Source of the DNA: Candidatus Omnitrophota bacterium | GTDB taxonomy: Bacteria; Omnitrophota; Gorgyraeia; Gygaellales; UBA12090 | Assembly (NCBI GenBank): GCA_030674475.1 | Contig: JAUSCZ010000041.1 | Coordinates: forward strand, 3,481-67,480 | DNA: 64,000 nucleotides | Reading direction: 5' to 3' | In this document: positions 1-64,000 of the stretch, one piece after another | Numbering within the stretch: position 1 is the first letter of the stretch | Layout: the number at the start of each line of letters is the position of its first letter | The notes under the pieces: generated by a model | The model's input: only the letters and a program-made list of their open reading frames with translations | Told to the model about the DNA's origin: nothing | Databases searched by the model: none | Translations under genes and position numbers: made by a program

Positions 1-1951
1 ACAAAGCCTCTCGCATTTTTTCAGCCAATTCCTCTTTGGTCTTCGCGGTTTTCCAATACTTCCTTGGTTTCAAAATAACAATGGGGTCGCTGATATTAGG
101 CCCCATAGGATCCGTGGCTATCTCTGCCGTCCCGATTTTTGAAACTACGGTTTCCACCTCCGGAAAGCGCATAATGATCTTTTGAGCAATTGCCTCGATC
201 TCTACGGATTCTCTTAATGAAATACTCGGTAAACGAATAATCTGGGGAGTCAGGCTTCCTTCATCTAAGGCGGGGATAAATTCTGTCCCCAGAAAAGGAA
301 TGAGTGCAAGACTCCCGCCAAACATCATTAAGGCAGAGATTATAACCGTAATTCTATGCTTTAGGGCATTCTTCAGAACAGGTAAGTATAATTTCTTTGC
401 CCAGAGTATCAGGAAACTCTCTTTTTCATTGCCGGCTTTTAAAAAAAATGAACAAAAGACAGGTATTACAAAGATAGATAAGGCTAAAGATGAAAATAGG
501 GCTATAGCAATAGTAAAAGCCAGAGGAGAAAACATCTTTCCCTCCATGCCCTGAAGGGTCATTATGGGCAGGAAGGTAATGGCTATAATCAATTCACCGA
601 GGATGGATGGTTTCCGCACTTCCATAACCGCGTTTAATATTGTGGTAAATTTGTGTTTGGAGGCACCAGACTCAGAAAGATGCCTTTGGACATTTTCCAC
701 CTGAATAATAGCGGCATCTACAACCATACCCAGGGATATAGCCAGCCCTCCTAAAGTCATAAGATTTGCTGAGAGGCCGATCATTTTCATTACAATAAAT
801 GTCGCCAAAACCGCTAACGGCAGGGTAAGAGCGACCACAAACGCGGCCCTGAAGTTTCTTAAAAACAGATAAAGGATTATAATGACGAAAATAGCGCCTT
901 CGGTAAGGGCTTTTTCAACCGTCGCCAGGCACTTCTCAACAAGTTCCGTCCTATCATAAAATGGTTTTATTTTGATTCCGGCAGGCAAAACTTTTCCATC
1001 ATTAATCTCTTGGACTTTATTTTTAACCCGCTCGACAACCTCCTTGCCGCTTTCTCCCTTAAGCATCATGACGATGCCGGCCACGCCTTCCCCTTTGCCG
1101 TCAACCACCAGCGCCCCCTGACGCGTTTCAGGCCCAATTTTAACTTCGGCAATATTGCTCACATACACAGGCACTTCTTCTTTTTCTTTAATAATAATGT
1201 CTTTGATATCGTCAATAGATTGGATCAGCCCTATGCCTCGGACTAAATATTGCTCCGCAGAATGCTCAATGATATTTCCTCCAGCATTGCTATTGTTGTC
1301 CGCTATTGCCTCAAAAACCTCTCTTACTGTCAGATCGTATTTCGCCAATTTCTCCGGATCAATGATGACTTGATACTGTTTCACATACCCGCCAAATGAA
1401 TTAACATCCGCTACGCCGGAAATAGTTTTTAAAATTGGGCGAACAATCCAATCTTGCATAGTTCTTAATTCTGTTAAGTCTTCCGTTTTATCTTTTACCA
1501 CAGCCTCTGGGGGACGCTCTAAGGTATATTGATAAATTTCACCCAATCCGGTTGAAATAGGGCCTAATGCCGTTTTCACCCCTTCCGGGAGATTTTCTTT
1601 AGCTTCAATTAACCGCTCCAAAACTAATTGCCGGGCAAAATAGATGTCAACAGTATCCTCAAAAACAACCGTAACCATGGAAAGTCCGAACTTTGACAAA
1701 GAGCGCAGCTCAACTAACTTAGGCAGCCCGGTCATTTGGACTTCTATAGGAAATGTAACTAACTTTTCGACTTCAATGGGAGAACGGCCCGGAGCTTCAG
1801 CAATCACCTGAACCTGAATATTGGTGACATCGGGGAAGGCGTCTATAGGTAATTTCTTAAAGGAATAAAATCCCAGCCCAATAAGCATGACCACCGCGAT
1901 TATAATTAACAGCCTTTGCCGTAATGAAAACGCTATAAGTTTATCCAGCAT
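1..1951 (-). CDS. HME-type RND efflux permease (CzcA/CusA family), N-terminal ~650 aa; C-terminus lies beyond the window start
   Basis: Open minus-strand frame from ATG at 1949-1951 (MLDKLIAFSLRQRLL...) to position 1. It is absent from the ORF track because no stop falls inside the window. Motifs AFPDVTNIQVQVI and GLSMVTVVFEDTVDIYFARQLVLERL are characteristic of CzcA/CusA. It lies 2 nt downstream of the adaptor gene. Confidence 0.8.
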   Translation of the reverse strand, partial: MLDKLIAFSLRQRLLIIIAVVMLIGLGFYSFKKLPIDAFPDVTNIQVQVIAEAPGRSPIEVEKLVTFPIEVQMTGLPKLVELRSLSKFGLSMVTVVFEDTVDIYFARQLVLERLIEAKENLPEGVKTALGPISTGLGEIYQYTLERPPEAVVKDKTEDLTELRTMQDWIVRPILKTISGVADVNSFGGYVKQYQVIIDPEKLAKYDLTVREVFEAIADNNSNAGGNIIEHSAEQYLVRGIGLIQSIDDIKDIIIKEKEEVPVYVSNIAEVKIGPETRQGALVVDGKGEGVAGIVMMLKGESGKEVVERVKNKVQEINDGKVLPAGIKIKPFYDRTELVEKCLATVEKALTEGAIFVIIILYLFLRNFRAAFVVALTLPLAVLATFIVMKMIGLSANLMTLGGLAISLGMVVDAAIIQVENVQRHLSESGASKHKFTTILNAVMEVRKPSILGELIIAITFLPIMTLQGMEGKMFSPLAFTIAIALFSSLALSIFVIPVFCSFFLKAGNEKESFLILWAKKLYLPVLKNALKHRITVIISALMMFGGSLALIPFLGTEFIPALDEGSLTPQIIRLPSISLRESVEIEAIAQKIIMRFPEVETVVSKIGTAEIATDPMGPNISDPIVILKPRKYWKTAKTKEELAEKMREAL

Positions 1952-1953
1952 AA

Positions 1954-2934
1954 TTATTCTCCCTCCAATTCGCCTTTTAAGAGTTCAGACTTAAGAAGAA
2001 ACGCGCCGCCAACGACAACCTCATCCCCTTCTTTAATTTGGGCATTTCTTTCTTGAGAAGGAACATCCTCAATAAAAACCTCTTCTTTGGTTTCAGCTTT
2101 TACCTTAATTTTTCTTATCATAAATTTATTATCCCCTGTTTTAAGAAAAATAATCCTATCATTACCCATCGTTTGGACAGCATCAGCCGGCACCGACAGA
2201 TATTTCTCCCCGCCTTCTGATATAATATCGCCGCTGACAAACATACCCAATTTGAGCATCATATCTTTATTATCCACAATAACCCGGATTTTAATCGTGT
2301 GGCTGGTTTCATCAACTCGCGGAGAAATAAATATTATCTCTCCTTCAAACACTTTATCCGGATACGCGACAGTACGCACCGATACTTTCTGCCCTAGCTT
2401 AATTTCGGCAATATCTTTTTCATAAACTTCAAGCGTTGCCCATAATTTCGTGAGGTCCGCGATAGTGTAAATAGACGAGACAGTATCAACCCTGTCGCTT
2501 ACTTTAGCGAAAGCGCCGATCACAATACCCGCTATCGGCGCTTTTACCTCATGCAGGGATGTTTCCCCGTTTATTTTAGATACAACACAAAGTATTTCGT
2601 CTTTTTTGACGGACCAACCAATTTGAGCTTTGGCGTCAACAATCGTACCGATAACCGGCGAAACCACATGAACTGAAGTTTCCGCGTCCTGAGCAATCTG
2701 GCCGAAGACGGAAACCTTCTTTTTGAATACGCTTAACCGCGTTATGGCTGTTATTAAGTTAATCAATTCCTGCGATTCTTTGCTTAAAGACAGCTCTTCT
2801 GCTGCCGCTGCTTCTTCAGTACGCGTTTCGGCTGCGCGATCCTTTCCTATGCTCTTATTTAAAACGCCCTGGGATACCGCTATCCCCAGCACAAAAGAAA
2901 TCAAAACCACTGATACCAATCTTAAATTTTTCAT
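1954..2934 (-). CDS. RND efflux membrane-fusion protein (periplasmic adaptor, CzcB/CusB/HlyD family)
   Basis: 326-aa ORF with an N-terminal TM segment, a coiled-coil and beta-barrel adaptor architecture. It sits in an operon between the outer-membrane factor and the RND pump and overlaps the upstream gene by 4 nt. Confidence 0.8.
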   Translation of the reverse strand: MKNLRLVSVVLISFVLGIAVSQGVLNKSIGKDRAAETRTEEAAAAEELSLSKESQELINLITAITRLSVFKKKVSVFGQIAQDAETSVHVVSPVIGTIVDAKAQIGWSVKKDEILCVVSKINGETSLHEVKAPIAGIVIGAFAKVSDRVDTVSSIYTIADLTKLWATLEVYEKDIAEIKLGQKVSVRTVAYPDKVFEGEIIFISPRVDETSHTIKIRVIVDNKDMMLKLGMFVSGDIISEGGEKYLSVPADAVQTMGNDRIIFLKTGDNKFMIRKIKVKAETKEEVFIEDVPSQERNAQIKEGDEVVVGGAFLLKSELLKGELEGE

Positions 2935-4187
2935 CGTAAATATTCCTCCTTCCGAACCGACGCGTAAACAGTCTTTTCAAGTTCGTTTATGGCTTTGTTA
3001 AGGTTAAACAGCCCTTCGTAGTATTTAATTCTTGTCTCGGCCGCGGTTTTTACCTGATCAAGAAAATTAATAAAATCTATTTCGCCTTCACTATAGCGCA
3101 GGTTTGCCAGACGCAGCAGTTCGTTTGCCTCATCCAACGACTTTTTCAGTAATTCAAGCTGACGGTGAGTAAGCTCCGCGTTTAAATAAGCCTCGAAAAC
3201 ACTAAAAGCAAGTTCTCTTTTTGCCGCCTGGGTTTTCGCAATCTGGGCGTCTTTCTCGGCTTGGGCTTTTTTAACTTCCCCTTGATTTAGATTCCAGAAA
3301 GGAACACTAAAACCCACCACCAGACTTGAGTCATTCTCATATTCTTCGGTTGTCCTTTGAAACCCGACAAAAGGAGACGGTAGGCGGGAAAGCTTTTCTT
3401 TGGTCAGATTCGCGGCCTTTAAATTTAGAGCCAAATCCTCGGATTTAATCGCGGGGCTTTTAGAAAAGGCTTCTTGGGTTAATTCCTGAAGATCGAGCCG
3501 CAATTCCTCATCCTTAAGCTCCTCTTCTATTTCAAAAAGGTTATCCATCGCGCGGCCTAAAAGCAGGTTAAGCCTCGCCTTGTTTATTTTTAACTCTTTT
3601 TCCGCGAATAAATAAGAATTCTCCGCCTCAAAAAGCGCTATCTTTGCCCTCTGAACGTCATTTTTAAGCGCCTGACCGGATTGGAAACGCTGCTGTACCC
3701 GGCTGAAAAACTGCCGCAGGATATTAAGGTTTTCGTCTGCCAATTCCAGTTCTTTTTTATTTAAAATTATCCGGGAGTAAACCTCTCTCGCCTCGGCATA
3801 CACTTGCGACCAGACGGATTTAACTAACTCCTGCTGTAGTAATACTTGATTTCGCGCTATTTTGCTTTTTGCCCCGCGCACGCCCGGCGGATCAAATTCC
3901 TGCCTGACTTCAAGGCTGTCAAGATTTGTTTTACGCTCACCTGCTTCGTTCTTTTTCAATCCCCCTATTTCAAACTCGGCCTCCGGATTGGAAAATGTCC
4001 GCGCGGTTATTAAATCGCCTTTGGCCGCGTCAACGGCTTTCTTGGCTTCTACGATGCGAGGATTAAATTCAAAAGCCAATGACAAGGCTTTCTCTAAAGT
4101 TAACGGTTCCTCAGCCTGCGCCATCTTAGGAATACTACTTACAATAAATGCTATTATCGTGATGATACTTCGTATCTTCTTGTTCAT
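2931..4187 (-). CDS. TolC-like outer-membrane efflux factor (CzcC/CusC family)
   Basis: ORF 2931..4268. The likely true start is the internal ATG at 4185-4187 (MNKKIRSIITIIAFIVSS..., signal peptide). The coiled-coil-rich two-repeat OEP layout fits the family. It is the first gene of the tripartite efflux operon. Confidence 0.75.
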   Translation of the reverse strand: MNKKIRSIITIIAFIVSSIPKMAQAEEPLTLEKALSLAFEFNPRIVEAKKAVDAAKGDLITARTFSNPEAEFEIGGLKKNEAGERKTNLDSLEVRQEFDPPGVRGAKSKIARNQVLLQQELVKSVWSQVYAEAREVYSRIILNKKELELADENLNILRQFFSRVQQRFQSGQALKNDVQRAKIALFEAENSYLFAEKELKINKARLNLLLGRAMDNLFEIEEELKDEELRLDLQELTQEAFSKSPAIKSEDLALNLKAANLTKEKLSRLPSPFVGFQRTTEEYENDSSLVVGFSVPFWNLNQGEVKKAQAEKDAQIAKTQAAKRELAFSVFEAYLNAELTHRQLELLKKSLDEANELLRLANLRYSEGEIDFINFLDQVKTAAETRIKYYEGLFNLNKAINELEKTVYASVRKEEYLR

Positions 4188-4293
4188 ATTTTTAAACCTC
4201 TTTTTAAAAATGGGAAAATAATAAAACAGGAAATGAAAAAAGACAGAATAAAGCACAATGTAATACAAATTCGTTTGTGCTTACTTCTGTCTC

Positions 4294-4563
4294 TTAGATA
4301 ATACTTTTAGGAGGATATTCGATACCGCGTAGAAACGACTCCTGGCGGAGCGCGGCATCAAATTGGATAAAAGACGCGGAAAGCGAAGGCGCGGTTGTGA
4401 TTTGCCCTGACGGTAAAACTATACCGTGACAGCCCGCGCTACAGCAGATAACACAATGGTGCCCGTTATCATCTATTGAACTTGCGGCATCACAAAATCC
4501 CGCCGCTGAGATTAAAAATACGGATATAATAACAAGCACTATTACTTTATTAAGCATGCTCAC
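4294..4563 (-). CDS. Small secreted Cys/His-rich protein (HHCVICCSAGCHG), possible periplasmic metal-binding protein
   Basis: 89-aa ORF with an N-terminal signal/TM segment and a CxxCC...C.H cluster. It lies immediately upstream of the heavy-metal RND operon. Confidence 0.4.
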   Translation of the reverse strand: MSMLNKVIVLVIISVFLISAAGFCDAASSIDDNGHHCVICCSAGCHGIVLPSGQITTAPSLSASFIQFDAALRQESFLRGIEYPPKSII

Positions 4564-4652
4564 AGAAAAATTGTAGCATATAGATAATTTTTGTCAACAC
4601 TTCAAAAAAGACTCGCCTGGAAACTCAATTTTATGGAAACCAATTCTTCGCC

Positions 4653-5891
4653 TTACCGCAGCGGGGTCATCGTCATTATCTTCTTGGCTATTTCCGGATA
4701 TTGGGCAACAAATTTCAGTTCCTCTTCCACCAGCGGTTTTTGATTATGCACGTTAGCATATCTGGCTAATTCTAAAATCCTGGCTGCCTCGGCATCGTCT
4801 TTAAAAGCTATCTCCAGTTTCTCATACACATTTCTAAAGCCCTTTATACCCGAGTATTCCCCGACAGTTATCTGCCTGCCGGTCTCAATAACCTCAGGCT
4901 CTCCCCGTCCCAGTTCTTCAAAATCATAAAGTTCATAATTACGCCGGTCTTTGAGCGCTCCGTCGGCATGAATCCCCGACTCATGGGCAAAGGCATTTGC
5001 CCCTATGCCGGGTTGATTTATCGGGATAGGGATACCGAAGGCGTAGGAGGCGTATTTACAAAGCTGCCAGGCTTTTTTTAAATCCACTTTTTCATCAAGC
5101 GTATATTTTCCCCGCATTCCGCTGGCGTAACGGACAGCCAGGATTACCGCGGCCAGATCCGCGTTTCCCGCGCGTTCTCCCATTCCATTGACACAGGTAT
5201 TAATATAGGCATCAACACCATTATCATTAGCCGCCATAGCCCCGGCCACGGAATTCGCCACCACCATCCCTAAATCATTATGGCAATGCAATTCCACGGG
5301 TATCTTTATTGCCTCAGCCAGCCTCTTAATCCGTTCGTAGATAGTAAACGGGCTATCGCAGCCGAGGGTATCGCAATAACGAAACCTGTCCGCGCCGGCG
5401 TTTTTTGCCGCCTGGGCAAAAGAAACCAGGTAATCTATCTCCGTGCGCGAGGCATCTTCCGCGTTTACGCCTATAGACTCCGCCCCTGATTCTCTCGCTA
5501 ACTTTAGCGCGCCGGTCATTTCTTTTATAACCGAGGTATGGTCTAATTTGCCCTTAAATTTATGCCTGATCATCTGCTCGGATGTGGACATGGAAAGATT
5601 TAAATGTTTTATCTTAGGGCAGTTCTTGAATGTTTCCCGGACATCTTCCTCTATTGCCCTAATCCATCCGCCTAAACGAATAGGCGCGAGGGCATTCATT
5701 TCGGCTAATTCCAAATTAGCATTCAGATAATTTGTTTCGTGATGAGTCGTGGGGAAGCCGAATTCGCTCTGGAATACGCCCATCTGATTAAGATAGCTAT
5801 TCAGGATTGTTTTTTGAAGTTTAGAGAGACATATCCGGGAAGTCTGCACCCCGTCTCTGTTAGTTACATCAATAAGATAAATTTTTGGCAT
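4653..5891 (-). CDS. LeuA/NifV-family synthase (homocitrate / citramalate / 2-isopropylmalate synthase-like, short form)
   Basis: DVTNRDGVQ N-terminal motif and LHCHNDLGMVVANSVAGA (HxH metal site) of the HMGL-like TIM-barrel family. At 412 aa it lacks the LeuA regulatory domain. Confidence 0.7.
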   Translation of the reverse strand: MPKIYLIDVTNRDGVQTSRICLSKLQKTILNSYLNQMGVFQSEFGFPTTHHETNYLNANLELAEMNALAPIRLGGWIRAIEEDVRETFKNCPKIKHLNLSMSTSEQMIRHKFKGKLDHTSVIKEMTGALKLARESGAESIGVNAEDASRTEIDYLVSFAQAAKNAGADRFRYCDTLGCDSPFTIYERIKRLAEAIKIPVELHCHNDLGMVVANSVAGAMAANDNGVDAYINTCVNGMGERAGNADLAAVILAVRYASGMRGKYTLDEKVDLKKAWQLCKYASYAFGIPIPINQPGIGANAFAHESGIHADGALKDRRNYELYDFEELGRGEPEVIETGRQITVGEYSGIKGFRNVYEKLEIAFKDDAEAARILELARYANVHNQKPLVEEELKFVAQYPEIAKKIMTMTPLR

Positions 5892-5905
5892 CTTAGCCCC
5901 TCCTA

Positions 5906-7096
5906 TTAAATAAGCGTTGCAATAAATTTCTCAATTCTATTTAATCCCTCAACAATATTCTCCATAGAAGTAGCGTATGAGAGCCGTATATAGCTATCAT
6001 CTCCGAAGACACCTCCGGGAACCACCGCGACATGAGCGGATTGCAGAAGCGCATCCGTTAAATCCATGGAATTAGCTATTTTCCTGCCGCTAATACCCTT
6101 ACTTAAGATATTGGCTATATTTATCCAGCAATAAAAAGCACCCTGCGGCTTTATCGTGCGCAGGCCCTTTATTGAATTCACCCTATTTACCATAAAATCG
6201 CGTCTTTTCTTAAACTCCGCCACCATCTTAGTCAAATCGCCCTGATTACCGTTCAATGCCTCTACGCTGGCGGCCTGAGCAATTGAGGTTGGATTAGAGG
6301 TGGAATGATCCTGGAGATTTGACATTGCCTGAATAATCTCCTTTGGCCCGGCGCAATAACCGATGCGCCAGCCGGTCATAGAATAGGCCTTAGAAACCCC
6401 GTTTACCACCATGGTTTTTTTCTTCATCTCTTCATCCAGAGACGCGATACTGACATGCCCCTCATCATAAATTACCTTCTCGTAGATCTCATCGGAAAGA
6501 CAGTAAATTCCGGACTTGAGGATAATTTTACTTAATTCCCTGAGCTCCTTCTCACTATACACCATCCCTGTGGGATTAGAGGGAGAGTTAAGGATAAGCA
6601 GTTTGGTTTTAAGATTTATCGCGCTCTCCAATTGTCCCGGGGTTATCTTGAAATTTGTTTCTTGCGTAGTATTGAGGATAACGGCTTTTGCCCCCGCAAC
6701 CCTCACAATCTCCGGATAACTCACCCAATAAGGCGAGGGCAAAATCACTTCATCGCCATCCCCGCACAATGCCACCACCGCGTTAAATATAGAGTGTTTT
6801 GCCCCGCAGGAGACAAGTATTTCCTCGGCGCTATAGTCCAGCGCGTTATCTTTTTTGAACTTTACGCGGATAGCATCTTTTAACTCTTTCGTTCCGCCAG
6901 TGGGCGTATATTTAGTAAATCCTTTATCAATTGCCTTTTTGGCGGCTTCTTTGATATTAACCGGCGTATCAAAATCCGGCTCGCCCGCGCCAAAACCGAT
7001 AACGTTAATCCCTTCCGCCTGCATTTTCTTTGCTTTGGCAGTTATGCTTAACGTGGGCGATGGGCTGATTTGACTTATTCTCCTTGATATTAACAT
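5906..7096 (-). CDS. Class-I PLP-dependent aminotransferase (aspartate aminotransferase-like)
   Basis: 396 aa, with GEPDFDTP near the N-terminus and the SKAYSMTGWRIGY lysine motif typical of AspB-type aminotransferases. Confidence 0.8.
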   Translation of the reverse strand: MLISRRISQISPSPTLSITAKAKKMQAEGINVIGFGAGEPDFDTPVNIKEAAKKAIDKGFTKYTPTGGTKELKDAIRVKFKKDNALDYSAEEILVSCGAKHSIFNAVVALCGDGDEVILPSPYWVSYPEIVRVAGAKAVILNTTQETNFKITPGQLESAINLKTKLLILNSPSNPTGMVYSEKELRELSKIILKSGIYCLSDEIYEKVIYDEGHVSIASLDEEMKKKTMVVNGVSKAYSMTGWRIGYCAGPKEIIQAMSNLQDHSTSNPTSIAQAASVEALNGNQGDLTKMVAEFKKRRDFMVNRVNSIKGLRTIKPQGAFYCWINIANILSKGISGRKIANSMDLTDALLQSAHVAVVPGGVFGDDSYIRLSYATSMENIVEGLNRIEKFIATLI

Positions 7097-7288
7097 TGTT
7101 TAACCTCCATTTTTTAATAAATTAGTTTATCCTATTATGGTTTACCCTCGCAGGAGGCAGGTCGGAAGCGATATAGCGCCTCAAATGTCCTTATCGTCGT
7201 CTGGTCATCATACTTAAGATTCGCAGCATAAAGACTACCAAAAGAATCAGTAAAATAATGATTAAGATGCGTATCATTAGCGTTCCTA

Positions 7289-8182
7289 TTACTTTTTAGC
7301 CGGTTCGCTTATCGGTAAGTGGGATTTTTCCAAATATTTCAGCAGATCGGAATCCGCGTCCAAAACAATCGTGGTGCCCGCGCCCAGTGAGCGCTCGTAA
7401 GCTTCAAGGCGCCGCAAGAAAGAATAAAATTCCGGATCTTTCTCGTAGGCCGAAGCGTAAATCGCCGTGGCCTGGGCGTCCCCCTCACCCATTAACTTCT
7501 GGGCTTGTTCGTAACTCTTGGCTAAAACGATTTGCGCTTCTTTATTAACATTGGCTCGAATCTCGCGAGCCTGCTCTTCGCCTTCCGCCCGGTACTTTTT
7601 GGCGATGCGCTGCCGCTCCGCCTGCATCCTGGCGTAAACACTGGCCTGGACCTCTCTTGGCAAATCAAGCCGCTTAATGCGAACGTCGATGAGTTCAATA
7701 CCGAACTGCTGCTTCACCGATACGCGGGCATCCTGGCTTACAGCTTGAACAATCGCCTCGCGCTGTTCCCGGACAAAATCAATAAAAGTGCGCTTGCCGA
7801 TCTCTTCCCTTAGACGTCCGGATACCACATCATTTAATCGGATCAAGGCCCCTGCTTCGGTCCGAACCGTGCGGTAAAACTCCAGCGGGTCCGTGATACG
7901 CCACCGTGAAATGTGATCCACTACGACCCGCTTCTTATCCGAGGTCAGATATTCAACCGCCTGCGCGTCCGATGAAAGCACTCGCTTGTCAAAACGCTGC
8001 AAGCTGTGAATAAAAGGAACTTTTATGTAAAGACCGGGTTCACGCACAGTGCGCATGGGTTGACCGAACATCGTGACAATCGCTTGTTCGCGCTCATCAA
8101 CGATGTAGAAAATATTTGATACGGCTAAGAGGGCGATATAGCCCGCTATTAAAAACAGTAATTTGAGTGATTTGTTTTTCAC
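7289..8182 (-). CDS. hflC: HflC (SPFH/band-7 protease modulator)
   Basis: 297 aa with an N-terminal TM and an SPFH domain. It overlaps the upstream HflK gene by 4 nt. Confidence 0.8.
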   Translation of the reverse strand: MKNKSLKLLFLIAGYIALLAVSNIFYIVDEREQAIVTMFGQPMRTVREPGLYIKVPFIHSLQRFDKRVLSSDAQAVEYLTSDKKRVVVDHISRWRITDPLEFYRTVRTEAGALIRLNDVVSGRLREEIGKRTFIDFVREQREAIVQAVSQDARVSVKQQFGIELIDVRIKRLDLPREVQASVYARMQAERQRIAKKYRAEGEEQAREIRANVNKEAQIVLAKSYEQAQKLMGEGDAQATAIYASAYEKDPEFYSFLRRLEAYERSLGAGTTIVLDADSDLLKYLEKSHLPISEPAKK

Positions 8183-9222
8183 GGCTTCACCTCTTTCAAT
8201 TTTTGGGAAGTAATTGCGGGCATCTCATGCGGCGCCTGCGCTTTCTTAAGAGGAAGCCACGGTAAGACGGAGCCGGTAGACTGCGAGGGCAATATCACTT
8301 TCTCTGTGTGGGGAAGTATACGCTCCATCATCTCAAGATAAAGTCTCTCTCTTGTCACCGTGGGTGATTTTTCATAGGATTCCCGCACATCCAGAAACCT
8401 TTCGGCTTCGCCCTGGCTGCGGATAATGCGTTGTTCTTTGTAGCCTTCTGCTTTGCGCACGGCCTCCGCGGCTTCTCCGCGGCTTCTGGGCAGAATATCC
8501 TCGGCGAATCCTCGCGCTTCTTGTATAAGCCGTTCGCGGTCTTCCCAGGCGCGCACCACATCGTGAAACGCGTCCTTTACGTCTAAAGGCGGGTCCACGA
8601 CAAGAAGCCTCACTTCCGTTGCCAGAAGACCTGTTCGATAGTCATCTAAGAGGCGCTGGAGCTGTTCCTTGGTCTGCTCTTGCACTTGAAAACGCCCGTC
8701 GGTCATCGTAAAATCAATGGTATTGCGCCCAACCACATTACGCAAGGCGACTTCCGCGGCCGTCGTAAGCATTTGTTCCGGATCCCGGGCGCGAAAAAGA
8801 AAGGCGGAGGGATCTTTTATGACATACTGCACAAAAAGCTGACTGGCGACGATATTCTCGTCACCTGTCAACATAAGAGACTCCTCATCAATAACCATGG
8901 TCTGCCGCCCGCCTTCACTACGAAATCCTATTTCGGCTCTGCGTACCCTTGCCACATCTACCACATCGCGGCTTTGAATCGGCAGCGGCAGATGAAACCC
9001 GAGTCCCGGACCGGTTTGAGAATGTATTTTCCCAAACTGCCTGATGACGCCCTGCTCCCCGGGACCGACCACATAGAGCCCCGAGGCCAGCCATAAAACC
9101 AAGCCAAGTCCACCAAGCGCCAAAAGCATCGGCGGCCGCAACACTGTCTTAAATATTTTCTGCAGGTCCTCAATAAAAGACTCCACGGCAGAAGATATTC
9201 CACCCCATTCCGGATTTTCCAT
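8179..9222 (-). CDS. hflK: HflK (SPFH/band-7 protease modulator)
   Basis: 347 aa with a TM segment, an SPFH domain and a C-terminal extension. Classic hflK-hflC pair. Confidence 0.8.
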   Translation of the reverse strand: MENPEWGGISSAVESFIEDLQKIFKTVLRPPMLLALGGLGLVLWLASGLYVVGPGEQGVIRQFGKIHSQTGPGLGFHLPLPIQSRDVVDVARVRRAEIGFRSEGGRQTMVIDEESLMLTGDENIVASQLFVQYVIKDPSAFLFRARDPEQMLTTAAEVALRNVVGRNTIDFTMTDGRFQVQEQTKEQLQRLLDDYRTGLLATEVRLLVVDPPLDVKDAFHDVVRAWEDRERLIQEARGFAEDILPRSRGEAAEAVRKAEGYKEQRIIRSQGEAERFLDVRESYEKSPTVTRERLYLEMMERILPHTEKVILPSQSTGSVLPWLPLKKAQAPHEMPAITSQKLKEVKP

Positions 9223-9315
9223 TATTTCGCCCCCTTCCTTATTTTAGTTGCCACTTTTTAGAACGGTAACTACTTTATGTTATTATCACGGATTTCCCGC
9301 GGTTATCCAAAATTT

Positions 9316-9362
9316 GCCTGCCTGACGGCCCTCGGCTTCGCCGCGAGGCGAGCAGTCAGGCG
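9316..9362. repeat. Imperfect hairpin of the gcctgcctg family, just downstream of the purE stop
   Basis: gcctgcctgacggccctcggcttcgccgcgaggcgagcagtcaggcg. Flanking cctgac/gtcagg arms plus inner ctcg...cgag pairing. Confidence 0.45.
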
Positions 9363-9874
9363 TTAGGATAAGTGCGGCAAATTTTTTTGTTCTTTTCTTC
9401 TACTTCCTTAGCCATCTGTTCTTTATATTGTTTCATCTTTTCTCTGAACCGCGGATACTTAATGCCCAGAATTTGGGTTGCCAGCAGCGCCGAATTTTTC
9501 GCTCCGGCTTTTCCGGTAGCAACACACGCCACCGGCACACCCGACGGCATCTGAACCATAGAAAGAAGCGAATCCAGGCCTCCGGAAAGCTGCGTCTGCA
9601 TAGGGACTCCGATAACCGGAAGCGGCGTCCAGGCCGCCATAACTCCCGCTAAATGCGCGGCTCCCCCCGCGGCAGCGATAATGACTTCCAGGCCCCTCCC
9701 TTCCGCGGAAGAAGCATATTCGTGCGCTCTTTGCGGGGTGCGGTGCGCGGAAATAATATTCATCTCGTAACCAATACCAAATTTTTCTAATGTTTTCGTA
9801 GCCTCTTGCATAGTTTCTAAATCCGAATCGCTCCCCATAACGATGCCGACAAGAATATTATGTGCCATATTCAA
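9356..9874 (-). CDS. purE: N5-carboxyaminoimidazole ribonucleotide mutase
   Basis: 172 aa. ILVGIVMGSDSDL and the AAGGAAHLAGVMAAWTPLPVIGVP motifs are typical of PurE. Confidence 0.9.
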   Translation of the reverse strand: MNMAHNILVGIVMGSDSDLETMQEATKTLEKFGIGYEMNIISAHRTPQRAHEYASSAEGRGLEVIIAAAGGAAHLAGVMAAWTPLPVIGVPMQTQLSGGLDSLLSMVQMPSGVPVACVATGKAGAKNSALLATQILGIKYPRFREKMKQYKEQMAKEVEEKNKKICRTYPNA

Positions 9875-9939
9875 ACCTCCCGCGCCTTATCATCCATTTC
9901 ACAATTTCCAAAACCGGCACAACTATGATCCCGGTATTT

Positions 9940-10515
9940 TCAATCTTGGCTTTTACCGCAATTCGCTACCGCAGCCGCGTTTAAGCGCGTGTTCGCGTCC
10001 ACGACTTGCTGAATGAATTTTTCCTGCTCTCGCGATATCATTTTCAAAACCTTTGTTTTCTTTTTATGGTTAATCACGGAACCGGAAGGAACACACCGCT
10101 TTTCCGGAATAGCTGCCCCCTCTACTACCGCGAGATGTCCGACAAATACTTTATCCGCTAACGCGGATTTAAAAACCACGGAACCAAAACCGATAAAACA
10201 CTTCTTCCCGATTTTACACGGGCCATGAACAATACAACCGTGCGATAAAGAAGCGCTTTCTCCGATGATTACGGAGCTGTCCCCTAAAGCATGAATAATA
10301 ACCCTGTCCTGGACATTGCAATTATCGCCAATGGAAATAGAACTCCCGGGCTCATCAGCCCTGATAACCGCGCCGGGCGCGACGAATACGTTTTTGCCGA
10401 TACTGACTTTTCCGATAATTACGGCCAAAGGATCAATATAGGCTGTTTTGTCAATCTTCGGATAGCCGCCGCTGGAATTACGCCGTATCATGCCGGCTCC
10501 TTCATTATTAAACAT
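9940..10515 (-). CDS. Left-handed beta-helix (hexapeptide-repeat) protein, gamma-carbonic-anhydrase / PaaY-like
   Basis: Repeated [LIV]GxxxxI hexapeptides (VIIGKVSIGKNVFVAPGAVIRAD...SIGDNCNVQDRVIIH). Start uncertain; an internal ATG is possible. Confidence 0.65.
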   Translation of the reverse strand: MFNNEGAGMIRRNSSGGYPKIDKTAYIDPLAVIIGKVSIGKNVFVAPGAVIRADEPGSSISIGDNCNVQDRVIIHALGDSSVIIGESASLSHGCIVHGPCKIGKKCFIGFGSVVFKSALADKVFVGHLAVVEGAAIPEKRCVPSGSVINHKKKTKVLKMISREQEKFIQQVVDANTRLNAAAVANCGKSQD

Positions 10516-11563
10516 CTTTTTCTGACACCACCGAGGCTCTACGTAACCTGTCCATTATTGCCGCGCCCAATCCTTCTTCCTTCACGCCTTCGGCGATAAT
10601 AACGTCTACTTGGTCTTGGTCAAAATCTCTTAGCGCGGAAAACAGATTAGCGGCACAAAGAACAGCGTCATTTCCGGGACCAAATAACTTTACGTTGAAA
10701 TCTCCGTATCTATCTTTATTTTCAAATTTTGCCAGTATCCCGAAACGATACCCCCGCAAATCAAACTCGCGCGCCAAGTCTTTTACTTTCTCTACCTGCG
10801 TCTTGCCATTGCCTTCCACAATCAATATCTTCGCGTTCGGAGCATAATGCCGCGGATACATCCCCGCGGATAAAATACCGTCTTTTTTATAGAATTCAAT
10901 TTGAGGAATTATTCTTCGCAACTCCTCTATCCCGATTCCGCCGGGACGTAAAATAGAGAAAGGCTCCCGCGTCAAATCCACAATGGTTGATTCTACTCCG
11001 ATATTCGCGCTTCCACCGTCAATAACCAAATCGATTTTGCCATCTAAATCTTCGAGCACGTGTTGCGCGCTTGTCGGTGATGGCCTGCCGAAAAGATTAG
11101 CGCTGGGCGCGGCTACAGGAGTTTTGGCTTCTTTAATAAGGCTTAAGGCAATCTTATAATTAGGCATTCGCACCGCAACCGTATCTAAGCCGCCAGTCAC
11201 GATATCGGGAATTGCCTCCTGCTTTTTAAGAACAAGGGTAAGCGGCCCTGGCCAAAATTCGCCTATTAAGTCTAAGGTTATCTTGTCTACCTCACGCGCG
11301 ACTTTAAACAAATCCTGCTTATCGGCAATATGCACTATCAAGGGGTCTTCCAGAGGCCGTTTTTTTGCCTGAAATATTTTCGCGCAGGCAACCGGGTTCA
11401 AGGCATCCGCGCCTAAACCGTAGACGGTTTCGGTGGGAAAAGCAACTAAGGCGCCTTCTTTAATAATTTGGCTTGCCTTTTTAATTTTGGAAATGTCTGG
11501 CGCGTAAGCATCAATCTTTAAAATCTCCGTAACCATCTTATAAGCCTTAAAAAACAAATCCAA
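10508..11563 (-). CDS. tsaC: L-threonylcarbamoyladenylate synthase (Sua5/YwlC type: YrdC domain plus Sua5 domain)
   Basis: AFPTETVYGLGADALNP YrdC signature and a ~350-aa length consistent with the Sua5 C-terminal domain. The true start may be the internal ATG at MVTEILK. Confidence 0.8.
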   Translation of the reverse strand: MDLFFKAYKMVTEILKIDAYAPDISKIKKASQIIKEGALVAFPTETVYGLGADALNPVACAKIFQAKKRPLEDPLIVHIADKQDLFKVAREVDKITLDLIGEFWPGPLTLVLKKQEAIPDIVTGGLDTVAVRMPNYKIALSLIKEAKTPVAAPSANLFGRPSPTSAQHVLEDLDGKIDLVIDGGSANIGVESTIVDLTREPFSILRPGGIGIEELRRIIPQIEFYKKDGILSAGMYPRHYAPNAKILIVEGNGKTQVEKVKDLAREFDLRGYRFGILAKFENKDRYGDFNVKLFGPGNDAVLCAANLFSALRDFDQDQVDVIIAEGVKEEGLGAAIMDRLRRASVVSEKDV

Positions 11564-11623
11564 TTACAAATATTAATACAATTAACCTTTGCATGGCTCC
11601 TCCTTTTTATCTGGTTATTAAAT

Positions 11624-11989
11624 TCAAAAGCCATCTTTCAAATCTTTATTTAAAGTAAACATCTCAACCCTCTCTCCTGTTTCCGGATTAAAGCTTGAAT
11701 GGACATCAACCACTTCAGCGCCGGTTAATTCTTTTATGGTTTGTTCTAACAAAGGTTTAATCTTTTCGATAAGCTTTTCTTTTAATTCCTTTATCAATTC
11801 CATCCCCTCTTCTTTTTTGACCATCATTCTTTCTGCCGGAGGCAAGACCCCTTTAAATCTGACGATTATCGTATCGCCCGCCACTTCGGCGGCTGCTGTT
11901 TCAACCTGCTCGCCAATTTGCTCTTTTAATATCATAGTTAACTTCTGGCAAATCATCACTTCAACATCCTGTTTTGACTTAATAGTCAT
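11624..11989 (-). CDS. DUF2294 / MpsC-like small protein (paralog 1)
   Basis: 121 aa. It shares the IIVRFKGVLPPAE ... VVDVHSSFNPETGERVEMF pattern with the ORF at 15173..15544 (VLVRLKGVLTPAE ... VRSLHTDISTRTGERVIIF). RBS ggagg lies upstream. The family name is from memory. Confidence 0.5.
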   Translation of the reverse strand: MTIKSKQDVEVMICQKLTMILKEQIGEQVETAAAEVAGDTIIVRFKGVLPPAERMMVKKEEGMELIKELKEKLIEKIKPLLEQTIKELTGAEVVDVHSSFNPETGERVEMFTLNKDLKDGF

Positions 11990-12094
11990 AGTGCGGCCTC
12001 CTTTACATCAAGCAGGTTCCTCAATTCTCTTTTTTGCCCCTTTTATAGCCTCTTCATCATTAGTGCTCCGTCAAATTAATTCTTATGGGTAAGC

Positions 12095-12243
12095 GGAATT
12101 TGACTCCGCACTTCCGCTAGGGGGGCAAGCCCCCCCATTCGGCGCTCACTTCGCTGAGCACCCCCCAAACGTGGGGGACGGTCTCCCCCACACCCCCTTT
12201 AATGCACTGTCCAACACATAAGAATTTATTTAACAGTGCATTA
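12095..12243. other. GC-rich structured intergenic element (multiple hairpins; G-tracts on the minus strand) between purC and the DUF2294 gene
   Basis: gggggcaagccccccc and gtgggggacggtctcccccac hairpins, gcggagtcaaattccgc, and a 10-bp inverted repeat aatgcactgt...acagtgcatt overlapping the purC stop. The composition is strongly atypical for the surrounding AT-rich intergenic DNA. Confidence 0.4.
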
Positions 12244-13140
12244 GAATAATTTTAGCGCTTCTCCCGTAAACATCTCGAGGGCCTGTAAGTATTTTTCAGA
12301 GGTCTTTAAAACTATTTCTTCGGGCAATTCCGGAGCCGGTGCTGTTTTATCCCAATCCAACGTCTCAAGATAATCCCTCACGAACTGTTTGTCAAAGCTC
12401 GGCTGCGCCTGGCCCGGCCGATAGCGGTCTTTCGGCCAAAAACGCGAAGAATCCGGGGTTAACACTTCGTCAATAAGGATGACCTCGTCCTGGTATAAGC
12501 CAAACTCGAACTTCGTATCGGCAATAATTATGCCTTTTGGTTCAGCATACGCGCTTGCCTTTAAATACAGAGCCAGACTCAATTCTTTTAGCTGGGTAGT
12601 GATTTCTTTGCCCAGTTCCCGCTCTACGTAATCCTGCGAAACGTTAATGTCGTGACTGACATCTTCTTTGGTTGAGGGAGTAAAAATAGGCTCCGGCAGC
12701 TTATCCGACTCCTTAAGCCCGGAGGGCAATTTTAGGCCGCAAATTGACCGGCTTTGCTGATATTCTTTCCAGCCTGAGCCGGAAAGATAACCTCTTACAA
12801 TACATTCAACCGGTATGGATTTGGCTTTTTTGACCAGCATGGAGCGGCCTTTTAGAATATCCTTATATTTTGATAATTCTTCAGGGTAACCGTTGACCTC
12901 CGCGGTAATCAAGTGATTAACAACAATATCTTTGGTAAACTCAAACCAAAACAGGCTCAACTTAGTTAAAACTTCCCCTTTATGCGGTATGCAAGTAGGC
13001 AAAACCACATCAAAACAGGATATTCTGTCGCTAGATATAATCAAAAGCTTATCTTTTAAGTCATAGACATCTCTTACTTTTCCTCTTTTGAAAAAATCAA
13101 TCTCGGAAAAATTGGTCATTCGCAGTGGTTCAGCAGCCAT
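12241..13140 (-). CDS. purC: Phosphoribosylaminoimidazole-succinocarboxamide synthase (SAICAR synthetase)
   Basis: 299 aa, with the N-terminal GKVRDVYD motif and a SAICAR-synthase fold pattern. Confidence 0.85.
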
Positions 13141-13141
13141 C

Positions 13142-14971
13142 TTAAGCGCCGCCCCTATCTGTAAACCTTATAGAATCTTCTATATCTTCAGCAGGCCTGT
13201 TGTTATTTAACTGCTCTAATAACGCCTCGTACTCTTGCAATATCTCTTGAGGCAGGCGCCCGGAAAACTGGCCTAAGAACTTTTCAATATCCTGCAATTC
13301 TGCCTGCCATTCCTTAGGATTAACCTCAAAGAGTTTATCCAACTGCCGCGGCGGGATATTTAACCCCGACAACTCTAAGTCTTTGAGGCGAGGGATTAAT
13401 CCTATAGGGGTCTTATGGGCTTCAAGCTTGTTATTTACCCGGTCTAAAATCCATTTTAATACCCGGATATTCTCGCCAAAACCCGGCCAGATAAATTTAC
13501 CTTCATCATCAACTCTGAACCAGTTGACCGAGAATATCTTTGGCGGATGCTTTAATTTCTTACCGACGTTCAGCCAGTGCCTGAAATAATCGCCCATGTT
13601 ATAGCCGCAGAAAGGCAGCATTGCCATCGGATCCCTTCTTAATACCCCTTCCTTATGAATAGCAGCCGCGGTAGTTTCCGAGCCGGTCCTGGCCCCCAGG
13701 AACACGCCGTGCTGCCAATTAAAGGCCTCGGTAACCAAAGGGATCAACTGGGTCCTGCGTCCGCCCAGGATTATCGCCGAAATCGGCACGCCTTTAGGAT
13801 TATCAAATTCCTTGGAAAGCGTGGGTGAATTGTATATAGACACGGTAAAACGGGAATTGGGATGCGCGGCTTTTGTGTCTTTCGCGCTATCCCAGGGCTT
13901 ACCCTGCCAATCCAGCAAATTCTTAGGCACCGCCCCATCCAGGCCTTCCCACCACGGCTCATTATTGCCGGTATCTAAAGCGGTATTAGTAAAAAGGGTA
14001 GGATAGAATTTATCCGTTTTTAAAGTCCTAAGCATATTAGGATTGGTTTTCATTGAGGTGCCGGGAGCTACCCCGAATAATCCTGCTTCCGGATTAATCG
14101 CCCAGAGCCTTCCGTCGGAGCCGACGTTGAGCCAGGCAATATCATCTCCTAAAGTCCATACCTTATATCCGGGCAGCGCCGACTCCAGCATGGCAAGGTT
14201 AGTTTTCCCGCAGGCGGAAGGCAATGCCGCGGTAACATAGGTTACGTTTCCTTTAGGGTCCTCAATGCCCAGAATTACCATATGCTCGGCAAGCCAGCCT
14301 TCCTGAAAGCCCAGCCAGGAAGCGATTCTTAGAGAAAAACACTTCTTGCCTAATAAGGCATTCCCTCCATAGCCGGAGCCGATGCTCCAGACCAAATGTT
14401 CATCCGGGAAATGCATAATGAAACGTTTATTGGGATCCAGGTCGCCTATGGAATGCAGTCCCTTGACAAAATCTTCAGACTTTCCTATTTTCTCTATTGA
14501 CTTCTTGCTCATCCGGGTCATTACGCGCATACTTATGGCTACATAGGAAATATCGGTAAGCTGGACACAGGCCTTGGCATACGGCGAATCCGGATGCCCC
14601 ATCATATAAGGCAAGACATACATAGTCCTGCCGCGCATACAGCCGGAGGATAACGCGCGCATTTTTTCTTTTGCCTCGTCAGGCGCCATCCAGTTATTAT
14701 TCGGCCCGGCGGTCTCCTTATCAGAATGACAGACATAGGTCAGGTGCTCGGTGCGAGCCACATCAGTGGGATGGCTGCGATGATAATAACCATTCGGCCA
14801 GTCCTTCTGATTGAGTTTGTGAAAAATAGCCTGCCCGTTAATCTTCTCTTCCTTCATCCCTATCTCAATCAGCCTGCGGGCCTCTTCTTCCGAACCGTCA
14901 CACCAATAAATCTTATCCGGACAGGTCAGCCTTGCCTGTTCCTCAACCCACTTCTCAAGCGCTGTAGCCAT
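13142..14971 (-). CDS. pckG: Phosphoenolpyruvate carboxykinase (GTP)
   Basis: 609 aa with [21 protein letters not shown] (kinase-1a/P-loop region) and the overall GTP-PEPCK layout. Confidence 0.9.
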
Positions 14972-15007
14972 TTGTTCTTTTCCTCCTATTTTTTAAAATT
15001 AATGCCC

Positions 15008-15075
15008 AATAAAAAAGCCAACATCTTTTTCCGCTTTTTCACCAAAATGAAAAAGCGGAAAAACTGATGTTGGCT
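15008..15075 (-). terminator. Rho-independent terminator-like long hairpin downstream of the DUF2294 paralog-2 gene
   Basis: Minus-strand reading gives aagccaacatc-a-gtttttccgcttttt / aaaaagcggaaaaa-gatgttggctt, a stem of about 25 bp, followed by ttttttatt. Confidence 0.55.
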
Positions 15076-15172
15076 TACTTTATAGCAGCCCCCTTTAATT
15101 CAAGGGCGTCTACCGAAGTCTTCCAATCATTACTCAATAGATATTACACTAAAATCCTGATTTTGCAAGGGT

Positions 15173-15544
15173 TTACTCTTGGAACCTGGTTTCCAAATCC
15201 TGATCCAGGATAAAAATAATTACCCGTTCTCCGGTCCTGGTGCTGATATCAGTATGCAAGCTCCTTACCTGACAGCCGGTGATATTGACCACGATATTCT
15301 CCAATAAATGCCTGGCCGCGTCCAACAGGCTGACCCGGGTCTTTTTAATCAAATCCGCGCCCTCGGCGGTCTTGGCCAGCTGTTCTTCAGCCGGGGTAAG
15401 CACTCCTTTTAGGCGCACTAAGACCATATCCTTGATGATATAGGTCCGGGTTTCCGTAGGGCCCCGCCCCATATAATCCTTTTCAAACTTTATTATCGCC
15501 TCGCTTACCTGGGCCTCAGTCTGTCCTTTGGTTATCGCGCTCAT
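15173..15544 (-). CDS. DUF2294 / MpsC-like small protein (paralog 2)
   Basis: 123 aa and a clear paralog of 11624..11989. Its ATG at 15542-15544 abuts the duplicated feoA-tail repeat. Confidence 0.5.
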   Translation of the reverse strand: MSAITKGQTEAQVSEAIIKFEKDYMGRGPTETRTYIIKDMVLVRLKGVLTPAEEQLAKTAEGADLIKKTRVSLLDAARHLLENIVVNITGCQVRSLHTDISTRTGERVIIFILDQDLETRFQE

Positions 15545-15640
15545 TTTATCAGCCTCACATAAATGCTGGAGGCCAACTCCTTATCCACGGCAAACTGGGA
15601 CTGGCCCAACTGCAGGACATTAGGAAGGGACTTTTTGAGG
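15545..15640. repeat. ~95-bp direct repeat: non-functional duplicate of the 3' end of the dtxR-feoA gene (partner 16635..16728)
   Basis: About 93% identical to 16635..16728. It would encode ...LQLGQSQFAVDKELASSIYVRLIK* with the stop overlapping the ATG of the downstream DUF2294 gene. Confidence 0.8.
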
Positions 15641-15643
15641 ACT

Positions 15644-16216
15644 CTATCCATTTTTCATCAGTTCTTTCAACGGCCTTTCAAATCTATCAAGGATTTCCGG
15701 CATTTCCAGCACATCGGAAAATTCCTTAAGCCATTTTCTAAGATAAGCTACATCTAGTTTCTTTCCCTGACGCATGATTACGCTTTCTATATCAGCCAAA
15801 TCCCGCGGCCTTCCTGCCACCGCTTTATGAATAATGAGATCTTCCGCGGAGCATATTTTTACGATATGCCCCTTTCCTAGTTTACATTCTACTGCCCGGC
15901 TTATTACTTCTTCTTCATACCCGGGAATACCGAGGGAGATATCTACTTCATAGTCTTCTTTACTCCTGATAAGGCATATTCTGTTTCTAAGGGCAAATTC
16001 CATGGCATCAGGAATACGGGCGGAAAAAACCGAAAGAATTTTTTTTATAACCTTTTTTTCTTCACCTAAATTGACCAGGATGGTAACATCCACATCGCGG
16101 GTAAATCTCGGTTCTCCCCACCATTGAAGCGCAATTCCGCCAATAAGCGCGTAGGGAATACTTTCTCGCGTTAAAAATTCGTGAACCTCCCGCATTGTCT
16201 TTAACTGCGGATTCAT
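15644..16216 (-). CDS. Pol-beta-superfamily nucleotidyltransferase (MNT / AbiEii-like), putative toxin-antitoxin component
   Basis: 190 aa. ALIGGIALQWWGEPRFTRDVDV matches the hG[GS]-x9-13-Dh[DE]h NTase motif, and the C-terminal KAVAGRPRDLADIESVI resembles MNT/AbiEii C-terminal helices. It overlaps the upstream small ORF by 4 nt. Confidence 0.55.
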   Translation of the reverse strand: MNPQLKTMREVHEFLTRESIPYALIGGIALQWWGEPRFTRDVDVTILVNLGEEKKVIKKILSVFSARIPDAMEFALRNRICLIRSKEDYEVDISLGIPGYEEEVISRAVECKLGKGHIVKICSAEDLIIHKAVAGRPRDLADIESVIMRQGKKLDVAYLRKWLKEFSDVLEMPEILDRFERPLKELMKNG

Positions 16217-16470
16217 TGTCCTCCCCTAAATCTTCCTGCCCGGTTAAAAAACTGTCTTCTTTTTAGAAGGAACTCGATTTTTTTCTTCTGAAGTATTTCC
16301 CAACTTCCCTTCCTGGTTCCTTTTTCAGCTAATTCGCATAAAGCAATATACTCGCGAGACGAATCCTCTCCCGATAGCCGGGTGAGTCTCTTCTTCTTCT
16401 CTTCAGCAATCAGTTCATCAGCCCTTTTATGGCCTTCAAGAAAACTTAATATCGTATCTTTCCTAATCAT
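16213..16470 (-). CDS. Small hypothetical protein, co-transcribed partner of the nucleotidyltransferase
   Basis: 85-aa ORF with charged, helical-looking sequence. It has a 4-nt overlap with the downstream NTase gene. No recognisable family. Confidence 0.4.
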   Translation of the reverse strand: MIRKDTILSFLEGHKRADELIAEEKKKRLTRLSGEDSSREYIALCELAEKGTRKGSWEILQKKKIEFLLKRRQFFNRAGRFRGGQ

Positions 16471-16629
16471 CTTATCCTGCCCCTAACCTCTAAATCAGCT
16501 TTTAACCCGCCCGGAATTTGCGATAGAAACGGCACTCTTCTCTTTAGTCCTTATTTTAACACTATTTTAGATTAGTTCAATGCCGTTTTTCCTTTCACTT
16601 TTATTCGCTCTTTATAAAAAGGAAAAAGG

Positions 16630-17277
16630 TTATTTTATCAGCCTCACATAAATGCTCGAGGCCAGTTCCTTATCCACGGCAAACTGGGACTGGCCCAACT
16701 GCAGGACATAGGAAGGGAATTTCTGGAGCAGGTTTACCGACATACCCGGCAGGACCCCGATGCTCATTAACTTCTGCATTTGGGAATTGTCTTTAGCGTG
16801 CAGGTAGGCAATCTCGCCCTTGTCCTTAACTTCCAACTCTGAAAGAGAAGAGACAAATTTCATCACCCTGCCCTTCTTATTCTCTTTCGCCCCGCAGCAC
16901 CTTCCAGGCGGAATAGGTTTTCCGTGCGGGCAGACCTTAGGATGGCCCAAGACAATACAGACATTCTCCTCAACTCCCTCATGAAGAAGATGTTCAAACT
17001 TACAGCTGACTTCATTGATCCCCTTATCTTTGATATCCAGGACATCAACCAATAGCCGTTCCGCCAGGCGGTGGCGGCGCAGGGCCTTCTGGGCTTCGGT
17101 CTTTCCCTTATCCAAGAGATGGATATGGTCAACATCCCGGCGGATATAGCCTAATTTCACCAACTCTTCAATTGCCGGGTCATCCCGGCCCATCCCTAAA
17201 TCCAGGGGTTTCTTGCCCTGCTCCTCCATCTGCACTGCCAGGGCCTCTAATATTTCCTCCGCGTGTTCGGAAAGCAT
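16630..17277 (-). CDS. DtxR/MntR-family metal-dependent transcriptional regulator with C-terminal FeoA (SH3-like) domain
   Basis: RRHRLAERLLVDVL dimerisation/metal-binding region of DtxR. The C-terminal VKDKGEIAYL...LMSIGVLPGMSVNLLQKFP..YVLQLGQSQFAVDKELASSIYV is the FeoA pattern. Confidence 0.75.
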   Translation of the reverse strand: MLSEHAEEILEALAVQMEEQGKKPLDLGMGRDDPAIEELVKLGYIRRDVDHIHLLDKGKTEAQKALRRHRLAERLLVDVLDIKDKGINEVSCKFEHLLHEGVEENVCIVLGHPKVCPHGKPIPPGRCCGAKENKKGRVMKFVSSLSELEVKDKGEIAYLHAKDNSQMQKLMSIGVLPGMSVNLLQKFPSYVLQLGQSQFAVDKELASSIYVRLIK

Positions 17278-17295
17278 ATTTCCTCCCTTAATTAA

Positions 17296-18765
17296 TTATA
17301 ACGCTATATGCAAAAGGTTTAAAATAAGATTTACCAAATACCCTATACTAAAAGAAAAAAACAGGATAAATATTGACATCCCGATCCCCATTTTTATGCC
17401 CCGCTCCTTAACATTCATAAGCAACTGGGCAATGCAGGGCAGGAACAAAGTCAAGGTGATGCAGGATACCACTAACTGATTCCCGGAGAGCAATCCGGCC
17501 TTCTTTAAATCATACAGCCCGGCGGCCCCGTAATCCCGGCGGAAGAAACCGAACAAAAAGGCCACTGCCGCCTGATCCGGCAGGCCGAGGGCGCGGATAG
17601 GGTGTTCCAGGATTCTTACGCAGACACCAAAGATCCCTGTAATCTGGCCTAACCAGATAAGCAGGCTGGCAAAGATGAATAAAGGGAATATTTCTTTGAA
17701 ATACCACTTCAGGCGGCTCCAGGTCTTGCGCAGGACATTGGAAAACTGCGGCAGTCGTAATGGCGGTATCTCCATATAAAAGGTAGGCAGTTCCCCAGGC
17801 ATAATCTTAGCCGCCAAGAAACCCACCAGCAGGAAAACCAGAATAATTACCCCCAGCCAGACCACCAGGCCTAACGGACTACCCTCTAAGAGGGCAAAGA
17901 TCACCCCCATTTGTGCCGAGCAAGGAATAGCCAAAGCTAAAAGCAAGGTAGCAATAATCCGCTCCCTTTTAGTAGGCAGTGTCCGGGTAACCATTGTAGC
18001 CATAGTATCGCAGCCAAAGCCCAAAACCAAAGGTATCACTGCCCGGCCGGAAAGGCCTATCCTCTTAAACAACTGATCCACCAGCATTGCCAGTCTCGGA
18101 AGGTATCCGGTATCCTCCACAATGGCAAAGGCAAAGAAAAAAGTAGCCACTATCGGCAGAATTATAGCAAAGGCATAGCGCACCCCCAGGGTTATCACCC
18201 CGTATTCCCCCACCAAGAGATCCTGCAAAAGCTTAAACGGTATCAGGGCAGTTACCCACTGGGTTACCCAGGGATTGATATGATTTATAAAAACCTTGTT
18301 TTCCAGGAAATCCACCAGGAACCCGGAGCCAAAACTGCCCACGAACTTATACAGCCCGTAGTAGAGAACAAATAAAAGTATGGGCGCTCCGGTCAGCGGA
18401 TTCATCATAATCCGGCTCAAGCGCTCCTGTATGCCCATTTTAGGCTTACTCCCAAAAACCATCACCCGGCCGGAAATTAAGCTGGCCTCCTCTTGGCGGC
18501 GTAGGCTAATAAGATAGTTCAGCGGCTGAGAATAATGGGCCTTGGCCTCGCCAATAGCCTTTTCTATCTCAAAAAAATTCCCGGGCTCTTTTTCCTTGAC
18601 CAATCCCAGGATTTCCGCGTCCTCCTGTAAAAGCAGAAGGGCCAAGGAGCGCTTGGTTATTTTATAGCCGCTTCCCTGAAGCAAGGCCTCAATCCGGGAA
18701 ATATAGACCTCAATGGTATCGTTATATCCTACATTACAGCTATTTTTCGGCTCGGTTTTTGACAT
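17296..18765 (-). CDS. feoB: Ferrous iron transporter FeoB, helical and membrane domains (split gene, part 2)
   Basis: About 490 aa and polytopic. An N-terminal soluble helical segment (YNDTIEVYISRIEALL) is followed by the FeoB core membrane domain. The likely ATG is at 18763-18765. It overlaps the G-domain ORF by about 26 nt in another frame. Confidence 0.8.
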   Translation of the reverse strand: MSKTEPKNSCNVGYNDTIEVYISRIEALLQGSGYKITKRSLALLLLQEDAEILGLVKEKEPGNFFEIEKAIGEAKAHYSQPLNYLISLRRQEEASLISGRVMVFGSKPKMGIQERLSRIMMNPLTGAPILLFVLYYGLYKFVGSFGSGFLVDFLENKVFINHINPWVTQWVTALIPFKLLQDLLVGEYGVITLGVRYAFAIILPIVATFFFAFAIVEDTGYLPRLAMLVDQLFKRIGLSGRAVIPLVLGFGCDTMATMVTRTLPTKRERIIATLLLALAIPCSAQMGVIFALLEGSPLGLVVWLGVIILVFLLVGFLAAKIMPGELPTFYMEIPPLRLPQFSNVLRKTWSRLKWYFKEIFPLFIFASLLIWLGQITGIFGVCVRILEHPIRALGLPDQAAVAFLFGFFRRDYGAAGLYDLKKAGLLSGNQLVVSCITLTLFLPCIAQLLMNVKERGIKMGIGMSIFILFFSFSIGYLVNLILNLLHIAL

Positions 18766-19243
18766 ATTCCTCAATCTTTCCCCTTAAGACATCTATGCCT
18801 TTGCCGGTGGTAGAAACCGTCCCGGCGACCGGGATATTTAATTCCTTCTCCAGCCGGGCAATATCAATCCTTATTCCGGCTTTCTGGGCCTCATCCATAA
18901 TGTTTAAAACCAGGATAACCCCAAGGCCCGCCTCTAATAATTGCAGGGTCAGAGGCAGCATCCGCTCTAAATTCCGGGCATCAATCACATGCAGGATGAC
19001 TACCGGGCCCTCATCCAGCAAGATTGACCGGCCCACCCTTTCCTCCTCGGTTATAGAGAATAGGGAATACATTCCTGGGGTATCCACAATCTCAAACTGC
19101 TCATCCCCTATTTTGCATTTTCCGCGGGAGACCTCCACCGTTGTCCCGGGATAATTGGAGACCACGGCGTAACTGCCGGTGAGGCCATTAAAGAGGACTG
19201 ATTTACCTACATTAGGAGAACCGACTATGGCTATTTTACGCAT
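18740..19243 (-). CDS. feoB: FeoB N-terminal GTPase (G) domain (split gene, part 1)
   Basis: MRKIAIVGSPNVGKSVLFN P-loop (G1), DTPG (G3) and NIMD (G4). 167 aa ending ...YVKNRAEK*. Confidence 0.85.
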   Translation of the reverse strand: MRKIAIVGSPNVGKSVLFNGLTGSYAVVSNYPGTTVEVSRGKCKIGDEQFEIVDTPGMYSLFSITEEERVGRSILLDEGPVVILHVIDARNLERMLPLTLQLLEAGLGVILVLNIMDEAQKAGIRIDIARLEKELNIPVAGTVSTTGKGIDVLRGKIEEYVKNRAEK

Positions 19244-19887
19244 TAGCTTCCCCTTAAATCACTTACTATTTTTAGCGCCTTTTTCACCGCGGAGGCGGCA
19301 GCCCGTGAAGATATAGTTGCCGAAGTAACCGCGTCTATATTCCTGCCGACTACGATCTGGTCATTTAGGGACTTATCGCGAAACTGCTTCAAGAAAGACC
19401 TCCGTTTTATTTCCGAGCCGAATAGGTCGCGAAATTCCAGAACAAATATATCCACTACTTTTTCCTTATTATCTATGCCCACCAAAAAGGTGATAGGCTT
19501 AACCTTTCCCATCTCATCAAGCACAACTGCCCAACCGATGGTTTTCCCCTCTTGAATAATGGTGGAAATCTCAACCGGCTGGGCATTTAAAACTCTTTTT
19601 TCTGTTTTATGCTCCTGAAACAAAGGGAAAATCCTTCTTATCGCCTCTTCTCTTGTTATATATACTTCAGCGAAACTGATAGCTGAAAATAACCAAGACA
19701 AGATTGCTAAACTCAAGAAAAATCTGCCCTGCAGAGCAGAAACTTTTGGCAGATTTTTCTTGATCCTGAAGCGCTCGTTTCTATAACTTGTTGAAGCGCC
19801 GAAGGATCTGATATGGGTAACCTGATATACTTTCCTATGCTCCAAGAAACCTGCCTTTAAAAATTTAATCATAATAATTAGGGACAA
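19243..19887 (-). CDS. FMN-binding domain membrane protein (RnfG/NqrC-like FMN_bind)
   Basis: TM/signal segment plus the C-terminal VTSATISSRA motif, the conserved Thr/Ser flavinylation site of FMN_bind domains. It is co-oriented with feoB. Start uncertain. Confidence 0.6.
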   Translation of the reverse strand: MSLIIMIKFLKAGFLEHRKVYQVTHIRSFGASTSYRNERFRIKKNLPKVSALQGRFFLSLAILSWLFSAISFAEVYITREEAIRRIFPLFQEHKTEKRVLNAQPVEISTIIQEGKTIGWAVVLDEMGKVKPITFLVGIDNKEKVVDIFVLEFRDLFGSEIKRRSFLKQFRDKSLNDQIVVGRNIDAVTSATISSRAAASAVKKALKIVSDLRGS

Positions 19888-19898
19888 ATTCCTAATTG

Positions 19899-21299
19899 CT
19901 AGAATCCTATGGCCATTGAAGCCATTGCCCCGTCTTTATCCCCCCGTTCCAAGACCTCGTTGCTTGAAGAGTTCCGCTGGTATTCTAATTTGAAAACCCA
20001 GGACTCAATCGGCCGGTAATTTATCCCCAAGGTGTAGCGTTTTTCCTTATTACTGCCGATCCCGGCATCGCCGTCGTCGGCAATATCCACCCAGTCATAA
20101 CGGCCGACCAGGGTAAACTTGGGGTCCTTAAATCCCCGGCCTAAAAAGGTGTTATTCAGGAACTTCGGCCAGAAATGATACCTCGGTTCAAGGTAAAAAC
20201 CCCGCATATATTTGGGGGCGGAGAGCTCATCCGCGGCATTGTCATTATCATGGTCAATCAGGGCCCCATTCTCAAAATACCAATAGGCATAATCACCCAC
20301 CAATTCAAAAGGGCCGCGTTTAAAACTTATATCACTAGCAAATCCCAGGAGATGGTCGTCGCCGTTTCTGGAGGCAGAGCCGGAACGGCCGTATCTGCCG
20401 GTATATCCGCTAAGGCCAAGCTCCAGGTTTTGGTTTAAACCCAGACCCAGCCGGCCGACAAAGGCCTTATTGTTATTCTCATCAGCCTCTATAGCCCCCT
20501 TGGCGTTGCGCAGTCCGGTATCGGAGATATCCTCATCCAGGCCGTTGATAATATACCCCTCGTAATTAAGGTAAGAATCCTCAAGAGGCCCCCATTTTAA
20601 AGCCTCTCCCAATTGGGTTTCCCCGAATAAACCAAAGCCTGCCTCCATCCAGGTGGCAGCTCCCAGCCTGCGGGATACCAACGGCCTTTCGGTCAGGTCC
20701 TGGATATCGGAATCATGCAAGAGGTTGAATCTTCCGAAGGGGACCAGGACAATCCCGCCCCGGGCATTTATCCAGTCATTGATAAGATAGCTGGCCCAGG
20801 CCTGCTCTACCTTAGCCTCTCCCACATCCGAGGCGTTAGGGCCGCCGTGCTCAATCTCGTATTCGCTGTAAAAAAGCAATCTTTCATGCGGCTGGGCGCC
20901 TATATTTAGGATAAACCTGGTCTGGTCAAAGGTGGAATTAGAATTCTCAAAGTTTTCAAACTCTATATCCGCGTAACCGCCAACACTTACATTGCCGAAT
21001 CCCGACGGATTCTTGATCAAAAGCCCTCCCTTGCCAAACGGGCCTTCGTAGCGGCCGACATAATCCAGGCTGATACTTTTTTCTTCAATCTTTTTCTGAA
21101 GTTTTTCTTCAAGCTCTCCCTGGGCCGTTTCCTGCTTTTGGCTTAATTCCTCAATTTTCTGCTGTAGGCCTTGAATCTGGGTTTCATAATCCTGGCGCAG
21201 CTCTTTAACCTGCTGTTTTAAATCCCCCATTTCATCCGCGCAAGCCAGATTGACCCCGCCCAGATAAAGCAAAAACGCCACCATAACCCTCTTACACAT
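19899..21299 (-). CDS. Putative outer-membrane beta-barrel porin with N-terminal coiled-coil
   Basis: Signal peptide MCKRVMVAFLLYLGGVNLACA (alternative start of ORF 19899..21344), a heptad-rich coiled coil, then alternating amphipathic beta strands rich in aromatic residues. C-terminal ...ASMAIGF ends in Phe. Confidence 0.5.
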   Translation of the reverse strand: MCKRVMVAFLLYLGGVNLACADEMGDLKQQVKELRQDYETQIQGLQQKIEELSQKQETAQGELEEKLQKKIEEKSISLDYVGRYEGPFGKGGLLIKNPSGFGNVSVGGYADIEFENFENSNSTFDQTRFILNIGAQPHERLLFYSEYEIEHGGPNASDVGEAKVEQAWASYLINDWINARGGIVLVPFGRFNLLHDSDIQDLTERPLVSRRLGAATWMEAGFGLFGETQLGEALKWGPLEDSYLNYEGYIINGLDEDISDTGLRNAKGAIEADENNNKAFVGRLGLGLNQNLELGLSGYTGRYGRSGSASRNGDDHLLGFASDISFKRGPFELVGDYAYWYFENGALIDHDNDNAADELSAPKYMRGFYLEPRYHFWPKFLNNTFLGRGFKDPKFTLVGRYDWVDIADDGDAGIGSNKEKRYTLGINYRPIESWVFKLEYQRNSSSNEVLERGDKDGAMASMAIGF

Positions 21300-21359
21300 C
21301 TTATCCCTTTCCTCACCGTAAAGATTACGGCAAAACTCCCACATACCTCCAAGAAATAC

Positions 21360-21569
21360 TTAGTCAGTCAGGGTTAATTCTTTTTTTGCCTCTCCTTTTA
21401 TGGAGTCAGCTGTCTTTTCCAAACGGATCTTCTCGTGCTTCTCTACTGCCACAATATGGGCATCCTGGACCTTGATGATCAACTCGCCAAAACGCAAATC
21501 CCCGGCCAGGCTGATGATATTTCTAAGATTGGCTTCGCTGATATTCATTTCTTCCCGCACTCCCGGCAA
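21360..21569 (-). CDS. YezD/DUF2292-like small protein
   Basis: 69 aa. MNISEANLRNIISLAGDLRFGELIIKVQDAHIVAVEKHEKIRL resembles the YezD family. The start may be the internal ATG at 21546-21548, directly after the fur stop. Confidence 0.4.
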   Translation of the reverse strand: MPGVREEMNISEANLRNIISLAGDLRFGELIIKVQDAHIVAVEKHEKIRLEKTADSIKGEAKKELTLTD

Positions 21570-21976
21570 TAGCCGAAGATTTCCATCTTATGCCGGACCG
21601 GGGTAAAGTTTTTCTTTTTGGCTAATTTATCCTGCAATGCCTCTATTTCCGGCTCATAGACCTCAAAAAACTTCCCGCACTTAAGGCAGACCATATGGTC
21701 ATGATGTTGGTGGCCGTATTCATGCTCCAGGCGGCTGACCCGATCCCCGAAATCCACCTCCCTGGCCAGGCCGGATTTCTGGATAAGCTTCAAGGTGCGA
21801 TAGACCGTGGTATAGCCTACCTCCGGGGCATTACGATGCACGATCAAAAACAGCTCCTCGCAACTAAGGTGTTTTTCGGTCTTTAAGAATGCCTCTAACA
21901 CCTTCAGCCTCTGTGAGGTAACCTTAAGGTTTATCTTCTTAAGGTGTTCTTTAAATAACTCTATCTCTTTTTGCAT
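21545..21976 (-). CDS. fur: Ferric uptake regulator family protein
   Basis: 143 aa. N-terminal wHTH (TSQRLKVLEAF), HEYGHQHHDH metal site and paired CxxC motifs (CLKCG...CRECG). Confidence 0.85.
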   Translation of the reverse strand: MQKEIELFKEHLKKINLKVTSQRLKVLEAFLKTEKHLSCEELFLIVHRNAPEVGYTTVYRTLKLIQKSGLAREVDFGDRVSRLEHEYGHQHHDHMVCLKCGKFFEVYEPEIEALQDKLAKKKNFTPVRHKMEIFGYCRECGKK

Positions 21977-22026
21977 AGTTTCGCGTTTTTGCGGTTTAGC
22001 GGTTCCGCGTCTTTTGCGATTATGAA

Positions 22027-22045
22027 ATTGAAAATCATTTTCAAT
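22027..22045. promoter_or_regulatory. Fur-box-like perfect 9-1-9 palindrome upstream of fur
   Basis: ATTGAAAAT-C-ATTTTCAAT, close to the TGATAATNATTATCA Fur-box architecture. It lies about 55-70 nt upstream of the fur start. Confidence 0.5.
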
Positions 22046-22094
22046 TATACTTGAAAAAAAAATTATGTCAAGTAAAATCTGCCTCTGGCGCTTA

Positions 22095-22159
22095 CCCCGT
22101 TAGAGATAGGTTGCCAAAGGCAACCGTCGGACACCTTCGGTGTCCCATCTCTAACGGGG
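22095..22159. repeat. 65-bp structured palindromic element, family P1, copy 1 (intergenic)
   Basis: ccccgttagagatagg ... cccatctctaacgggg outer arms enclose hairpins ggttgccaaaggcaacc and ggacaccttcggtgtcc. Flanked by ctta/ctta. Confidence 0.8.
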
Positions 22160-22174
22160 CTTAGATTTTACTTG

Positions 22175-22194
22175 CCTGCCTGCCGGTAGGCAGG
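22175..22194. repeat. cctgcctgcc...ggcagg hairpin (family P3)
   Basis: cctgcctgccggtaggcagg. Related copies at 25723..25744, 26683..26706 and 9316..9362. Confidence 0.55.
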
Positions 22195-22303
22195 ATTCTA
22201 AAGCTCTGCGAAGAATCTTAAGTTTTTTAAAAAAAATCCCTACGGTTTTACCGCGCGTGTTTATAGCATCCTATTGCTCTGTGAAATTAATTTTTAGCAG
22301 TGT

Positions 22304-22379
22304 GTCATTCCCGTAATCTTTTAGCGGGAATCCAAAAATGAGTTTATCTGGATGCCCGACTAAAACATTCGGGCATGAC
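22304..22379. mobile_element. MITE-like element with gtcattcccg ... cgggcatgac terminal inverted repeats (family P2, copy X)
   Basis: gtcattcccgtaatcttttagcgggaatcca...ggatgcccgactaaaacattcgggcatgac. Same ends and internal hairpins as 47243..47345. Confidence 0.65.
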
Positions 22380-22436
22380 AAAATTATCAAGAACTAATTA
22401 CACAATGTACTAGTTCAACTGATATGCCTGGCCTTT

Positions 22437-23228
22437 TTACTTCCGGGCATTTAATATCAGCTCAATCTCACTCTTAAGGCTGTCAATGCTGCGGGCTTTG
22501 GTTTTACGGCCGTTAATATAAATAGTAGGCGTACCCCGGACCTCAACCTTGTTGCCTAAAGATATATCTTTTTGGATATGTTCCTGCCATTGGGCATCTT
22601 TATCTTTGTAATCTTTCTGGAATTTTTTCATATTCAATCCCAGATTCTTAGCCAATGTATTAAATTCCTTCTCATTTAGATTTGAACTATTTTTTAACAA
22701 CCCGTCCAGCATTTCCCAGTATTTACCCTGCTCTCCGGCGGCCAGGGCGGCCTTGGCCGCGGGGATGGCCTGTTGATGAAAAGGCAAGGGATAATTCTTG
22801 ACCACTGCTTTTACCTTATCCGGAAAGGCATTTACCGCCTCTACCACCAAAGGATGAAACCTGGCGCAAAACGGGCATTGGATATCTATAAACTCCACAA
22901 TAGTTACCGGCGCTTCTTTCTTGCCTAAGAGAGGAGAGTTATCAATATTTATTTCATGTATCTTTAGATAATCTTCTTGCTCCCGCTCCTCGCCCGGCGG
23001 TGATTTTAATTTCTTAATGGCCGCCTGCAACTCTTTTCCCTGTTTTTCCATATTCCCGAGGCGCTTTTCAATCTTTTCCTGAACCAGCAGTATTTCTTTC
23101 TGCTGACGGAAAAGTTCTCCGAATAATGGATTTTTTACCTGAAATCCGATAATGCCGATACCGATAAAAACACCGATAAGGATACCGGCAACAACCGCAA
23201 AACCCGCGAATAAGCCTTTTTTATCCAT
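22437..23228 (-). CDS. DsbA-like thioredoxin-fold protein (thiol:disulfide oxidoreductase) with N-terminal TM and coiled-coil
   Basis: 263 aa with a CPFC active site in FIDIQCPFCARFHP and a thioredoxin-fold layout. Confidence 0.7.
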   Translation of the reverse strand: MDKKGLFAGFAVVAGILIGVFIGIGIIGFQVKNPLFGELFRQQKEILLVQEKIEKRLGNMEKQGKELQAAIKKLKSPPGEEREQEDYLKIHEINIDNSPLLGKKEAPVTIVEFIDIQCPFCARFHPLVVEAVNAFPDKVKAVVKNYPLPFHQQAIPAAKAALAAGEQGKYWEMLDGLLKNSSNLNEKEFNTLAKNLGLNMKKFQKDYKDKDAQWQEHIQKDISLGNKVEVRGTPTIYINGRKTKARSIDSLKSEIELILNARK

Positions 23229-23357
23229 CGTTACGCCTCCGATAATTTTGTTACTACTTTTTAGGAGAATTTAAGGTTTCGTATTTAGAATTTTTCTATG
23301 ACTACATCAAAATAGCATAACTGGAGGCTTATGTCAAATAAGGAAAGGCGGGGGGTT

Positions 23358-25625
23358 TTAATTCGGCGAATACCTCTCTTTGCCCTGCTCCACAAACAGC
23401 CCGGTATCCGCGATCAACAGCACTGCCCGGAAGTCCGGGGTAGTTTCTACTCCTCGCTCTTCCTTCAGCCAGCAAAGCCGCAGGAGAAGCGGTAATAATT
23501 GGATCTCTCTTTGCGCGTTAAAGGCGTCCTTCTGGGACATCGCCGCCAGTAAACGCTTAAGCCGGTCGGTTGAAACCTCTATCTTGGCATTAATCATCTG
23601 TTCCATTGCGGCCATTTCCCGGCTTATATCAATCCCCTCCAATTCCGCCTTACTCAACAGCGGCAGGCGCAGGTCCAACCCCTGGAAGCTTCCCATCGGC
23701 CGGGTGAGGTAGTTGATTCGGGTGAAGTCAATACCGCCGGTAGTTAACGGTGAATTACTATTTTGAGATAAGTCTTGAGTTAATGCCGAAGAGACCTCAT
23801 CCGATTTCAAAAGACCTAATTTATTGGCGGCGGCTTTTGATAAATTCTTGAATCCATCAACCAACGGTTTCAGCGCACTTTTAAGTTCTGGATCTGTAAT
23901 CTTCCCCACATCTTTAACTAAATTGCTTATCGCGCTATTTAAAACATCTAAATCTTTATCTTTCTCTATTCTAAGATCGGCATAATGGAAGTAACCATTA
24001 AATATCTCTCTCCATTTCGGATGATCCTTATAGCTACGAGATAATAAAGTAAGCTGATCCTTAATCGTTTTCTTGGTCTCCTCTACCGTCAGCGGCGAAG
24101 AGCCGGTCTCTTTCTCCTTCTCCAAATATTCTTGAGCTTCATTAAAAACATTAATTAGTTTTTTATCATTCGCATAGGTTCTACTCAGGGATTCAATTGT
24201 GTTGTTTAAGGCCTCAACAACCTTTTTTCTTTGCTCCCTATTCAAATCAGAGAAAGCACGCTTCAAATTTATCTTCCAACCTATATACGCGAACTCTACT
24301 CCTTCCCCATTACCTTCTCTCGCTATTTTTTCCAAATCAATAAGAAAACCATGATTAGCTGATGCTATTGCGTTCAATCTTTCTTGGCTTTCTATGATCC
24401 CAGTTGGCTCAGATAAATGGTTATGTATTGAACCGCCCACAAAAGCACCGCTCACGATAAGTATCGCAAGTCCGACAAGCGTAGACTTTTTCATCTTTGT
24501 TAATAGTGGACTTCCTGCCTTAAAACCGCCTTCAATTAAAGGCTTAGAGTTCCCGGTCATATCTGTTCCCCCGCTGACATAGCTCCTGATTACCTGGCCG
24601 GTGGGAGTGGTTATCTGTTCCTTAAGGTTGTATTCACCCTGCTGGAAGGACTTTTTGTATTCGCTAAAGTAGTAGTCCTTGGTCCAGGCCTCTTTTGAAA
24701 TAAGATTATCTAAGTTATGGCTGTCAATCAGGCTGGAGTATTGGCCGGGCTGGCCTCTGAACTTGTCCTTAAACCAGCGGGAAAGGATGAGCGAGAAAAA
24801 GACCTGGCGGAGTTGGGCGTATTTCTTGGAGGTATTGACCTCCTGGGTGAGCTTGGGCAGGATGAGTTCTCTAATTAGCTGGGTAGAGTATTGGTTGAGT
24901 TTCTTCATCCTTTGGTCATTAAAATTATACTGGTGACCTGGTGACATGGTGTCCTGGCGACTTTTAATGTAATCTTCCTCCAGCATCACTTTCAGGTTCG
25001 CCTTGTAGATATAGGATGAGTCTTCGCTTTCTCTGATTATTACCTCTCCCGGCACTATCCAGGGCCGAGTGATGGTGGGGATAGTAATGTTTTCAGTGCC
25101 GAATAATTCCCCAGCCCTCTTATACAGCTTATCCCAGTATTCTTTGCCTTCAGGAGTTTGGGGCGAGGTCCAACCGGCAGTATCTTTCTTTAGCTGTAAG
25201 TCCGCCTCCAGCATTATCTTACCCATATCGGTCTTTTCTAACTCCGGGTCTATAATCTGCTCCGGGGCATCCGGCCTAAGATTTACCCAAAACTTGTCGT
25301 TGGGTAAGGATAGACCTATCAAGAAATAATTGAATAGCTTCTTGGTCTCATTCTTAAGAGCATTCTCCGATTTCTCCGGTGACCTGGTGACCTGGTGACC
25401 TGGTGACTTCTCGAAGTCACCCTGGTCTAATAACAGCTTAAAGTCATTGCTTTTGATATCGTAAGAGATATACCGTAGGTGAGGGGGACGAAAGCTATCC
25501 GTATTCAAGGCCGACATTTGGTTCAGGTATTTGCCGATATTCAGCTCGGCTACTCCCTGAGCAAAGATGGGTTGGGTTAAAATCAGGCTATGGGATAGAA
25601 TTAAGGATATGGCTTTTTTGAACAT
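23358..25625 (-). CDS. Large hypothetical secreted/membrane protein (755 aa)
   Basis: Signal peptide and an internal TM (LVGLAILIVSGAFVGG). No recognisable catalytic motifs. It carries two in-frame copies of the octamer-repeat element. Confidence 0.5.
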   Translation of the reverse strand: MFKKAISLILSHSLILTQPIFAQGVAELNIGKYLNQMSALNTDSFRPPHLRYISYDIKSNDFKLLLDQGDFEKSPGHQVTRSPEKSENALKNETKKLFNYFLIGLSLPNDKFWVNLRPDAPEQIIDPELEKTDMGKIMLEADLQLKKDTAGWTSPQTPEGKEYWDKLYKRAGELFGTENITIPTITRPWIVPGEVIIRESEDSSYIYKANLKVMLEEDYIKSRQDTMSPGHQYNFNDQRMKKLNQYSTQLIRELILPKLTQEVNTSKKYAQLRQVFFSLILSRWFKDKFRGQPGQYSSLIDSHNLDNLISKEAWTKDYYFSEYKKSFQQGEYNLKEQITTPTGQVIRSYVSGGTDMTGNSKPLIEGGFKAGSPLLTKMKKSTLVGLAILIVSGAFVGGSIHNHLSEPTGIIESQERLNAIASANHGFLIDLEKIAREGNGEGVEFAYIGWKINLKRAFSDLNREQRKKVVEALNNTIESLSRTYANDKKLINVFNEAQEYLEKEKETGSSPLTVEETKKTIKDQLTLLSRSYKDHPKWREIFNGYFHYADLRIEKDKDLDVLNSAISNLVKDVGKITDPELKSALKPLVDGFKNLSKAAANKLGLLKSDEVSSALTQDLSQNSNSPLTTGGIDFTRINYLTRPMGSFQGLDLRLPLLSKAELEGIDISREMAAMEQMINAKIEVSTDRLKRLLAAMSQKDAFNAQREIQLLPLLLRLCWLKEERGVETTPDFRAVLLIADTGLFVEQGKERYSPN
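24930..24961. repeat. Degenerate copy of the ggtgacct-octamer element inside the 755-aa CDS (encodes ...SPGHQYNF...)
   Basis: ctggtgacctggtgacatggtgtcctggcgac flanked by attaaaa/ttttaat. Confidence 0.6.
25370..25409. repeat. 40-bp octamer-repeat element inside the 755-aa CDS (encodes SPGHQVTRSP)
   Basis: atttctccggtgacctggtgacctggtgacctggtgactt, followed by the hairpin ggtgacttctcgaagtcacc. Near-identical to 63157..63197 in leuS. Confidence 0.85.
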
Positions 25626-25722
25626 TTTTGTCCTTACTTAAATTTCCCAAATAAAAAACCGGACTTGGTCTTTCCTCGCATAAGGAAAAACCAAATCCGG
25701 CTGGGATATTCCGTGGCGTTTT

Positions 25723-25744
25723 GCCTGCCTGCCGGCAGGCAGGC
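25723..25744. repeat. Perfect 22-bp palindrome gcctgcctgccggcaggcaggc (family P3)
   Basis: Intergenic between the 755-aa gene start and the ZIP gene stop. No U-tract follows, so it is not a classic terminator. Confidence 0.6.
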
Positions 25745-25834
25745 CTACTGGTATTTCAGACAGGCAAAAAATAAATCAGCCAACACAATATTTATTAAAT
25801 ATTTAATAAAGTATACTACATAAACCCAAAATCG

Positions 25835-26569
25835 TCAACTAAATTTCTTTAAAACATACATCAAGACGATCCCAAACAGGAAAAAGGCTAAGGAAAGGGC
25901 GGATTTTCGGGCATCGGTTTCCTTATGAATCTCCGGGACCAGGTCGGCGCTGGAGATATAAATAAAACCGCCGGCGGTTAATCCCAGCAGGATGTGGGAA
26001 AAACCGCCGATTTTATGGGAGAGAAAATACCCCAGGATCGCTCCTCCAAAGGCGCACAGACCGGAGAGAAAATTGTAAAACAGGGCCTTTTGCCGGCTGA
26101 ACCCCCCATACACCAGGACCCCGAAATCTCCTAACTCCTGGGGGATTTCGTGGATAATCACCAGCAAGGTGGTAAACAGTCCCAATCTGACTGAAACCGC
26201 GAAACTCCCGGCAATCACCAGGCCATCAATAAAATTATGCAGGCCGTCGCCGAAAAGGTTCAGATAGGTAAAGGTATGCTGGTGGCAGACCCCGTCGTGG
26301 CAGTGGCGCCAGTAGAGGTATTTCTCCAATAAAAAAAACAAAACGAACCCGCCGATCACAAAGATAAATACGCTTTGCTGACTGCCTTGCTCTATGGCCT
26401 CGGGGATAAGGTGCAGAAAAGCCCCTCCAAACAGGGCCCCCGCGGAAAAAGCTACCAGCAGGAAAAGAATGGCCTTTAGTAATTTCTCCTTAACCGACAG
26501 GGTCAGGGCCCCAACAAGAGAAATCACGCTTACCAACAACGTGCTTAATAATATAAGTAAAAGCCGCAT
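25835..26569 (-). CDS. ZIP-family divalent metal transporter (ZupT-like)
   Basis: 244 aa and polytopic. Carries the ZIP signature HEIPQELGDFGVLV and His-rich segments. Confidence 0.85.
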   Translation of the reverse strand: MRLLLILLSTLLVSVISLVGALTLSVKEKLLKAILFLLVAFSAGALFGGAFLHLIPEAIEQGSQQSVFIFVIGGFVLFFLLEKYLYWRHCHDGVCHQHTFTYLNLFGDGLHNFIDGLVIAGSFAVSVRLGLFTTLLVIIHEIPQELGDFGVLVYGGFSRQKALFYNFLSGLCAFGGAILGYFLSHKIGGFSHILLGLTAGGFIYISSADLVPEIHKETDARKSALSLAFFLFGIVLMYVLKKFS

Positions 26570-26682
26570 TAACCTAAATTCGGCTTTCTGCCTTTATTGG
26601 CCTTTTTAGAACGCCAATTGAGCTTTCCTCTTCTTTTACGTTTACTCATTTCTTTCTTGTCTCCTTTCTAAACGCTAATTTA

Positions 26683-26706
26683 CCTGCCTGCCTGTAGGTA
26701 AGCAGG
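26683..26706. repeat. cctgcctgcc...ggtaagcagg hairpin (family P3) in the divergent intergenic region
   Basis: cctgcctgcctgtaggtaagcagg. Confidence 0.5.
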
Positions 26707-26746
26707 CATGAATAGTGCTCTTTATTATATATTACTCGTTATATTC

Positions 26747-26788
26747 GGTCAATAAGTATTGACAAAGACAGGCTTCTTTCCTATAATA
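26747..26788 (+). promoter_or_regulatory. Consensus sigma-70 promoter (TTGACA-17-TATAAT) with an overlapping 7-2-7 operator palindrome GTCAATA-AG-TATTGAC
   Basis: ttgaca at 26759-26764 and tataat at 26782-26787, with a 17-nt spacer. aggagg RBS at 26798-26803 precedes the ATG at 26812. The palindrome at 26748-26763 overlaps the -35. Confidence 0.6.
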
Positions 26789-26811
26789 AAAATACAAGGA
26801 GGATTTAAAAA

Positions 26812-27117
26812 ATGAGAAAACAGGTCTTTTTATTGTCATCACTGGCGCTTAGCGCGGCGTTATTAGGCTGTACTACCACTCAAAAAGGAGCGGCTCTGGG
26901 CGGATTAGGCGGAGCGGCCTTAGGCGGGATAATCGGCCACCAATCCGGCCACGGAGTTGAAGGAGCATTGATTGGCGCCGGAGCGGGAGCGGTAGGCGGG
27001 GCGCTGATTGGAGAACAAATGGACAAAAAATTCTGCCCGGTCTGCGGGGCGGAATATACTTCCGGAGTCCAATACTGCTCTAAAGACGGCACCGAACTGA
27101 AACTTAAACAAAAATAA
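26812..27117 (+). CDS. Glycine-zipper lipoprotein (17-kDa surface antigen / Gly-zipper family) with C-terminal Cys4 zinc-ribbon-like motif
   Basis: Lipobox LLGC, GxxxG repeats (GAALGGLGGAALGGIIG...GALIGAGAGAVGGALIG) and CPVCG...YCSKDG. Strong promoter and RBS upstream. Confidence 0.7.
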   Translation: MRKQVFLLSSLALSAALLGCTTTQKGAALGGLGGAALGGIIGHQSGHGVEGALIGAGAGAVGGALIGEQMDKKFCPVCGAEYTSGVQYCSKDGTELKLKQK

Positions 27118-27118
27118 A

Positions 27119-27778
27119 CTATAAGATTTTCATTAAAGAGGCCGGGCTTTTTATTATTTTAAAAGGCCCGGCTTTCTTTATTTCTGCTAATGAGCTTGAA
27201 CCGCCGCCTACGGCTATTGCAATAACCCCGGCGTTACGCGCGGTTTCCACATCAATAGTCATATCTCCCACATACATAACTTGTTCGGGCTTAATCTTCA
27301 GCTTCTTCATAATCCTTAATAAAATCTCCGGATGAGGCTTTCCTTCAGGTAATTTATCCGCGCAAAGCACATAATCAAAGTATTTTCTCAAATCAAGGCA
27401 CCTCAAAATAATATGGGTAAACTCCGTGGGCCGATTAGAGGCGATAGCGGTTTTAAAATCACGCTGCTTTAAATATTCCAACAGCTCTTTAGCGCCGGAA
27501 AGCAACTTAGTATATTTTGTAAGCGCTATTCGATGGTGACCACGATAAATAACCAAAGCCGGATTCAAATCCTTCTCTTCAATAAAGGCGCCCAGTAATT
27601 TTCTATCCCCCCAACCTACCGCCAAGCGAATTCGCTTAGCCGGAGCTTCTTCATAGCCTAATTTCTTAAGGGTAAAATTCACGCTTTGGGTGATGGCCTC
27701 GTAGGCGTCTACCAATGTCCCATCCAGATCGAAAATTACCAGTTTAATTCTTTCCTGAATATTTTTAAGGTTTTTCAT
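27119..27778 (-). CDS. HAD-superfamily hydrolase (phosphoglycolate phosphatase-like)
   Basis: VIFDLDGTLVD motif I and the C-terminal YVGDMTIDVETARNAG motif IV. Confidence 0.8.
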   Translation of the reverse strand: MKNLKNIQERIKLVIFDLDGTLVDAYEAITQSVNFTLKKLGYEEAPAKRIRLAVGWGDRKLLGAFIEEKDLNPALVIYRGHHRIALTKYTKLLSGAKELLEYLKQRDFKTAIASNRPTEFTHIILRCLDLRKYFDYVLCADKLPEGKPHPEILLRIMKKLKIKPEQVMYVGDMTIDVETARNAGVIAIAVGGGSSSLAEIKKAGPFKIIKSPASLMKIL

Positions 27779-27876
27779 AAAGCCATTACTTCAATTGACG
27801 AGAAAATCTATTCCCTGGATAAAAAAACCCAGCATTATTTTAACGGTAAAACAATGCTGGGTGGAAAAATCTAAGC

Positions 27877-28353
27877 TTAGCGCGCTTCTGGTTCCGGCTG
27901 GGCCTCTATTGCCGCTATTTCATCCGGCTGGATTGAAGAAGACGCTTCCGGAGAGGAAACTTCAGACGGTTCTTCTAGTTTCTCAACTGAGATATTCTTG
28001 GCGATATTATTGTTCGCGTCAAAAAAATAATCAATCCCAACGGTATCGCCCGCCTTGAGAGAATTAAAATCATTTATCCCCTCAAACTTTGTATCCTGGT
28101 TAACAGTTAAGACAAGTTCTTTTTCATCATCAGTCTGATAATCCATATAGAGAATATTGAATTTTGAAGATATGTAATCAACATTCTTAACCTCTCCCCA
28201 AACCCAGGAGATATTTTCATCAACCAACCCTATCTCAGAAATAATATTTTCATCAATAGGCACCTGTGGTTCCTGCTGGCAGAATCCTAAAACCCCATAT
28301 CCAACGCACGCCGCGCCTATAATCAGACCCGCGGTCAACAGTTTACTTTTCAT
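27877..28353 (-). CDS. Hypothetical secreted protein
   Basis: ORF 27877..28398. The likely start is ATG at 28351-28353 (MKSKLLTAGLIIGAACVG signal peptide) with a ggagga RBS upstream. Acidic C-terminus. Confidence 0.5.
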   Translation of the reverse strand: MKSKLLTAGLIIGAACVGYGVLGFCQQEPQVPIDENIISEIGLVDENISWVWGEVKNVDYISSKFNILYMDYQTDDEKELVLTVNQDTKFEGINDFNSLKAGDTVGIDYFFDANNNIAKNISVEKLEEPSEVSSPEASSSIQPDEIAAIEAQPEPEAR

Positions 28354-28522
28354 ATTATTGTCCTCCTCATTAAATTCAAAGGTCAAATACCAAAACACAA
28401 AACATTTATTTTTGAATTTATCATTTAAATTCTGCCGGTAGACAGGAATTTATTTTGTGCTTTGGATTTTGTCGTTTGTCATTGATTGTATTTGTAATAT
28501 ATAGCAAATTCCGGCCTTTTTG

Positions 28523-29830
28523 TCAAGGCAATGTTACTACTTGTTCATATAAGCTCTCAATATCTTTTATCAGCCTTTTTTTGGCGAATCTTTCCCGGAC
28601 GAATTCGCGGCCGGAGGCGGCCATCTTCCTTCTTATCTCTTCATTCCTCAGTAAGAAGTTCAAGGCCCCGGCAAAACTATCCGCGTCGCCAGGCCTCACC
28701 ATTATTCCTCTTTCGCGCGCGCTAAACCCCGTTAGAGGCAGGACGCCAGAGGCGTCCGACGGTTGCCTTCGGCAACCTGCCTCTAACGGGGTAAACCCAA
28801 GCTCATCCTTAGGTCCTTCTAAGCTCTCACCAACTAAATCCTTTACCCCGCCGGCATCGGTAGCCGCGATAACCTTACCTGAAGCCATTGCTTCTATTAA
28901 AGATACCGGCGTGCCTTCGTTGATTGAAGTCAGACAGACAATATCCAAATCCGAGTAAACTTCGGATAAATCCTTTTGCCAGCCGTTAAACTCCACCACC
29001 GAACTTAAATTCAGCTTTTGGGCAAATTCTTCAAGCTCAGCCCTTAATTCTCCATCGCCTATAATCTTAAATCTTAAATCCAGCGCGGGATTATCCCGGA
29101 TAACCTTGGCCGCGCCTTCCAAAAACAAACGATGATTTTTAATAGGCACCAGTCTTCCCACTATGCCGATATTTAAACAACGGTTGGCTTCTTTTCCCGA
29201 TGAAGCGGGATCCCGCATTCCTTGTATCGGGAGTCGGGAAAACGGAAGCCCTAAGAATCTATCTAATTCTAAGCCCAGAGGAATAACCTTAATCTTATCT
29301 GAACCGCTGATTCGTAAAGAAACCAGCTCTTTCTTAACCGCTAAACTTACCGTGATTATCCTTGAGCTAAAACAAGCTAAGAAGCGCTCAATAAAGATAA
29401 ATAATCGCGTTTTAAATCTGCCGAAATAGCCCTCAAAGACATGGCCGTGAAAGGTATGAATAAGCTTTGTTCGCCTCGCGGCCAAGAGATTATAAAATAT
29501 CCCGGCCAGCCTGCCTAATGTTCCGGCCTTGGCGGTATGGGTATGGATAATATCCGGATTTTCCCTCCTTATCAGTTTATATATTTTTAAAAACGCGATT
29601 ACATCATTCAGCGGATTTAATTCCCGTCTAAGCTCAGGGATAATATAAGGGACAACATTCCTGGCCCGGGCGTAATAAAGCATATCTCCTTCATCTTGAG
29701 CGATAGTGCCGCAGACCAAAAGCGAGTCAAATTTATCCTTGTTAAGACCCTCAGTGAGTAAAATCGCGTGAATTGCCGGGCCTCCGATATTAAGCCGGGC
29801 AATGACCCTTACTACCTTTATTTTCTTCAC
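28523..29830 (-). CDS. GT4-family glycosyltransferase carrying an in-frame 69-bp repeat-element insertion
   Basis: 435 aa with the N-terminal GGPAIH and C-terminal EGTPVSLIEAMASGKVIAATDAGG ... VRPGDADSFAGAL GT4 motifs. An extra 23-aa segment PLEAGCRRQPSDASGVLPLTGFS is encoded by P1 copy 2. Confidence 0.8.
   Translation of the reverse strand: MKKIKVVRVIARLNIGGPAIHAILLTEGLNKDKFDSLLVCGTIAQDEGDMLYYARARNVVPYIIPELRRELNPLNDVIAFLKIYKLIRRENPDIIHTHTAKAGTLGRLAGIFYNLLAARRTKLIHTFHGHVFEGYFGRFKTRLFIFIERFLACFSSRIITVSLAVKKELVSLRISGSDKIKVIPLGLELDRFLGLPFSRLPIQGMRDPASSGKEANRCLNIGIVGRLVPIKNHRLFLEGAAKVIRDNPALDLRFKIIGDGELRAELEEFAQKLNLSSVVEFNGWQKDLSEVYSDLDIVCLTSINEGTPVSLIEAMASGKVIAATDAGGVKDLVGESLEGPKDELGFTPLEAGCRRQPSDASGVLPLTGFSARERGIMVRPGDADSFAGALNFLLRNEEIRRKMAASGREFVRERFAKKRLIKDIESLYEQVVTLP
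28727..28791. repeat. 65-bp structured palindromic element, family P1, copy 2, inserted in-frame inside the GT4 CDS
   Basis: ccccgttagaggcagg...cctgcctctaacgggg are perfect 16-bp arms. Inner hairpins ggacgccagaggcgtcc and ggttgccttcggcaacc are in inverted order relative to copy 1. Flanked by taaa/taaa. 65 + 4 = 69 bp = 23 codons. Confidence 0.85.
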
Positions 29831-29860
29831 TATTTTGGGTGAGGCGGGCAGGCGAGACTC

Positions 29861-30829
29861 CTAAAGGTTCTTATTGCTTATATAACCTACGATATCTTTT
29901 ATTATGCTTTCTAAGGAATGATGCGGTTTAAAGCCGATGAGCTTATTAAGTTTATTAGTATCCGGGATCCGTCTTTGCATATCCTCAAAGCCTTCCTCGT
30001 AAGCCTGTTCATAAGGAATGTGTTTTATCACCGAGCGGCTCTTGGTTATCTTGATTATCTTCTTAGCCAAATCATCAATAGTTATCTCATCCTGGTTTCC
30101 GATATTAAAGACCTCGCCCACTGCCTTAGGCTCCTCAACTAATTTTATCAAGGCCTTGACCACATCCTTGACGTGGATAAAACAACGGGATTGTTTTCCC
30201 GTCCCATACACCGTAACCGGCTCATTCTTCAAAGCCTGTCCTATAAAACGGGGAACTACCATTCCATAGTAACCGGTTTGACGGGGCCCCACGGTATTGA
30301 ACAAGCGCACAATTACCGAAGGCACGCCTTTTTCCTTCCAATATACATAGGCCAGCATCTCATCCACAGCCTTAGCCGTAGAATAGCTCCATCTGGTTTT
30401 AAGCGGTGAGCCTAATATCCGGTCATCGCCCTCTTTTAAAGGGCCGTTGGTATTTTTTCCGTAGATTTCCGAGGTTGAGGTTATCAAAACCTTTTTATGG
30501 TATCTATAGGCCATCTCTAACACCACTTCGCTTCCTTTGATGTTGGTGGTTAAAGATTCTAAGGGCTTTTTGACTATCAGCTCCACCCCCACTGCCGCGG
30601 CCAAATGAAAAATGACCTCGCATCTTTCAACTAATTTATCAACCAGGGTTTCATTCAGAACAGTCCCAATAACCAGCTCAAAATCAGGGTTTTTTTCTAA
30701 ATGGGCCACATTCTCCAACCTGCTGGTAGATAAGTTATCCAGAACCGCGACTTTATGGCCGGCCTTAAGCAATTCATCCGCCAGATGCGAACCGATAAAT
30801 CCCACTCCACCCGTGATTAGCGCTTTCAT
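29861..30829 (-). CDS. NAD-dependent sugar-nucleotide epimerase/dehydratase (extended SDR)
   Basis: N-terminal ITGGVGFIGSHL Rossmann motif and YSTAK catalytic Y-x3-K. 322 aa. Confidence 0.8.
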   Translation of the reverse strand: MKALITGGVGFIGSHLADELLKAGHKVAVLDNLSTSRLENVAHLEKNPDFELVIGTVLNETLVDKLVERCEVIFHLAAAVGVELIVKKPLESLTTNIKGSEVVLEMAYRYHKKVLITSTSEIYGKNTNGPLKEGDDRILGSPLKTRWSYSTAKAVDEMLAYVYWKEKGVPSVIVRLFNTVGPRQTGYYGMVVPRFIGQALKNEPVTVYGTGKQSRCFIHVKDVVKALIKLVEEPKAVGEVFNIGNQDEITIDDLAKKIIKITKSRSVIKHIPYEQAYEEGFEDMQRRIPDTNKLNKLIGFKPHHSLESIIKDIVGYISNKNL

Positions 30830-30898
30830 ATTTATTTATCTCCTTAAATGGTCTATGGTTTTTTTCTTTATCGACTATTAATTTTTATTTGTTAAATA

Positions 30899-31489
30899 CT
30901 ATGGCTTAAGAATTCCGCCTGAAATAATCAGCCTTATCCCATCCTCGATTGATATATCCAAGAATTTTATATCTTTCTTAGGCACTAAAACCAGGAAACC
31001 GCTCCAGGGTGAAGGAGTGGTAGCAATAAGAACATGAACCAATTCCTCTCCGGTTTTCTTCTGGGCCTCTTCAAAACTATCGTTAGTGATAAAGCCGACT
31101 GACCATAATCCTTTAGAAGGATATTCTACCAAAGCCACCTTCTTAAAAGAAGCTCTATCTTTGGAAAAAAGGAAACTGATTATTTGTTTAGTGGAAGGGT
31201 ATATCTGGCGGATTCCGGGTAGCTTAAGAAACCATTGCTCCAGCGCCGGCAGGGCTTTTTTTCCTAAAAAATGAGTGGCCAGAAATCCCGAAAATAATAC
31301 TATGGCTCCCCCTAAAATAAAACCTATACCCGGGATAAAAAATCCAAAATTTGCCTTGAGATAACTGTTAATAAGCCCGCCGAAAATACCATCCACAAAT
31401 CGGAAAACAACAAAAAGGATATAGAAACTGATGAATATGGGAAGAAGCAAAAGCAATCCGGTAATAAAATAACGCCTGATTTTTAACAT
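30899..31489 (-). CDS. DUF502-family membrane protein
   Basis: 196 aa with two N-terminal TM segments plus a C-terminal VEYPSKGLWSVGFIT...PSPWSGFLVLVP pattern matching DUF502. Confidence 0.55.
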   Translation of the reverse strand: MLKIRRYFITGLLLLLPIFISFYILFVVFRFVDGIFGGLINSYLKANFGFFIPGIGFILGGAIVLFSGFLATHFLGKKALPALEQWFLKLPGIRQIYPSTKQIISFLFSKDRASFKKVALVEYPSKGLWSVGFITNDSFEEAQKKTGEELVHVLIATTPSPWSGFLVLVPKKDIKFLDISIEDGIRLIISGGILKP

Positions 31490-31490
31490 T

Positions 31491-33044
31491 TTATTTTTTA
31501 TCCTCTAATCTTTCGCTCAAATACCCTCCGGTAAGCCCGTCAATTGAGGCGGTAAGTTCCTCAAGCCTTAACTCCTTTTCACTCCTTGCCTTCGGACTCA
31601 AGGAATCCTGACTTGCTAATTCTATCTGCAGGCGCCGGCGCTCAAAGTAAAGCCGGGTTACCTCATCCAGAATATCATCGCGCAATTGCACCATCAGCCG
31701 CGAACGCACATCAATAGAAGTTTGCTCCGTGCTAAAAACCAAATCCCCTAAATCCCAGCTTAGACTAATTCCCCAATCCAAAGGCCCGACAAAGCCGCGG
31801 CCCTGAGGAAAACTGGTTGAGGTAAAAACTGTCTTATCATAACTCAAATCCAATTCCGGCAGGAAAGCCTTTAAGCGCGCCTGTTTCCTCCAATCAGAAA
31901 TCTTTTCCGGATATACCTCAGCATATCTGATTGCCTTTTGTTGAATCTCTCTTATGCCCGGCTCCCCGGAAAACAAAACGATATTTGTATTATTTCTCAA
32001 TTCAGGCCCGGATTCAACGCGCTTTGCTTCTTTATTCTCATTTACAGATATTACATAGAGACCCTGATCGCAAGCAGAGTAAAGATTACCGCCGGAATCT
32101 AAGGCCAACTGACCGCAATTCTTAAAATCCGCGCCCTGATAAAGCTGTTTACAGGAATCATCTTCACAGTCAAATACGCCGTTCTGAACAGCTAAGAACA
32201 TCCTGCCGCGGACAATTAGGGCATAATTTATCTTTTCATCCAGTAAACCGCTGAATATCCGCTTTTGCCAACTTTTACCGGCGTCTTGGCTCAAAAGCAA
32301 ACCCTCCCGGCTGGACAAATATAATTTATCGCTGTTATCGGGGTCAAAGGCTAAATGTTTAAGAAAACTCTCCTCAGTATACGGCTCTTCCTCGCTTGAG
32401 TCTATATCATTAGCCGCGTCTTCCGGCTCCGGGTTAAATCCGGAATACAGCCTCTCATGAGAAGATAAACGGTTATCACTCTTAAATAATCCTTTGCCGG
32501 AGACCACAAAAAGGCCTTCCGGATTGTCCGGAGCGGGAACAATAAAACTAATATTAGCGTCAGTCAGCTTACCGGATATTTTCTGCCAGATGATTCTATT
32601 TATCGGACTAAAGAACATTCCGGACTTAGTTCCTATAAATATGCTTTTCGGCGGAGCGAATATAAGCTCTATTGACGTTACATCGCGTTCTAAGGCATCC
32701 TTGCCTAAGAATATCCTCTGCCAGTTCATACCGCTGTCCTGGCTCCGGAAAAGCCCATTTTTGGCGGCCGCGTAGATAACATCAGGGCTACTTCTATCAA
32801 TATAGATAAAATTAACTTCTTTGATTAAACCCGCGCCTGAAGATTCCCAGGATTTACCCCTGTCAAGGGTTTTATATAAACCTTCTTCTGTGGCCGCGTA
32901 GATTATCCCTGGATTATTGCTATCTAAGGCAATAGCCCGAATGTCTGAGGCAGCGGATTTTATTTCCAGGCGCCGCCAGCTGTTTTGGGCGCAGGCTATC
33001 TCAGTTAAAGCCATAAAGAGAAGAAAAAACGCCAGGCAATTCAC
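31491..33044 (-). CDS. BNR/Asp-box repeat protein (sialidase/Ycf48-like beta-propeller) with C-terminal extension
   Basis: Signal peptide and repeated SxDxGxSW Asp-box motifs (TLDRGKSW, SQDSGMNW, SQDAGKSW). Confidence 0.6.
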   Translation of the reverse strand: MNCLAFFLLFMALTEIACAQNSWRRLEIKSAASDIRAIALDSNNPGIIYAATEEGLYKTLDRGKSWESSGAGLIKEVNFIYIDRSSPDVIYAAAKNGLFRSQDSGMNWQRIFLGKDALERDVTSIELIFAPPKSIFIGTKSGMFFSPINRIIWQKISGKLTDANISFIVPAPDNPEGLFVVSGKGLFKSDNRLSSHERLYSGFNPEPEDAANDIDSSEEEPYTEESFLKHLAFDPDNSDKLYLSSREGLLLSQDAGKSWQKRIFSGLLDEKINYALIVRGRMFLAVQNGVFDCEDDSCKQLYQGADFKNCGQLALDSGGNLYSACDQGLYVISVNENKEAKRVESGPELRNNTNIVLFSGEPGIREIQQKAIRYAEVYPEKISDWRKQARLKAFLPELDLSYDKTVFTSTSFPQGRGFVGPLDWGISLSWDLGDLVFSTEQTSIDVRSRLMVQLRDDILDEVTRLYFERRRLQIELASQDSLSPKARSEKELRLEELTASIDGLTGGYLSERLEDKK

Positions 33045-33141
33045 CTTCTAAGTCTCTGGGGACAAAATAAAACCCCGCGCCTTTTCATATTCATGTTTTT
33101 CAAACTAAAATACATAGAATACATAAAAGGCACGGGGTTAA

Positions 33142-33208
33142 CCCCGTTAGAGGCAGGTTGCCGAAGGCAACCGTCGGATGCCTCTGGCGTCCTGCCTCCA
33201 ACTGGGTG
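33142..33208. repeat. Structured palindromic element, family P1, copy 3 (right arm degraded)
   Basis: ccccgttagaggcaggttgccgaaggcaaccgtcggatgcctctggcgtcctgcctccaactgggtg. One hairpin reads ggatgcc/ggcgtcc, a G-U-compatible pairing. Confidence 0.75.
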
Positions 33209-33229
33209 AACACGAATAATTTTTAAAGC

Positions 33230-33466
33230 CTATTCTTTAGCTATGGCTAAGGTAATTACCCCTGCTAAAACCAGGATTAATCCCAAAGAGCCTTGAGCTA
33301 AGTGAATCAAATGCCACCACCATCTAATTACCAGGTAGCCGCCAAGCGCTAAAAACGCGATACCTAATAAAACCTTTAAAGCGGTCTTAAAAGCCTTGCC
33401 TGAGTCGGCTTTTTCTGTTTCCTTGGTTTCCTTGGTTTCCTTTGTCTCTTTTACTTCTTCTGCCAT
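33230..33466 (-). CDS. Small membrane protein with KETKETKET N-terminal repeat
   Basis: 78 aa and two TM helices. The N-terminus is encoded by three tandem 9-mers (ggtttcctt at 33417-33447). Confidence 0.4.
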   Translation of the reverse strand: MAEEVKETKETKETKETEKADSGKAFKTALKVLLGIAFLALGGYLVIRWWWHLIHLAQGSLGLILVLAGVITLAIAKE

Positions 33467-33499
33467 TTTCCACCTCCTTTTAATTTGCTAATTAATTTA

Positions 33500-34414
33500 C
33501 TAATTTGACGGCCGGCTTTTCCACCGGCGGTGAATCCAGCCCCACTCTTGAGGATACTTCCTGATGTAAAATTCAATAATTGAGGTTATCTTCTGGATAT
33601 TATACCGCAATGTCTCATCGGACGCATCTTTTTTCTCAATCTCTACCTGTGGCTCGATAATCAGCTTATGGCGGCCGTCTGCCTGGCGGACTATGAAAAG
33701 CGGGACTATGGCGGCACCGGTACGCAGGGCAAAGACTACCGGCCCGGTGGCCGTGGCCGCCTGACGGCCAAAAAAATTCACAAAAACCCCGGCTGTGCCG
33801 AAGTTCTGGTCAAGTTGGATAAAAAGTATTTCGTTGCGGCGCAAGGCCTTGACTGAATCCTCCACACAAGCCTGCCTGGGAGCGCTATGGATAAAATTTA
33901 TTCCTACTTTGCGGCGCCGGCTTTCCAGGAATTCTTCCACCTTATCATCGCGCATCCGCCTTAAGATGACATTAACCCCGTAACCTTCCTGCTTAAGCCG
34001 GGTAAGGGCCAAAGGGAAATTTCCAAAATGAGCACTCACGGCAACCACTCCCTTACCTTTAGAAAAGGCCTCATCTAAATATTCCTGGCCTTCAATAATA
34101 ACCAGCTTTTTAGATAATTCCGGATTATCCATAGCATACAACATCTCCACCCCGCTTTTAGCCATATTCCTAAAGCAGTCTTGGGCAATCCTAGTAATTT
34201 CTTTCTGCCCCAAACTATCGGCAAAGGCTATACTTAGACTCTCGCGGGCAATGTTACGTTGTTTAACCGCGATATAATAACCCAGAATAGCGATAAAATC
34301 GGCAAAACCACAAAGCCAGCCGCGGGGTAAGAATTTAACTATCAAAGAACAGAAAAATAATGCTTGTCTGGCAAGCAAACGGCTAAAACGCTTGCCAACT
34401 TCTTTTGATGTCAT
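33500..34414 (-). CDS. Lipid A biosynthesis (Kdo)2-lipid IVA acyltransferase family protein (LpxL/HtrB-like)
   Basis: 304 aa with an N-terminal TM and the LABLAT family layout (FPLALTRLKQEGY...HF GNF region). Confidence 0.65.
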   Translation of the reverse strand: MTSKEVGKRFSRLLARQALFFCSLIVKFLPRGWLCGFADFIAILGYYIAVKQRNIARESLSIAFADSLGQKEITRIAQDCFRNMAKSGVEMLYAMDNPELSKKLVIIEGQEYLDEAFSKGKGVVAVSAHFGNFPLALTRLKQEGYGVNVILRRMRDDKVEEFLESRRRKVGINFIHSAPRQACVEDSVKALRRNEILFIQLDQNFGTAGVFVNFFGRQAATATGPVVFALRTGAAIVPLFIVRQADGRHKLIIEPQVEIEKKDASDETLRYNIQKITSIIEFYIRKYPQEWGWIHRRWKSRPSN

Positions 34415-34476
34415 CTAATCTCCTACTGATTATAGCAAAATTACTTTTCTCTGCAAGAAAAATCTTTAACCTAAGA

Positions 34477-34962
34477 TTAAAGTTTGTATCCTATTTTACG
34501 CAGCAGGTCCTTGCGCCAGCGAACATCCGCTTCTTTTTCTACCCCCTTAGGGCTGGCGCCATCAATAACCCCCATTATTCCCCGGCCTGAAGAAGTCTGG
34601 GCCACAACCACTTCCAGCGGATTAGCAGTCGCGCAATAAATAGCGCAGACCTCAGAAATCATTTTTAAGGCATTCAGGATATTTATCGGGTATCCCTGAC
34701 GCAAGGCCAGAATAAAACAATGGCCAGAGGCGATATCTAAGCAGGCATTTTTGGCTATCTCTTTAAGCTCTGTGTCGTTTCCCTCAATACGCACCAAGCA
34801 GGCGCCTGAAGACTCGGAAAAGGCCAGACCGAATTTAATCTGCGGACCTGTCTGGACTATTGCTTCATAAATATCCTCCACCGACTTAATAAAATGCGCC
34901 TGGCCGATAATCACATTTACATCATCAGGTTTTTTGATCGGAATAGTTTTAAATTCAAGCAT
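34477..34962 (-). CDS. Adenosine-specific kinase family protein (Pfam Adenosine_kin-like; family name from memory)
   Basis: MLEFKTIPIKKPDDVNVIIGQAHFIKSVEDIYEAI...IKFGLAFSESSG..LVR...YPINILNALK...IYCATANP matches my recollection of the ~160-aa family. ORF 34477..34992 with an internal start. Confidence 0.45.
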   Translation of the reverse strand: MLEFKTIPIKKPDDVNVIIGQAHFIKSVEDIYEAIVQTGPQIKFGLAFSESSGACLVRIEGNDTELKEIAKNACLDIASGHCFILALRQGYPINILNALKMISEVCAIYCATANPLEVVVAQTSSGRGIMGVIDGASPKGVEKEADVRWRKDLLRKIGYKL

Positions 34963-34984
34963 ATCCACCTCCCGCGATCTGAGC

Positions 34985-35512
34985 TTATTCAATAAATTTC
35001 ATTGGGTCCAGGGGCATGCCGTTCTTTCTTATCTCAAAGTGGAGGTGGGGAATAACTCCCCGATGATTGGCATTCCCGGTTTTACCCACCGCGCCTATCT
35101 TCTGCCCCTGGCGCACCAATTGGCCGGCGCGAACCTCTATCTTAGATAAATGGCCGTAGATAGTAACATATCCTCCCGAAGGATGCGAAATTTCAATAAA
35201 ATTACCCATCCCCCGGTGAAACTGCGCCCTGGTTACCTTGCCGGCGCGGACCGCGTAAACTGCCGCCCCGAACTTAGCCTGCAGGTCTATCCCGTTATGT
35301 TTCCGACTACCGCCGCGATTAGATAAAAAATCTCCGCTTCCATAAGAGTCGTGGCGGATGATTACGGTATCCTGCTTGTATTCAACAGGACAAAAAAAGA
35401 AAATTTTATCCAGATAATAAAGCTGATAACTTAAATAAAAAGGAAAAACCAACAAGAAAACAAATAATAAAGAAGTCTTTACCCTTTGACGCGATAGGTC
35501 ATACTTTATCAC
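34985..35512 (-). CDS. M23-family metallopeptidase
   Basis: HNGIDL (HxxxD) and the GHLS...IPHLHFEI (HxH) zinc-ligand motifs. N-terminal TM. Confidence 0.8.
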   Translation of the reverse strand: MIKYDLSRQRVKTSLLFVFLLVFPFYLSYQLYYLDKIFFFCPVEYKQDTVIIRHDSYGSGDFLSNRGGSRKHNGIDLQAKFGAAVYAVRAGKVTRAQFHRGMGNFIEISHPSGGYVTIYGHLSKIEVRAGQLVRQGQKIGAVGKTGNANHRGVIPHLHFEIRKNGMPLDPMKFIE

Positions 35513-35524
35513 TTTAGGCTAAAA

Positions 35525-35547
35525 TTGAGGTTGAGGTTGAGGTTGAG
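35525..35547. repeat. Tandem hexamer (ttgagg)x3.5 in the M23 peptidase-lnt intergenic region
   Basis: ttgaggttgaggttgaggttgag. Related gaggtt/aacctc hexamer palindrome at 52633..52700. Confidence 0.6.
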
Positions 35548-35565
35548 AATTACTCAGCCTAAACC

Positions 35566-37131
35566 TTAACCTTTTTTTATTTTGCTCATTATACCATAAA
35601 AACACATAAGCGCAAAACATCCCAAGACAAAAACATCACCGATACTTTGATAAAGACTTTTTGATTTTGGGCTCAGAATAATGTCCTGAGTTTTTATGCC
35701 GGAGACAAAAATGTCTTTACCATTTTGAATAAGCCTGGAGATAACCCTGCCGCGGGAATCAATAAAACAGGATATTCCGGTGTTGGCCGAGCGCGCTAAA
35801 GGAAGCCTGTTTTCTACAGCCCGAAATACCGAAGCCGATAAATGCTGATAGGGAGCGGTAGTCTCTTTGAACCAGGCGTCGTTAGTGATATTCACCAAAA
35901 AGTCCGCTCCTTCTCTGGCGAAATTACGCGAGAGCTCAGGCAGGGTATCTTCAAAACAGATAAGCGCTCCAAATTTAGCGGATAGCGGATAGCGGATAGC
36001 GGATAGCAAAAATAAAGTATAATTATTACCAGCAGTAAAGTCTCCGATCGGAACGATACTCTCCAGAAATTTGAATGCGCCTTTTAAGGGAATATATTCT
36101 CCGAAAGGCACTAAATGCAGTTTATCATAACGGCCGGATATCCCAAATTCATTTATCAGCAGGGCGCTGTTAAAATATTTCCTTTTTTCTTTGACTACTG
36201 AGCCAACCAGCAGGGGAATTTTTATCTCCTTGGCCAGGTTAAAGATATTTTCGTTTACCCGCGCGTCAGACTCATCACCCAAGAAGCCGGGATTGGACGC
36301 CTCCGGCCAAATTATTAAATCCGGCTTAGCCAAAGCCGCTTCTTTAGTCAAACGGATGTATCTATCTAAAATAAAGGCCTGTGAACCAGAAGCCCATTTT
36401 AACTCCTGGGGAATATTGCCCTGGATTAAAGAAATTTTAAACAGCTTTCGGCTTTCGGCTGGCCAGAAGGCCGTGGTTGGGCCTCCGATGGCCCAAGCCA
36501 CTTTCGGCTTTCGGCTTAATTGATAATAGCCATAAACTAAAATTATAGAAAAACTTAACACGAAGACTGAGCATTTTCTTATTTTGCTTGAGGCTGAAAG
36601 CTTGAGGCTGAAAGCTGAGTATATTACTATATTCGCCATTACCACCAAAAAAGAAACACCGTAGGCGCCGAAAAGATCGGCAATCTGAATAATCGGAAGA
36701 TTTAAATATTGGGAATAGCCTAAAAGCGCCCAGCCGAATCCGGTCAAAAGATGAGCCCGCAGATATTCCAGGACAACCCAGAGGGAAGGAAGAAACAAAT
36801 AGTTGATAGTTGATAGTTGATAGTTGATAGTTGAGAAACATAAACCAAAAAATCCAAAATATAAAGATAAATATAAAATCAGGAGGATTTGGCCAAGCAG
36901 GGTAACGTGGACTAACCAATAGATGGTCAATGTCCAGAAAATTAGTCCGGTTAGATAAGATAATAAAAAGGCTTGAAGTTTAGATTTCTTCTGGAAGGAG
37001 AAAAATAAAGGCAGGAAGGCAAACCAGGCAAAAAACCAAAGCCGGCCCTCGAAAAACGGCAGGCTTAATAATACTCCGGAAATGATACTAAGAATTAAGG
37101 AACCGCGTTTACTAAGAAGGCCATAAACCAT
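35566..37131 (-). CDS. lnt: Apolipoprotein N-acyltransferase
   Basis: 521 aa with an N-terminal polytopic domain and a C-terminal CN-hydrolase domain (ICFED, Cys). It contains several in-frame tandem heptamer repeats. Confidence 0.8.
   Translation of the reverse strand: MVYGLLSKRGSLILSIISGVLLSLPFFEGRLWFFAWFAFLPLFFSFQKKSKLQAFLLSYLTGLIFWTLTIYWLVHVTLLGQILLILYLSLYFGFFGLCFSTINYQLSTINYLFLPSLWVVLEYLRAHLLTGFGWALLGYSQYLNLPIIQIADLFGAYGVSFLVVMANIVIYSAFSLKLSASSKIRKCSVFVLSFSIILVYGYYQLSRKPKVAWAIGGPTTAFWPAESRKLFKISLIQGNIPQELKWASGSQAFILDRYIRLTKEAALAKPDLIIWPEASNPGFLGDESDARVNENIFNLAKEIKIPLLVGSVVKEKRKYFNSALLINEFGISGRYDKLHLVPFGEYIPLKGAFKFLESIVPIGDFTAGNNYTLFLLSAIRYPLSAKFGALICFEDTLPELSRNFAREGADFLVNITNDAWFKETTAPYQHLSASVFRAVENRLPLARSANTGISCFIDSRGRVISRLIQNGKDIFVSGIKTQDIILSPKSKSLYQSIGDVFVLGCFALMCFYGIMSKIKKG
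35979..36006. repeat. Tandem heptamer (cggatag)x4 inside lnt CDS (encodes LSAIRYPLSA)
   Basis: gcggatagcggatagcggatagcggatagc. In-frame within the lnt reading frame. Confidence 0.85.
36445..36514. repeat. Paired ctttcggctttcgg direct repeats flanking a 42-bp hairpin-containing segment inside lnt CDS
   Basis: ctttcggctttcgg ... ttgggcctccgatggcccaa ... ctttcggctttcgg. Encodes SRKPKVAWAIGGPTTAFWPAESRKL in-frame. Confidence 0.7.
36585..36618. repeat. Tandem 14-15-mer (cttgaggctgaaag)x2 inside lnt CDS
   Basis: gcttgaggctgaaagcttgaggctgaaagctgag. Encodes FSLKLSASS in-frame. Confidence 0.7.
36801..36835. repeat. Tandem heptamer (agttgat)x4.5 inside lnt CDS (encodes STINYQLSTINY)
   Basis: agttgatagttgatagttgatagttgatagttgag. 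Confidence 0.85.
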
Positions 37132-37150
37132 AAACTATAAACTATAAACT
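37123..37150. repeat. Tandem heptamer (ataaacy)x4 spanning the secA-lnt junction and the lnt ATG
   Basis: ataaaccataaactataaactataaact. The lnt ATG (37129-37131) lies within the second repeat unit. A related ctataaactatcaactataaac lies at 40071-40093, between prfB and secA. Confidence 0.75.
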
Positions 37151-37154
37151 TTTT

Positions 37155-40028
37155 CTATTTTCCACAACACTTCTTATATTTTTTTTCGCTTCCGCAAGGA
37201 CAAGGCTCATTGCGGCCCACATCAGGCTGAGGTATCAACGATGCTGGAGGCGCCGCGGGGACCCGGGAAACAGCTTCAGCCGGACGCTCAGCGCGCGAAG
37301 CAGTGTTTTCCTGAGGCCGGAATCTTTCCGCTTCGGGGTGAATAAATTCCTGATTAATTGAAGAAAATACGCCTTTTATCTCTTTTACTTCCTGGCGGAC
37401 CTGGAGCTTAAAAATGATATCCACCACATCGGCCTTAATGGAATTAACCATTTGGCTAAACATCTCATAAGCGCCACGTTGATATTCTACCAAAGGATCG
37501 CGCTGGCCATAAGCCCTCAAGCCTATTCCCTCGCGAAGATAATCCATCGCGTAAAGATGGTCCTTCCATTTGCTGTCAATAACCTGTAAACAGACCATTC
37601 GCTCTAAATGACGCAGGACATCACCTCCGGCCGACTCTTCCTTAGAAGAATAAATATCCAAAACTTTCTTTAAAATATCTTCAACTATCTCTTCATGGGC
37701 GCGCTCAAAGAAGCTTGCCTCAGGCTGTAAGGAAAAATTAATCTTCAGCCAACCGGAGAAACCCTCAACATCCCAGGCCTGAACCGGGGCATCTTGGGAA
37801 ATATACTGTACAGCCGCGGATTCAATAATTTCCCGGGCCATCTCCAGGATGTGTTCTTTTAAATTATCCGACTCCAAAACTACCCGGCGTTGGTGATAAA
37901 TGACCTCCCTCTGCTTATTCATCACATTATCGTATTCCAAAAGTTGCTTTCTTATCTCAAAGTTATGCTGCTCCACCCTCTTCTGAGCAATCTCAATGGA
38001 TCGGCTTACCCAGGGATGCTCAATAACCTGGCCCTCCTCCAGGCCCAGGCGGGTCATCATCCCCACCAACCGGTCTGAGCCGAACAAGCGCATCAAATCA
38101 TCCCCTAAGGAGACATAAAAACGCGATGAACCGGGGTCTCCCTGCCTGCCACAGCGGCCGCGTAGCTGATTATCAATACGCCTGGCCTCGTGGCGCTCGG
38201 TGCCGAGGACATGCAGGCCCCCTAATTCCACTACCTTATTATGTTCATCCTCTGTTTCTTTTTTATACCTGACCATAAGGTTTTGGTATTCGCTGAGATA
38301 ATTATCGTCTTGAGGATTAATGTCCTTTTGTTTTAATATGCTCTTAACAATAAAATCGGCATTGCCTCCCAGTAGTATATCGGTTCCCCGTCCGGCCATA
38401 TTGGTAGCAATGGTTACTGCCTTATATCTGCCGGCCTGAGAAACAATAGCCGCCTCCATCTCGTGGTATTTGGCATTAAGCACCTGATGCGGGACGCCCT
38501 TTCGCTTAAGCATATCTGAGAGAAGCTCAGACTTACGGATAGAAACCGTTCCCACCAGCACCGGACGGCCCTGCTTAGAACATTCGGCTATTTCTTCAAC
38601 CGCCGCGTCAAACTTTTCCTTCTCGGATTTATACACCCGGTCAGGGGAATTCTGACGAACCAGCGGACGGTTAGTCGGAATAGAAACGACATCTAAGGAA
38701 TAAATATCCTTAAATTCCGCTGCCTCAGTAAGCGCGGTTCCGGTCATACCGGATAATTTCTCATACATCCGAAAATAGTTCTGAAAGGTAACGGTGGCCA
38801 AGGTCTGATTTTCCCGTTCAATCTTTAAACCCTCATGGGCCTCCACCGCCTGATGCAGGCCGTCGGACCAGCGCCTTCCCGGCATAAGCCGGCCGGTAAA
38901 CTCATCCACGATAATTACCTGGCCGTCTTTGATCACGTAATCCACATCCCGTTTATAAAGGTTGTGCGCGCGTAAGGCCTGGGTCAGGTGATGGCGGTAT
39001 TCCATGGTCTCTATCTCATGAAGATTATCTATCCCCAACAGATTACAGGCATTAATCTCGCCCTCATCGGTTAAGGAAGCGGTGTGGGATTTCTCGTCAA
39101 TCATATAATCGTAGCCCTTGGTCAAATCCACCCCTTTATACTTGGCGTCAATCTCATCCTTTTCCAGGATGATTCTTCCCTTAAGCTTAGAGACAATTTT
39201 ATTTATGCTGTAATATTTTTCGGTGGATTCCTCGGCCGGGCCGGAAATAATCAAGGGGGTGCGGGCCTCATCAATCAGGATGGAATCCACTTCATCAACT
39301 ATGGAATAATAAAACGGCCTTTGGACCATTTCATCTTTGGAGACTACCATATTGTCGCGCAGATAATCAAAACCGAATTCATTGTTGGTGCCATAGGTGA
39401 TGTCGCGGGCGTAAGCCTGTCTTCTGGCGGCCGGCGGCATATCGTGCTGGATAACCCCGATACTCAAACCTAAAAATTCATAAATCGGCCCCATCCACTC
39501 TCTATCGCGCCGGGCTAAATAGTCATTAACCGTAATTATATGCACGCCTTCGCCCAAAAGCGCGTTCAGACAGGCCGGCAGGGTTGCCGCCAGGGTCTTT
39601 CCTTCGCCGGTAGACATCTCGGCAATCTTACCTTCGTGCAAGACTATCCCGCCGATAAGCTGAACATCAAAATGGCGCATATTCACCGCGCGTTTTGCCG
39701 CTTCCCGGACACAGGCAAAGGCCTCAGGCAAAATTTCCTCAAAAATACTATTGCGTAAACCCTTAAGCCTGAATTTAAGTTTGGCCTTTTCGGTATTGGA
39801 GGTAGCTTCCCGGATCTGCTCTTGTAGGCTTAGAAAATCTTCTTTCAGGGCTTTGGATTTCTCTAAGAGGATATTTCTAAATTCACCCGTCTTGGCCCGG
39901 ATTTGAGCGTCGGAAAGCTGTTGAATCTTAGGCTCCAAAGAATTAATCTTCTCCACTATGGGCCGGAGGCGCTTAAGCTCCCGGTCATTCTGAGAACCGA
40001 TTAGTTTTCTAGTAATAAATTTAATCAT
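37155..40028 (-). CDS. secA: Preprotein translocase ATPase SecA
   Basis: 957 aa. N-terminal [18 protein letters not shown]-like motor motifs, and the C-terminal [14 protein letters not shown] zinc-binding tail. Confidence 0.95.
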
Positions 40029-40095
40029 CTTATGCGTTAAAGCAGAGGCGGTTTCTGATTTACAGGTTTGCTATAAACTATCAACTATAAACGGA

Positions 40096-41197
40096 TTACT
40101 TTTTCACTTTCTGCATTTTTAAATAAGCTTCAATAAACTTATCCAACTCTCCGTCCATTACCGCGTTGACATTGCCGGTTTCATACTCCGTGCGGTGATC
40201 CTTGACCATGCTGTAAGGATGCATTACATAGGAACGGATCTGGCTTCCCCACTCAATCTTTTGCTTCTTGGCGTATTCGGACTGAATCTTTTCTTCCTGC
40301 TTACGGCGCTCCTCTTCATAAAGCTTGGCCTTTAAGATATTCATGGCCGTCTGTTTATTCTGATACTGCGAGCGCTCATTCTGGCACTGCGCCACAATGC
40401 CGCTGGGCAGATGGGTTATCCGGACCGCTGAATCCGTGGTATTAACCGATTGCCCTCCGGGACCGCTGGAACGATAGACATCAATCCTTAAATCCCTCTC
40501 CTCGATTTTAATGTCAATCTCGCCTTCAATCTGGGGAACAACATCCACCGAGGCAAAAGAAGTATGCCGACGCTTATTGGAATCAAAGGGAGAAATCCGC
40601 ACCAGCCGGTGCACACCTGCCTCAGCCTTTAAGTAGCCGTAGGCATAAGGGCCTTCAATCAACAAAGTTACATTTTTTATCCCGGCCTCTTCCCCGTGCA
40701 GAATATCCGCGACCTTGGTCTTATAGCCTTTGGATTCGGCAAAACGGCAATACATCCTGAACAGCATATCCGCCCAATCGCAAGACTCCGTTCCTCCGGC
40801 CCCGGCATTTATGGAAAGAATAGCGCTGTTGGCGTCAAACTCCTGACTCAGAAGAAGCTTAAACTCTAAAGAATCTATGTCTTTTACTACAAGATCTAAA
40901 TTCTTATTTAATTCCAGGATTAACTGGGAATCTCCGGCAGTGGATATTTCCCCAAGCTCTTTTATGTCTTTGAGTTTAGCCTCGGCATCCTTAAAAGGCT
41001 GGATTCGGGTTCTTAGATTTTTTAACTCCCCAATTACCTTAAGCGATTCTTGGGATTCCTGCCAGAAATCCTGGGCGGACATCCGGACATTAAGTTCGTT
41101 TATCCGGCTTTCAGTATGAGCCAGGTCAAAGATAACCTCTAAGCTCATCGAGCTTTTTTTCTAAAGCGGCTATCCTGGTTTTAATCTCATCAAGCAT
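40096..41197 (-). CDS. prfB: Peptide chain release factor 2, with programmed +1 ribosomal frameshift at CTT-TGA-C (in-frame UGA at 41126-41128)
   Basis: ORF0 ATG at 41195-41197 encodes MLDEIKTRIAALEKKLDELRGYL. It is then followed by UGA within AGAGGTTATCTTTGAC, where an SD-like GAGG lies 3 nt upstream of the CUU slip site. The +1 frame continues DLAHTESRINELN... with a GGQ-containing body to 40096. The MSLEV start in the ORF track is an artefact. Confidence 0.9.
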
Positions 41198-41210
41198 TCT
41201 ACGCCCTCAC

Positions 41211-42281
41211 TTATTTTTTGATTCCCTTGAGCATCAAATCCAGCTCGTCCTTGTTATCGCTGAAACGCATTGCCTCTTCAAGTGAAATCTTGTCTTCTTT
41301 AAAAAGTTTAGTTAAAGACTGGTTAAAGGTCTGCATCCCGAATATCCCACCCTCCTGCAGATAGCGCGGTATTTCCCAAACCTTACGCTCGCGGATAAGC
41401 CGGGAGATGGTGGGAGTTAAAACCATAGATTCATAAGCCGGGATACGCCCGGACTTTTCTTTATAAGGAACCAGCCTTAAAGAAATTACCCCTTTCAGGA
41501 GGCTAGAAAGCTGAATAGCCACCTGTTCATGCTGATAGGGAGGAAAAAAGTTGATTATCCGCTCAACAGTCTGGGCGGCATTAATAGTATGCAGGGTGCT
41601 TAAGACCAGAACCCCGGTCTCCGCCGCGGTCATCGCCGTGGCCATGGTTTCGTAATCGCGGATATTACCGATGTAAATGACATCCGGGCTCTGCAGGGCA
41701 AACGCCTTCAAGGCTATCTGATAGCTAAAGACATCCGGGCCTAATTCCCTTTGATTGATTACCGATTGCTTATCGCCAAAGGTAAATTCTATCGGCTCTT
41801 CAATAGTCAAAATGTGCTTTTTGTGGCGGGTATTTATATATTCAATCATCGAGGCAATAGTGGTGGATTTGCCTGAACCGGTTGAACCGGTGAGTAACAC
41901 CAGCCCCCTGGACTCGTTACAGAGTTTTTCTAAGGCATCTTTAGGCAGGCCCATCTCTTCAAAAGAGTTCACGGTACGGCTAATCTGGCGGACGACTATT
42001 GAGGGGGTATTACGTTGGGTGAATATGCTCACCCGAAAGCGCTGATCAATATCATCTAAAAACAGGCCGAAATCAACATCCAGATGCTCCTTAAACATCT
42101 GCCTTTGGTTTTCGGTGGTAATCGCCTCTACCGCGGAAATAGCATCCTCAACCCCCAATTCTTTATCCGATACGGAAACAATCCTACCGTCAATACGCAT
42201 GCGCACCGGCCCTCCGGCGCGGTAAAAAAGGTCCGAGGCGTTTTTCTCACCCATCATCTTCAAATATTCTTTAATATTCAT
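41211..42281 (-). CDS. pilT: Type IV pilus retraction ATPase PilT
   Basis: 356 aa. Walker A GSTGSGKST, Asp box, Walker B and His box in a PilT/PilU arrangement. Confidence 0.85.
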   Translation of the reverse strand: MNIKEYLKMMGEKNASDLFYRAGGPVRMRIDGRIVSVSDKELGVEDAISAVEAITTENQRQMFKEHLDVDFGLFLDDIDQRFRVSIFTQRNTPSIVVRQISRTVNSFEEMGLPKDALEKLCNESRGLVLLTGSTGSGKSTTIASMIEYINTRHKKHILTIEEPIEFTFGDKQSVINQRELGPDVFSYQIALKAFALQSPDVIYIGNIRDYETMATAMTAAETGVLVLSTLHTINAAQTVERIINFFPPYQHEQVAIQLSSLLKGVISLRLVPYKEKSGRIPAYESMVLTPTISRLIRERKVWEIPRYLQEGGIFGMQTFNQSLTKLFKEDKISLEEAMRFSDNKDELDLMLKGIKK

Positions 42282-42316
42282 TTTCCCTCACTCCGTTTAG
42301 CCGCGATAAAACAGTA

Positions 42317-42637
42317 TTATTCTATACTGATATCCCCTTTTAGGCAAAACATATTTTTCATCCCCTTCTCAAGCTCAAGCAACTGCTCCTTGGCCTTGCG
42401 GCCCCGCGAATACCCGCCGATATCTCCGTTAGATTTTACCACCCGATGACAAGGGATCACTAACGGATAAGGGTTATTCTTTAAAGCCGTCCCTACCGCC
42501 CTTACCGCCTGAGGCGAACCAATACGTCTGGCAACCCAGGAATAACTGCGCGTTGAGCCAAAAGGAATCTTGAGTGCCGCCTCCCACACCCGCAGCTGAA
42601 AAGCACTAAAACGAATACTATCCGCCTTTTTCTTCAT
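42317..42637 (-). CDS. ogt: Methylated-DNA-protein-cysteine methyltransferase (Ogt/MGMT DNA-binding domain only)
   Basis: 106 aa with the PCHRV active-site motif (VIPCHRVV). Confidence 0.8.
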   Translation of the reverse strand: MKKKADSIRFSAFQLRVWEAALKIPFGSTRSYSWVARRIGSPQAVRAVGTALKNNPYPLVIPCHRVVKSNGDIGGYSRGRKAKEQLLELEKGMKNMFCLKGDISIE

Positions 42638-43853
42638 TAAGAAATCTCTTTTTTCTCAATAAGCGGTGATACTTCAAAGCAAAGCGGTGAGACTCATCCC
42701 GGATACATTGAAGCAAGCGCAGAGCCGGGGAATTATTCTTCAGCCTTATCGGCCTGGGAGTAAAAAGGGTATATATCTCTTCTTCTCTTTTAGCTAAGCT
42801 TACAATGGGAATAATTAATCCCAAATCCTCTAATTCCTTTTTAGCCGCGCAAAGCTGGCCCCGGCCTCCGTCTACCAGGATTAAATCCGGCAAAGGCAAA
42901 TTCTCCTCCTTAAGCCGCGAGTACCGCCTATGCACGGCCTCAGCCATCATCTTATAATCATCGCTCTGCTTAACTGTCTTAATCCGGAAGCGGCGGTAAT
43001 TATCCTTATCAGCTAAACCATTATAAAAAGATACCATTGAAGCGGTGGCCTGTCTACCTAAAATATTAGAAACATCAAAAGCCTCTATTCTGCGCGGTAT
43101 AACCGGGAGCCTCAAAACTTCCCTTAACTCGCTAAGCGCTGACTCCGTGTTATACAAAGATGGCTTGAAGGTATTTAAAGCAATCATCTTATCCCGTAAC
43201 AGTGCCGCTTCTTCAAACTTCCGCTCTTTGGCTTTCTGCCGCATTTCCCGGGATAACTCCTTAGCCAACTCCTCGTTCTTGCCTTCCAGGATCAGGCTGA
43301 TTTGCTTTATGGTTTTGGCGTAATCGCTCTTACTGATTTTCCCGATACAAGGAGCAGGTGAAAGCTTTATACGATAATACATACAGGCTTTTTTGGGAAG
43401 CACCGGACAGGAACGGTAGGGAAAATCGCGGCGGATAATCTTTAACGCTTCTCTCAATAAGCCGGCGCTGATATAGGGGCCGAAATATTGAGCGCCGTCG
43501 TCCTCCCGTTTACGGGTAACATAAATCGCGGGAAATTCCTCATTGGTGATCTTGACTAAAGGAAAACTCTTATCATCCCGAAGCGAGACGTTATATTTCG
43601 GCTTATGCTCTTTGATAAGGCTTGCCTCTAATAAAAGCGCCATACTTTCGCTGGCTGTGGTCCTATATTCAATATCAACCACATTCATCATAAGGCGCAG
43701 GGTCTTTGCCGAAAGCCCGCGCGCCAGATAACTGCTCAGGCGTTTTCGAAGCGAAAGCGCTTTACCGATATAAATAATCCTGCAGGATGAGTCCTTCATT
43801 AAATACACACCCGGAGAATCCGGAAATAGGCTTATTTTTTCCTTAATATCCAT
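42618..43853 (-). CDS. uvrC: Excinuclease ABC subunit C-like protein (GIY-YIG + UvrC core, lacks C-terminal HhH2)
   Basis: True start MDIKEKISLFPDSPGVYLMKD...IIYIGKA (GIY-YIG) at 43851-43853. The ORF track extends it 45 codons into the duplicated junction repeat. The LILVDGGRGQL motif of the UvrC endonuclease domain is present. Confidence 0.75.
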   Translation of the reverse strand: MDIKEKISLFPDSPGVYLMKDSSCRIIYIGKALSLRKRLSSYLARGLSAKTLRLMMNVVDIEYRTTASESMALLLEASLIKEHKPKYNVSLRDDKSFPLVKITNEEFPAIYVTRKREDDGAQYFGPYISAGLLREALKIIRRDFPYRSCPVLPKKACMYYRIKLSPAPCIGKISKSDYAKTIKQISLILEGKNEELAKELSREMRQKAKERKFEEAALLRDKMIALNTFKPSLYNTESALSELREVLRLPVIPRRIEAFDVSNILGRQATASMVSFYNGLADKDNYRRFRIKTVKQSDDYKMMAEAVHRRYSRLKEENLPLPDLILVDGGRGQLCAAKKELEDLGLIIPIVSLAKREEEIYTLFTPRPIRLKNNSPALRLLQCIRDESHRFALKYHRLLRKKRFLNEEKGG

Positions 43854-43886
43854 TGCATGACCTTTTTGATTTATGATTTCGGGGGA
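43806..43886. repeat. Left junction repeat of the inserted island (about 85% identical to 51021..51092); contains the genuine uvrC start
   Basis: cacacccggagaatccggaaataggcttattttttccttaatatccattgcatgacctttttgatttatgatttcg aligned against cacgccggctgaatccggagaaaggcttattttttccttaatatccattgaatgacctttttgatttcg. Confidence 0.8.
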
Positions 43887-43983
43887 CACGATAGTTATTG
43901 AGCTTTGCATTTGTAATGGGAATGACAGAGGCTCCGGCTGCGTCGGAGATAAAGGAAAGATCGCTCCTATTAGTTTCGCAAAG

Positions 43984-44102
43984 CTCAATAATTATTGATT
44001 TTATTATTCGATCCCGAATTTATTTTCTTCAAAGGTATTCCTAATATGTTTTCCCATGCCTGGAAAGTAACCATCAAATTTCAAGACTTAACTCTTTTCT
44101 CC
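43984..44102. repeat. Island modular repeat, copy A (right two-thirds of the ~170-bp unit)
   Basis: aattattgattttattattcgatcccgaatttattttcttcaaa...gcctggaaagtaaccatcaaatttcaagacttaac. Shared with 48340..48472. The ORF-track entry 43995..44321 lies on it and is spurious. Confidence 0.8.
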
Positions 44103-44221
44103 CTATTATTATATATTTCGTTTTTTGTGTCTAACGATAAAGTTAAGCCGCCATTTTCCGCAGAGCAAAACGACGCGGGAAATGGCGGCTTCAACGCTTT
44201 GTTAGATGGTAATTTATTGTT

Positions 44222-44422
44222 TTATTCGATATCTATCTCTTTTTTTACGTCATTGAACGAAGTGGTAGGAATATCGGCTTCTTTTGATTTAGCGTCCCGC
44301 AGTGCTTTTAGAGCTTCGTAATCTTCAAGCTCTTCCTGAATTTGGACGAATTCCTCATAAGGCAATACGACGAATTCTTTTTTTCCATCTTTTTCTAAGA
44401 TTTTTGTATGTAACGATACCAT
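44222..44422 (-). CDS. Phd/YefM-type antitoxin
   Basis: 66 aa. KEFVVLPYEEFVQIQEELEDYEALKALRDAKS resembles YefM/Phd. Located 12 nt downstream of the RelE/ParE toxin gene. Confidence 0.6.
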   Translation of the reverse strand: MVSLHTKILEKDGKKEFVVLPYEEFVQIQEELEDYEALKALRDAKSKEADIPTTSFNDVKKEIDIE

Positions 44423-44433
44423 TTTCTTCCTCC

Positions 44434-44682
44434 TTATCGATATGCTTCTTTTCTATGCATAATACGGTAGATAATTATTTTATCCTTTTCTGTTTCAAAA
44501 AGAACCCTATAGTCACCTGCTCGCAGGCGATATTCGGGAGAATAATTAGTTAATTTTTTGACATCGCCTTGTAAATCATCGGATAAAACCTCAACTTTTG
44601 AAAATATCAATTGTAATGTTTTCTTATCGATCGATTTGCAGTCTTTTATAGCTTTGGGTTTAAACTCAACTTTATACTTCAT
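44434..44682 (-). CDS. RelE/ParE-family type II toxin
   Basis: 82 aa. YRLRAGDYRVLFETEKDKIIIYRIMHRKEAY is the characteristic C-terminal RelE/ParE motif. Confidence 0.7.
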   Translation of the reverse strand: MKYKVEFKPKAIKDCKSIDKKTLQLIFSKVEVLSDDLQGDVKKLTNYSPEYRLRAGDYRVLFETEKDKIIIYRIMHRKEAYR

Positions 44683-44866
44683 AAGATAATTATACCATAT
44701 TTTGGTGTAATTTCAGTATTTTCATCTAACGAAAAGCTCAGCGTTGCCAACCCCGGGCATTCGCTGGAGCGTCTTGTTAGGAATTTTTACTTTCTTCTAT
44801 TTCTTTTTCTAATCTCAGTTTTATGTCTCTCCTCTAAACCCGCGCCCGTGCTTACTGCCTCAAATA

Positions 44867-45274
44867 TTAGGGTTCGATGGGTACAATTCGCAGCATATCC
44901 TTCGTAAGCTCAGTCACTCTATATGACTCCGTTATATCACCTTTAATTATCTGAAGGATACTTTTGCGCGGATCAAATCTCCACTTTCCAGACTTGAAAT
45001 GGTGAGCATCGTCGGGAGACAAATAATACCATTCACAATCACCATTTTTGTAGAAGATATATTGCATTCTGAATCGGCTTCCCGGAAATTCTTTGAAATC
45101 TTTCGGGCGGTATATTGAGTCTTTATCAGCTTGCTGTTGTTCCTCGAACGAATGGACCCAGTGCTGATATAAGTACTCTGGCGTCTTGGGTTTTGGAGAG
45201 GCGGATGGTGGGCTGTCTTCTGCCAATAAATATGATCCGCCAATGAGCATCACGATAAGTAGCAATATTTTCAT
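44867..45274 (-). CDS. Hypothetical secreted protein
   Basis: 135 aa with a signal peptide (MKILLLIVMLIGGSYLLA). No family recognised. Confidence 0.4.
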   Translation of the reverse strand: MKILLLIVMLIGGSYLLAEDSPPSASPKPKTPEYLYQHWVHSFEEQQQADKDSIYRPKDFKEFPGSRFRMQYIFYKNGDCEWYYLSPDDAHHFKSGKWRFDPRKSILQIIKGDITESYRVTELTKDMLRIVPIEP

Positions 45275-45282
45275 ATTTTGAT

Positions 45283-45440
45283 TTCAGCCTAACGAAATGG
45301 CTAACCCGCCGGGGCATCCACCATCGCAAAAAACTTTAGGGGTCAAACCCGGACATTAGACATTATCTCATCTTTTCCTTAAAAATTACACAATAGTTAT
45401 TGATTTTATTATTCAATTCCGAATTTCTTTTCTTCAAAGC
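45283..45440. repeat. Island modular repeat, copy B (left two-thirds of the unit)
   Basis: ...ctttaggggtcaaacccggacattagacattatctcatcttttccttaaaaattacacaatagttattgattttattattcaattccgaatttcttttcttcaaa. The upstream part (tttcagcctaacgaaatggctaacccgccggggcat) recurs at 44713..44790. Confidence 0.8.
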
Positions 45441-45573
45441 TAAAAACTCTCGCGCTTTATCACTACACCATTGCCTTAACCCACCCGAATAATCATTAAT
45501 TGTCTTCTATTCATCATCCCGCGTATTGTTTTTCAGACCAACCATACATTGCTCAAATGTTTTGATTATGAAT

Positions 45574-46380
45574 TCAGGAGGGCGTAAGGCCTAAATTTTT
45601 TAGTTTACTTATTTCATTCTGATTATATACCCCACTTTTTTCAAGAAGAAATCCTATTGCCTGATGATAAGGATAAACAAAAGCTAACTTCTTTAAAGTT
45701 CTTATTAGATTTTCAATAGAAATCCCTTCTTTTGCTAGTTTATAACAATTTAATATTTCTAATATACCATTCGTATATGATGGCCGAACAACAATATCAA
45801 TTAATGTTCTTTCTAAATTTGTTACTAATACCTTATTTTGATTGAAATATGCTTCTATAACACCGCACATATTAGTATTTTGGCCATTCAATAAATAAAC
45901 CTTATATTCCTTAAAATTAGCTATGTTGGTTGTGACTCGCTGTGTTCTTGAAAATGCAAAATCAATTCTCCCTTGGGATAAGGAAGAGGAATAATTGGAC
46001 GCGGAACTTCTTCTTTGCTCAAAATTTACATAAATTTTGTCTGGTGGGTCATTAATTAACTTGTGAATATATAGCGCTGTTCGGTGTGTATAATATAGAT
46101 TTTTTATAAATGAGAGACAGTATACCCATACGGAAACATCTCCCCAGCTAAAAAGAGAATATTCACGGTTAGGGAATTTAATTGAGGTCTTCTTTAAGTC
46201 TGTACGTTTTAGTAATAATTCTAAAAACTTGAAAGCTGTCATGGTGTTAGGTAGGTCCCATTCCAATCTTTTATCTTCTAGAATGTTCACTATTTCGGTA
46301 AAGGTAAAGATTGATTTCTTGGCTTGTTTGAAATAGTTTTTAATTACATCAAGTTTTGTCTCAAATTTTGAAATTTTCAT
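45574..46380 (-). CDS. Uncharacterised 268-aa protein (possible Abi-like/HEPN-like defense component)
   Basis: No transmembrane or signal features. It contains an R-x5-H segment (HRTALYIH) compatible with, but not proving, a HEPN Rx4-6H motif. It stands alone between island repeat B and the hipB promoter region. Confidence 0.3.
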   Translation of the reverse strand: MKISKFETKLDVIKNYFKQAKKSIFTFTEIVNILEDKRLEWDLPNTMTAFKFLELLLKRTDLKKTSIKFPNREYSLFSWGDVSVWVYCLSFIKNLYYTHRTALYIHKLINDPPDKIYVNFEQRRSSASNYSSSLSQGRIDFAFSRTQRVTTNIANFKEYKVYLLNGQNTNMCGVIEAYFNQNKVLVTNLERTLIDIVVRPSYTNGILEILNCYKLAKEGISIENLIRTLKKLAFVYPYHQAIGFLLEKSGVYNQNEISKLKNLGLTPS

Positions 46381-46638
46381 TTTTTAGATAAGTTTTAAGT
46401 TAAAATTGAGCTTAACTCCTACCGGTATAGTATAAATACTATATCGGTAGAAAGTCAAGTATTTTCTCATTTTCTTCAGTTTAATTATACCCTTTAAGGT
46501 GTAATTATCAAATTTTTTAAATAAAACATTGGCTATTATGCCCTTTAAGGACTATTTGTTTATAATAAAACCCTATCAGGTATAAAAATTTAAAAAATAC
46601 TTGCAATTATACCCGAAAGGTGGTATATTCTTATCACC

Positions 46639-46890
46639 ATGGCCCACTTTCCAATTAATATACAGATTAAGAATCTACGAAAAAAGCTGGGTTTAACTCA
46701 AGTCGATTTCGCGAAAAGAGCAGGGGTAGGTTTGCGTTTCTTAAGAGAGCTGGAAGAAGGCAAGCCTACGGTGCGGTTAGATAAGCTTAATCAAGTTTTG
46801 GATTTCTTGGGTGTTCATCTGGAAATAGCGCGCAATGAAAATATAAAATCTGAATGGACAGATAACAACAAACTTGAAGCAGAATTATGA
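46639..46890 (+). CDS. hipB: HipB-like XRE-family HTH antitoxin/regulator
   Basis: 83 aa with an HTH (LRKKLGLTQVDFAKRAGVGLRFLRELEEGK). The stop overlaps the start of the next gene (ATGA). Confidence 0.7.
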   Translation: MAHFPINIQIKNLRKKLGLTQVDFAKRAGVGLRFLRELEEGKPTVRLDKLNQVLDFLGVHLEIARNENIKSEWTDNNKLEAEL

Positions 46891-47210
46891 AAGAACTTAG
46901 AAAAGGGCAGGTTTTTTTCAATAAGGACTTGGCCGGGGACATTAGCGAAACGAAAGACGGCTATCTTTTTGAATATGATAAAGATTTTTTAAAAAAAAAT
47001 ATACCTGTTTCTATGTCGTTACCTCCCAGAGAAGAGCCTTATGAATCTAAAGAATTATTTCCTTTTTTTAAAGGCCTTTTGCCTGAAGGCTGGTATTTAG
47101 ATATTGTTACCGCTACCCAAAAGGTTGATAGGGAAGACTTGTTTGGTATCCTTCTTTGCACTACGAGCGGTGATACCATTGGCGCGGTAACGGTTCGCAA
47201 GATAGAATGA
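46887..47210 (+). CDS. HipS-like protein (HipA N-terminal subdomain homolog)
   Basis: 107 aa. The YLFEYDKDF...PVSMSLPP... pattern matches the HipA N-terminal (Couple_hipA) region, here as a separate ORF in a HipB-HipS-HipT gene order. Confidence 0.6.
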   Translation: MKELRKGQVFFNKDLAGDISETKDGYLFEYDKDFLKKNIPVSMSLPPREEPYESKELFPFFKGLLPEGWYLDIVTATQKVDREDLFGILLCTTSGDTIGAVTVRKIE

Positions 47211-47242
47211 ACATCATTGCTGTCCAGGTTAGCCATTACAGC

Positions 47243-47345
47243 GTCATTCCCGCAATCTTTTAGCGGGAATCCACGACGAGAGTATTTTCTGGATACCCGC
47301 TTTTCCCGCATAGCGGGATCCCGTAAAGCGGGACGCGGGTATGAC
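47243..47345. mobile_element. MITE-like element (family P2, copy Y) inserted between hipS-like and hipT-like genes
   Basis: gtcattcccgcaatcttttagcgggaatcca...ggatacccgc[ttttcccgcatagcgggatcccgtaaagcgggac]gcgggtatgac. Same termini as 22304..22379, with a nested extra hairpin module. Confidence 0.65.
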
Positions 47346-47407
47346 AAATTCAATATCTCAAAATTCCGTTCCAGTCGACAAGTAATAACTAATTTGGACA
47401 CGAGTGA

Positions 47408-48274
47408 ATGAACATAAAACTTATTAAAGAGATGTTTAATACTTCTAAACTGCCGATAATAGATTTCGGCTTGGAAGATGTTTCTCAAAAAGCGCAGAAA
47501 TCGGCGGGGAAGTTATCCATTTCCGGGGTTCAGCCGAAATTATCCATGAAGCTTGATAAGAAAAATAATGCGTTAATTTCTGTTGCTGAAGGCGGAGAAT
47601 ATATTTTAAAACCCCAAACCGTGGCTTTCCCGAATATTCCTGAGAATGAACAGTGTTGTATGGACATAGCGGCGGAGTTTAAGATAGCTGTTCCTCCTCA
47701 TTGTCTCTTGCCTTTAAAAGATAAAAGCTGGGCGTATATTGTGAAAAGATTTGACAGGGAATCAGGCGTGAAAATCCATCAGGAAGAATTCTTTCAAATA
47801 TTAGAATCAGGAAATAAATACCAAGGTTCCGTTGAACAAATTGGGCGTAAATTAAAAGAAATATCTACCGCGCCCGGATATGACGTGCAATTATTTTTTG
47901 AGAGGGTTGTCTTTAATTTTATTATTGGAAACGGAGACGCCCATTTAAAGAACTATTCAATCGCGTATAAGGATAAAGAAACTATCCGCTTAACGCCGGC
48001 CTATGATATGGTATGTTCAAAATTGGTGATTCCGGATGAAGAAGATTCCGCCTTATCTATCAACGCCAAAAAGAATGAACTGAAAAGAGATGATTTTGAT
48101 AAGTTGGCGGAGTATTTAAATATACCGATAAGAATTCGCTATGAAAAATTCGAAAAGAGCTTGATTTTAATGGAAACAATAATTAAAAATTCAAAAATTA
48201 AGCAAGAGATTCAGGAGCGATTTATTAACATCATTAAAGAGCGCTTATCACGTATGAACATAGCGGCAGAATAA
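47408..48274 (+). CDS. HipT/HipA-like serine/threonine kinase toxin (kinase core)
   Basis: 288 aa with the ISGVQPKLSM P-loop-like motif and the catalytic GNGDAHLKN (D-x-H-x-K-N) motif of HipA-family kinases. Confidence 0.7.
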   Translation: MNIKLIKEMFNTSKLPIIDFGLEDVSQKAQKSAGKLSISGVQPKLSMKLDKKNNALISVAEGGEYILKPQTVAFPNIPENEQCCMDIAAEFKIAVPPHCLLPLKDKSWAYIVKRFDRESGVKIHQEEFFQILESGNKYQGSVEQIGRKLKEISTAPGYDVQLFFERVVFNFIIGNGDAHLKNYSIAYKDKETIRLTPAYDMVCSKLVIPDEEDSALSINAKKNELKRDDFDKLAEYLNIPIRIRYEKFEKSLILMETIIKNSKIKQEIQERFINIIKERLSRMNIAAE

Positions 48275-48283
48275 AGAAAAGTT

Positions 48284-48472
48284 TAAAAAGCTTTAAGGGC
48301 CACCCGGACATTAGATACCATCTAATCTTTTCCTTAAAAATTAGAGACAATACTTAATTATTGATTTTATTATTCGATCCCAAATTTTTTCTTCAAAAAT
48401 ATCCCTTATTTGCTTTCCCCTGCCTGGAAAGTAACCATCAAGTTTCAAGACTTAACCTTTTTCTTTTCTCCG
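48284..48472. repeat. Island modular repeat, copy C (full-length ~170-190-bp unit)
   Basis: ctttaagggccacccggacattagataccatctaatcttttccttaaaaattagagacaatacttaattattgattttattattcgatcccaaatttttt...gcctggaaagtaaccatcaagtttcaagacttaacc. The ORF-track entry 48361..48591 is spurious. Confidence 0.8.
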
Positions 48473-48833
48473 GCATAGATGCTTTTAGCATCTCAAACAG
48501 CCTGTCTTTGATATTCAGCGATTCCCGCTCCGCTTTTTGGATATTCTTATTTTTTACCATTTCCCGGTCTTTCTTTCAACAATTTCTCTAGGTGATAACT
48601 TTGCATCTTGTTAGGCTTCGATTTACTGTTGAACCACCTATTAACTGTAACGCGGAAAATCTGCGATAGGTTTCTTACTTTCTAAGATATTTATGATCAA
48701 AATAAAAAGGATAAATTTTATCCCTTAACAAGATGGTTCCAATTGCTATGAGAGCTATACCACAATATGTTAAGAATGTTCCCATGTCTTCCTTTTCTCC
48801 GTTTCGAACTCTCCGCGCGTGTTCTCTTTACGC

Positions 48834-49475
48834 CTAAGAAGTTAAGAATCGATTTAATTCATTTACTAAAAAATGCACAGTCGTAGAAGGTCTCCTTAAG
48901 CTAGCTGTATGAATAGGCAGATATTGTGACATTAGTTTTTCAGCGTTTCTTATGCCATCATTCTGTTTGCTTAGAATAAGATCATACATTTCTATGCTAT
49001 TCTTTGTATAGGGCTTCCCTAATAACTCACTTAGTCTTTTGATGTATTCGGGACGATTCCTAGCATTTTGCGTATAATGGAAATGAAGCAAATACCATAA
49101 TTCAAAACACTCATTTGAGTAAGCAATATTGATTTTGTGTTTTCTTGCTAGTGAAATAGCCTTTTCAAAATTTTTATCCGGGTTGTCGTCTTTATCAAAC
49201 ACACACCAAATTTGGTCAAATTTTATACCATATCTTGCAGCCGCTTCTTTATGCTTTATTGTTTTTTCTACAAGAGACACTGTGTTATCGCCTATCCCAA
49301 ATATTTCATCTTCTACCTGAGAGGAAGTTAAACGAAAACTTCGAAAATAATTTGGTTCAGTTTTTTCGCCCTCACAGATAATTAGAAACGTTTCTCGCAC
49401 AGGTTTGACAGCGACCCTTCGCTTAAGAATTCCCGACTGTTTTCTTTTCCAAAACGCGCTATCCGGCTCTTTCAT
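48834..49475 (-). CDS. RloB-like protein (AbiLii-like; Toprim-like)
   Basis: 213 aa with the N-terminal FLIICEGEKTEPNYF signature of the RloB family. It overlaps the upstream ATPase gene by 4 nt. Confidence 0.65.
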   Translation of the reverse strand: MKEPDSAFWKRKQSGILKRRVAVKPVRETFLIICEGEKTEPNYFRSFRLTSSQVEDEIFGIGDNTVSLVEKTIKHKEAAARYGIKFDQIWCVFDKDDNPDKNFEKAISLARKHKINIAYSNECFELWYLLHFHYTQNARNRPEYIKRLSELLGKPYTKNSIEMYDLILSKQNDGIRNAEKLMSQYLPIHTASLRRPSTTVHFLVNELNRFLTS

Positions 49476-50722
49476 CTTTTAAATAAAGAATTGGTTCCTT
49501 TTACAACTGGGATCGCTCCGTATTTTCCTGCTATATAATCTTTCTCAAAAGATGCGTCATTCCTAACCTTGTATTCTACTAAAGAGTATAAATCTGTGGC
49601 TCCGTATTTATTTTTTTCGGTAAGCCATATTTGATCTCTCCTAAAAATGGCCCGGTTAAATAAATTGGTGTTATGCGAAACAAAAACTAGTTGAGCATTA
49701 TTAGGGTTATTCTCCCTGGAATTAAATAACTCTATTAAGAATTTAATTAAAATAGGATGCAATTTGGCATCCAGTTCATCTATTACTAACACATTGCCTT
49801 TTTTTAGCGTATCTAATATTGGAGCTGAGATAGCAAAGAATTTTTTTGTGCCAGCCGATTCTTCGAAATCAAAATCAAATTTTTCTAACTGAAAGGTTTT
49901 ATTATCAATATCGTACTTCTTATGAAAAGCATTAATTTTAAAGTCTACAAGCTCATCATCGGGTTTAATTTTGGTTTTTATTCCATCGGGCAGATCCTCA
50001 ATCCTTATTTTTGTTTCCTCAATACCAACATCCTCTATGCCTAAATCCGCAAATTTCGTAAATTTCATAATTTCATTTTTGAATTCAGTATCTTGAAGTT
50101 TTCTTAATGTAAATTCTAAATAACTAGTATCTGTTAAGGCGGTAAGGACCTTAAATTTTTTAAACCACTGGAATATTTTTCCGGCTATCGGACCATTAAA
50201 TTGAGCAACAACGGATAGAAAAAGTGCATTATCCCTGGTTTTATCTTTAAGCCCCTTGCCTTCCTTGAAATGGCCCCCAATAGTAAAATTATCAGGCTCT
50301 CTTATAAATAATCTTGTTTCTTTTCTTATTGGAACATAGAAAAGCCACTCTCTATGTATTTTTTCTTTATCGGCCTGAAAGCCATATCGGTATCTAATTC
50401 TTTCATGCATAAAAATAATTTCAAAGGTGCTGGGTTGATTTTCTGTTTCAGTACTAAGCTTAAATCTAGTAACTTTTATTTTGTCGGTAACATCTTTTGT
50501 CGAAAACAGAACAAAGGATTTTACAAAACGCATTGCTTGGATTAAATTAGACTTTCCGCTAGCATTTGCGCCATAAATAACAGCGTTCTTCAACAGCCTT
50601 AATTTATCTTTGGCAATAAATGTATTCGTTTCTTCATGCTCTTTCCTTGCTGTTGCCATCAGACTTATGGTGGCTATGTCTTTAAATGATTTAAAGTTGC
50701 CTACGCTAAATTGTATTAGCAT
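49472..50722 (-). CDS. AAA_21/OLD-like ATPase (AbiLi-like)
   Basis: 416 aa. Walker A GANASGKSN at the N-terminus, with a distant Walker B/D-loop (VLVIDELDAKLHP), typical of ABC/OLD-type AAA_21 ATPases paired with RloB. Confidence 0.65.
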   Translation of the reverse strand: MLIQFSVGNFKSFKDIATISLMATARKEHEETNTFIAKDKLRLLKNAVIYGANASGKSNLIQAMRFVKSFVLFSTKDVTDKIKVTRFKLSTETENQPSTFEIIFMHERIRYRYGFQADKEKIHREWLFYVPIRKETRLFIREPDNFTIGGHFKEGKGLKDKTRDNALFLSVVAQFNGPIAGKIFQWFKKFKVLTALTDTSYLEFTLRKLQDTEFKNEIMKFTKFADLGIEDVGIEETKIRIEDLPDGIKTKIKPDDELVDFKINAFHKKYDIDNKTFQLEKFDFDFEESAGTKKFFAISAPILDTLKKGNVLVIDELDAKLHPILIKFLIELFNSRENNPNNAQLVFVSHNTNLFNRAIFRRDQIWLTEKNKYGATDLYSLVEYKVRNDASFEKDYIAGKYGAIPVVKGTNSLFKR

Positions 50723-51020
50723 GATTCGCTCCTTTTCCAGTATTACGTGTCATTAATTATATAATAGATGGCTAATTTCACCTAAAATTGCAAAAAATGA
50801 GTTTATAGTCTACTTTTTTAAGTATATAACAAATATACATCAAAAATTTAAAATGTCAACATTTTTTGTGAAATATTCTCAAAAAATAAGTTTATTTATA
50901 TATGCGCGGCTAGATAGCCGTCCTAATTTCTATGTGAATTCAAGAGGTAGGAGGTTTCAGGGTTATTCCGCGAGAGGCTCGGCATGCCACACCACCGAGT
51001 TTTGCAACAGTCCCAAGATG

Positions 51021-51092
51021 CACGCCGGCTGAATCCGGAGAAAGGCTTATTTTTTCCTTAATATCCATTGAATGACCTTTTTGATTTCGGCT
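51021..51092. repeat. Right junction repeat of the inserted island; contains the genuine murJ 3' end plus a degenerate uvrC-start pseudo-ORF
   Basis: Partner of 43806..43886. In this copy the uvrC-like frame reads MDIKEKISLSPDSAGVHLGTV... and diverges after 16 aa. Confidence 0.75.
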
Positions 51093-52588
51093 AAATCCAG
51101 GATAAGCGCGCCTAAGATAAAAATTAGCAGGCCGGAGAGCGCCGCGGCGCTTACTCTCACTAAAGGCGGGGCGCTAATTAGACACCGGCCATAAACATAA
51201 AAACTGGCCCCGGAGGCTATCAAAGAAAAAAAGAGAATCTTGGCGAAAACCTGGCTTAAATACCGGCCGTTAAGCGGGCCGATCTTTTTTCTTAAAGAAT
51301 GAAAAAGGATAAAAAAATTAATGCCTCCGGATAAGCTGGTAGCTAAAGCCAAGCCCTTTAATTTTAAAGGATACATCAGGATAAGATTAAAAACGATATT
51401 GACTAAAAGCGAGGCCGCGGTTATCTTAAGCGGGGTTTTGGTATCCTTAAGAGAAAAGAATCCCGAAACCAGCACCTTGTTGGCGGCATAAAAACTCAAG
51501 GATAAGGCGTAAAACAAAAGCGCTCCGGAGGTAATCTCGGTGGAATAGGCGTCAAATCTCCCCCCTTCAAACAAGGCCGCGACTATCGGCTTAGCCAAAA
51601 CGGCTATTAGGGCGGAAACCGGAAGCATAATCAAAAAAACAGCAATTAAGGAAAAATTCAGGGTCTTCTTAAAATTATCCAGATTATCCTCCAGCGCCTG
51701 ATGAGATAAAGACGGTAAGGCCGCCTGGGCAATGGCTATCCCGAATATGCCTAAGGGAAATTGAAAAATCCGGTTGGCAAAATATAAGGCGGAAATCGCT
51801 CCCTGGCCTACGATATGAGCCAGAGAACCGAGTATCGTATCCACAAAGAGATTAAGCTGATAAATACAAGAACTGAATATCCGGGGGAGAATCAGTTTTC
51901 CGATTTGCCTGATCCCGGGATGCCGCAACTCCAGTGCCGGACGGTAGCGGAAGCCTTTTTTATAAAGCATCGGTATCTGCACCGCTAACTGTCCTACCCC
52001 CCCGGCCAAGACTCCCAAAGCCAGGCCTAGTGTTCCCTCTCCGTAAGCAACAGCAAAAACGATTATAGAAATATTCAAAAGGCAGGGGGCCAAGGCTGAG
52101 ATAGTGAAAGACTTAAGAGAATTCAACACCCCCATACAATAGGCGCTCAAGGCAATCAATAGTAAATAAGGATAGATAATTCTGGTCAGCCGGACTGTTT
52201 CCTGGAACTTTAACGCGTCAGAGCTAAAACCGGGGGCAATCAGGCGCACAATCCAGGGAGAAAACACTACCCCCAGGATAGTAAGCGCCGCCAGGATGAC
52301 CAGGAGGATATTCAATAAGCAATTAGCCAAATGCCAGAATTCCTCTTTTGATTTTTTGGCCGCGTATTCGCTGAATACCGGGACAAAGGCCGCGTTCACC
52401 GCTCCCTCGGCCACCATATCCCGCAAGAGATTAGGAATCCTGAAGGCCACCACAAAGGCCTGAGAATACATACCCGTGCCGAAGAACCGGGCAATCACCA
52501 CATCCCGGATAAAACCGAGTATCCGCGAGCACAAAGTAAAAAAACCGATTAAGGAAGCCGATCGGGCAATTTCTTTATTGGTTGACAT
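51047..52588 (-). CDS. murJ: Lipid II flippase MurJ
   Basis: 513 aa with 14 predicted TM helices, the N-terminal MurJ pattern (FFTLCSRILGFIRDVVIARFFG) and MOP-superfamily features. Confidence 0.85.
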   Translation of the reverse strand: MSTNKEIARSASLIGFFTLCSRILGFIRDVVIARFFGTGMYSQAFVVAFRIPNLLRDMVAEGAVNAAFVPVFSEYAAKKSKEEFWHLANCLLNILLVILAALTILGVVFSPWIVRLIAPGFSSDALKFQETVRLTRIIYPYLLLIALSAYCMGVLNSLKSFTISALAPCLLNISIIVFAVAYGEGTLGLALGVLAGGVGQLAVQIPMLYKKGFRYRPALELRHPGIRQIGKLILPRIFSSCIYQLNLFVDTILGSLAHIVGQGAISALYFANRIFQFPLGIFGIAIAQAALPSLSHQALEDNLDNFKKTLNFSLIAVFLIMLPVSALIAVLAKPIVAALFEGGRFDAYSTEITSGALLFYALSLSFYAANKVLVSGFFSLKDTKTPLKITAASLLVNIVFNLILMYPLKLKGLALATSLSGGINFFILFHSLRKKIGPLNGRYLSQVFAKILFFSLIASGASFYVYGRCLISAPPLVRVSAAALSGLLIFILGALILDLAEIKKVIQWILRKK

Positions 52589-52632
52589 TTTAGGTTAAAT
52601 ATGCTATAAAAATAACCAATATGTAATTATAA

Positions 52633-52700
52633 AGGTTAAGACCAAGGTCAAGGTTAAACTTGTCTCAACCTTGACCTCAACCTCAACCTTTTCATTTAAC
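52633..52700. repeat. Imperfect inverted repeat built from ggtt/aacc hexamers in the murJ-rpsT divergent promoter region
   Basis: aggttaagaccaaggtcaaggttaaac...tctcaaccttgacctcaacctcaacct. Confidence 0.5.
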
Positions 52701-52726
52701 AATTTACTGTAACACAGGAGGAATAA

Positions 52727-53011
52727 ATGGCTCCACGTAGACGCCAATCGCTAAAAGCGCAGCGCAAGGACAAAAAAAGACACACCCGCAATCACCAGGT
52801 AAAAACAGCACTCAAGAAAACCCTCAAGAAATTAGAAGTTTCTTTCACCGAGAAAAAAACAGCAGAGGCCGCGCAAACGCTTAAAGAGGCAATTTCTAAG
52901 CTGGCTAAGGCCGCCAAAAAAGGCGTCCTGCACAAAAACACCGCCCAGCGCAAAATCTCCCGTCTAAGCAGAAGATTAGTTAAAATAGTTAAATTAGGCC
53001 AGGCCGCATAA
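52727..53011 (+). CDS. rpsT: 30S ribosomal protein S20
   Basis: 94 aa, basic, with the KKGVLHKNTAQRKISRLSRRL C-terminal motif typical of S20. RBS aggagg lies upstream. Confidence 0.85.
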   Translation: MAPRRRQSLKAQRKDKKRHTRNHQVKTALKKTLKKLEVSFTEKKTAEAAQTLKEAISKLAKAAKKGVLHKNTAQRKISRLSRRLVKIVKLGQAA

Positions 53012-53689
53012 TTTCACTACCAGGACCTCTAAGGCAAACTCGGGTTTAACTTTGCCGGTTTTTAGGTTAAGGTCGGCTTCCATCAAGAGGCCGACCTTTT
53101 CTTTTTTCTCTTTTAACTTTAAGCTGTCTGTGGCGGATGAGAAAGAATCGCTTTTAACAAACCGATAACGCAAAGCTCCCAAAATCATCTCCGGCTTTTC
53201 TCCGTTTCTAAACAAATCTACCAGTAGATTTAAAGCAAAGGATGCGTCTTTTCTCTCAATAGCCCTGGCTAAACCAAAGGCGTCAATCTTATCTTTAGCC
53301 TTAAAAGGAATGACTTTGCCGTATCTGGAGATTTTATTAAAAAACGCGCTTTCCGCTTTAGGGATAAGGGCGGCCTCTAAAATCAGGATTAAGTCTTCAG
53401 GCAGTTTTTCTATTTGAGCCGCGAAATAATCCTTGAGCTCGTCTTTAAGTTTAAAGACATCTTTAATTACCATTATTCTTTGGGGGGATTCCAGGGGTAG
53501 GCGGCTGAGGGCTTCTTTAAACAGGGGGAGGGTTAGTTCTTTAGCGTAAAAGGATTCACAATTAAAATCCTCAAAGCCTTTTTTAAGTAACTCACTTTTT
53601 AAAGAATTTATTTTTTCCTGCTTGGCGGGTTCATCTTCTCCGATAAAAAAATAAAGCATCTTAACGTAGGCAAAATTACCAATTCTCAA
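52994..53689 (-). CDS. holA: DNA polymerase III delta subunit-like protein (short HolA)
   Basis: 231 aa. N-terminal YFFIGEDE and the overall helical pattern resemble HolA. The conserved lptE-holA adjacency supports the call. It is shorter than typical HolA. Confidence 0.5.
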   Translation of the reverse strand: MRIGNFAYVKMLYFFIGEDEPAKQEKINSLKSELLKKGFEDFNCESFYAKELTLPLFKEALSRLPLESPQRIMVIKDVFKLKDELKDYFAAQIEKLPEDLILILEAALIPKAESAFFNKISRYGKVIPFKAKDKIDAFGLARAIERKDASFALNLLVDLFRNGEKPEMILGALRYRFVKSDSFSSATDSLKLKEKKEKVGLLMEADLNLKTGKVKPEFALEVLVVKLCGLA

Positions 53690-54233
53690 CTAAGCGCTCC
53701 AGCACCCGCCGGGCCAAATCGGCTATGGCCAGGTCAAGAGCGGCCTTCTCGGTCTTAGCCTGGGTGCCGGTGATAAAATAAGTCGCGTCTCCCACAAAAT
53801 TAGGTTCCTCCCAGAGAGGGGTTTCCTCCCCCTTTTTTAAGAGGACCAGGCGCATTATCAGGCTAACGCGGTATTCGGCAACATCCTCCTGGTTATTCTC
53901 ATAACGCAGGGCATCCCGCTGGTAGTTAATCAAATCGCCCTTGAGAACTATATCCGCGTCTTCTTTCTTGGCCACGCGCATTCCTCCATCAAACATGAAA
54001 CGGTTGATAACCGCGGCGCGGATGTCATTTTCTAACAGCGGATGATAGGTCCGGAATCTCTGCCCCAGTCCGGTGGCATCCTCGGAAAGCAGATCAACCT
54101 TATTAGCAAATGGCTCAACAAAGATAGTTTTATACGGTCCCCGGTAAATCGTGCGGCTGGTATAGCCGCAGCCGAACAAAGCAGAAAGCAGAAAGCAGAA
54201 AGCAGAAAGCGAAAAAAGATTGCGTTTTTTCAT
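53676..54233 (-). CDS. lptE: LPS-assembly lipoprotein LptE-like
   Basis: 185 aa with lipobox LFGC. Its size and position upstream of holA match the leuS-lptE-holA arrangement of E. coli. Confidence 0.55.
   Translation of the reverse strand: MKKRNLFSLSAFCFLLSALFGCGYTSRTIYRGPYKTIFVEPFANKVDLLSEDATGLGQRFRTYHPLLENDIRAAVINRFMFDGGMRVAKKEDADIVLKGDLINYQRDALRYENNQEDVAEYRVSLIMRLVLLKKGEETPLWEEPNFVGDATYFITGTQAKTEKAALDLAIADLARRVLERLVENW
54181..54208. repeat. Tandem heptamer (gcagaaa)x4 encoding the LptE signal-peptide hydrophobic core (FSLSAFCFLLSA)
   Basis: gcagaaagcagaaagcagaaagcagaaagc. Reads in-frame on the minus strand. Confidence 0.85.
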
Positions 54234-55219
54234 TGTGTCTCCAATTCTTTAAGCGCCTCTCTGGCCGGGGTGGCGCTGGCGCAATAAGGGCATTTTTCTA
54301 TTATTTCCTGATAATAAACCTTGGCCGCCGCGTATTTTTTCTGCTTCTTGTAAAAATCAGCTATTTTTAAATTGCCCGCGGCCTCTTTTTCCTTTAAGCT
54401 GTCAATCTGTTTACCCGCGTCTTTGGCCAGATTCTCCTGGGGGCGCGATTTAACAAACTCTTCAAATTCTTCCCTGGCCTTCTTGGTAAGCTCCTGGTCA
54501 TAGTCTGCCTTGGGAGCTATCCTGGTGGCGCAATCAGCCGACTGAAATCTTGCCTGGGAGGCCCATTGGCTTTCCGGATAGGTAGTCCCCACCTTATCAA
54601 ATTCCTCCCGGGCCTCCTGGAAGCGGCTGGAATCCTTTAAGGTCATTCCCAGAAGATACTGGGCATAGGCGGCTTGCTTTCCATACGCTGAATTGTCTAC
54701 CACTTTGCGAAATATCTCAATGGCCGGATTTTCTACCGGAAGCTCCACTCCCATGGCCTTTCTTTTTTCACCCGACATAAAAACCTGGGCTATTTTTAAT
54801 TCCTTCTCAATTATCTGATCCATCCGGCCGGAAAACGGATATTTATCAATCACCTTCTGATAAGCCAGATAGGCCTCGTAGAGCTTCTTGTTGTCAGCCT
54901 CAAGGCTCAAGCCGATATAAAACTGGGCGTCAGGCGCCTCAAAGGCCTTAGGGTAATACTTAATCAGCTTGCGGCATTCCTCAATCGTCTCTTTGTATTT
55001 GGCCTGCTGGTAGAGTTCCTGGATGAATTTCAACTGCTCTTTGGGATTAGGTTTGACGCTGGCCTTGGGGTTCGCCCAGCGGCTGGATTCGGGGGTCCAG
55101 ATCCAAAAAGGATAAGCGGATTGAATACTGCAGGATAAAAAAAGAGTGAAAACCGCTAATATCAAGCCAATTCTTCTCATAGCGATTTTTACTCTATCAT
55201 AGAAAAGAGATTTTGTCAA
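54230..55219 (-). CDS. bamD: Outer-membrane protein assembly factor BamD-like TPR lipoprotein
   Basis: 329 aa with lipobox LFLSCS, TPR-like repeats and a YfiO-like organisation. Confidence 0.6.
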   Translation of the reverse strand: MTKSLFYDRVKIAMRRIGLILAVFTLFLSCSIQSAYPFWIWTPESSRWANPKASVKPNPKEQLKFIQELYQQAKYKETIEECRKLIKYYPKAFEAPDAQFYIGLSLEADNKKLYEAYLAYQKVIDKYPFSGRMDQIIEKELKIAQVFMSGEKRKAMGVELPVENPAIEIFRKVVDNSAYGKQAAYAQYLLGMTLKDSSRFQEAREEFDKVGTTYPESQWASQARFQSADCATRIAPKADYDQELTKKAREEFEEFVKSRPQENLAKDAGKQIDSLKEKEAAGNLKIADFYKKQKKYAAAKVYYQEIIEKCPYCASATPAREALKELETQ

Positions 55220-55275
55220 ACCAAAGAGAAGCGCTATTGTAATGCGTCAGCGAAAGGGGGCAATTTATAAAATGT

Positions 55276-55340
55276 GTCATTGCGAGGCGCGAAGCGAAGC
55301 AATCCCGTCGGAAAGATTGCTTCGCTTCGCTCGCAATGAC
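55276..55340. repeat. 65-bp near-perfect palindrome (26-bp stem) with gtcatt...aatgac termini
   Basis: gtcattgcgaggcgcgaagcgaagcaatc-ccgtcggaaa-gattgcttcgcttcgctcgcaatgac. The left flank tgtgtcatt is shared with P2 copy X. The overlapping ORF-track entry 55242..55424 is spurious. Confidence 0.75.
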
Positions 55341-55373
55341 GCCAGCCGCCCCCGTTTAGTGACCGATTACGCG

Positions 55374-58300
55374 CTATTTATTCTTCTTTTTTACCTCTAT
55401 ACCGTTAGAATGGCCTCCTTTTGACCATTGGCCGGCGCCGTTTTTAGCCTTGACATTAAAATAATACTCTTTCCCGGTCTTAAGCTTTAGGCTAGGGACA
55501 GTAACCGAGGTATTTGTCCCGGCAGAGGTCCAATCCAGGGCATTGGTTTTGCCTTTAGCAGTGCCGATGGAATACTGATATTCGCTAATCCCGGATTCCT
55601 TGTCTGAGCTTGACCAGGAAGCGGAAAGCTTATTATGTGAACGGGTATGCTCTTTACCGTCCTTAACCTTGGGCTTTTCCGGGACAGAGGTATCCACAGT
55701 AACGGTATCGCTGTATACGGAAGACCAGTTACCGGCGGCATCCTTGAATTTAGCATAGACTGTTTTCTTGCCGCTTCCAAAAGATAAACTCCAAGTCTTG
55801 GCCGTAGAATAGGTTTCAGCGCTGGACCAATTACTGTTATCGTTAGAAAACATCATTTCTGACAAGCCGCTGGAAGAATCCGAAGCGGAAAGCATTAAAA
55901 CAACATCGGATTGGGCCGTATAAGAGGCATTATTATTTATCTTTATTGAGCCGCTGGGGGAAGCAGTATCAATTTTAATGGCTGACTCAGCACTCTTAAC
56001 TGTTTCAGAGTTGCCGGCTTTATCAATAGAATAGTATCTTATGCTATAAGTGCCTTCCGTGGATAAAGTAAAGGGAGAGCTATAGGTGAGTGCCGGGTCA
56101 GAACCGTCGGTGGAATAATAGGTCTTGTCCACTCCGGAGACGGAATCCGAGGCAGTTAAAGTAATGGTTACCGAGGCCTTATTCCAGCTATCCGAATCTA
56201 CCCCGGATAATTCCGTGGAAGGCGCGGTCTTATCAATCTTAACCGAAGCAGTCTTGGTTGACTCGGAATTCCCGGCCTTATCCTGAGAATAATATTTTAT
56301 GTTATAACTGCCGTCCTCGGCCATGGTAAAAGGGCCGCTATATGCGCCTACAGCGCTGGAAACATCGGTAGAATAATAGGTCTTGTCCACTCCGGAGGCG
56401 GAATCCGAGGCGGTCAGGGTAATTGTAACTGCCTCTGTATGCCAATCCTCACTATCTCCTAAACCCGACATAGCCGTAGAAGGCGCGGCCTTATCAATCT
56501 TAACTTGATAATCCGCGGTTTTAATTGATTCAGAGTTTCCGGCCTTATCAATAGAATAATATTTTATGGAGTAGGTTCCATCGTCAGATAATGTAAAAGG
56601 CCCGTCATAGGTAGCTGTGGGGTCAGAACCGTCGGTGGAATAATAGGTCTTGTCCGCTCCGGAGACGGAATCCGAGGCGGTTAAAGTAATGGTTACCGAG
56701 GCCTTATTCCAGCTATCCGAATCTACCCCGGATAATTCCGTGGAAGGCGCTGTGCTGTCAACGGTAATTCCGTCAGAATACCCCGTGTCCGACCAAAGCT
56801 CAGCTTCATTTTTGGCCTTGACGCTAAAATAATAAGTCGCGCCCTCGCTTAAGCTAAGCCCGGACTTAGTTACGGATATATCCGTTCCGGCGGATGTCCA
56901 GCCAGTCATATCTGTCGCGCCTGAAGAAGTACCAATGGCATATTGATATTCCAAGATCGCGGATTCATTGTCGGAGCTCGACCAGCCGGCATAAAGCAGA
57001 TCGGTTTTAACCGTATATTGGCCTTCATCCGTTACTTCAGTGGTAGAGGGAGCGGTTGAGTCTTGGGTATCGCTGTCAGCGCCAACCTCAGTTACATAAA
57101 CATTAAAGGTATCCGCCTCGTCTTCCCTGATCCAGACAACCTTATTCCCGGATATGGCCACACCCTGATCCGCCTGTTCACTCACAGTAAGCCTTTTTTC
57201 TTCATCCGTATTCAAATCGTAAAGATAGATATCGGAGTTTCCATTTCTCTCATCCAGATACACAATCTTCTTACCGGATATCGCGCAATACCAGGGATTG
57301 GCCTCATCGCCGGTAATCCTCTTTTCCTCTTTAGAATCCAAATCATAGAGATAGACATCGGTATGGCTGTTACGGCTGTCCAGATAAACCACCCTTTTGC
57401 CGGAAATCCGCGGGCTATAAGGCGAACCGCTGGTATCTGAATTGATTTTGGACTCTTCAGCGCTTTCTAAATCGTATAAATAAACATCACTGCCGACGCG
57501 CTTATCCTGCCAGACTATCTTTTTTCCGGATATCGCGGGGTCCGAAGGATAAGATTCCGCGGAGTTCATTGCCTGCTTTTCTCCTTTATCCAGGTCATAG
57601 AGATAGACGCTTGCGCTATCGCCGTCAGAATCCTCAAGCCAGACGATCTTACTCCCGGAAATGGAAAGGTAATATTTGTCGGATTCGGTTTCGCCGGTAA
57701 TCAGGGTCTCTTCTTTGCTATCCAAATCATAAACATAAATCGGCCACTTGTATTTGTAAGAAGTCTCGCTATCCCGGCTATCATAGAAAACCACCTTGCT
57801 GGCGCAAAGGAAAGGAAACCTCCGGTTGGCCTGAGAGGAAGAGCTAAAAGAAAGTTTTTCTTCCTGGTTAGCCTCTAAATCATAAGAATACAACTCGTAG
57901 TAATCCCCGCTCTTATAGGCCCAGATAATCTTATCTCCGTCAATGGCCGGGCGATTTTCTTCCAGGGCGTCTTTCGCGCTCGCGGAATTAAGCTTCTTTA
58001 TCCCTAAGTGGGTCTGAATATTCAGGGTTCTATCGTCACTTCCCAGCGCGGTCAGGGTTAAAGAAAAATCCACTATCTTCTCGCCGGTAAAAGAAGAAAC
58101 CGCCTTAAACTTAAAAGGGCTGGCGGAATTACTTAGAGAGCCGTCTTTCTTAATTGTGCCGTATTCATAAGAGGATGCGCTTATATTCACATCCGAGTCC
58201 TCTGTGCTCAAAGCGCCCTGCACTGAATAGGCGTCGCCTCCGGTATTCTTGATTTCCACAGTCAGGATAGCCTCTTCATCCTCTTCCACCATCCCATCCC

Positions 58301-60002
58301 CATCTCCGGAAGATTCGCTCACCGCAGCCGAAACAATCTCAAAAGCAGGATCTTCATCGGCAAGCAGGCCGTTAAAGACATTTACCCGGCCTGAGCCCAA
58401 TTTCCCGGAGTATCCGGAATTAAGGCTGTCTATATTATCGGCTGAAGAGGTAATTTTGGCCTTAATCTCACTCTGGGTATAGTCAGGATACTGGCTGATA
58501 ATTAAGCCAGCCAATCCGGCAACATACGGAGAGGCCATAGAAGTGCCTTCAATCGGATCACCCTGGTAAGAACTGCTATAACCCGAAGAATCCGCCAAAA
58601 ATCCCGATGTAGGAACCGTGCTTAATATCCCGCTGTCTTTGGTGCTGTCGCCTCCGGGAGCAAAAACATCCACCCAATCACCGTAATTAGAATAACTGGC
58701 CTTGGTATCATCTTTAGCAGTCGCGCCTACCGCTATAACATTATCAAAAGCCGCGGGATAACAATATGTCTTATCTTCTGTTTCCTCATTTCCGGCGGCC
58801 ACGACAATTATCACGCCCTTAGAATAGGCGTCATCTATTGCTTCTTTTACGGTTTTCAATTTTAAGGATGTTCCGCCGCCAAAACTCATATTCATCACAT
58901 CCGCGCCGTTATCCGCGGCATATTTTATAGCTGAAGCCACATCATCAACTTCAAACAATCCATAGACGTAAGTATTGTCGCTTATGGCAAAACCGGCTCT
59001 CACCGGCATTATCTTACAATCATAACATACCCCGGCTACTCCGAGGCCATTATTCCCCTTGGCCGCGGCTATCCCCGCGACATGCGTGCCGTGGCCGTAA
59101 TAATCTTTTGGCTCATAATCAATTTCCGCGTAATCCTCATCTGAAAATAACACATAGCCCTTATCGGTATAACTGCTAGTTTCAATATTCACAAAGTCCT
59201 TACCCGGATTACCGTCGGCATCATTCCAGATGTTGTCCTTTAAATCCTCGTGATTATAATCAACGCCCGAGTCAATGACCGCGATAATCGTATCCGAATC
59301 ACCGGCATTTATCTCCCATCCGCTTTCAGCCTGGGTATTCTGATGCGCCCACTGCTGGCTGTATTTGGCGTCATTGGGAGCTAGATTGGCCCTGAGAACA
59401 TAATTCGGCTCAGCGTATTCCACCGCCGGACTTTCTTCATAATCAGCCGTCATTTGGGATATATCAGCATCCGAGTCCTGAGTCTTTAAGAGATAAATGC
59501 TTTCCAGGCTGGAAGAGGCCTGTCCACTGTTAAGCGCGCGCTTCTGTCTCTTTTCCAGGCGCAAGATCAGCTCCTCCTGCTTCTTAATCTTTCCCCGGAT
59601 TTCTTCCTTATCCTTTTCTATCCTTTGTTGATAATCCTTATATTCCTGGGAGTCTTTATCCAACTGCCAATACCATCTTTGGTGTTCAACATCAAGCTTG
59701 GCCAAATCCTCTTTAAGGCCGGACAGGACATTTTCCGGATTAGGGGCATCCTTAAATACCCCTTCCATAGAGCTTACTTTATATTTGGAGTTTAATTCTT
59801 GCAAGTCAGTTGTAGTTTTGCTTTCTTTCAGCTTAACTATCAACTGGCCGGGGACATAACTCGCGGGGTCTAATTTTTTAGCCGATATGCCGGAAGGAAG
59901 ATGAGCCTCTTCTGCTAATGCTATGGGAAACAGTGTCAACAGCAGACTTAATATTGCAGTTTGATAAAGTTTTAATTTTGTATTTTGCGAAAATGTCCTC
60001 AT
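55374..60002 (-). CDS. Giant secreted subtilisin-like (S8) serine peptidase with beta-propeller repeats and tandem Ig-like (chitobiase/hexosaminidase C-terminal-like) domains
   Basis: 1542 aa. Signal peptide, a peptidase_S8 triad context (VIDSGVDYNHEDL Asp, HGTHVAGIAA His, GTSMASPYVAG Ser), six ~45-aa YLYDL...IVW repeats, then three ~92-aa repeats (TYYSTDGSDP...YSIKYYSIDKAGNSE). Confidence 0.85.
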   Translation of the reverse strand: MRTFSQNTKLKLYQTAILSLLLTLFPIALAEEAHLPSGISAKKLDPASYVPGQLIVKLKESKTTTDLQELNSKYKVSSMEGVFKDAPNPENVLSGLKEDLAKLDVEHQRWYWQLDKDSQEYKDYQQRIEKDKEEIRGKIKKQEELILRLEKRQKRALNSGQASSSLESIYLLKTQDSDADISQMTADYEESPAVEYAEPNYVLRANLAPNDAKYSQQWAHQNTQAESGWEINAGDSDTIIAVIDSGVDYNHEDLKDNIWNDADGNPGKDFVNIETSSYTDKGYVLFSDEDYAEIDYEPKDYYGHGTHVAGIAAAKGNNGLGVAGVCYDCKIMPVRAGFAISDNTYVYGLFEVDDVASAIKYAADNGADVMNMSFGGGTSLKLKTVKEAIDDAYSKGVIIVVAAGNEETEDKTYCYPAAFDNVIAVGATAKDDTKASYSNYGDWVDVFAPGGDSTKDSGILSTVPTSGFLADSSGYSSSYQGDPIEGTSMASPYVAGLAGLIISQYPDYTQSEIKAKITSSADNIDSLNSGYSGKLGSGRVNVFNGLLADEDPAFEIVSAAVSESSGDGDGMVEEDEEAILTVEIKNTGGDAYSVQGALSTEDSDVNISASSYEYGTIKKDGSLSNSASPFKFKAVSSFTGEKIVDFSLTLTALGSDDRTLNIQTHLGIKKLNSASAKDALEENRPAIDGDKIIWAYKSGDYYELYSYDLEANQEEKLSFSSSSQANRRFPFLCASKVVFYDSRDSETSYKYKWPIYVYDLDSKEETLITGETESDKYYLSISGSKIVWLEDSDGDSASVYLYDLDKGEKQAMNSAESYPSDPAISGKKIVWQDKRVGSDVYLYDLESAEESKINSDTSGSPYSPRISGKRVVYLDSRNSHTDVYLYDLDSKEEKRITGDEANPWYCAISGKKIVYLDERNGNSDIYLYDLNTDEEKRLTVSEQADQGVAISGNKVVWIREDEADTFNVYVTEVGADSDTQDSTAPSTTEVTDEGQYTVKTDLLYAGWSSSDNESAILEYQYAIGTSSGATDMTGWTSAGTDISVTKSGLSLSEGATYYFSVKAKNEAELWSDTGYSDGITVDSTAPSTELSGVDSDSWNKASVTITLTASDSVSGADKTYYSTDGSDPTATYDGPFTLSDDGTYSIKYYSIDKAGNSESIKTADYQVKIDKAAPSTAMSGLGDSEDWHTEAVTITLTASDSASGVDKTYYSTDVSSAVGAYSGPFTMAEDGSYNIKYYSQDKAGNSESTKTASVKIDKTAPSTELSGVDSDSWNKASVTITLTASDSVSGVDKTYYSTDGSDPALTYSSPFTLSTEGTYSIRYYSIDKAGNSETVKSAESAIKIDTASPSGSIKINNNASYTAQSDVVLMLSASDSSSGLSEMMFSNDNSNWSSAETYSTAKTWSLSFGSGKKTVYAKFKDAAGNWSSVYSDTVTVDTSVPEKPKVKDGKEHTRSHNKLSASWSSSDKESGISEYQYSIGTAKGKTNALDWTSAGTNTSVTVPSLKLKTGKEYYFNVKAKNGAGQWSKGGHSNGIEVKKKNK
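55865..56705. repeat. Three tandem ~276-bp intragenic repeats (domain duplications) within the S8 peptidase gene; units 1 and 3 are near-identical at DNA level
   Basis: gtcttgtccactccggagacggaatccgaggc...ccggataattccgtggaaggcgc occurs near 56120 and near 56650. Confidence 0.7.
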
Positions 60003-60100
60003 TATGACTAAAGTATACCATACTTTTTGCCTTTTTCAAGGCCCGGAAGGCGATTTTAGGAAAACGCTTCCTTATCAATAGGCTATTATTTACCATATTG

Positions 60101-61474
60101 TTACATTCCTATATAAAAGCAAGAGAATGGTAAGCCGCTTAATTGATGCGCAATCTTAAACAGCCAAAGCATAGAAAAGTCTATAGTTACCGCTATTGGT
60201 AAGGCTATGGCCGGACAAATCAGTGCCGATACACAAAGAGTAAACCCCAATATTATCACCAGGCTAACCAGAGGCACAATAATCAGGTTAGCCAATATGG
60301 CTACGGGAGTTATAATCCGGAAATAATAGAGGATAAGCCAAAAAGTAGAAAGCCAGGCCGCCAGGGAAACCGCCAGGCTGTTTACCATAAACCTGATTGC
60401 CGGACTTGTTTTGGGTTTTAATTTAAACCAGCCAATAATCCGGGGAGATAATGACACAATCCCTAAAACGCTGATAAAAGAAAGCTGAAAACCGATGTCA
60501 AATATCTGCCTGGGGCTATAACCCAGGATTATCAGGGCGGATAGGCTTAAACTATTAATTATATCCGTATCTCTTTCCAGCAGATATCCGATTAAAACCA
60601 CTACCGCCATCAAAGTAGCCCTGGCTACCGAGGCCTGGGCCCCTACCGCGCACATATGAATAAACAAAATTGGAATAGCCAGAAAATAACGGCATTTGCG
60701 CTTTATTCTTAGAGCCTTCAATAAAAAGAGAACGGTAAAAACCACTATCCCCACATTAAAACCGCTGATGGCAATGATATGGGCGGTGCCGGTGCGGGTA
60801 AAATCCTCCCGGATCTGGGCCGGGAGGCCTTGCCGGTCTCCCAGGGTTATCGCCGATAAAACCGCGCTGTTAAGCGGTTGGAGATATTTTTCAAATATCC
60901 CCTTCAGCCGCTGTTTAATCCTAAAAGCTAAAGAAATAAATAAATTCCCCTTATCCCGGCCTAAAAAGATAATTTCCCTTTCTTTGCCCACCTCCAGAAG
61001 ATAATAAATCCCCTGGCTTTTCAGATACTCCGGGTAGGAAAAACTTGGGTTCGCGCTAAAATTAAACGGCCTATGCAGGGATCCCTCTAAAATCAGCTCA
61101 TCACCATAATAAAAATCATGGCGGCCAAAGGCATTAACCAGAATCTCTCCGCGGACAGGATAAAATTTGTCCGAAATAATCAGTTTTTTAGCCTGGAAGT
61201 GAAAGCTGGTCTTGCGCCTGGTGGATGCCGGGTCATTATCCACAATACCCTGGATCCGCGCGCTTAAGCTTCCCTTAATCTTTAAAGAGCCGATATGCCC
61301 CGGCGGCAATAAATCATAATTCCGGATATGCATTGACCCCAAGGAGAGGCAAAACAATAAAAAGACCCAGAAAAAAACCGCCTTTTTATTTATGAATAAA
61401 AAAGCGGTTAAAAGCATGGCCGCGGATAAAACCAACCAGGCCCAAAAGTGGATATTGATAAAACTACCCGCCAA
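60101..61474 (-). CDS. comEC: ComEC/Rec2-family DNA internalisation membrane protein (no metallo-beta-lactamase domain)
   Basis: 457 aa and polytopic. N-terminal DUF4131-like region plus the competence domain pattern. Confidence 0.65.
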   Translation of the reverse strand: MAGSFINIHFWAWLVLSAAMLLTAFLFINKKAVFFWVFLLFCLSLGSMHIRNYDLLPPGHIGSLKIKGSLSARIQGIVDNDPASTRRKTSFHFQAKKLIISDKFYPVRGEILVNAFGRHDFYYGDELILEGSLHRPFNFSANPSFSYPEYLKSQGIYYLLEVGKEREIIFLGRDKGNLFISLAFRIKQRLKGIFEKYLQPLNSAVLSAITLGDRQGLPAQIREDFTRTGTAHIIAISGFNVGIVVFTVLFLLKALRIKRKCRYFLAIPILFIHMCAVGAQASVARATLMAVVVLIGYLLERDTDIINSLSLSALIILGYSPRQIFDIGFQLSFISVLGIVSLSPRIIGWFKLKPKTSPAIRFMVNSLAVSLAAWLSTFWLILYYFRIITPVAILANLIIVPLVSLVIILGFTLCVSALICPAIALPIAVTIDFSMLWLFKIAHQLSGLPFSCFYIGM

Positions 61475-61529
61475 TATCCCCAGGGTAAAAGAAATCGCGA
61501 TAAAGGTTACTATGGAGATTTATCCTCCT

Positions 61530-61868
61530 TTATTCCAGGATAAGATAATCTTTGAGCCGCTTAAGCTTCTTAGGGCCAAGGCCTTGGACCTTTTGCAGTT
61601 CCTCAAAGCTCTTAAATCCGCCGATAGAATTACGGTATTCTATGATATTTCCGGCCAGGACCGGGCCAATCTCCGGCAGGCGGATTAATTCTTCCAGGCT
61701 GGCTTTATTCGGGTTTATTTTTTTCTCTATTATTGAATGGGGACTTTGCGGCAGGATGACTTTGAATCCGGGGTTTATCTTCTGCAGGTAATTTATAATT
61801 ATCCCGGCCAAGACCACAGCCCCCACAAACAACAAGACCTGTTTTTCCTGGCGGGTCAGATTAAGCAT
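61530..61868 (-). CDS. comEA: ComEA-like helix-hairpin-helix DNA-binding protein
   Basis: 112 aa with an N-terminal TM and the [53 protein letters not shown] tandem HhH motifs. Confidence 0.8.
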
Positions 61869-61877
61869 ACCGCGATT

Positions 61878-64000
61878 TTAAATTACTATGTTTACCAATT
61901 TTCCGGGAACCACGATAATTTTCTTTGCCGGCTTATCCTCAATCCACTTCTTTATTCCCGGCTCGTTCAGACAACGCTGTTTTAATTCCTCTTCCGCGAT
62001 ATCTTTGCTGACCACGATAGTGCCTCGGTGTTTACCGTTTATCTGAATCACGATGGTGATATTTTCTTCCGTCAGCAGGCTTTCATCGGCTCGCGGCCAT
62101 GGGGCTCGCGTTATGCTTTCGCTGTGGCCTAAGCCCTGCCAGAGCTCCTCGCTAAAGTGCGGGGCAATCGGAGAAATTAAGACAACTAACTGGGAAAAAA
62201 CCTCTTTATCCGCTCCTGACTGATATATGGCATTAACCAACTCCATCAGGCCGGCGATAGCGGTGTTGAATTTAAATTCCTCTATATCGGCGGTAACCTT
62301 TTTGATGGCCTTATGCAGAGCGCGGTAAACTTGAAGGTCGGCCTTTTCTTTTAAGTTATCCTGGATGCGCCAGAGGCGGTTGAGAAATTTAAAGGCCCCC
62401 TCTATCCCCCGGTCATCCCACTCCAGCTCAGTCTCCGGGGGAGCGGCAAAAAGGATAAACAACCTTAAGGTATCCGCGCCGTATTTCTGAATTATGGAAT
62501 CCGGGTCAACAATATTGCCCCGGGATTTTGACATTACCTCGCCGTCTTTTAAAACCATACCCTGGGTGAGCAGGGATTTAAAAGGTTCGTGGAAATCTAT
62601 CATTCCCAAATCCTGAAAGAACTTGGTGAAAAAACGCGAATATAACAAATGTAGGATGGCGTGCTCAATCCCGCCGATGTATTGATCAACCGGCATCCAA
62701 TATTTGGCTTCTTTAACGTCAAACGGATTATTCTCATCTTGGGGTGAACAGAATCTCAAGAAATACCAGGAAGAATCAAAGAAGGTGGCCATAGTATCGG
62801 TTTCCCGGCGGGCTTTTTCCTGGCATTTAGGACAAACGGTATCCACAAATTCCTTAACCTTGCCTAAAGGACTACCCCCCTCACCGGTAAAAGGCGCATC
62901 TTCAGGAAGCTCCACCGGTAGGGCCTCGTAGGGCACCGGAACAATCCCGCATTTCGGGCAATAAACAATCGGAATAGGTGTTCCCCAATAACGTTGGCGG
63001 GAGATAAGCCAATCCCGAAGCCGCCAATGGGTTACAATTTTACCCATACCCTCTTTCTCCATCCATTGGGCAATTTTAATCTTAGCCTCTTGGTTCGCCA
63101 GGCCGTCAAACTCCCCGGAATTAACCTGTAGACCATCACCCTCATAGGCTTCCCTCATTTCTTCCGGTGACCTGGTGACCTGGTGACCTGGTGACTTTAT
63201 CACAATTCGCATTGGCAAATTGTGTTCTTTAGTAAACAAGAAATCCCTCTGGTCATGGGCAGGCACAGCCATAATCGCGCCTGTGCCGTATTCCATCAAC
63301 ACATAGTCGGCAATCCAGACCAGAATAACTTCCCGGTTAACCGGATTAATGCAATAGGCCCCGGTCCAAACCCCTTCTTTTTTTACATCTTCTTTAACCC
63401 GGGATATTTTGCTCTCCTGAGATACCCTCTCTATAAAGGTTAAGGCCTCTTTTTCTTGCGGTCTACCCCGGATAATCTCTTTTACTAAGGGGTGTTCCGG
63501 CGCCAAAACCACATAGGTTGCCCCGAAAATAGTATCCGCTCGGGTGGTAAAGACCGTAATTACCTTATCGCTATCTTTCAGGCGAAAATATATTTCCGTC
63601 CCCTGGCTCTTTCCAATCCAGTTGCTCTGCATGGCGATAACCCGCGGGGGCCATTTATCCAACTGCTTCAAATCCTCCAGCAGACGCTCCTTGTATTCGG
63701 TAATCTTCAGATACCACTGTTCCAGCTCTTTCTGCTCCACCGGACTGTGGCACCTCCAGCATTCACCCTCAATAACCTCTTCATTGGCCAGAGTGGTTGA
63801 GCAGGAAGGGCACCAGTTAACCCCGGAGGCCTTTTTATACGCTAAGCCGCGCTCAAACATCTTCAGGAATATCCACTGGTTCCATTTATAATAACTGCTG
63901 TCGCAGGTGGAAAGCTCCCGCTCCCAATCATAGGAAAAACCCATCTTCTTTAATTCCACCTTCATCCACTCAATACACTTATGGGTCCAATCATCCGGCT
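61878..64000 (-). CDS. leuS: Leucyl-tRNA synthetase, C-terminal ~700 aa (N-terminus beyond the window end); carries an in-frame octamer-repeat insertion
   Basis: Editing-domain and anticodon-binding regions with a KMSKS motif (VMSKSRGN). The ORF-track start at 63965 is internal. The inserted segment SPGHQVTRSP is encoded by 63157..63197. Confidence 0.9.
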   Translation of the reverse strand, partial: PDDWTHKCIEWMKVELKKMGFSYDWERELSTCDSSYYKWNQWIFLKMFERGLAYKKASGVNWCPSCSTTLANEEVIEGECWRCHSPVEQKELEQWYLKITEYKERLLEDLKQLDKWPPRVIAMQSNWIGKSQGTEIYFRLKDSDKVITVFTTRADTIFGATYVVLAPEHPLVKEIIRGRPQEKEALTFIERVSQESKISRVKEDVKKEGVWTGAYCINPVNREVILVWIADYVLMEYGTGAIMAVPAHDQRDFLFTKEHNLPMRIVIKSPGHQVTRSPEEMREAYEGDGLQVNSGEFDGLANQEAKIKIAQWMEKEGMGKIVTHWRLRDWLISRQRYWGTPIPIVYCPKCGIVPVPYEALPVELPEDAPFTGEGGSPLGKVKEFVDTVCPKCQEKARRETDTMATFFDSSWYFLRFCSPQDENNPFDVKEAKYWMPVDQYIGGIEHAILHLLYSRFFTKFFQDLGMIDFHEPFKSLLTQGMVLKDGEVMSKSRGNIVDPDSIIQKYGADTLRLFILFAAPPETELEWDDRGIEGAFKFLNRLWRIQDNLKEKADLQVYRALHKAIKKVTADIEEFKFNTAIAGLMELVNAIYQSGADKEVFSQLVVLISPIAPHFSEELWQGLGHSESITRAPWPRADESLLTEENITIVIQINGKHRGTIVVSKDIAEEELKQRCLNEPGIKKWIEDKPAKKIIVVPGKLVNIVI
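63157..63197. repeat. 40-bp octamer-repeat element inside leuS (encodes SPGHQVTRSP), followed by the hairpin cacaattcgcattggcaaattgtg
   Basis: atttcttccggtgacctggtgacctggtgacctggtgactt. Identical core to 25370..25409. Confidence 0.85.

Follow-up and report, generated by a model that had tools for sequence, protein, structure and literature searches.

A toxin-antitoxin-like gene cassette flanked by a long target duplication at the dtxR-feoA/mpsC junction of an Omnitrophota genome

In an uncultivated Omnitrophota bacterium, two iron-related genes, dtxR-feoA and mpsC, would meet with overlapping stop and start codons, but exactly at this junction lies a 992-nt insert, between two copies of the end of dtxR-feoA. 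The locus was analysed within a window of 64 kb, that is, the whole stretch of DNA under study. The insert is probably a self-contained toxin-antitoxin (TA) module of the MenAT type, which entered the junction with a long target duplication and spread by homologous recombination of the host, a reading that we hold with moderate confidence. Direct support comes from the repeat itself, sites with and without the insert, the homology of the proteins, purifying selection, a cassette younger than its surroundings and searches that found no mobility genes or signals. The movement of chromosomal TA and defence cassettes without mobility genes is largely unexplained, and this locus offers a clean pair of occupied and empty sites with junctions defined at base level.

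The two copies of the repeat align over 95 columns with 93.7% identity and one 1-nt gap (15543-15637 and 16632-16725; BLAST within the window, E 2e-36), and a repeat search extends them slightly, to 95-97 nt (Table 1). The repeat is present twice in the window, where the next-best self-matches are 12-mers. Each copy corresponds to the final ~31 codons of dtxR-feoA and the stop. Copy B forms the true 3' end of the regulator gene (...SIYVRLIK, stop TAA), whose product matches its orthologues in L001-L013 over the full length. Copy A lies between the stop of the nucleotidyltransferase gene (TAG, 15646-15644) and the start of mpsC. It preserves both the ribosome-binding site native to mpsC (GAGG) and the ATGA overlap, the TGA of the relic overlapping the mpsC ATG as AAAATGA. 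The duplication thus leaves the regulator its C-terminus, and mpsC its ribosome-binding site and start context. TCCnnAAA microhomology is present at one junction, provided that the L032-type flank is taken as ancestral, and the support for an exchange of sequence between copies A and B amounts to two shared derived sites.

Table 1. Features of the dtxR-feoA/mpsC locus and of the second duplicated junction in the window
Feature	Position	Strand	Basis or remark
dtxR-feoA fusion regulator, 215 aa, intact	16630..17277	-	Pfam Fe_dep_repr_C 6.5e-23, FeoA 2.5e-12
Repeat copy B, functional 3' end of dtxR-feoA (...KFPSYVLQLGQSQFAVDKELASSIYVRLIK, stop TAA)	16632..16728	-	Repeat search, BLAST
Distal upstream spacer of the cassette	16546..16631	-	Sigma-70-like site TTGAAC-16-TGTTAAAAT (16580 to 16553)
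Proximal spacer and ribosome-binding region of the 85-aa gene	16471..16545	-	Variable
Putative antitoxin, 85 aa, three predicted helices	16213..16470	-	Unannotated small-protein family
MenT1-like (AbiEii/DUF6036) nucleotidyltransferase, putative toxin, 190 aa	15644..16216	-	Profile, PDB and fold matches
Relic mini-ORF, 36 codons (MDRVLKKSLPNVLQLGQSQFAVDKELASSIYVRLIK)	15541..15651	-	Start overlaps nucleotidyltransferase stop; TGA overlaps mpsC ATG
Repeat copy A, displaced relic of the dtxR-feoA tail	15543..15639	-	Repeat search, alignment with relatives
mpsC/DUF2294 gene, ancestral downstream partner of dtxR-feoA	15173..15544	-	Pfam MpsC 2.2e-40
Second case, upstream copy: intact murJ end (...IQWILRKK stop) and relic uvrC start	51018..51087	-	
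Second case, downstream copy: relic murJ end and intact uvrC start (MDIKEKISLFPDSPGVY)	43803..43872	-	

In three relatives (L001, L002 and L003) the site is empty: dtxR-feoA overlaps mpsC/DUF2294 directly as CTGATAAAATGA, and a single copy of the tail aligns to both copies of the window. Since these relatives lack the cassette and keep the overlap, the tight coupling of the two genes is ancestral and the cassette is an insertion. Both the repeat of about 93% identity and this ancestral coupling had been read from the window sequence in the original prediction, and the alignment and the relatives bear them out. The occupied site recurs in an independent contig, L026, with 90.3% identity over 3973 nt and the same extent of the insert. 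The flanks have mosaic phylogenies, dtxR-feoA being closest to L003 and mpsC/PEPCK to L002. In copy A, a 1-nt insertion (CCTAATG against CCT-ATG in copy B) brings the last 25 codons into the reading frame of an ATG (15651-15649). The resulting mini-ORF is probably not a selected gene; as a candidate micro-protein it was rejected, as in L026 this ATG opens another frame and the relic, read in the FeoA frame, has three amino-acid changes.

The insert carries an 85-aa ORF and a 190-aa ORF that overlap by 4 nt, the latter with a GG-x13-DVD motif, as originally described. Profile searches agree with the proposed Pol-beta-type, MNT/AbiEii-like identity of the longer protein, which passes the Pfam thresholds of AbiEii (35.9 bits, cutoff 22.5), DUF6036 (28.8, cutoff 23.6) and DUF2204 (28.8, cutoff 20.3) and matches the PADLOC AbiEii models (E 1.7e-6). 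Its closest solved relative is MenT1 (PDB 8AN4; phmmer E 9e-8), a tRNA-modifying toxin of Mycobacterium tuberculosis (PDB 8AN4/8AN5; PMC10435456), and the best Foldseek match of its AF2 model (pLDDT 90) is 8AN5_B (TM 0.77-0.79, E 3.7e-9, ~21-23% identity in the structural alignment). Residues T39, D41, K131 and D139 align in the phmmer alignment to 8AN4 with MenT1 T39, D41, K137 and D152, the four positions at which mutants were made in PMC10435456, and are invariant in 24 homologues. By homology, the nucleotidyltransferase would lengthen tRNA 3' ends and thereby block translation. Purifying selection acts on both genes (dN/dS 0.12 for the nucleotidyltransferase and 0.18 for its partner).

The 85-aa protein has no match in Pfam, NCBIfam, PADLOC or PDB, and its AF2 model is a weak one of three helices (pLDDT 65). 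Its family comprises 88 clusters of homologues of 60-124 aa and one marginal match of 400 aa. The partner gene lies directly upstream of the nucleotidyltransferase gene in every context examined (about 11), and in all of them this gene of 80-95 aa abuts or overlaps the nucleotidyltransferase start. The protein would be the cognate antitoxin, and the addiction-like cassette originally proposed gains from this conserved position and from MenT1 as the nearest relative of its partner. The arrangement is similar to that of MenAT1 (Rv0078B-Rv0078A; Xu et al. 2023, PMC10435456), where a small non-DNA-binding helical protein (68-85 aa across the two systems) also precedes a short nucleotidyltransferase of ~190 aa from the DUF1814/AbiEii superfamily with its catalytic residues kept. 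Unlike in MenAT1, the activity here is a predicted one, the nucleotidyltransferases share the low identity given above, and the partner has no detectable similarity to MenA1 (Rv0078B): a profile of 11 sequences searched against all PDB chains gave a best E of 0.23 and no match to 8AN5. An uncharacterised partner family is thereby added to the MenT toxins.

Upstream of the 85-aa gene, the distal spacer with its promoter-like site is present only in the window and L026 among the loci fetched, and over 16632-16546 the two are identical at 87 of 87 positions. The proximal spacer is 71% identical between them, the L026 version resembling that of L016.

The cassette is younger than its chromosomal flanks. 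Between the window and L026, synonymous differences occur at 24 of 177 sites in the cassette (0.135) and at 201 of 505 in dtxR-feoA and PEPCK (0.398; Fisher p 2e-11), with dS of 0.15 against 0.53-0.65. Synonymous divergence is thus ~3-4 times lower in the cassette, about one third as a proportion and one quarter as dS, and the raised similarity reaches partly into mpsC (dS 0.29). The same junction between the nucleotidyltransferase stop and the relic is found in the window, in L026 and in L016-L019, the last being four further assemblies from three samples in which the neighbours of the cassette are ParE and cas3. In L016, the cassette and its relic may have been relocated or may occupy the same site in another lineage. 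More distant homologues of the cassette (77% aa identity) lack a FeoA-like tail, so the tail is a captured relic and not an original part of the family. Finally, a decayed copy of the cassette directly follows a dtxR-feoA only 76% identical to that of the window (L032/L033). The low divergence of the cassette and the relic tail carried in other contigs together suggest a recombinase-free horizontal spread through carried homology, for which the locus provides quantitative evidence.

For the toxicity, the original joining event and the route of recombination, we infer the following course. A module made of the promoter-like site, the helical 85-aa partner and the MenT1-like nucleotidyltransferase would have entered the overlapping stop/start junction with duplication of the last ~95 nt of dtxR-feoA, an element-encoded recombinase playing no part. 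The displaced tail would since then have behaved as a part of the cassette. Together, cassette and relic are much younger than the chromosome around them, and other Omnitrophota lineages have the cassette beside this same gene end or accompanied by the same relic. Spread would most likely have relied on homologous recombination of the host, either by allelic exchange through the flanks or by excision of a ~1.09-kb circle through recombination between the repeats, followed by Campbell-type re-integration at any dtxR-feoA tail that is similar enough. Either route would regenerate the flanking duplication, and addiction to the toxin would oppose loss via the repeats. This gives a simple, testable model in which a target duplication becomes a portable homology arm.

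A stronger form of this model, which we advance tentatively, would see in the cassette a minimal recombinase-free mobile element whose sole "integration machinery" is the captured 95-nt target end, and which builds integron-like arrays without an integrase. The 1.09-kb circle would be released by recombination between the repeats, and host RecA would re-insert it in diverged Omnitrophota lineages at the tail of dtxR-feoA, a new duplication arising each time; the MenT-type toxin would penalise loss through the repeats, and repeated rounds at one site would build arrays of TA and defence genes. The pattern seen between the window and L026 would also be explained by ordinary flank-mediated allelic replacement between close lineages, without any circle. 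Moreover, a simple permuted circle derived from the window form would bring the distal 87-nt spacer with it, and this spacer is missing from the L016 unit.

An alternative is one ancient illegitimate insertion followed by vertical inheritance alone, with a cassette that is no longer mobile and whose low divergence and other contexts are due to ordinary recombination between close strains or to sampling; this appears unlikely. The one shared junction does imply one founding event, and the mosaic flank phylogenies imply that homologous exchange is common anyway. Against it stands the synonymous divergence of the cassette, about one third (as a proportion) or one quarter (as dS) of that of the flanks. 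Moreover, the L016 cassette is closer to that of the window (dS 0.25) than the flanks of the window are to those of L026, and the fragment of the nucleotidyltransferase gene in L032 is 90% identical beside its 76%-identical dtxR-feoA.

Both genes of the insert are unrelated to mobility. No integrase or transposase domain, and no tyrosine or serine recombinase gene beside an att site, was detected in the ORFs of at least 90 aa scanned between 1.9 and 52.6 kb. The ends of the insert carry no terminal inverted repeats with arms, and the repeat contains no attC-like hairpin or other single-strand structure (z +0.16 and +0.45 against shuffles); the repeats between cassettes at other loci also fold weakly. 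Rfam searches gave nothing relevant in the whole window (gathering thresholds) or in L016, L026, L032 and L033 (E up to 1). A profile scan found no viral contig as carrier, tblastn found no plasmid carrier (the sole match, on a Spirosoma plasmid, is 29% identical), and no circular or tandem form of the cassette was seen. Having no terminal inverted repeats and a duplication of 95 nt, the insert does not correspond to an IS, a transposon or a MITE.

Prophages and ICEs are known to integrate at the 3' ends of protein-coding genes and to supply a replacement end of their own, as e14 and phage 21 do at icd. The insert might likewise be the remnant of a classical site-specific integration, in which the attP of a larger element carried the dtxR-feoA tail and the integrase was later lost with most of the element, or is encoded elsewhere and acts in trans. 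A gene end rebuilt next to the insert, with the native end displaced beyond it, is what such elements leave; the differences between copies A and B within the last 25 codons are synonymous, as in 3'-end integrants, copy B ends exactly at the stop, which is TAA instead of the native TGA, and the relic travels with the cassette. We nevertheless give this explanation little weight. Unlike prophage and ICE integrants, the locus has no integrase or recombinase domain in the ORFs of at least 90 aa scanned between 1.9 and 52.6 kb, and no identifiable core site in a ~1-kb element, whose 992-nt extent is the same in L026, and homologous cassettes elsewhere are flanked by unrelated duplications of 90-230 nt, not by one conserved att site. 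Integron cassettes are similar in being ~1-kb units, often encoding TA pairs, in direct-repeat arrays (here L046, L022 and the second island of the window). In contrast to these, the repeats are not hairpin-forming attC sites, there is no IntI gene nearby, and the repeat at dtxR-feoA is demonstrably target coding sequence.

The pair is often found inside type I cas operons, and it lies inside or beside such operons in 6 of ~11 contexts: L039-L043 have it between cas6 and cas8, L045 next to cas6, L023 and L022 upstream of cas8c, L016 upstream of cas3, and L033 near a CRISPR repeat. It could hence be a regulator or effector accessory to type I CRISPR-Cas, the copy at dtxR-feoA being a stray. This is improbable, since no cas genes adjoin the copies in the window, L020, L021 and L046, which are instead surrounded by other TA pairs, the homology is to a characterised toxin with the catalytic residues intact, and TA modules are common in defence islands. 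A chimeric join in a metagenome-assembled genome is scarcely credible: the closest relatives of the window are all metagenome-assembled and repeats of ~95 nt can mislead short-read assemblers, but both junctions recur at 90% identity in the independently assembled L026, and the junction of the nucleotidyltransferase gene with the relic in the four further assemblies.

The arrangement closely resembles the "insertion with long target duplication" described for restriction-modification (R-M) gene complexes (Nobusato et al. 2000, Gene 259:99; Furuta, Abe & Kobayashi 2010, PMC2853133; PMC3874152), several repeats of which also overlap gene 3' ends (PMC2853133). Judged by the definition of Furuta et al. 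2010, the flanking repeats exceed 30 bp (95-97 nt) with one copy in empty-site relatives, and the insert is below 20 kb (992 nt, two genes) and free of mobility genes; as the cargo is a TA pair and not an R-M system, it is a variant of the class rather than a strict member. As in the R-M cases, a small addiction-type unit without mobility genes lies between direct repeats, tens to hundreds of bp long, for which the empty-site relative has one copy, and the repeat length is variable (here 70, 95 and ~230 nt). The data also fit the cycle hypothesised in that work, in which insertion is followed by repeat-mediated amplification or release and then by re-invasion (PMC2853133). DNA double-strand breakage made by the cargo has been proposed as common to all R-M cases (PMC2853133), whereas the nucleotidyltransferase TA pair carried here does not break DNA, which argues against that proposal. 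The host lineage, an uncultivated one of Omnitrophota, also differs. What is new here is the lower synonymous divergence of the cassette, a cargo measurably younger than its flanks, and the relic FeoA tail that travels with it in other contigs.

The window contains a second island of 7.1 kb with defence and TA genes (43873-51017). A 70-nt copy of the junction at which the murJ stop overlaps the uvrC start lies on each side of it (Table 1). The original prediction had attributed both insertions to the same logic and to a mechanism of this genome. The shared architecture stands with the duplicated murJ/uvrC junction; the mechanism peculiar to this genome does not, as the architecture matches the class described for R-M systems (PMC2853133). 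No empty site for this island was found among the closest relatives, in which an ABC-F gene separates murJ from uvrC. The GGTGACCT repeats (D2), considered as island boundaries, are in fact in-frame coding insertions in LeuRS and a secreted protein; the S-repeat peptide has no match in Pfam, and the motif TTGARAAGACAGRGATATGR, common to L024 and L046, is absent from the window. Elsewhere, a homologous cassette at mutS/cas8c is flanked by a ~230-nt duplication, and arrays of TA and defence genes with direct repeats of 90-200 nt between units are present in Omnitrophota and Brocadia contigs as well as in the second island of the window.

The two-gene cassette is flanked by two copies of the 3' end of dtxR-feoA, and all genes around the dtxR-feoA/mpsC insertion locus lie on the minus strand of the window. 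A repeat search of the window recovers both copies as a direct repeat, aligned by BLAST over 95 columns at 93.7% identity with one gap (E 2e-36), which confirms the roughly 93% duplication of the regulator's tail claimed in the original prediction; within the window the repeat has no other match above a 12-mer. In copy B the repeat forms the functional 3' end of dtxR-feoA (...KFPSYVLQLGQSQFAVDKELASSIYVRLIK, stop TAA), and copy A lies between the stop of the nucleotidyltransferase (NTase) gene (TAG, 15646-15644) and mpsC. Since copy A terminates in CTGATAAAATGA, its TGA overlaps the mpsC ATG, and this relic certainly preserves the GAGG ribosome-binding site and start context of mpsC. The copies differ by four nucleotides in the last 25 codons, all four synonymous. 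A 1-nt insertion near the 5' end of copy A brings these codons in frame with an ATG (15651-15649) overlapping the NTase stop; the resulting mini-ORF is probably incidental, because in L026, an independent metagenome contig, it is shifted out of frame, and three replacements are present in the FeoA-frame relic. The derived states CAG and GAT are common to both window copies, where the L026 copies and all relatives have CAA and GAC, and would indicate exchange between the copies or a recent arrival. No single-stranded folding of the repeat was detected (z +0.16 and +0.45).

Features of the dtxR-feoA/mpsC locus in transcription order, with nucleotide identity to contig L026
Feature	Window position	Strand	Identity to L026	Remark
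feoB	18740-19243 and 17296-18774	minus		two ORFs; first in transcription order
dtxR-feoA	16630-17277	minus	87.5% (body)	after feoB
copy B	16632-16728		91.7%	
spacer		minus		159 nt, between dtxR-feoA and 85-aa ORF
distal spacer	16546-16632		100% (87/87)	
proximal spacer			70.7%	
85-aa ORF	16213-16470	minus	95.3-95.6% (cassette genes)	
190-aa ORF	15644-16216	minus	95.3-95.6% (cassette genes)	4-nt overlap with 85-aa ORF
copy A (relic)	15543-15639		90.5%	
mpsC/DUF2294	15173-15544	minus	93.0%	
GTP-PEPCK	13142-14971	minus	88.4%	last in transcription order

A DtxR-FeoA scan of one genome per species returned 15 loci and showed the window to come from an Omnitrophota bacterium, the closest relatives being L001 (GWA2_41_15-like), L002 (GWF2_43_52) and L003 (UBA12090). 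In all three, the two flanks of the window align to adjacent sequence, the only tail copy can be aligned with either window copy, and the overlap of dtxR-feoA with mpsC reads CTGATAAAATGA, as expected from the ancestral tight coupling to a directly following DUF2294 gene that had been proposed; in more distant relatives the gene downstream of dtxR-feoA differs. This comparison points to an insertion in the window and not to a deletion elsewhere. An assembly artefact is excluded, since the occupied site recurs in L026 complete with both junctions (90.3% identity over 3973 nt). The original finding is real and its interpretation holds. As to the neighbouring genes, FeoB is encoded (17296-19243) by an N-terminal GTPase ORF (167 aa) and a membrane-part ORF (492 aa, TTG start) that overlap by 35 nt, which may be a natural split or a frameshift. 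In L026 a hexapeptide-transferase gene directly follows PEPCK (L026 3958-4283 vs window 10495-13145), and the tsaC/sua5, second MpsC paralogue (11624-11989) and purC genes of the window are missing from that position.

Both ORFs predicted between the repeats were found, and the 190-aa product is indeed a Pol-beta-type, AbiEii-like nucleotidyltransferase: it clears the Pfam cutoffs for AbiEii, DUF6036 and DUF2204, and the only solved protein that it matches in sequence is M. tuberculosis MenT1 (8AN4/8AN5/8RR5, E 9e-8). Its residues T39, D41, K131 and D139, invariant in 24 homologues, align with MenT1 T39, D41, K137 and D152, which were mutated by Xu et al. (PMC10435456). The AlphaFold model (pLDDT 90) has MenT1 as all five top PDB matches, with TM up to 0.79. 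The 85-aa protein has no match in Pfam, NCBIfam, PADLOC or PDB, and three helices are predicted with low confidence; its family comprises 88 clusters, with a single exception small proteins of 60-124 aa, and in all contexts examined an 80-95-aa homologue lies upstream of the NTase. Relative to L026, the two genes show purifying selection (dN/dS 0.12 for the NTase, 0.18 for the 85-aa gene). A sigma-70-like site, TTGAAC-16-TGTTAAAAT, is present within the 159-nt spacer. Given the MenT1 homology and the small conserved partner, the module therefore resembles MenAT1 in combining a short NTase toxin, its toxicity inferred, with a small non-DNA-binding partner, although this partner has no detectable relationship to MenA1. 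It is a putative toxin-antitoxin (TA) module, a new MenT family member with an unannotated partner family. In 6 of about 11 contexts (L039-L043, L045, L023, L022, L016, L033), the small-protein/MenT1-like pair also lies within a type I cas operon or next to one, for example between cas6 and cas8 in L039-L043; it may protect cas genes as an addiction module or simply be co-located in defence islands.

Between the window and L026 the cassette has diverged far less than its surroundings, with synonymous differences at 24 of 177 sites against 201 of 505 for dtxR-feoA and PEPCK combined (Fisher p 2e-11), and dS is 0.15 in the cassette, 0.53-0.65 in the flanks and intermediate (0.29) in mpsC. The fully identical distal spacer, the 87 nt right after the dtxR-feoA stop, stands out from neighbouring sequence 71-95% identical; both the promoter-like site and a weak hairpin (z about -1.6 to -1.9) lie in it. 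In contigs L016-L019, from other samples, the NTase is 92% identical to that of the window and the cassette is followed by the same NTase-stop/FeoA-tail junction, but here a VapC fragment and DUF6290-ParE precede the cassette and cas3 lies downstream. The tail is thus a relic captured once, because this junction is shared and the FeoA tail is absent from more distant cassette homologues; the L016-L019 relic diverges by ~23-26% from that of the window, in line with a cassette dS of 0.25. Contigs L032/L033 carry a dtxR-feoA only 76% identical to that of the window; 9 nt further on come the final 117 nt of the NTase gene (90% identical) and then an L016-type downstream region. The simplest reading is that a third lineage holds a decayed cassette at this gene end. 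In these contigs (L032 1170-1510, L033 1-400) dtxR-feoA is intact and the FeoA relic is missing, and an ORF6N gene and a type I-C-like CRISPR repeat lie beyond the L016-type region. Finally, flank phylogenies are mosaic (13000-19500 vs L001-L003): dtxR-feoA is closest to L003 (dS 0.42) and mpsC/PEPCK to L002 (dS 0.35/0.73), and this difference in closest relative places a recombination breakpoint at or near the dtxR-feoA/mpsC junction.

No integrase or transposase domain was found in ORFs of at least 90 aa scanned over 1.9-52.6 kb of the window, the 992-nt insert has no terminal inverted repeats, and Rfam gave no relevant match. No member of the cassette family turned up in viral contigs, and none convincingly on plasmids. 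The architecture is that of the "insertion with long target duplication", which Kobayashi's group reported for restriction-modification (R-M) complexes: the target duplications are long and vary in length, no other mobile element is present, and a related genome has the empty site. Among the published repeats, several likewise overlap gene 3' ends, and the authors proposed both a trait shared by R-M systems, for instance double-strand breakage, and a virus-like cycle in which insertion is followed by repeat-mediated amplification and release (PMC2853133, PMC3874152). Unlike R-M cargo, a tRNA-directed NTase cannot provide a DNA break, and the present case therefore argues for a cargo-independent insertion mechanism. 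The insertion mode thus belongs to a known, little-studied class; new here are the kind of cargo, a brief literature search having returned no documented case for TA cassettes, and the evidence for joint movement of cassette and duplicated target.

On the best reading of the locus, the founding event would be an illegitimate join, and a TCCnnAAA microhomology is present at the NTase-end/tail junction provided that the L032-type flank is taken as ancestral. Spread would then proceed by host homologous recombination, through flank-mediated allelic replacement between close lineages or through excision of a 1.09-kb circle and Campbell-type re-integration via the tail, and addiction would stabilise the cassette. 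Two results speak against a circle: the distal spacer expected on a permuted window-type circle is absent from L016, and no circle or tandem form was observed. Homing of the cassette without a recombinase seems rather unlikely but, if true, would be considerably more interesting than the insertion finding itself.

The same layout had been proposed for the 7.1-kb island at 43873-51017, which carries AAA_21 with RloB, a split HipA with an HTH partner, an unannotated 268-aa protein and ParE/RelB. The island is indeed flanked by a 70-nt duplication of the murJ-end/uvrC-start overlap junction (whole 43803-51087), but an empty site was not found, since in relatives murJ and uvrC are separated by an ABC-F gene. 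Three direct "S" repeats (43986-44100, 45347-45442 and 48302-48464; 75-90% identical) separate its sub-cassettes and read like a relic gene 3' end (LKFDGYFPG.GK.IR..FEE.KFGIE stop) with no Pfam match. Elsewhere, a homologous cassette (72% amino acid identity) between mutS and cas8c, a locus covered by the overlapping contigs L024 and L023, is flanked by a ~230-nt duplication of the intergenic region. Direct repeats of 90-200 nt that are not hairpins separate the cassettes of TA arrays in L046 (Brocadia; 684-3711), L022 (Omnitrophota; 761-3361), L021 (588-1798) and the window island, and across the L046, L022, L024/L023 (3318-3706 with 1098-1325) and L021 arrays they span 90-230 nt without hairpin folding. 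Such arrays may have been produced by successive insertions with duplication at one site. GACACTGTTCACYGACACYGACACTRAT is common to L046 and L022, and TTGARAAGACAGRGATATGR to L046 and L024.

Other repeats are present in the window. An identical 35-nt stretch of GGTGACCT repeats occurs at 25375-25409 and 63163-63197, with a degenerate copy at 24929-24963; it lies in frame (SPGHQVTRSP) in the leucyl-tRNA synthetase gene and in that of an unannotated 755-aa protein, and is a micro-insertion shared by two unrelated coding sequences. In addition, an 82-nt REP-like palindromic repeat (CCCCGTTAGAGGCAGG...CCTGCCTCTAACGGGG) is present in three copies (22083-22164, 28715-28796 and 33130-33211; 62-77% identical), and a ~270-nt unit is repeated three times in tandem (55967-56761; 61-83% identical) within a 1542-aa ORF (55374-60002).

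Follow-up and report, generated by a model that had tools for sequence, protein, structure and literature searches.

Three palindromes in a 64-kb stretch of a Candidatus Omnitrophota genome (the window), here designated X, Y and Z, raise the question of whether they are mobile DNA and, if so, whether they are mobile DNA of one kind. Each of them is intergenic and folds strongly, with z scores against shuffled sequences of -6.7, -5.9 and -8.8 for X, Y and Z, respectively, and a search of Rfam over the whole window gave no match. A sequence-only reading of the window, which had placed the three palindromes correctly, saw in them a single MITE-like family with gtcatt...aatgac terminal inverted repeats (TIRs) and no target-site duplication (TSD). 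The comparison presented here extends to 277 genome loci, with orientation counts over 804 kb. The window's own genome was absent among the matches listed in the scan of genome contigs (at least 120 loci), X-type and Y-type elements are present once each in the window, and the 2.7 kb of contig sequence outside it is without elements. These data (Table 1) suggest that X and Y are probably MITEs of two families sharing a core of two outward-facing (head-out) hairpin units of the NTS/SRM type known from Neisseria, and that Z is a shell-less pair from another unit subfamily.

Table 1. Positions in the window of X, Y, Z, their component parts and the hip genes
Feature	Coordinates	Strand	Description
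X full MITE	22272..22412	.	141 bp including flanking TA at 22272-22273 and 22411-22412
X left TIR	22274..22292	+	TTGCTCTGTGAAATTAATT; family consensus GTGCATTGTAAAATTAGTT
X-L unit	22304..22334	+	GTC + 8-bp stem ATTCCCGT/GCGGGAAT + loop + CCA; NTS/SRM-like hairpin
X-R unit	22349..22379	-	Inverted copy; minus strand GTCATGCCCGAATGTTTTAGTCGGGCATCCA
X right TIR	22392..22410	-	Reverse complement GTACATTGTGTAATTAGTT
X-type outer end			Form TA + GTGCATTGTAAAATTAG
hipB	46639-46890		
hipS (Couple_hipA domain)	46887..47210	+	Upstream of Y
Y TSD, left copy	47206..47214	+	9 bp, AATGAACAT; holds hipS stop TGA at 47208-47210
Y full MITE	47215..47406	.	192 bp; alignment A3 with JASEHM01 copies, empty-site alignment A5
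Y left TIR	47215..47232	+	18 bp, CATTGCTGTCCAGGTTAG
Y-L unit	47243..47273	+	31-nt left unit
Y-R unit	47290..47345	-	Stem ATACCCGC/GCGGGTAT, expanded loop
Y loop expansion	47304..47333	.	30 nt; two tandem 15-nt mini-hairpins, TCCCGCataGCGGGA and TCCCGtaaaGCGGGA
Y right TIR	47389..47406	-	18 bp, reverse complement CACTCGTGTCCAAATTAG
Y TSD, right copy	47407..47415	+	9 bp, AATGAACAT; holds hipT start ATG at 47408-47410
Y-type outer end			Form CAYTSSTGTCCAAATTAG, with 9-bp duplications
hipT (HipA_C kinase domain)	47408..48274	+	Downstream of Y
Z naked head-out pair	55276..55340	.	Unit subfamily other than that of X/Y
Z-L unit	55276-55305	+	
Z spacer	55306-55314		
Z-R unit	55315-55340	-	

Outer ends and target sites

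Y is an insertion, because it lies between two identical copies of a 9-bp sequence forming a perfect direct repeat, because the same duplication rule holds in its relatives and because an empty site exists. At least eight Y-type copies were found in JASEHM01, a related MAG, with a 9-bp TSD that is perfect in L129, L150 and L221 and matches at 8/9 positions in L240. HipT is 95% identical in six contigs, in which hipS and hipT overlap by 4 nt (ATGA), and the relatives read ...AAGATAGAATGAACAGAAAAC..., i.e. the window minus Y and minus one copy of the repeat (three of the six contigs aligned); the exact empty site is found in L256, L259 and L261. Y was therefore inserted exactly at the overlapping hipS stop and hipT start, generating the 9-bp duplication. 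It is a clean natural case of a MITE that has uncoupled hipT, the toxin kinase, from the antitoxin-like hipS with both reading frames kept. The only ORF across it, of 64 aa, is spurious. With its 18-bp TIRs, its CA...TG ends, its length of 192 bp and its lack of an ORF, as well as its multicopy state in a related MAG and its demonstrated empty site, the Y shell is like those of the 9-bp-TSD MITEs derived from IS4, IS5 or IS1. Unlike in these, however, a pair of SRM hairpins takes up the interior in place of remnants of IS ends.

The boundaries of X were set by alignment with seven of the 21 X-type copies found in the Omnitrophota MAG JAZDOX01, all of which have the same ends. In this alignment, similarity within the family begins and ends at an invariant TA, and adjacent X-type elements have one TA in common. 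The TA on either side of X may be a target duplication or the last two bases of the TIRs (~19 bp). (The TIR family consensus sequences for X and Y were drawn from 21 and 7 copies.) X is missing from the closest relative, L273, in which the neighbouring gene is 94% identical, and also from L267 and L268; an exact empty site was sought in the relatives and not recovered, the spacer having diverged there. X is thus a non-autonomous MITE, of a family distinct from that of Y. Its shell is like those of Correia elements and of TA-duplicating IS630/Tc1-like MITEs in being ~140 bp long, flanked by TA and non-coding. Correia elements are ~100-155 bp long and have a TA duplication and a TIR of the form TATAGTGGATTAAATTTAAA (TATAGTGGATTAA...), which the start of the X TIR (TAGTGcATTg.aAA.TTA.) resembles in part. 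X is not a strict Correia member since its host belongs to the Omnitrophota: to our knowledge, Correia elements (CREE) occur only in Neisseria and have no NTS pair as their core. We know of no partner transposase for either the Correia elements or the X shell.

Z, which lies just 3' of the stop codon of an S8 protease gene, is without an outer shell, and what it has in common with X and Y is limited to a GTCATT head and an AATC tail. Its subfamily, which is distinct and widespread, has the form GTCATTGCGAG...CTCGCAATGAC; a literature search for GTCATTGCGAG gave no relevant match. An empty site for Z was also sought in the relatives and not recovered, Z sitting within a 4.8-kb indel. Judged from its sequence, Z is thus a pair made of units of another subfamily rather than X/Y reduced to a minimum, and it is only putatively mobile.

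Part of what the sequence-only reading had proposed for X and Y stands, in that they are related, MITE-like and modular mobile elements. The view that X, Y and Z are members of one MITE family, with gtcatt...aatgac as its TIRs, Z as its minimal form and no target duplication, has by contrast become improbable. It draws on real features, since the head-out GTCAT...ATGAC pair is recurrent, since naked pairs in CAYJWM01 and JACKFJ01 have unrelated flanks and no visible duplication and since gene-bearing versions were found. However, conservation within the X and Y families continues past GTCAT/ATGAC for ~30-60 nt, as far as outer TIRs of their own, the target duplication (of 9 bp in Y) adjoins these outer TIRs and Z matches X/Y in head and tail bases only. 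At Y this view is refuted, because the segment missing in the relatives is 47215-47415 and not 47243-47345. The gtcatt...aatgac termini are thus genuine and recurrent, but they delimit an inner module rather than the elements, whose limits had accordingly been drawn too narrowly. X and Y have two different outer shells, one associated with TA and the other with 9 bp, and the supposed lack of a TSD was an error for Y, X having its invariant TA on both sides.

The hairpin units and their Neisseria counterparts

Inside these shells X and Y are alike, as had been noticed from their termini. The left unit common to both is 31 nt long (GTCATTCCCGyAATCTTTTAGCGGGAATCCA; 30/31 identity, with 0 such matches in 100 shuffles) and the common right terminus is GGATrCCCG...CGGGyATGAC. 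The general unit in X and Y, of ~31 nt, consists of GTC, a stem of 8 bp with ATnCCCGn as its first arm, the loop that it encloses, and a C. Stem variants are compensated, with X-R (ATGCCCG/CGGGCAT) showing a T.A to G.C change relative to X-L, and Y-R having a variant of its own (Table 1). The extra hairpin module that had been noted in Y is real and corresponds to a gap in 6/6 JASEHM01 relatives (alignment A3); it may have arisen by local duplication of the stem. More generally, two stem positions that were left free in the search pattern covary: of 101 distinct units, 96 have them paired, where 51 and 45 would be expected, and three types of pair occur at each. Near-identical units occur in unrelated contexts in at least nine phyla, with examples in Omnitrophota, Nitrospirota, Desulfobacterota-like MAGs, Binatia, Elusimicrobiota and Planctomycetota (Scalindua), among others.

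The closest known counterparts are the NTS/SRM hairpins of Neisseria, first described in 2025 together with the Ssn nucleases (Chenal et al., Nat Commun, PMC11893778). According to that article, NTS/SRM is the ssDNA target of Ssn, single-domain GIY-YIG nucleases that bind it as ssDNA and cut a few nt 5' of GTC (Chenal et al. 2025, PMC11893778). The NTS is CGTCATTCCCGCGMAVGCGGGAATCYRG, with the palindrome ATTCCCGC..GCGGGAAT, a GTC required for cutting and a 3' C required for binding (PMC11893778). In SRM systems, the ssn gene encodes a single-domain GIY-YIG protein of the cd10448 type and is typically flanked by the motif. The units described here share with Neisseria NTS/dRS3/SRM the same anatomy of GTC, ATTCCCGC..GCGGGAAT palindrome and C, and both are orientation-specific, mostly intergenic and multicopy, with ssn-like genes flanked by units. 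All six window units (X-L, X-R, Y-L, Y-R, Z-L and Z-R) begin with GTCAT, which places GTC directly 5' of the palindrome, and all six have AT..AT and a C directly 3' of the palindrome; the stem of X-L and Y-L is identical to that of the NTS palindrome.

The published SRM pattern, HGTCWYN(0-2)YYVSBRHN(0-5)WNVSBRGN(0-2)RNCYNB, has one match in the window (Y-L, at 47242-47274 with the preceding C) as against 0.18 expected, and is thus strictly fitted by one unit in six; X-L departs from it in its final base, and the remaining units have longer loops. Indeed, loops are of 9-11 nt or longer (34 nt in Y-R), compared with 4 nt in the NTS as given in the available text of PMC11893778. In further contrast to the NTS/SRM arrangement described there, the units are mainly found as head-out pairs, which in the window are embedded in TIR/TSD-bounded MITEs, and the host is an uncultivated member of the Omnitrophota with no ssn gene seen in the window. 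On the criterion of motif anatomy, the window units are probably the same kind of motif as Neisseria NTS/SRM, from which binding and cutting by Ssn can be predicted.

Head-out pairs and gene-bearing cassettes

The paired arrangement is a general one, since among the genome loci 122 pairs are head-out, 17 divergent and 10 tandem. It is also the arrangement found around genes. When GIY-YIG loci were collected by protein similarity alone (n = 20), units were present within 400 nt in 15 and on both sides in 12. A typical cassette consists of GTCATTCCCGCGAAGGCGGGAATCCAG, the gene and then TGA-CTGGATTCCCGC..GCGGGAATGAC, and its product is a GIY-YIG (Ssn-like) nuclease of ~90 aa and no classical transposase; a search of these GIY-YIG ORFs against NCBIfam was uninformative. 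One GIY-YIG gene in Scalindua (L142) lies between units that have long loops and belong to the X/Y subfamily. A counterpart that has matching termini and bears a gene, of the sort that the sequence-only reading had suggested looking for, therefore exists, but as a cassette that encodes a nuclease instead of the anticipated transposase. Because the window pairs have the same geometry as the units bracketing ssn-like genes, the head-out pair looks like a gene-less form of an SRM-ssn-SRM cassette. Another candidate for a bracketed gene, L233 (JAZDOX01), was rejected, since its GIY-YIG gene is part of a duplicated segment next to a tRNA and has no clean SRM bracket.

An inverted pair of short hairpins that is mostly intergenic, multicopy and, in its naked form, without duplication is also the architecture of REPINs, and the units could accordingly be REP sequences moved by RAYT, an IS200-type transposase of the Y1 HUH class. 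In the REPIN/RAYT system, it is reportedly the inverted pair that replicates as a unit, a single-copy gene being bracketed by the same hairpins. This reading is nonetheless highly improbable. RAYT-associated REPs are said to have a GT[AG]G head (GTAG/GTGG), whereas the head is GTCAT here, and the gene found with the units encodes a GIY-YIG nuclease and not a Y1 HUH transposase. The single RAYT-like gene detected among the loci by tblastn with approximate RAYT/IS200 queries (L230) speaks for it at first sight, yet this gene is without flanking units, as opposed to 15/20 GIY-YIG loci that have them, and the window lacks a Y1 gene. Least credible of all is the notion that selection for a cis-regulatory role, in RNA or DNA, accounts for these structures, which would then be terminators, attenuators or stabilisers of mRNA instead of mobile DNA, for although they are intergenic and strongly folded, with Z just past a stop codon and Y within an operon where its structure could tune hipT translation, there is no terminator-like site (hairpin and T-run) in or around Y, no Rfam match, and both the recurrence of near-identical units in unrelated contexts of at least nine phyla and the demonstrated insertion polymorphism with TSD argue against it. 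A regulatory side-effect of the elements is possible.

Candidate enzymes and a possible route of spread

In the preferred reading, that of two MITE families sharing a head-out core, the outer shells of X and Y would be moved by a DDE-type transposase supplied in trans, and the inner hairpins would be bound or cut by an Ssn-type nuclease encoded elsewhere in the genome whenever they become single-stranded, which might happen during replication, transformation or cruciform extrusion. No single-domain GIY-YIG gene was detected in the 64-kb window, either with a motif regex, with a local HMM on ORFs of at least 45 aa or by tblastn with approximate YhbQ-like queries, and single-domain GIY-YIG, RAYT and transposase genes were likewise found neither in the window nor in the 2.7 kb beyond it. 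Pfam assigned essentially all window ORFs of at least 120 aa to housekeeping or defence functions and none to a transposase. We therefore infer the enzymatic steps rather than read them from the window. A search for an autonomous IS bounded by TIRs of the X or Y type was likewise negative: the 277 loci contain no TIR pairs at long range, two scans of viral contigs for such TIRs gave only chance matches inside coding regions, and one metagenome scan yielded a single further MITE copy and no IS.

A more far-reaching proposal, which we put forward tentatively and consider unlikely as things stand, is that the head-out pair of GTC-hairpin-C units is the smallest part able to move or home in a selfish element based on a GIY-YIG (Ssn) nuclease, which would constitute a third class of hairpin-recognising ssDNA systems beside IS200/IS605 and RAYT/REPIN. 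SRM-ssn-SRM would then be the gene-bearing form of this element, and the gene-less pairs seen in X, Y and Z would be non-autonomous derivatives or empty homing sites. With its units pointing outward, a pair would be cut by Ssn in a single strand at either side, and such two-sided cutting would permit excision, conversion or core swapping; the pairs would, in addition, hitch-hike inside DDE-type MITEs. If true, MITE hitch-hiking would explain both the presence of the 31-nt units in so many phyla and the multiplication of repeats of the NTS/dRS3 type. How Ssn hairpins spread and multiply is a current question, of which the older puzzle of the Neisseria dRS3 repeat is a part, and MITE hitch-hiking and/or an Ssn-driven cassette offers a concrete and testable route of dissemination.

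A word search of the available text of Chenal et al. (PMC11893778) returned no mention of MITEs, Correia elements or non-autonomous forms. Compared with that text, what is new here is that the hairpins are mostly arranged as head-out pairs, with the geometry of ssn-bracketing units, that TIR/TSD-bounded MITEs of two or more transposition types have such a pair as their conserved core, and that near-identical units are found across many phyla (compare PMC11893778).

The immediate surroundings of X bring to mind a further kind of Neisseria repeat, in that D3, D14 and X are clustered at 22083-22412. NIMEs, in which repeat units are flanked by dRS3, are likewise intergenic mosaics in which short repeats, ATTCCC..GGGAAT hairpins among them, are combined, but they are not described as discrete transposed units bounded by TIRs and TSDs.

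Elements X and Y and the pair Z

The three palindromes that a sequence-only reading had picked out and grouped as one MITE-like family (X, Y and Z) are all present at the positions it reported, and as single strands they fold far better than shuffled controls (z = -6.7 for X, -5.9 for Y and -8.8 for Z). X and Y do share a 31-nt left arm (GTCATTCCCGyAATCTTTTAGCGGGAATCCA, 30/31 identity; 0 such matches in 100 shuffles), the right terminus GGATrCCCG...CGGGyATGAC and part of the spacer. Their boundaries had been drawn too narrowly, with multi-copy alignments extending well past GTCAT/ATGAC, and the supposed lack of a target-site duplication does not hold: Y stands between the two copies of a perfect 9-bp direct repeat and X has an invariant TA at both ends. 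Both elements were transposed as units and have terminal inverted repeats (TIRs) and target duplications. The proposed kinship of Z survives in part, as Z has the GTCATT head and AATC tail in common with X and Y, but nothing more.

Positions of the features in the window
Feature	Position	Basis or remark
X, palindrome	22304-22379	
X, full element	22272-22412	alignment with X-type copies in Omnitrophota MAG JAZDOX01
fur	21545-21976	minus strand
fur promoter region	21990-22060	minus strand
DsbA-like gene	22437-23228	minus strand
82-nt three-way palindromes	22083-22164, 28715-28796, 33130-33211	
Short hairpins	22167-22194, 25716-25743, 26679-26706	GCCTGCCTGCCGGyAGGCAGG
Y, palindrome	47243-47345	
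Y, full element	47215-47406	192 bp; alignment with eight Y-type copies in Omnitrophota MAG JASEHM01
Y, 9-bp direct repeat	47206-47214, 47407-47415	AATGAACAT
Y-L, left arm of Y	47242-47274	
Y-R, loop expansion	47304-47333	30 nt
hipB-hipS-hipT module	46639-48274	
Boundary modules	43790-44110, 45300-45460, 48260-48480, 51000-51110	
Z, palindrome	55276-55340	
S8 protease gene	55374-60002 (with 60101-61474 and 54230-55219)	1542 aa
Tandem 8-nt repeats	24921-24971, 25367-25417, 63155-63213	CCTGGTGA
ORF with repeats	23358-25625	no Pfam match
Leucyl-tRNA synthetase	61878-63965	

In JAZDOX01, the 21 X-type copies agree over about 30 nt to the left and right of the pair, and these stretches end in TIRs TAGTGCATTGTAAAATTAGTT. 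Both ends carry an invariant TA, beyond which the sequence differs from copy to copy, and adjoining elements have one TA in common. Such ends fit the TA duplication known from IS630/Tc1/Correia-type elements. The X-type shell, i.e. the outer TIR-bounded part around the pair, also occurs with other cores, namely a different GTCAT pair (locus L129, 3249-3391) or an unrelated interior (L159). X lies between the DsbA-like gene and fur, adjoining two other palindromic repeat families. It is missing in L273, the closest relative, whose neighbouring protein is 94% identical and which keeps the adjacent D3 repeat, and in the more distant L267 and L268, where the dsbA-fur spacer is just 115 bp and holds the fur promoter. 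Its presence is thus polymorphic, in a spacer that has diverged in these relatives.

Other repeats occur in this spacer. The 82-nt palindromes have an outer stem (CCCCGTTAGAG.../...CTCTAACGGGG) around two inner hairpins; the site of the copy adjoining X is occupied in L273 and the copy is missing in L267 and L268, and a similar sequence is found in JAZDOX01 (L196). A third MITE with X-type TIRs, in JAZDOX01 (L159, from 2194), has an interior made of a motif similar to the short hairpins. The fur promoter region, conserved in the window, L267, L268, L271 and L273 and containing a palindromic AATTGAAAATGATTTTCAATT box, is the only portion of the spacer common to all relatives.

Y, with TIRs CATTGCTGTCCAGGTTAG and CACTCGTGTCCAAATTAG, is inserted between hipS (Couple_hipA) and hipT (HipA_C) of a hipB-hipS-hipT module. 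Three of its JASEHM01 counterparts each show a perfect 9-bp duplication, of a sequence different from this one, and in a fourth the two copies match at 8/9 positions. A 95%-identical HipT is encoded on six contigs, in all of which hipS and hipT overlap by 4 nt; the three that were aligned to the window read ...AAGATAGAATGAACAGAAAAC..., and the window corresponds to AAGATAGAATGAACAGAAAAC plus Y plus a second copy of the 9-mer. With the stop codon of hipS retained in the left repeat copy and the start codon of hipT in the right one, both ORFs were preserved, while the translationally coupled ATGA overlap became a 197-nt structured spacer, in which neither a terminator-like site nor an inward promoter was detected. 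The extra nested module noticed earlier in Y is indeed there, as a loop expansion of its right arm (Y-R) that is a gap in the JASEHM01 relatives. It consists of two tandem 15-nt mini-hairpins reusing the CCCGC/GCGGG stem; similar expansions are seen in other genomes and might arise via local stem duplication.

The hipB-hipS-hipT module (also in L256-L266) shows 90-96% protein identity in many Omnitrophota contigs beside different neighbouring genes, and therefore appears to move between genomes itself. In L256 and L257, which have an empty hipS/hipT site, a Z-type pair (GTCATTGCGGGG...CCCGCAATGAC, 1615-1702) lies just upstream of hipB. A boundary module (..CTTATTTTTTCCTTAA.. and AATTATTGATTTTATTATTCGATCCCGAATTT..) is present four times and marks off segments of an island of low GC content (34-39%) between uvrC and murJ, which contains hipBST and an RloB + AAA_21 pair and looks like a series of tandemly inserted cassettes.

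Z is a head-out pair (GTCAT...ATGAC) of the unit GTCATTGCGAG..GCAATC, between the S8 protease gene and a bamD-like gene. Fifteen Z-like pairs among the loci examined come from several phyla, with variable inner hairpins and no common shell. Where relatives encode a BamD of 93% and 87% identity, comEC is the gene directly upstream, with a spacer of 114 bp in L275, the closer of them. Compared with this, about 4.8 kb is added in the window, made up of the S8 protease gene and Z; it splits the comEC-bamD spacer and puts Z roughly 40 nt from the edge of a cassette that varies between strains. The S8 protease gene is a strain-specific insertion between comEC and bamD.

The hairpin unit and the Ssn-related motif

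Every arm of X, Y and Z is a hairpin of its own: GTC, an 8-bp stem starting with AT, a loop, the complementary stem ending with AT, and C. Scanning viral contigs with the pattern GTCATNCCCG-N(8-14)-CGGGNATCCA returned at least 120 loci. The two stem positions left free in this pattern are paired in 96 of the 101 distinct units among the matches listed (51 and 45 expected under independence), with three pair types at each, which argues that the hairpin is under constraint. A narrower scan of one genome per species with GTCATTCCCGYAATCNNNNAGCGGGAATCC found, among the matches listed, Omnitrophota (several MAGs), Nitrospirota/Thermodesulfovibrionia, Deltaproteobacteria-type MAGs, Binatia, Elusimicrobiota, Scalindua, Margulisiibacteriota, Ratteibacteria, Cytophagia and Thiotrichaceae.

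A full-text literature search with GTCATTCCCG led to Chenal et al. (2025; PMC11893778), who describe the Neisseria Transformation Sequence (NTS; CGTCATTCCCGCGMAVGCGGGAATCYRG), which includes the older dRS3 repeat, and define a degenerate ‘Ssn-related motif’ (SRM). By their account SsnA, a 94-aa single-domain GIY-YIG protein, binds the hairpin solely in ssDNA form and cleaves the DNA a few nucleotides upstream of it; cutting is governed by the three bases GTC 5' of the palindrome and binding by the C directly 3', while the loop tolerates change, removal or extension. The motif often flanks ssnA genes, a layout described by the authors as ‘NTS-ssnA-NTS, identical to IS’. The inner units of X, Y and Z are constrained hairpins with this NTS/SRM anatomy: GTC, palindrome and C are present in 6/6 window units, and the NTS stem ATTCCCGy/GCGGGAAT is found in the left arms of X and Y. 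Y-L matches the published SRM pattern exactly (1 match vs 0.18 expected), whereas the remaining units depart from it by longer loops.

Head-out pairs, nuclease genes and mobility

In 804 kb of genome loci, 426 units were counted. Neighbouring units at most 150 nt apart were head-out in 122 cases, divergent in 17 and tandem in 10, with a spacer mode of 18-20 nt, so the arrangement of X, Y and Z is the preferred architecture. The same core occurs inside other shells with other TIRs in Binatia (CCAATGAACC...), Deltaproteobacteria MGQA01 (TTATTAAGGGTCTC...) and JBHHXN01 (TA + GTGTCCATCCGTAA...), and without conserved flanks or duplication in CAYJWM01 and JACKFJ01, which indicates that conservation lies in the pair and that each lineage has its own shells.

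An independent test started from 20 loci picked solely because their proteins resemble a GIY-YIG alignment: 15 of these loci have at least one unit within 400 nt, and 12 are flanked by units on both sides. Head-out pairs bracket ssn-like genes in other genomes. A compact form (L283-L288) reads GTCATTCCCGCGAAGGCGGGAATCCAG, 15-40 nt, ATG, a GIY-YIG ORF of about 90 aa, TGA, CTGGATTCCCGC..GCGGGAATGAC, and is a head-out pair with the gene inside its spacer; its CTGGAT junction is also found in X and Y. Long-loop units of the X/Y subfamily lie on both sides of a 96-aa GIY-YIG gene (Pfam PF01541, E = 2e-18) in a Scalindua MAG. It follows from these loci that an autonomous counterpart with matching termini, for which the sequence-only reading had suggested a search, exists, although it encodes an Ssn-like nuclease. 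Judged by their geometry, the pairs in X, Y and Z look like the gene-less form of such a cassette. A 78-aa GIY-YIG gene in JAZDOX01 (L233, 600-1350), in a partly duplicated segment that adjoins the 3' end of a tRNA and contains repeated ...CTTCGGATGGTAAACCATCGGGC... modules, has no clean SRM bracket of the kind found elsewhere.

The shells may be moved by DDE transposases acting in trans; no such partner for the X or Y shell was found in 277 loci, viral-contig scans and one metagenome scan. The hairpins could be bound or cut as ssDNA by a putative Ssn-type nuclease encoded elsewhere in this genome. No transposase, RAYT or single-domain GIY-YIG nuclease is found among window ORFs of at least 120 aa, a local GIY-YIG HMM gave no match over all window ORFs of at least 45 aa, and the sole RAYT-like gene among all loci has no flanking units.

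MITEs and NTS/SRM hairpins are already known. A word search of the Ssn paper (PMC11893778) for MITEs, Correia elements and non-autonomous forms gave no match, its passages considered here contain no description of head-out pairs, and in a later preprint NTS repeats serve solely as a benchmark. The novelty lies in how they are combined: TIR/TSD MITEs of two transposition types have a head-out, gene-less SRM pair as their conserved core, such MITEs occur in an Omnitrophota host genome, and near-identical units are found in many phyla. A whole class of Ssn-based selfish elements with the head-out pair as minimal form, which we consider unlikely, would be considerably more interesting if true.

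Finally, the tandem 8-nt repeats listed in the table lie inside two unrelated ORFs, one of them encoding leucyl-tRNA synthetase.

Follow-up and report, generated by a model that had tools for sequence, protein, structure and literature searches.

Small palindromic elements with 4-bp target duplications, probably miniature transposons, between genes and in frame within a glycosyltransferase gene of Candidatus Omnitrophota

Three copies of a 65-bp palindromic element in the window

The window, i.e., the whole stretch of 64,000 nucleotides from a Candidatus Omnitrophota bacterium that was analysed, contains three copies of a palindromic element, two of them located between genes and one within a gene for a GT4-type glycosyltransferase (Table 1). 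An earlier note, made from the sequence alone, had described them as one family of structured palindromes akin to the Rickettsia elements that insert into protein-coding genes. All three copies were recovered here: the 16-mer arm CCCCGTTAGAGGCAGG has six matches with no more than three mismatches in the window, compared with 0.46 expected, and six matches were reached in none of 100 shuffles. A search of the window with a covariance model of the element returned the three known copies only. The positions originally given for copies 1 and 2 are exact, while copy 3 ends at 33206 and not at 33208.

Table 1. Positions of element copies, flanking target site duplications (TSD) and the interrupted gene in the window
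Feature	Position	Strand	Remarks
Copy 1, left TSD CTTA	22091-22094		
Copy 1	22095-22159		65 bp, intergenic, between DsbA-like gene and Fur gene
Copy 1, right TSD CTTA	22160-22163		
GT4-type glycosyltransferase, 435 aa	28523-29830	-	Pfam Glyco_transf_4 and Glycos_transf_1
Copy 2, left TSD TAAA (coding strand TTTA)	28723-28726		single GGGTTTAGC at the same place in syntenic relative L001
Copy 2	28727-28791		65 bp, 16-bp inverted repeats perfect at both termini, within the glycosyltransferase reading frame
Copy 2, right TSD TAAA	28792-28795		
Copy 3	33142-33206		65 bp, intergenic, between 78-aa ORF and BNR-repeat gene

The terminal inverted repeats CCCCGTTAGAG / CTCTAACGGGG are found in all three copies if decay in copy 3 is allowed for. 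The 16-bp arms that had been attributed to each copy are indeed perfect in copy 2, and copy 1 has the arms CCCCGTTAGAGATAGG / CCCATCTCTAACGGGG, but copy 3 has a degenerate right arm (CCTGCCTCCAACTGGG). In agreement with the proposal that copy 2 is internally the reverse complement of copy 1, copies 1 and 3 share one orientation and copy 2 has the opposite one. The 4-bp direct repeats described for copies 1 and 2, CTTA and TAAA, respectively, are present, and copy 3 is flanked by TTAA / TGAA, a degenerate TSD.

Each copy can fold into an outer stem with two 7-bp hairpins closed by 3-nt loops, with which a long hairpin competes. The 65-mer is an almost perfect long palindrome that consists of two similar halves with one hairpin in each. 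Folding energies of the three copies range from -41 to -50 kcal/mol, with z-scores from -6 to -9. In copy 2, the hairpins are GGACGCC-AGA-GGCGTCC (28741-28757) and GGTTGCC-TTC-GGCAACC (28761-28777). The compensatory change noted earlier in one of the hairpins exists as an A:T to G:C double change between copies; the T.G wobble of copy 3 is likewise present.

In-frame insertion into the glycosyltransferase gene

Copy 2 and one copy of its TSD together comprise 69 bp, i.e., 23 codons, which are read as residues 347-369 (TPLEAGCRRQPSDASGVLPLTGF) of the glycosyltransferase without a break of the open reading frame, just as had been claimed. Alignment with orthologues, proposed at the time as a check, corroborated the insertion, as proteins with 87-88% identity lack exactly these 23 residues and the corresponding empty site holds a single TTTA. 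Placement on a structural model, a second such check, located the insert in a low-confidence loop, with pLDDT values below 50 at residues 341-343 and 345-365 of the AF2 model. The dN/dS ratio of the gene is 0.22 in comparison with another insert-bearing orthologue, and purifying selection still acts on the insert-bearing gene. Distant homologues of the protein have Candidatus Omnitrophota as their source name.

Empty and filled sites in related genomes

In the syntenic relative L001, which contains zero copies across 21 kb of syntenic DNA, the sites of copies 2 and 3 are both empty and feature a single TTTA (GTGTTTACCCCGCGCC at the site of copy 3). At two of the three loci, empty and filled sites thus differ by single vs. 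double TTTA. In L002, the insertion site in the glycosyltransferase gene is occupied by a tandem that includes a second element of 53 bp with the same ends, so that TTTA is present three times. The site of copy 3 is filled in L122, where the flanks are TTTA / TTAA, and also in L151 and L161. For the region of copy 1, three syntenic contigs with about 88% identity were retrieved, and in two of these (L187 and L192) a copy of 64 bp is likewise flanked by CTTA. Identical copies are present at different sites, and a 65-mer identical to copy 2 resides within the lpxB gene of the relative L219.

Distribution, ends and target sites of the family

A search for further copies, likewise suggested in the earlier note, showed that hundreds exist elsewhere. 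Members of the family were recorded in no fewer than 118 genome stretches, which belong to Patescibacteria, Omnitrophota, Planctomycetota, Nitrospirota and others; altogether, at least six phyla, mostly of uncultured bacteria, are represented. Elements range in size from 29 to about 120 bp and reach up to 182 bp when tandem or nested copies are included, and their interiors show no relation between species. The ends conform to 5'-CCCCGTTAGA(G/A)...(C/T)TCTAACGGGG-3', and terminal inverted repeats are present in all retrieved members; as the collection scans demanded exact 11-bp ends, the degree of end conservation is not to be judged from the scanned copies.

A direct repeat that is perfect at exactly 4 bp flanks 83 of the 126 listed copies, as compared to 0.5 expected. 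Other repeat lengths are near chance, with five cases of 5 bp (0.12 expected) and no excess for 2, 3 and 6-8 bp. The target can be written as (G)TNNA(C), with T at position 1 and A at position 4 in 84% each, G before it in 47% and C after it in 47%. Among the matches listed, perfect duplications (n = 79) comprise 25 TTTA/TAAA, 16 TCAA/TTGA and one TTAA. Several other types of site were considered and rejected. An integron attC site does not apply, the order of the GTT / AAC core motifs being opposite to that of attC on either strand. The same holds for insertion of the IS200/IS605 type by a fixed tetranucleotide, given that the four flanking bases vary and are truly duplicated, and for the YTAR target of IS5-type elements, which fits only five of the 79 duplications.

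On the basis of these features, we consider it highly probable (roughly 85%) that the three copies are members of a family of MITEs, i.e., non-autonomous DNA transposons, that is characterized by terminal inverted repeats and a 4-bp (G)TNNA(C) TSD. A staggered cut followed by duplication through repair is the usual chemistry of DDE-type transposases. Here, a transposase supplied in trans would bind both ends and cut the target with a 4-bp stagger, upon which repair would duplicate the four bases.

With regard to possible vehicles, a scan of viral contigs gave one copy, so phages are no obvious carrier, and a BLAST search of plasmids with copy 2 produced chance partial matches only.

Element length, open frames and residence in genes

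The sum of element length and four is divisible by three for 75 of 123 targeted and 28 of 44 bystander copies, where one third would be expected; about 61% of the listed copies have lengths of the type 3n+2, which in combination with the 4-bp TSD add complete codons only. In either orientation, two of the three frames through the ends lack stop codons and read (T/A)PLE...(P/S)LTG or PVR...SNG(V/A). In members with 3n+2 lengths, 2.59 of four frames are stop-free vs. 2.06 ± 0.11 for shuffled interiors, and all four frames are open in 26% vs. 10%. No excess of stop-free frames was seen for elements of other lengths. Copies situated within spanning ORFs number at least 21 in genomes and 19 among 68 metagenome sites, and these in-gene copies are found in both orientations, in both open frames and in unrelated genes. 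The 3n+2 excess could reflect survivorship inside genes and not an adaptation of the element, the ORF criterion used being one that does not separate the two.

As a length of 3n+2 and the duplication add whole codons and the ends are stop-free in either orientation, insertion into a tolerant surface loop would leave the protein intact. The glycosyltransferase, with its 69 bp and 23 residues in a predicted disordered loop, is a case in point. Elements of this kind can maintain themselves even in genomes that are small and so dense in genes that an insertion mostly hits one.

The two-hairpin interior

Two internal hairpins had been described for each of the three copies. While they are real, these G+C-rich hairpins mark one subfamily, the one present in the window; most family members have an unstructured interior (median interior z = -0.4), and the minimal 29-bp members have no internal hairpin at all. 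For the hairpins themselves, the covariation analysis that had been suggested gave a strong signal: 98% of cells are paired vs. 35-46% when partners are slid, 12 pairs are changed on both sides, and the observed values were reached by none of 500 shuffles. The architecture of 7-bp stems, 3-nt loops and a 3-nt GAC linker is constant over unrelated hairpin sequences from different phyla. Old resident copies, on the other hand, decay without compensation. In the orthologous copy of L002, four of 65 positions differ and all four differences are pair-breaking.

A very stable fold and strong hairpin covariation would also be expected of a structured RNA that serves the host as a terminator, mRNA stabiliser or riboregulator and covaries due to selection on the transcript. 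The intergenic positions of copies 1 and 3 would fit as well, the former lying 24 bp away from a consensus promoter-like site and the latter at the base of a long stem that is rich in G+C and leads into a T run. We nevertheless regard a host RNA as very improbable. The elements occur in both orientations and both open frames of unrelated genes, resident copies are not repaired by compensatory changes, and the interiors of most family members are unstructured. Wobble pairs are distributed over the strands without bias (16 vs. 21); the G-U-compatible change in copy 3, though present, is therefore no evidence for an RNA. Rfam 15 searched at gathering score with the window and seven loci detected nothing besides one tRNA, and below threshold only weak, generic microRNA-hairpin matches appeared.

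A rather unlikely, though more serious, possibility is that template switching or intrastrand repair in quasi-palindromes restores the complementarity of the hairpins without any selection. The elements would then still be MITEs, and the structure would have no role. Conservation is indeed strand-symmetric, single-step intermediates with one mismatch occur among the copies, and one orthologous site has copies that differ by entire hairpin modules, all of which would agree with correction of the palindrome. However, mismatches build up uncorrected in old resident copies including copy 3, which implies that correction in place is not efficient, and stems, loops and linker are kept across unrelated hairpins in different phyla. 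Since spreading copies retain the hairpins and merely resident ones lose them, we conclude that they most likely serve propagation of the MITE, e.g., by binding of the transposase or a host factor or by folding of single-stranded DNA. A service to the host is probably not involved: what keeps the structure acts on spreading copies and not on the host locus.

Comparison with known mobile elements and repeats

Elements of the REP/REPIN type share with the family the short G+C-rich palindromes, which are sometimes inverted doublets that form long hairpins, and the abundance between genes. The window copies could accordingly be read as hairpin doublets spread by a RAYT tyrosine transposase on single-stranded DNA: the 65-mer approaches a perfect palindrome of two similar hairpin halves, and G+C-rich 7-bp hairpins with strand-symmetric conservation would suit recognition of DNA hairpins. 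REPs carry a conserved GTAG and are not known to make target duplications. In the family studied here, GTAG is absent, copies are as a rule flanked by an exact 4-bp duplication, and the target is single at empty sites. Furthermore, it is the outer inverted repeat that is conserved and not the hairpins, which the 29-bp members lack, and copies reside within genes. No HUH-type gene was noticed among scanned neighbours of the copies, in a scan not directed at such genes. A REP/REPIN origin thus has very little probability.

Rickettsia palindromic elements (RPEs) were the parallel drawn in the earlier note. RPEs are palindromes of 105-146 bp from Rickettsia with short terminal repeats that are fused in frame in conserved genes, their TSD status being listed as unknown (Ogata et al., 2000, 2002, as summarised in PMC2229807 and PMC10969869). 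RPE host proteins are predicted or have been shown to be still functional, and relatives exist in Wolbachia (PMC2229807, PMC10969869). The family described here resembles RPEs in being composed of small palindromes with short terminal inverted repeats that occupy sites between genes as well as in frame in conserved genes, and the parallel therefore holds for the insertion behaviour. It does not extend to family membership. The copies in the window measure 65 bp and the family 29 to about 120 bp, the TSD is a clear 4 bp, the 3n+2 rule holds across unrelated interiors, and the hosts are Patescibacteria, Omnitrophota, Planctomycetota and other phyla, at least six in number. That the copies are RPEs proper, spread by horizontal transfer, appears extremely improbable, and the element is RPE-like in behaviour without being a member of the RPE family, from which it is set apart by host, size and TSD.

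The element is best described as a MITE. Like the bacterial MITEs Correia/NEMIS, ERIC, RUP, YPAL and Nezha, it combines terminal inverted repeats and a TSD with stem-loop potential, many copies, empty and filled sites between relatives and a lack of coding capacity. In-frame fusions are also known for the 107-bp Correia element, ERIC and YPAL (reviewed in PMC2229807, PMC3184786, PMC10969869). Bacterial MITEs mostly have 100-200 bp, are A+T-rich and feature TA ends or a TA duplication (PMC2229807); the present family differs by an 11-bp end common to several phyla, a 4-bp TNNA duplication and a length bias that preserves the frame. In a 2024 survey, which covered 183,232 genomes, genus-specific clusters made up 97-98% of all MITE clusters and copies were mostly intergenic (PMC11602168); the comparison is loose because whole sequences were clustered at 95% identity there. 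Patescibacteria, Omnitrophota and Planctomycetes all go unmentioned in that survey; literature searches found no MITEs in these phyla and only chance primer matches for the end sequence.

The ends of piggyBac start with CCC, and its TTAA duplication has rare TAAA, TCAA and CTAA variants (PMC10813416). Ends of the IS1380 type are CCTGAA in IS1678, which has a 5-bp repeat, CCCACA in IS1247 and CCTAGA in ISEcp1. The family ends begin with CCCC as compared with CC(C) in these groups, the duplication of 4 bp matches the 4 bp of piggyBac or the 4-5 bp of IS1380, and targets are flanked by T and A in all cases. On the other hand, similarity of the ends stops at CC, and TTAA makes up only one of the 79 duplications. 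A piggyBac/IS1380-like enzyme would be our guess, one that stems from a resemblance in hallmarks and not from a demonstrated relationship.

Search for an autonomous partner

No transposase gene is present in the window, and an extension of its contig by 4.6 kb revealed neither copies nor transposases. An autonomous element with matching ends was not detected in 1.35 Mb of related loci, and a profile built from three IS1380 transposases had zero matches in the 4199 ORFs of these loci, a small and biased sample. Recurrent neighbouring ORFs that were scanned do not encode transposases but housekeeping proteins, e.g., a PilB-type ATPase, ABC transporters and LeuRS. Where ends were paired at long range in any of the loci, they belonged to small copies in tandem or next to each other, unpaired ends belonged to truncated copies, and an IS3-type transposase in L122 was dismissed as a partner on account of its unrelated surroundings. 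With neither an autonomous element nor a transposase found in the window or the loci, the transposase step is based on hallmarks only.

Possible translation-neutral insertion in several phyla

So far, selfish DNA inserted in frame into conserved genes has been regarded as peculiar to Rickettsia. The same behaviour is seen here for a family of several, mostly uncultured phyla, some of them with small, gene-dense genomes, and its frame-neutral design constitutes a measurable statistical signature. We see an even chance that the family represents an undescribed superfamily of miniature transposons from multiple phyla that is neutral to translation by virtue of its 3n+2 length, 4-bp TSD and loop-friendly end peptides containing Pro, Gly, Asn and Ser. 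Such a superfamily would live in protein loops and thereby multiply in Patescibacteria, Omnitrophota and Planctomycetota with their small, gene-dense genomes, would continually supply conserved enzymes with loop insertions and would make the Rickettsia case one example of a general strategy, the transposase possibly being piggyBac/IS1380-like. If this is true, it would explain some of the lineage-specific loop insertions in proteins of these organisms, warn annotators and structure predictors of short foreign segments in conserved enzymes, provide natural markers of strain-level history and indicate a transposase that moves between phyla and whose end sequence is strictly conserved. The same element-derived peptide is found in LpxB, GvpK, QueH and QueD-type proteins, in a peptide search that covered 20 candidates and gave few matches.

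Insertions in the Window and Its Relatives

As the earlier note had claimed, three palindromic copies are present in the window: six matches to the 16-mer arm of copy 2 (≤3 mismatches) were found, one per arm per copy, against 0.46 expected and with none of 100 shuffles reaching six, and a covariance model built later recovered these three copies only when scanned over the window. Aligned with copy 2 reversed, all three have the ends, a central CCGTCGG and the hairpin architecture in common. Folding energies range from -41 to -50 kcal/mol per copy (z-scores of -6 to -9 versus shuffles), and each copy can adopt one of two competing folds, an outer stem enclosing two 7-bp hairpins or a long hairpin. 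The direct repeats described for copies 1 and 2 were seen on both sides of these elements.

Positions of the elements and neighboring features
Feature	Sequence	Position	Strand	Remarks
Copy 1	Window	22095-22159		flanks CTTA / CTTA
Copy 2	Window	28727-28791		flanks TAAA / TAAA
Copy 3	Window	33142-33206		flanks TTAA / TGAA
GT4-type glycosyltransferase, 435 aa	Window	ORF 28523..29830	-	carries copy 2
65-bp copy and 53-bp element	L002	3501-3622		glycosyltransferase site
68-bp variant	L122	11040-11107		glycosyltransferase site
Length-variable spot	L002	~3040-3100		residues ~215-230
Sister subfamily	L126; L171; L183	814-860; 665-724; 1221-1273		examples
TTGACA-16-TATAAT	Window	22044-22071	-	upstream of Fur gene
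G+C-rich hairpin	Window	22172-22194; 25721-25743; 26680-26702		TTGCCTGCCTGCCGG(T/C)AGGCAGG
31-bp repeat	Window	22304-22334; 47243-47273		GTCATTCCCG(T/C)AATCTTTTAGCGGGAATCCA
Octamer runs	Window	24921-24971; 25367-25417; 63155-63213		GGTGACCT
Large ORFs with octamer runs	Window	23358..25625; 61878..63965		
Heptamer runs, inverted pairs	Window	35525-35573 / 52644-52689; 36789-36830 / 40071-40105		AGGTTGA and GTTGATA
A+T-rich island	Window	~44000-51000		GC 0.34-0.39
Different palindromic element	L122	4175-4244		ends CCCGGTTTCACCCCGCCCTTTC / GAAAGGGCGGGGTTCACCGGGG

The window copies arose by insertion, with duplication of 4 bp of the target. At the copy 2 site, the syntenic contig L001 (~86% identical) reads GGGTTTAGC and the coding strand of the window GGGTTTA[65 bp]TTTAGC; at the place of copy 3, L001 reads GTGTTTACCCCGCGCC, and no element copies occur across 21 kb of this contig. 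Copy 3 is present in the closer relative L122 with the flanks TTTA / TTAA, which identifies TTCA / TTAA in the window as a decayed TTTA duplication. The region of copy 1 is covered by the syntenic contigs L155, L187 and L192 (~88% identity), the latter two of which have a 64-bp copy there, likewise flanked by CTTA. Copy 1 is 24 bp away from a perfect promoter consensus and is therefore located between the end of a DsbA-like gene and this promoter-like site.

The Glycosyltransferase Gene Carrying Copy 2

The nearest relatives of the glycosyltransferase form two groups, proteins of 395-428 aa with 82-88% identity that are devoid of exactly TPLEAGCRRQPSDASGVLPLTGF and proteins with 90-92% identity that contain it, in accordance with the proposed lineage specificity of the inserted segment. 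The same site is occupied differently in two further relatives. In L002, the 65-bp copy has a 53-bp element behind it whose 13-bp ends are the same and whose interior is unrelated; three TTTA copies are present, and the extra 57 bp preserve the frame. L122 carries a 68-bp variant with the first hairpin CCCCGCC-AAA-GGCGGGG instead of GGTTGCC-GAA-GGCAACC (+72 bp net, in frame). These varied occupants reflect either a hot spot for repeated insertion or conversion between copies.

The dN/dS ratio is 0.22 between two insert-bearing genes and 0.23-0.27 versus insert-free orthologues. In an AlphaFold2 model based on 75 homologues (mean pLDDT 86), values are below 50 at residues 341-343 and 345-365, between a helix (329-333) and a strand (369-372); the insert, which the earlier note had suggested mapping onto a structure, comprises residues 347-369 and lies in this low-confidence loop. 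As far as sequence can tell, the gene with the insert still works. Another length-variable spot of this protein family, with 11-16 extra residues in the orthologues P0003, P0004, P0007 and P0010, contains a repeated GGGATCC motif in L002 and is devoid of the ends of the present family.

A Cross-Phylum Family With a 4-bp Target Duplication

The earlier reading was essentially right and the feature is real, and its scope is larger than suggested by three copies: these are part of a cross-phylum, frame-neutral family of miniature transposons. Searching one genome per species for CCCCGTTAGAG and CTCTAACGGGG separated by 30-60 bases yielded at least 118 stretches. Among the 118 matches listed, and with taxonomic groups taken from the names in the records, ~66 stem from Patescibacteria lineages, 24 from Planctomycetota, 15 from Omnitrophota, 4 from Nitrospirota and one each from Ratteibacteria, Cloacimonadota, Elusimicrobia, Desulfobacterales and a gammaproteobacterium, with 4 unclassified. 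Several matches come from contigs 160 kb to 1.7 Mb in length, and mis-binning therefore does not fully account for this spread. A scan of viral contigs revealed a single contig with a copy. No description of the family was found in the literature, the coverage of which was incomplete, such that an earlier description may exist.

Interiors are alike among copies of one genome and unrelated from species to species. Bystander copies, i.e., those in the same loci other than the targeted copies found by the end-pattern scan, widen the size range to 29-119 bp and include tandem or nested arrays. A sister subfamily with the ends CCCCGTTAGAA...TTCTAACGGGG (29 to 117 bp, mostly 3n+2) shares its contigs with the GAG type and likewise exhibits 4-bp duplications.

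Perfect direct repeats of exactly 4 bp flank 83 of 126 family copies against an expectation of 0.5; repeats of other lengths occur at close to chance frequency (5 bp: 5 vs. 0.12 expected). The reconstructed target is (G)T-N-N-A(C), in which T and A each reach 84% and the flanking G and C each 47%, and the commonest duplications are TTTA/TAAA, TCAA/TTGA and TGAA/TTCA. Palindromic tetramers are strongly depleted (3/79; TTAA, TATA and TGCA once each, loci L003-L120) compared with about a quarter of T-N-N-A sites expected from base composition by our own arithmetic.

Frame Neutrality

Adding 4 to the element length gives a multiple of three in 75 of 123 targeted and 28 of 44 bystander copies (62% overall vs. 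one third expected; an excess of ~7-8 standard deviations by our own arithmetic) and in 73 of 121 distinct sequences. Stop codons of the element ends, TAG and TAA, are confined to one frame, and the two remaining frames read PLE...LTG or PVR...SNG in either orientation. Members of 3n+2 length have 2.59 of four usable frames open versus 2.06 ± 0.11 with shuffled interiors, and the share with all four open is 26% versus 10% ± 3.7%; members of other lengths show no such excess over shuffled interiors. Copies within ORFs that reach at least 120-150 nt beyond both sides number 21 in the genomes and 19 among 68 metagenome sites. The peptide of the window's subfamily was found in LpxB, GvpK, QueH and QueD-type proteins, and lpxB of one relative harbors a 65-mer identical to copy 2 with a TAAA duplication. 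The 3n+2 lengths may stem from design or from survivorship inside genes, two explanations that are not fully separable; intergenic and intragenic copies within subfamilies are of equal length.

Hairpins of the Two-Hairpin Subfamily

Over all family members, interior structure is not unusual (median z -0.4; 19-28% below -3 or -2), and the two-hairpin interior represents one subfamily. Scanning metagenomes for its arms returned 91 stretches at 68 distinct sites (53 distinct sequences), almost all of 65 or 68 bp. Among 45 distinct 65-mers, pre-filtered for ≥75% hairpin pairing with very few sequences dropped, standard pairs occupy 98.1% of cells versus 35-46% with partners slid. A covariation analysis, also computed on an 11-sequence set, detected both-sided changes at twelve pairs in the 45 65-mers, ten belonging to the 14 hairpin pairs, and none of 500 shuffles reached the observed values. 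The 7-bp stem, 3-nt loop and GAC linker are kept in Omnitrophota, Planctomycetota and Patescibacteria despite quite different stem sequences. One-strand G.T wobbles (16) and A.C mismatches (21), which would be wobbles on the opposite strand, are similarly frequent and give no sign of one transcribed strand. An old orthologous copy in L002 differs from the window copy at four positions, all pair-breaking, and copy 3 is eroded likewise. Read most simply, the structure matters in those copies from which new ones arise.

Relationship to Known Elements and the Mobilizing Enzyme

The parallel drawn earlier with Rickettsia palindromic elements holds for in-frame residence in conserved genes and fails for size and host. 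Their target duplication is listed as unknown (PMC2229807; PMC10969869), whereas that of the present family is clearly 4 bp. REP/REPIN elements are ruled out because a target duplication is present and GTAG absent, and the element is not a described RNA family. The family agrees with miniature inverted-repeat transposable elements in all testable respects, barring an identified partner transposase.

Transposase genes are neither encoded in the window nor present among the recurrent neighboring genes scanned or between distant end pairs. By its hallmarks, the family is nearest to piggyBac/IS1380. PiggyBac ends begin with CCC, and the 4-bp duplication is TTAA, occasionally TAAA, TCAA or CTAA (PMC10813416). 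Three IS1380 members inspected have ends beginning with CCTGAA, CCCACA and CCTAGA, with a 5-bp repeat for IS1678. The family ends, however, share nothing more with this group, and TTAA is almost never used; a profile from three IS1380 transposases found no match in the loci examined. A piggyBac/IS1380-like transposase is a tentative lead, with about one chance in four.

Other Repeats

The small G+C-rich hairpin occurs three times, in each case intergenically near a gene end, and may represent a terminator or a further family of small repeats. Two copies of a palindrome-containing 31-bp repeat are 97% identical and 25 kb apart. Octamer runs lie within two large ORFs that have an identical 35-bp stretch in common; a Pfam search of the first ORF gave no match. 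Heptamer runs form inverted pairs 3-17 kb apart. The A+T-rich island (GC ~0.45 elsewhere), in which several segments recur and which carries genes of the HipA-like, RloB and AAA_21 types, looks like a defense or toxin island. The different palindromic element in L122, the contig of the closest relative, adjoins an IS3-type transposase remnant.
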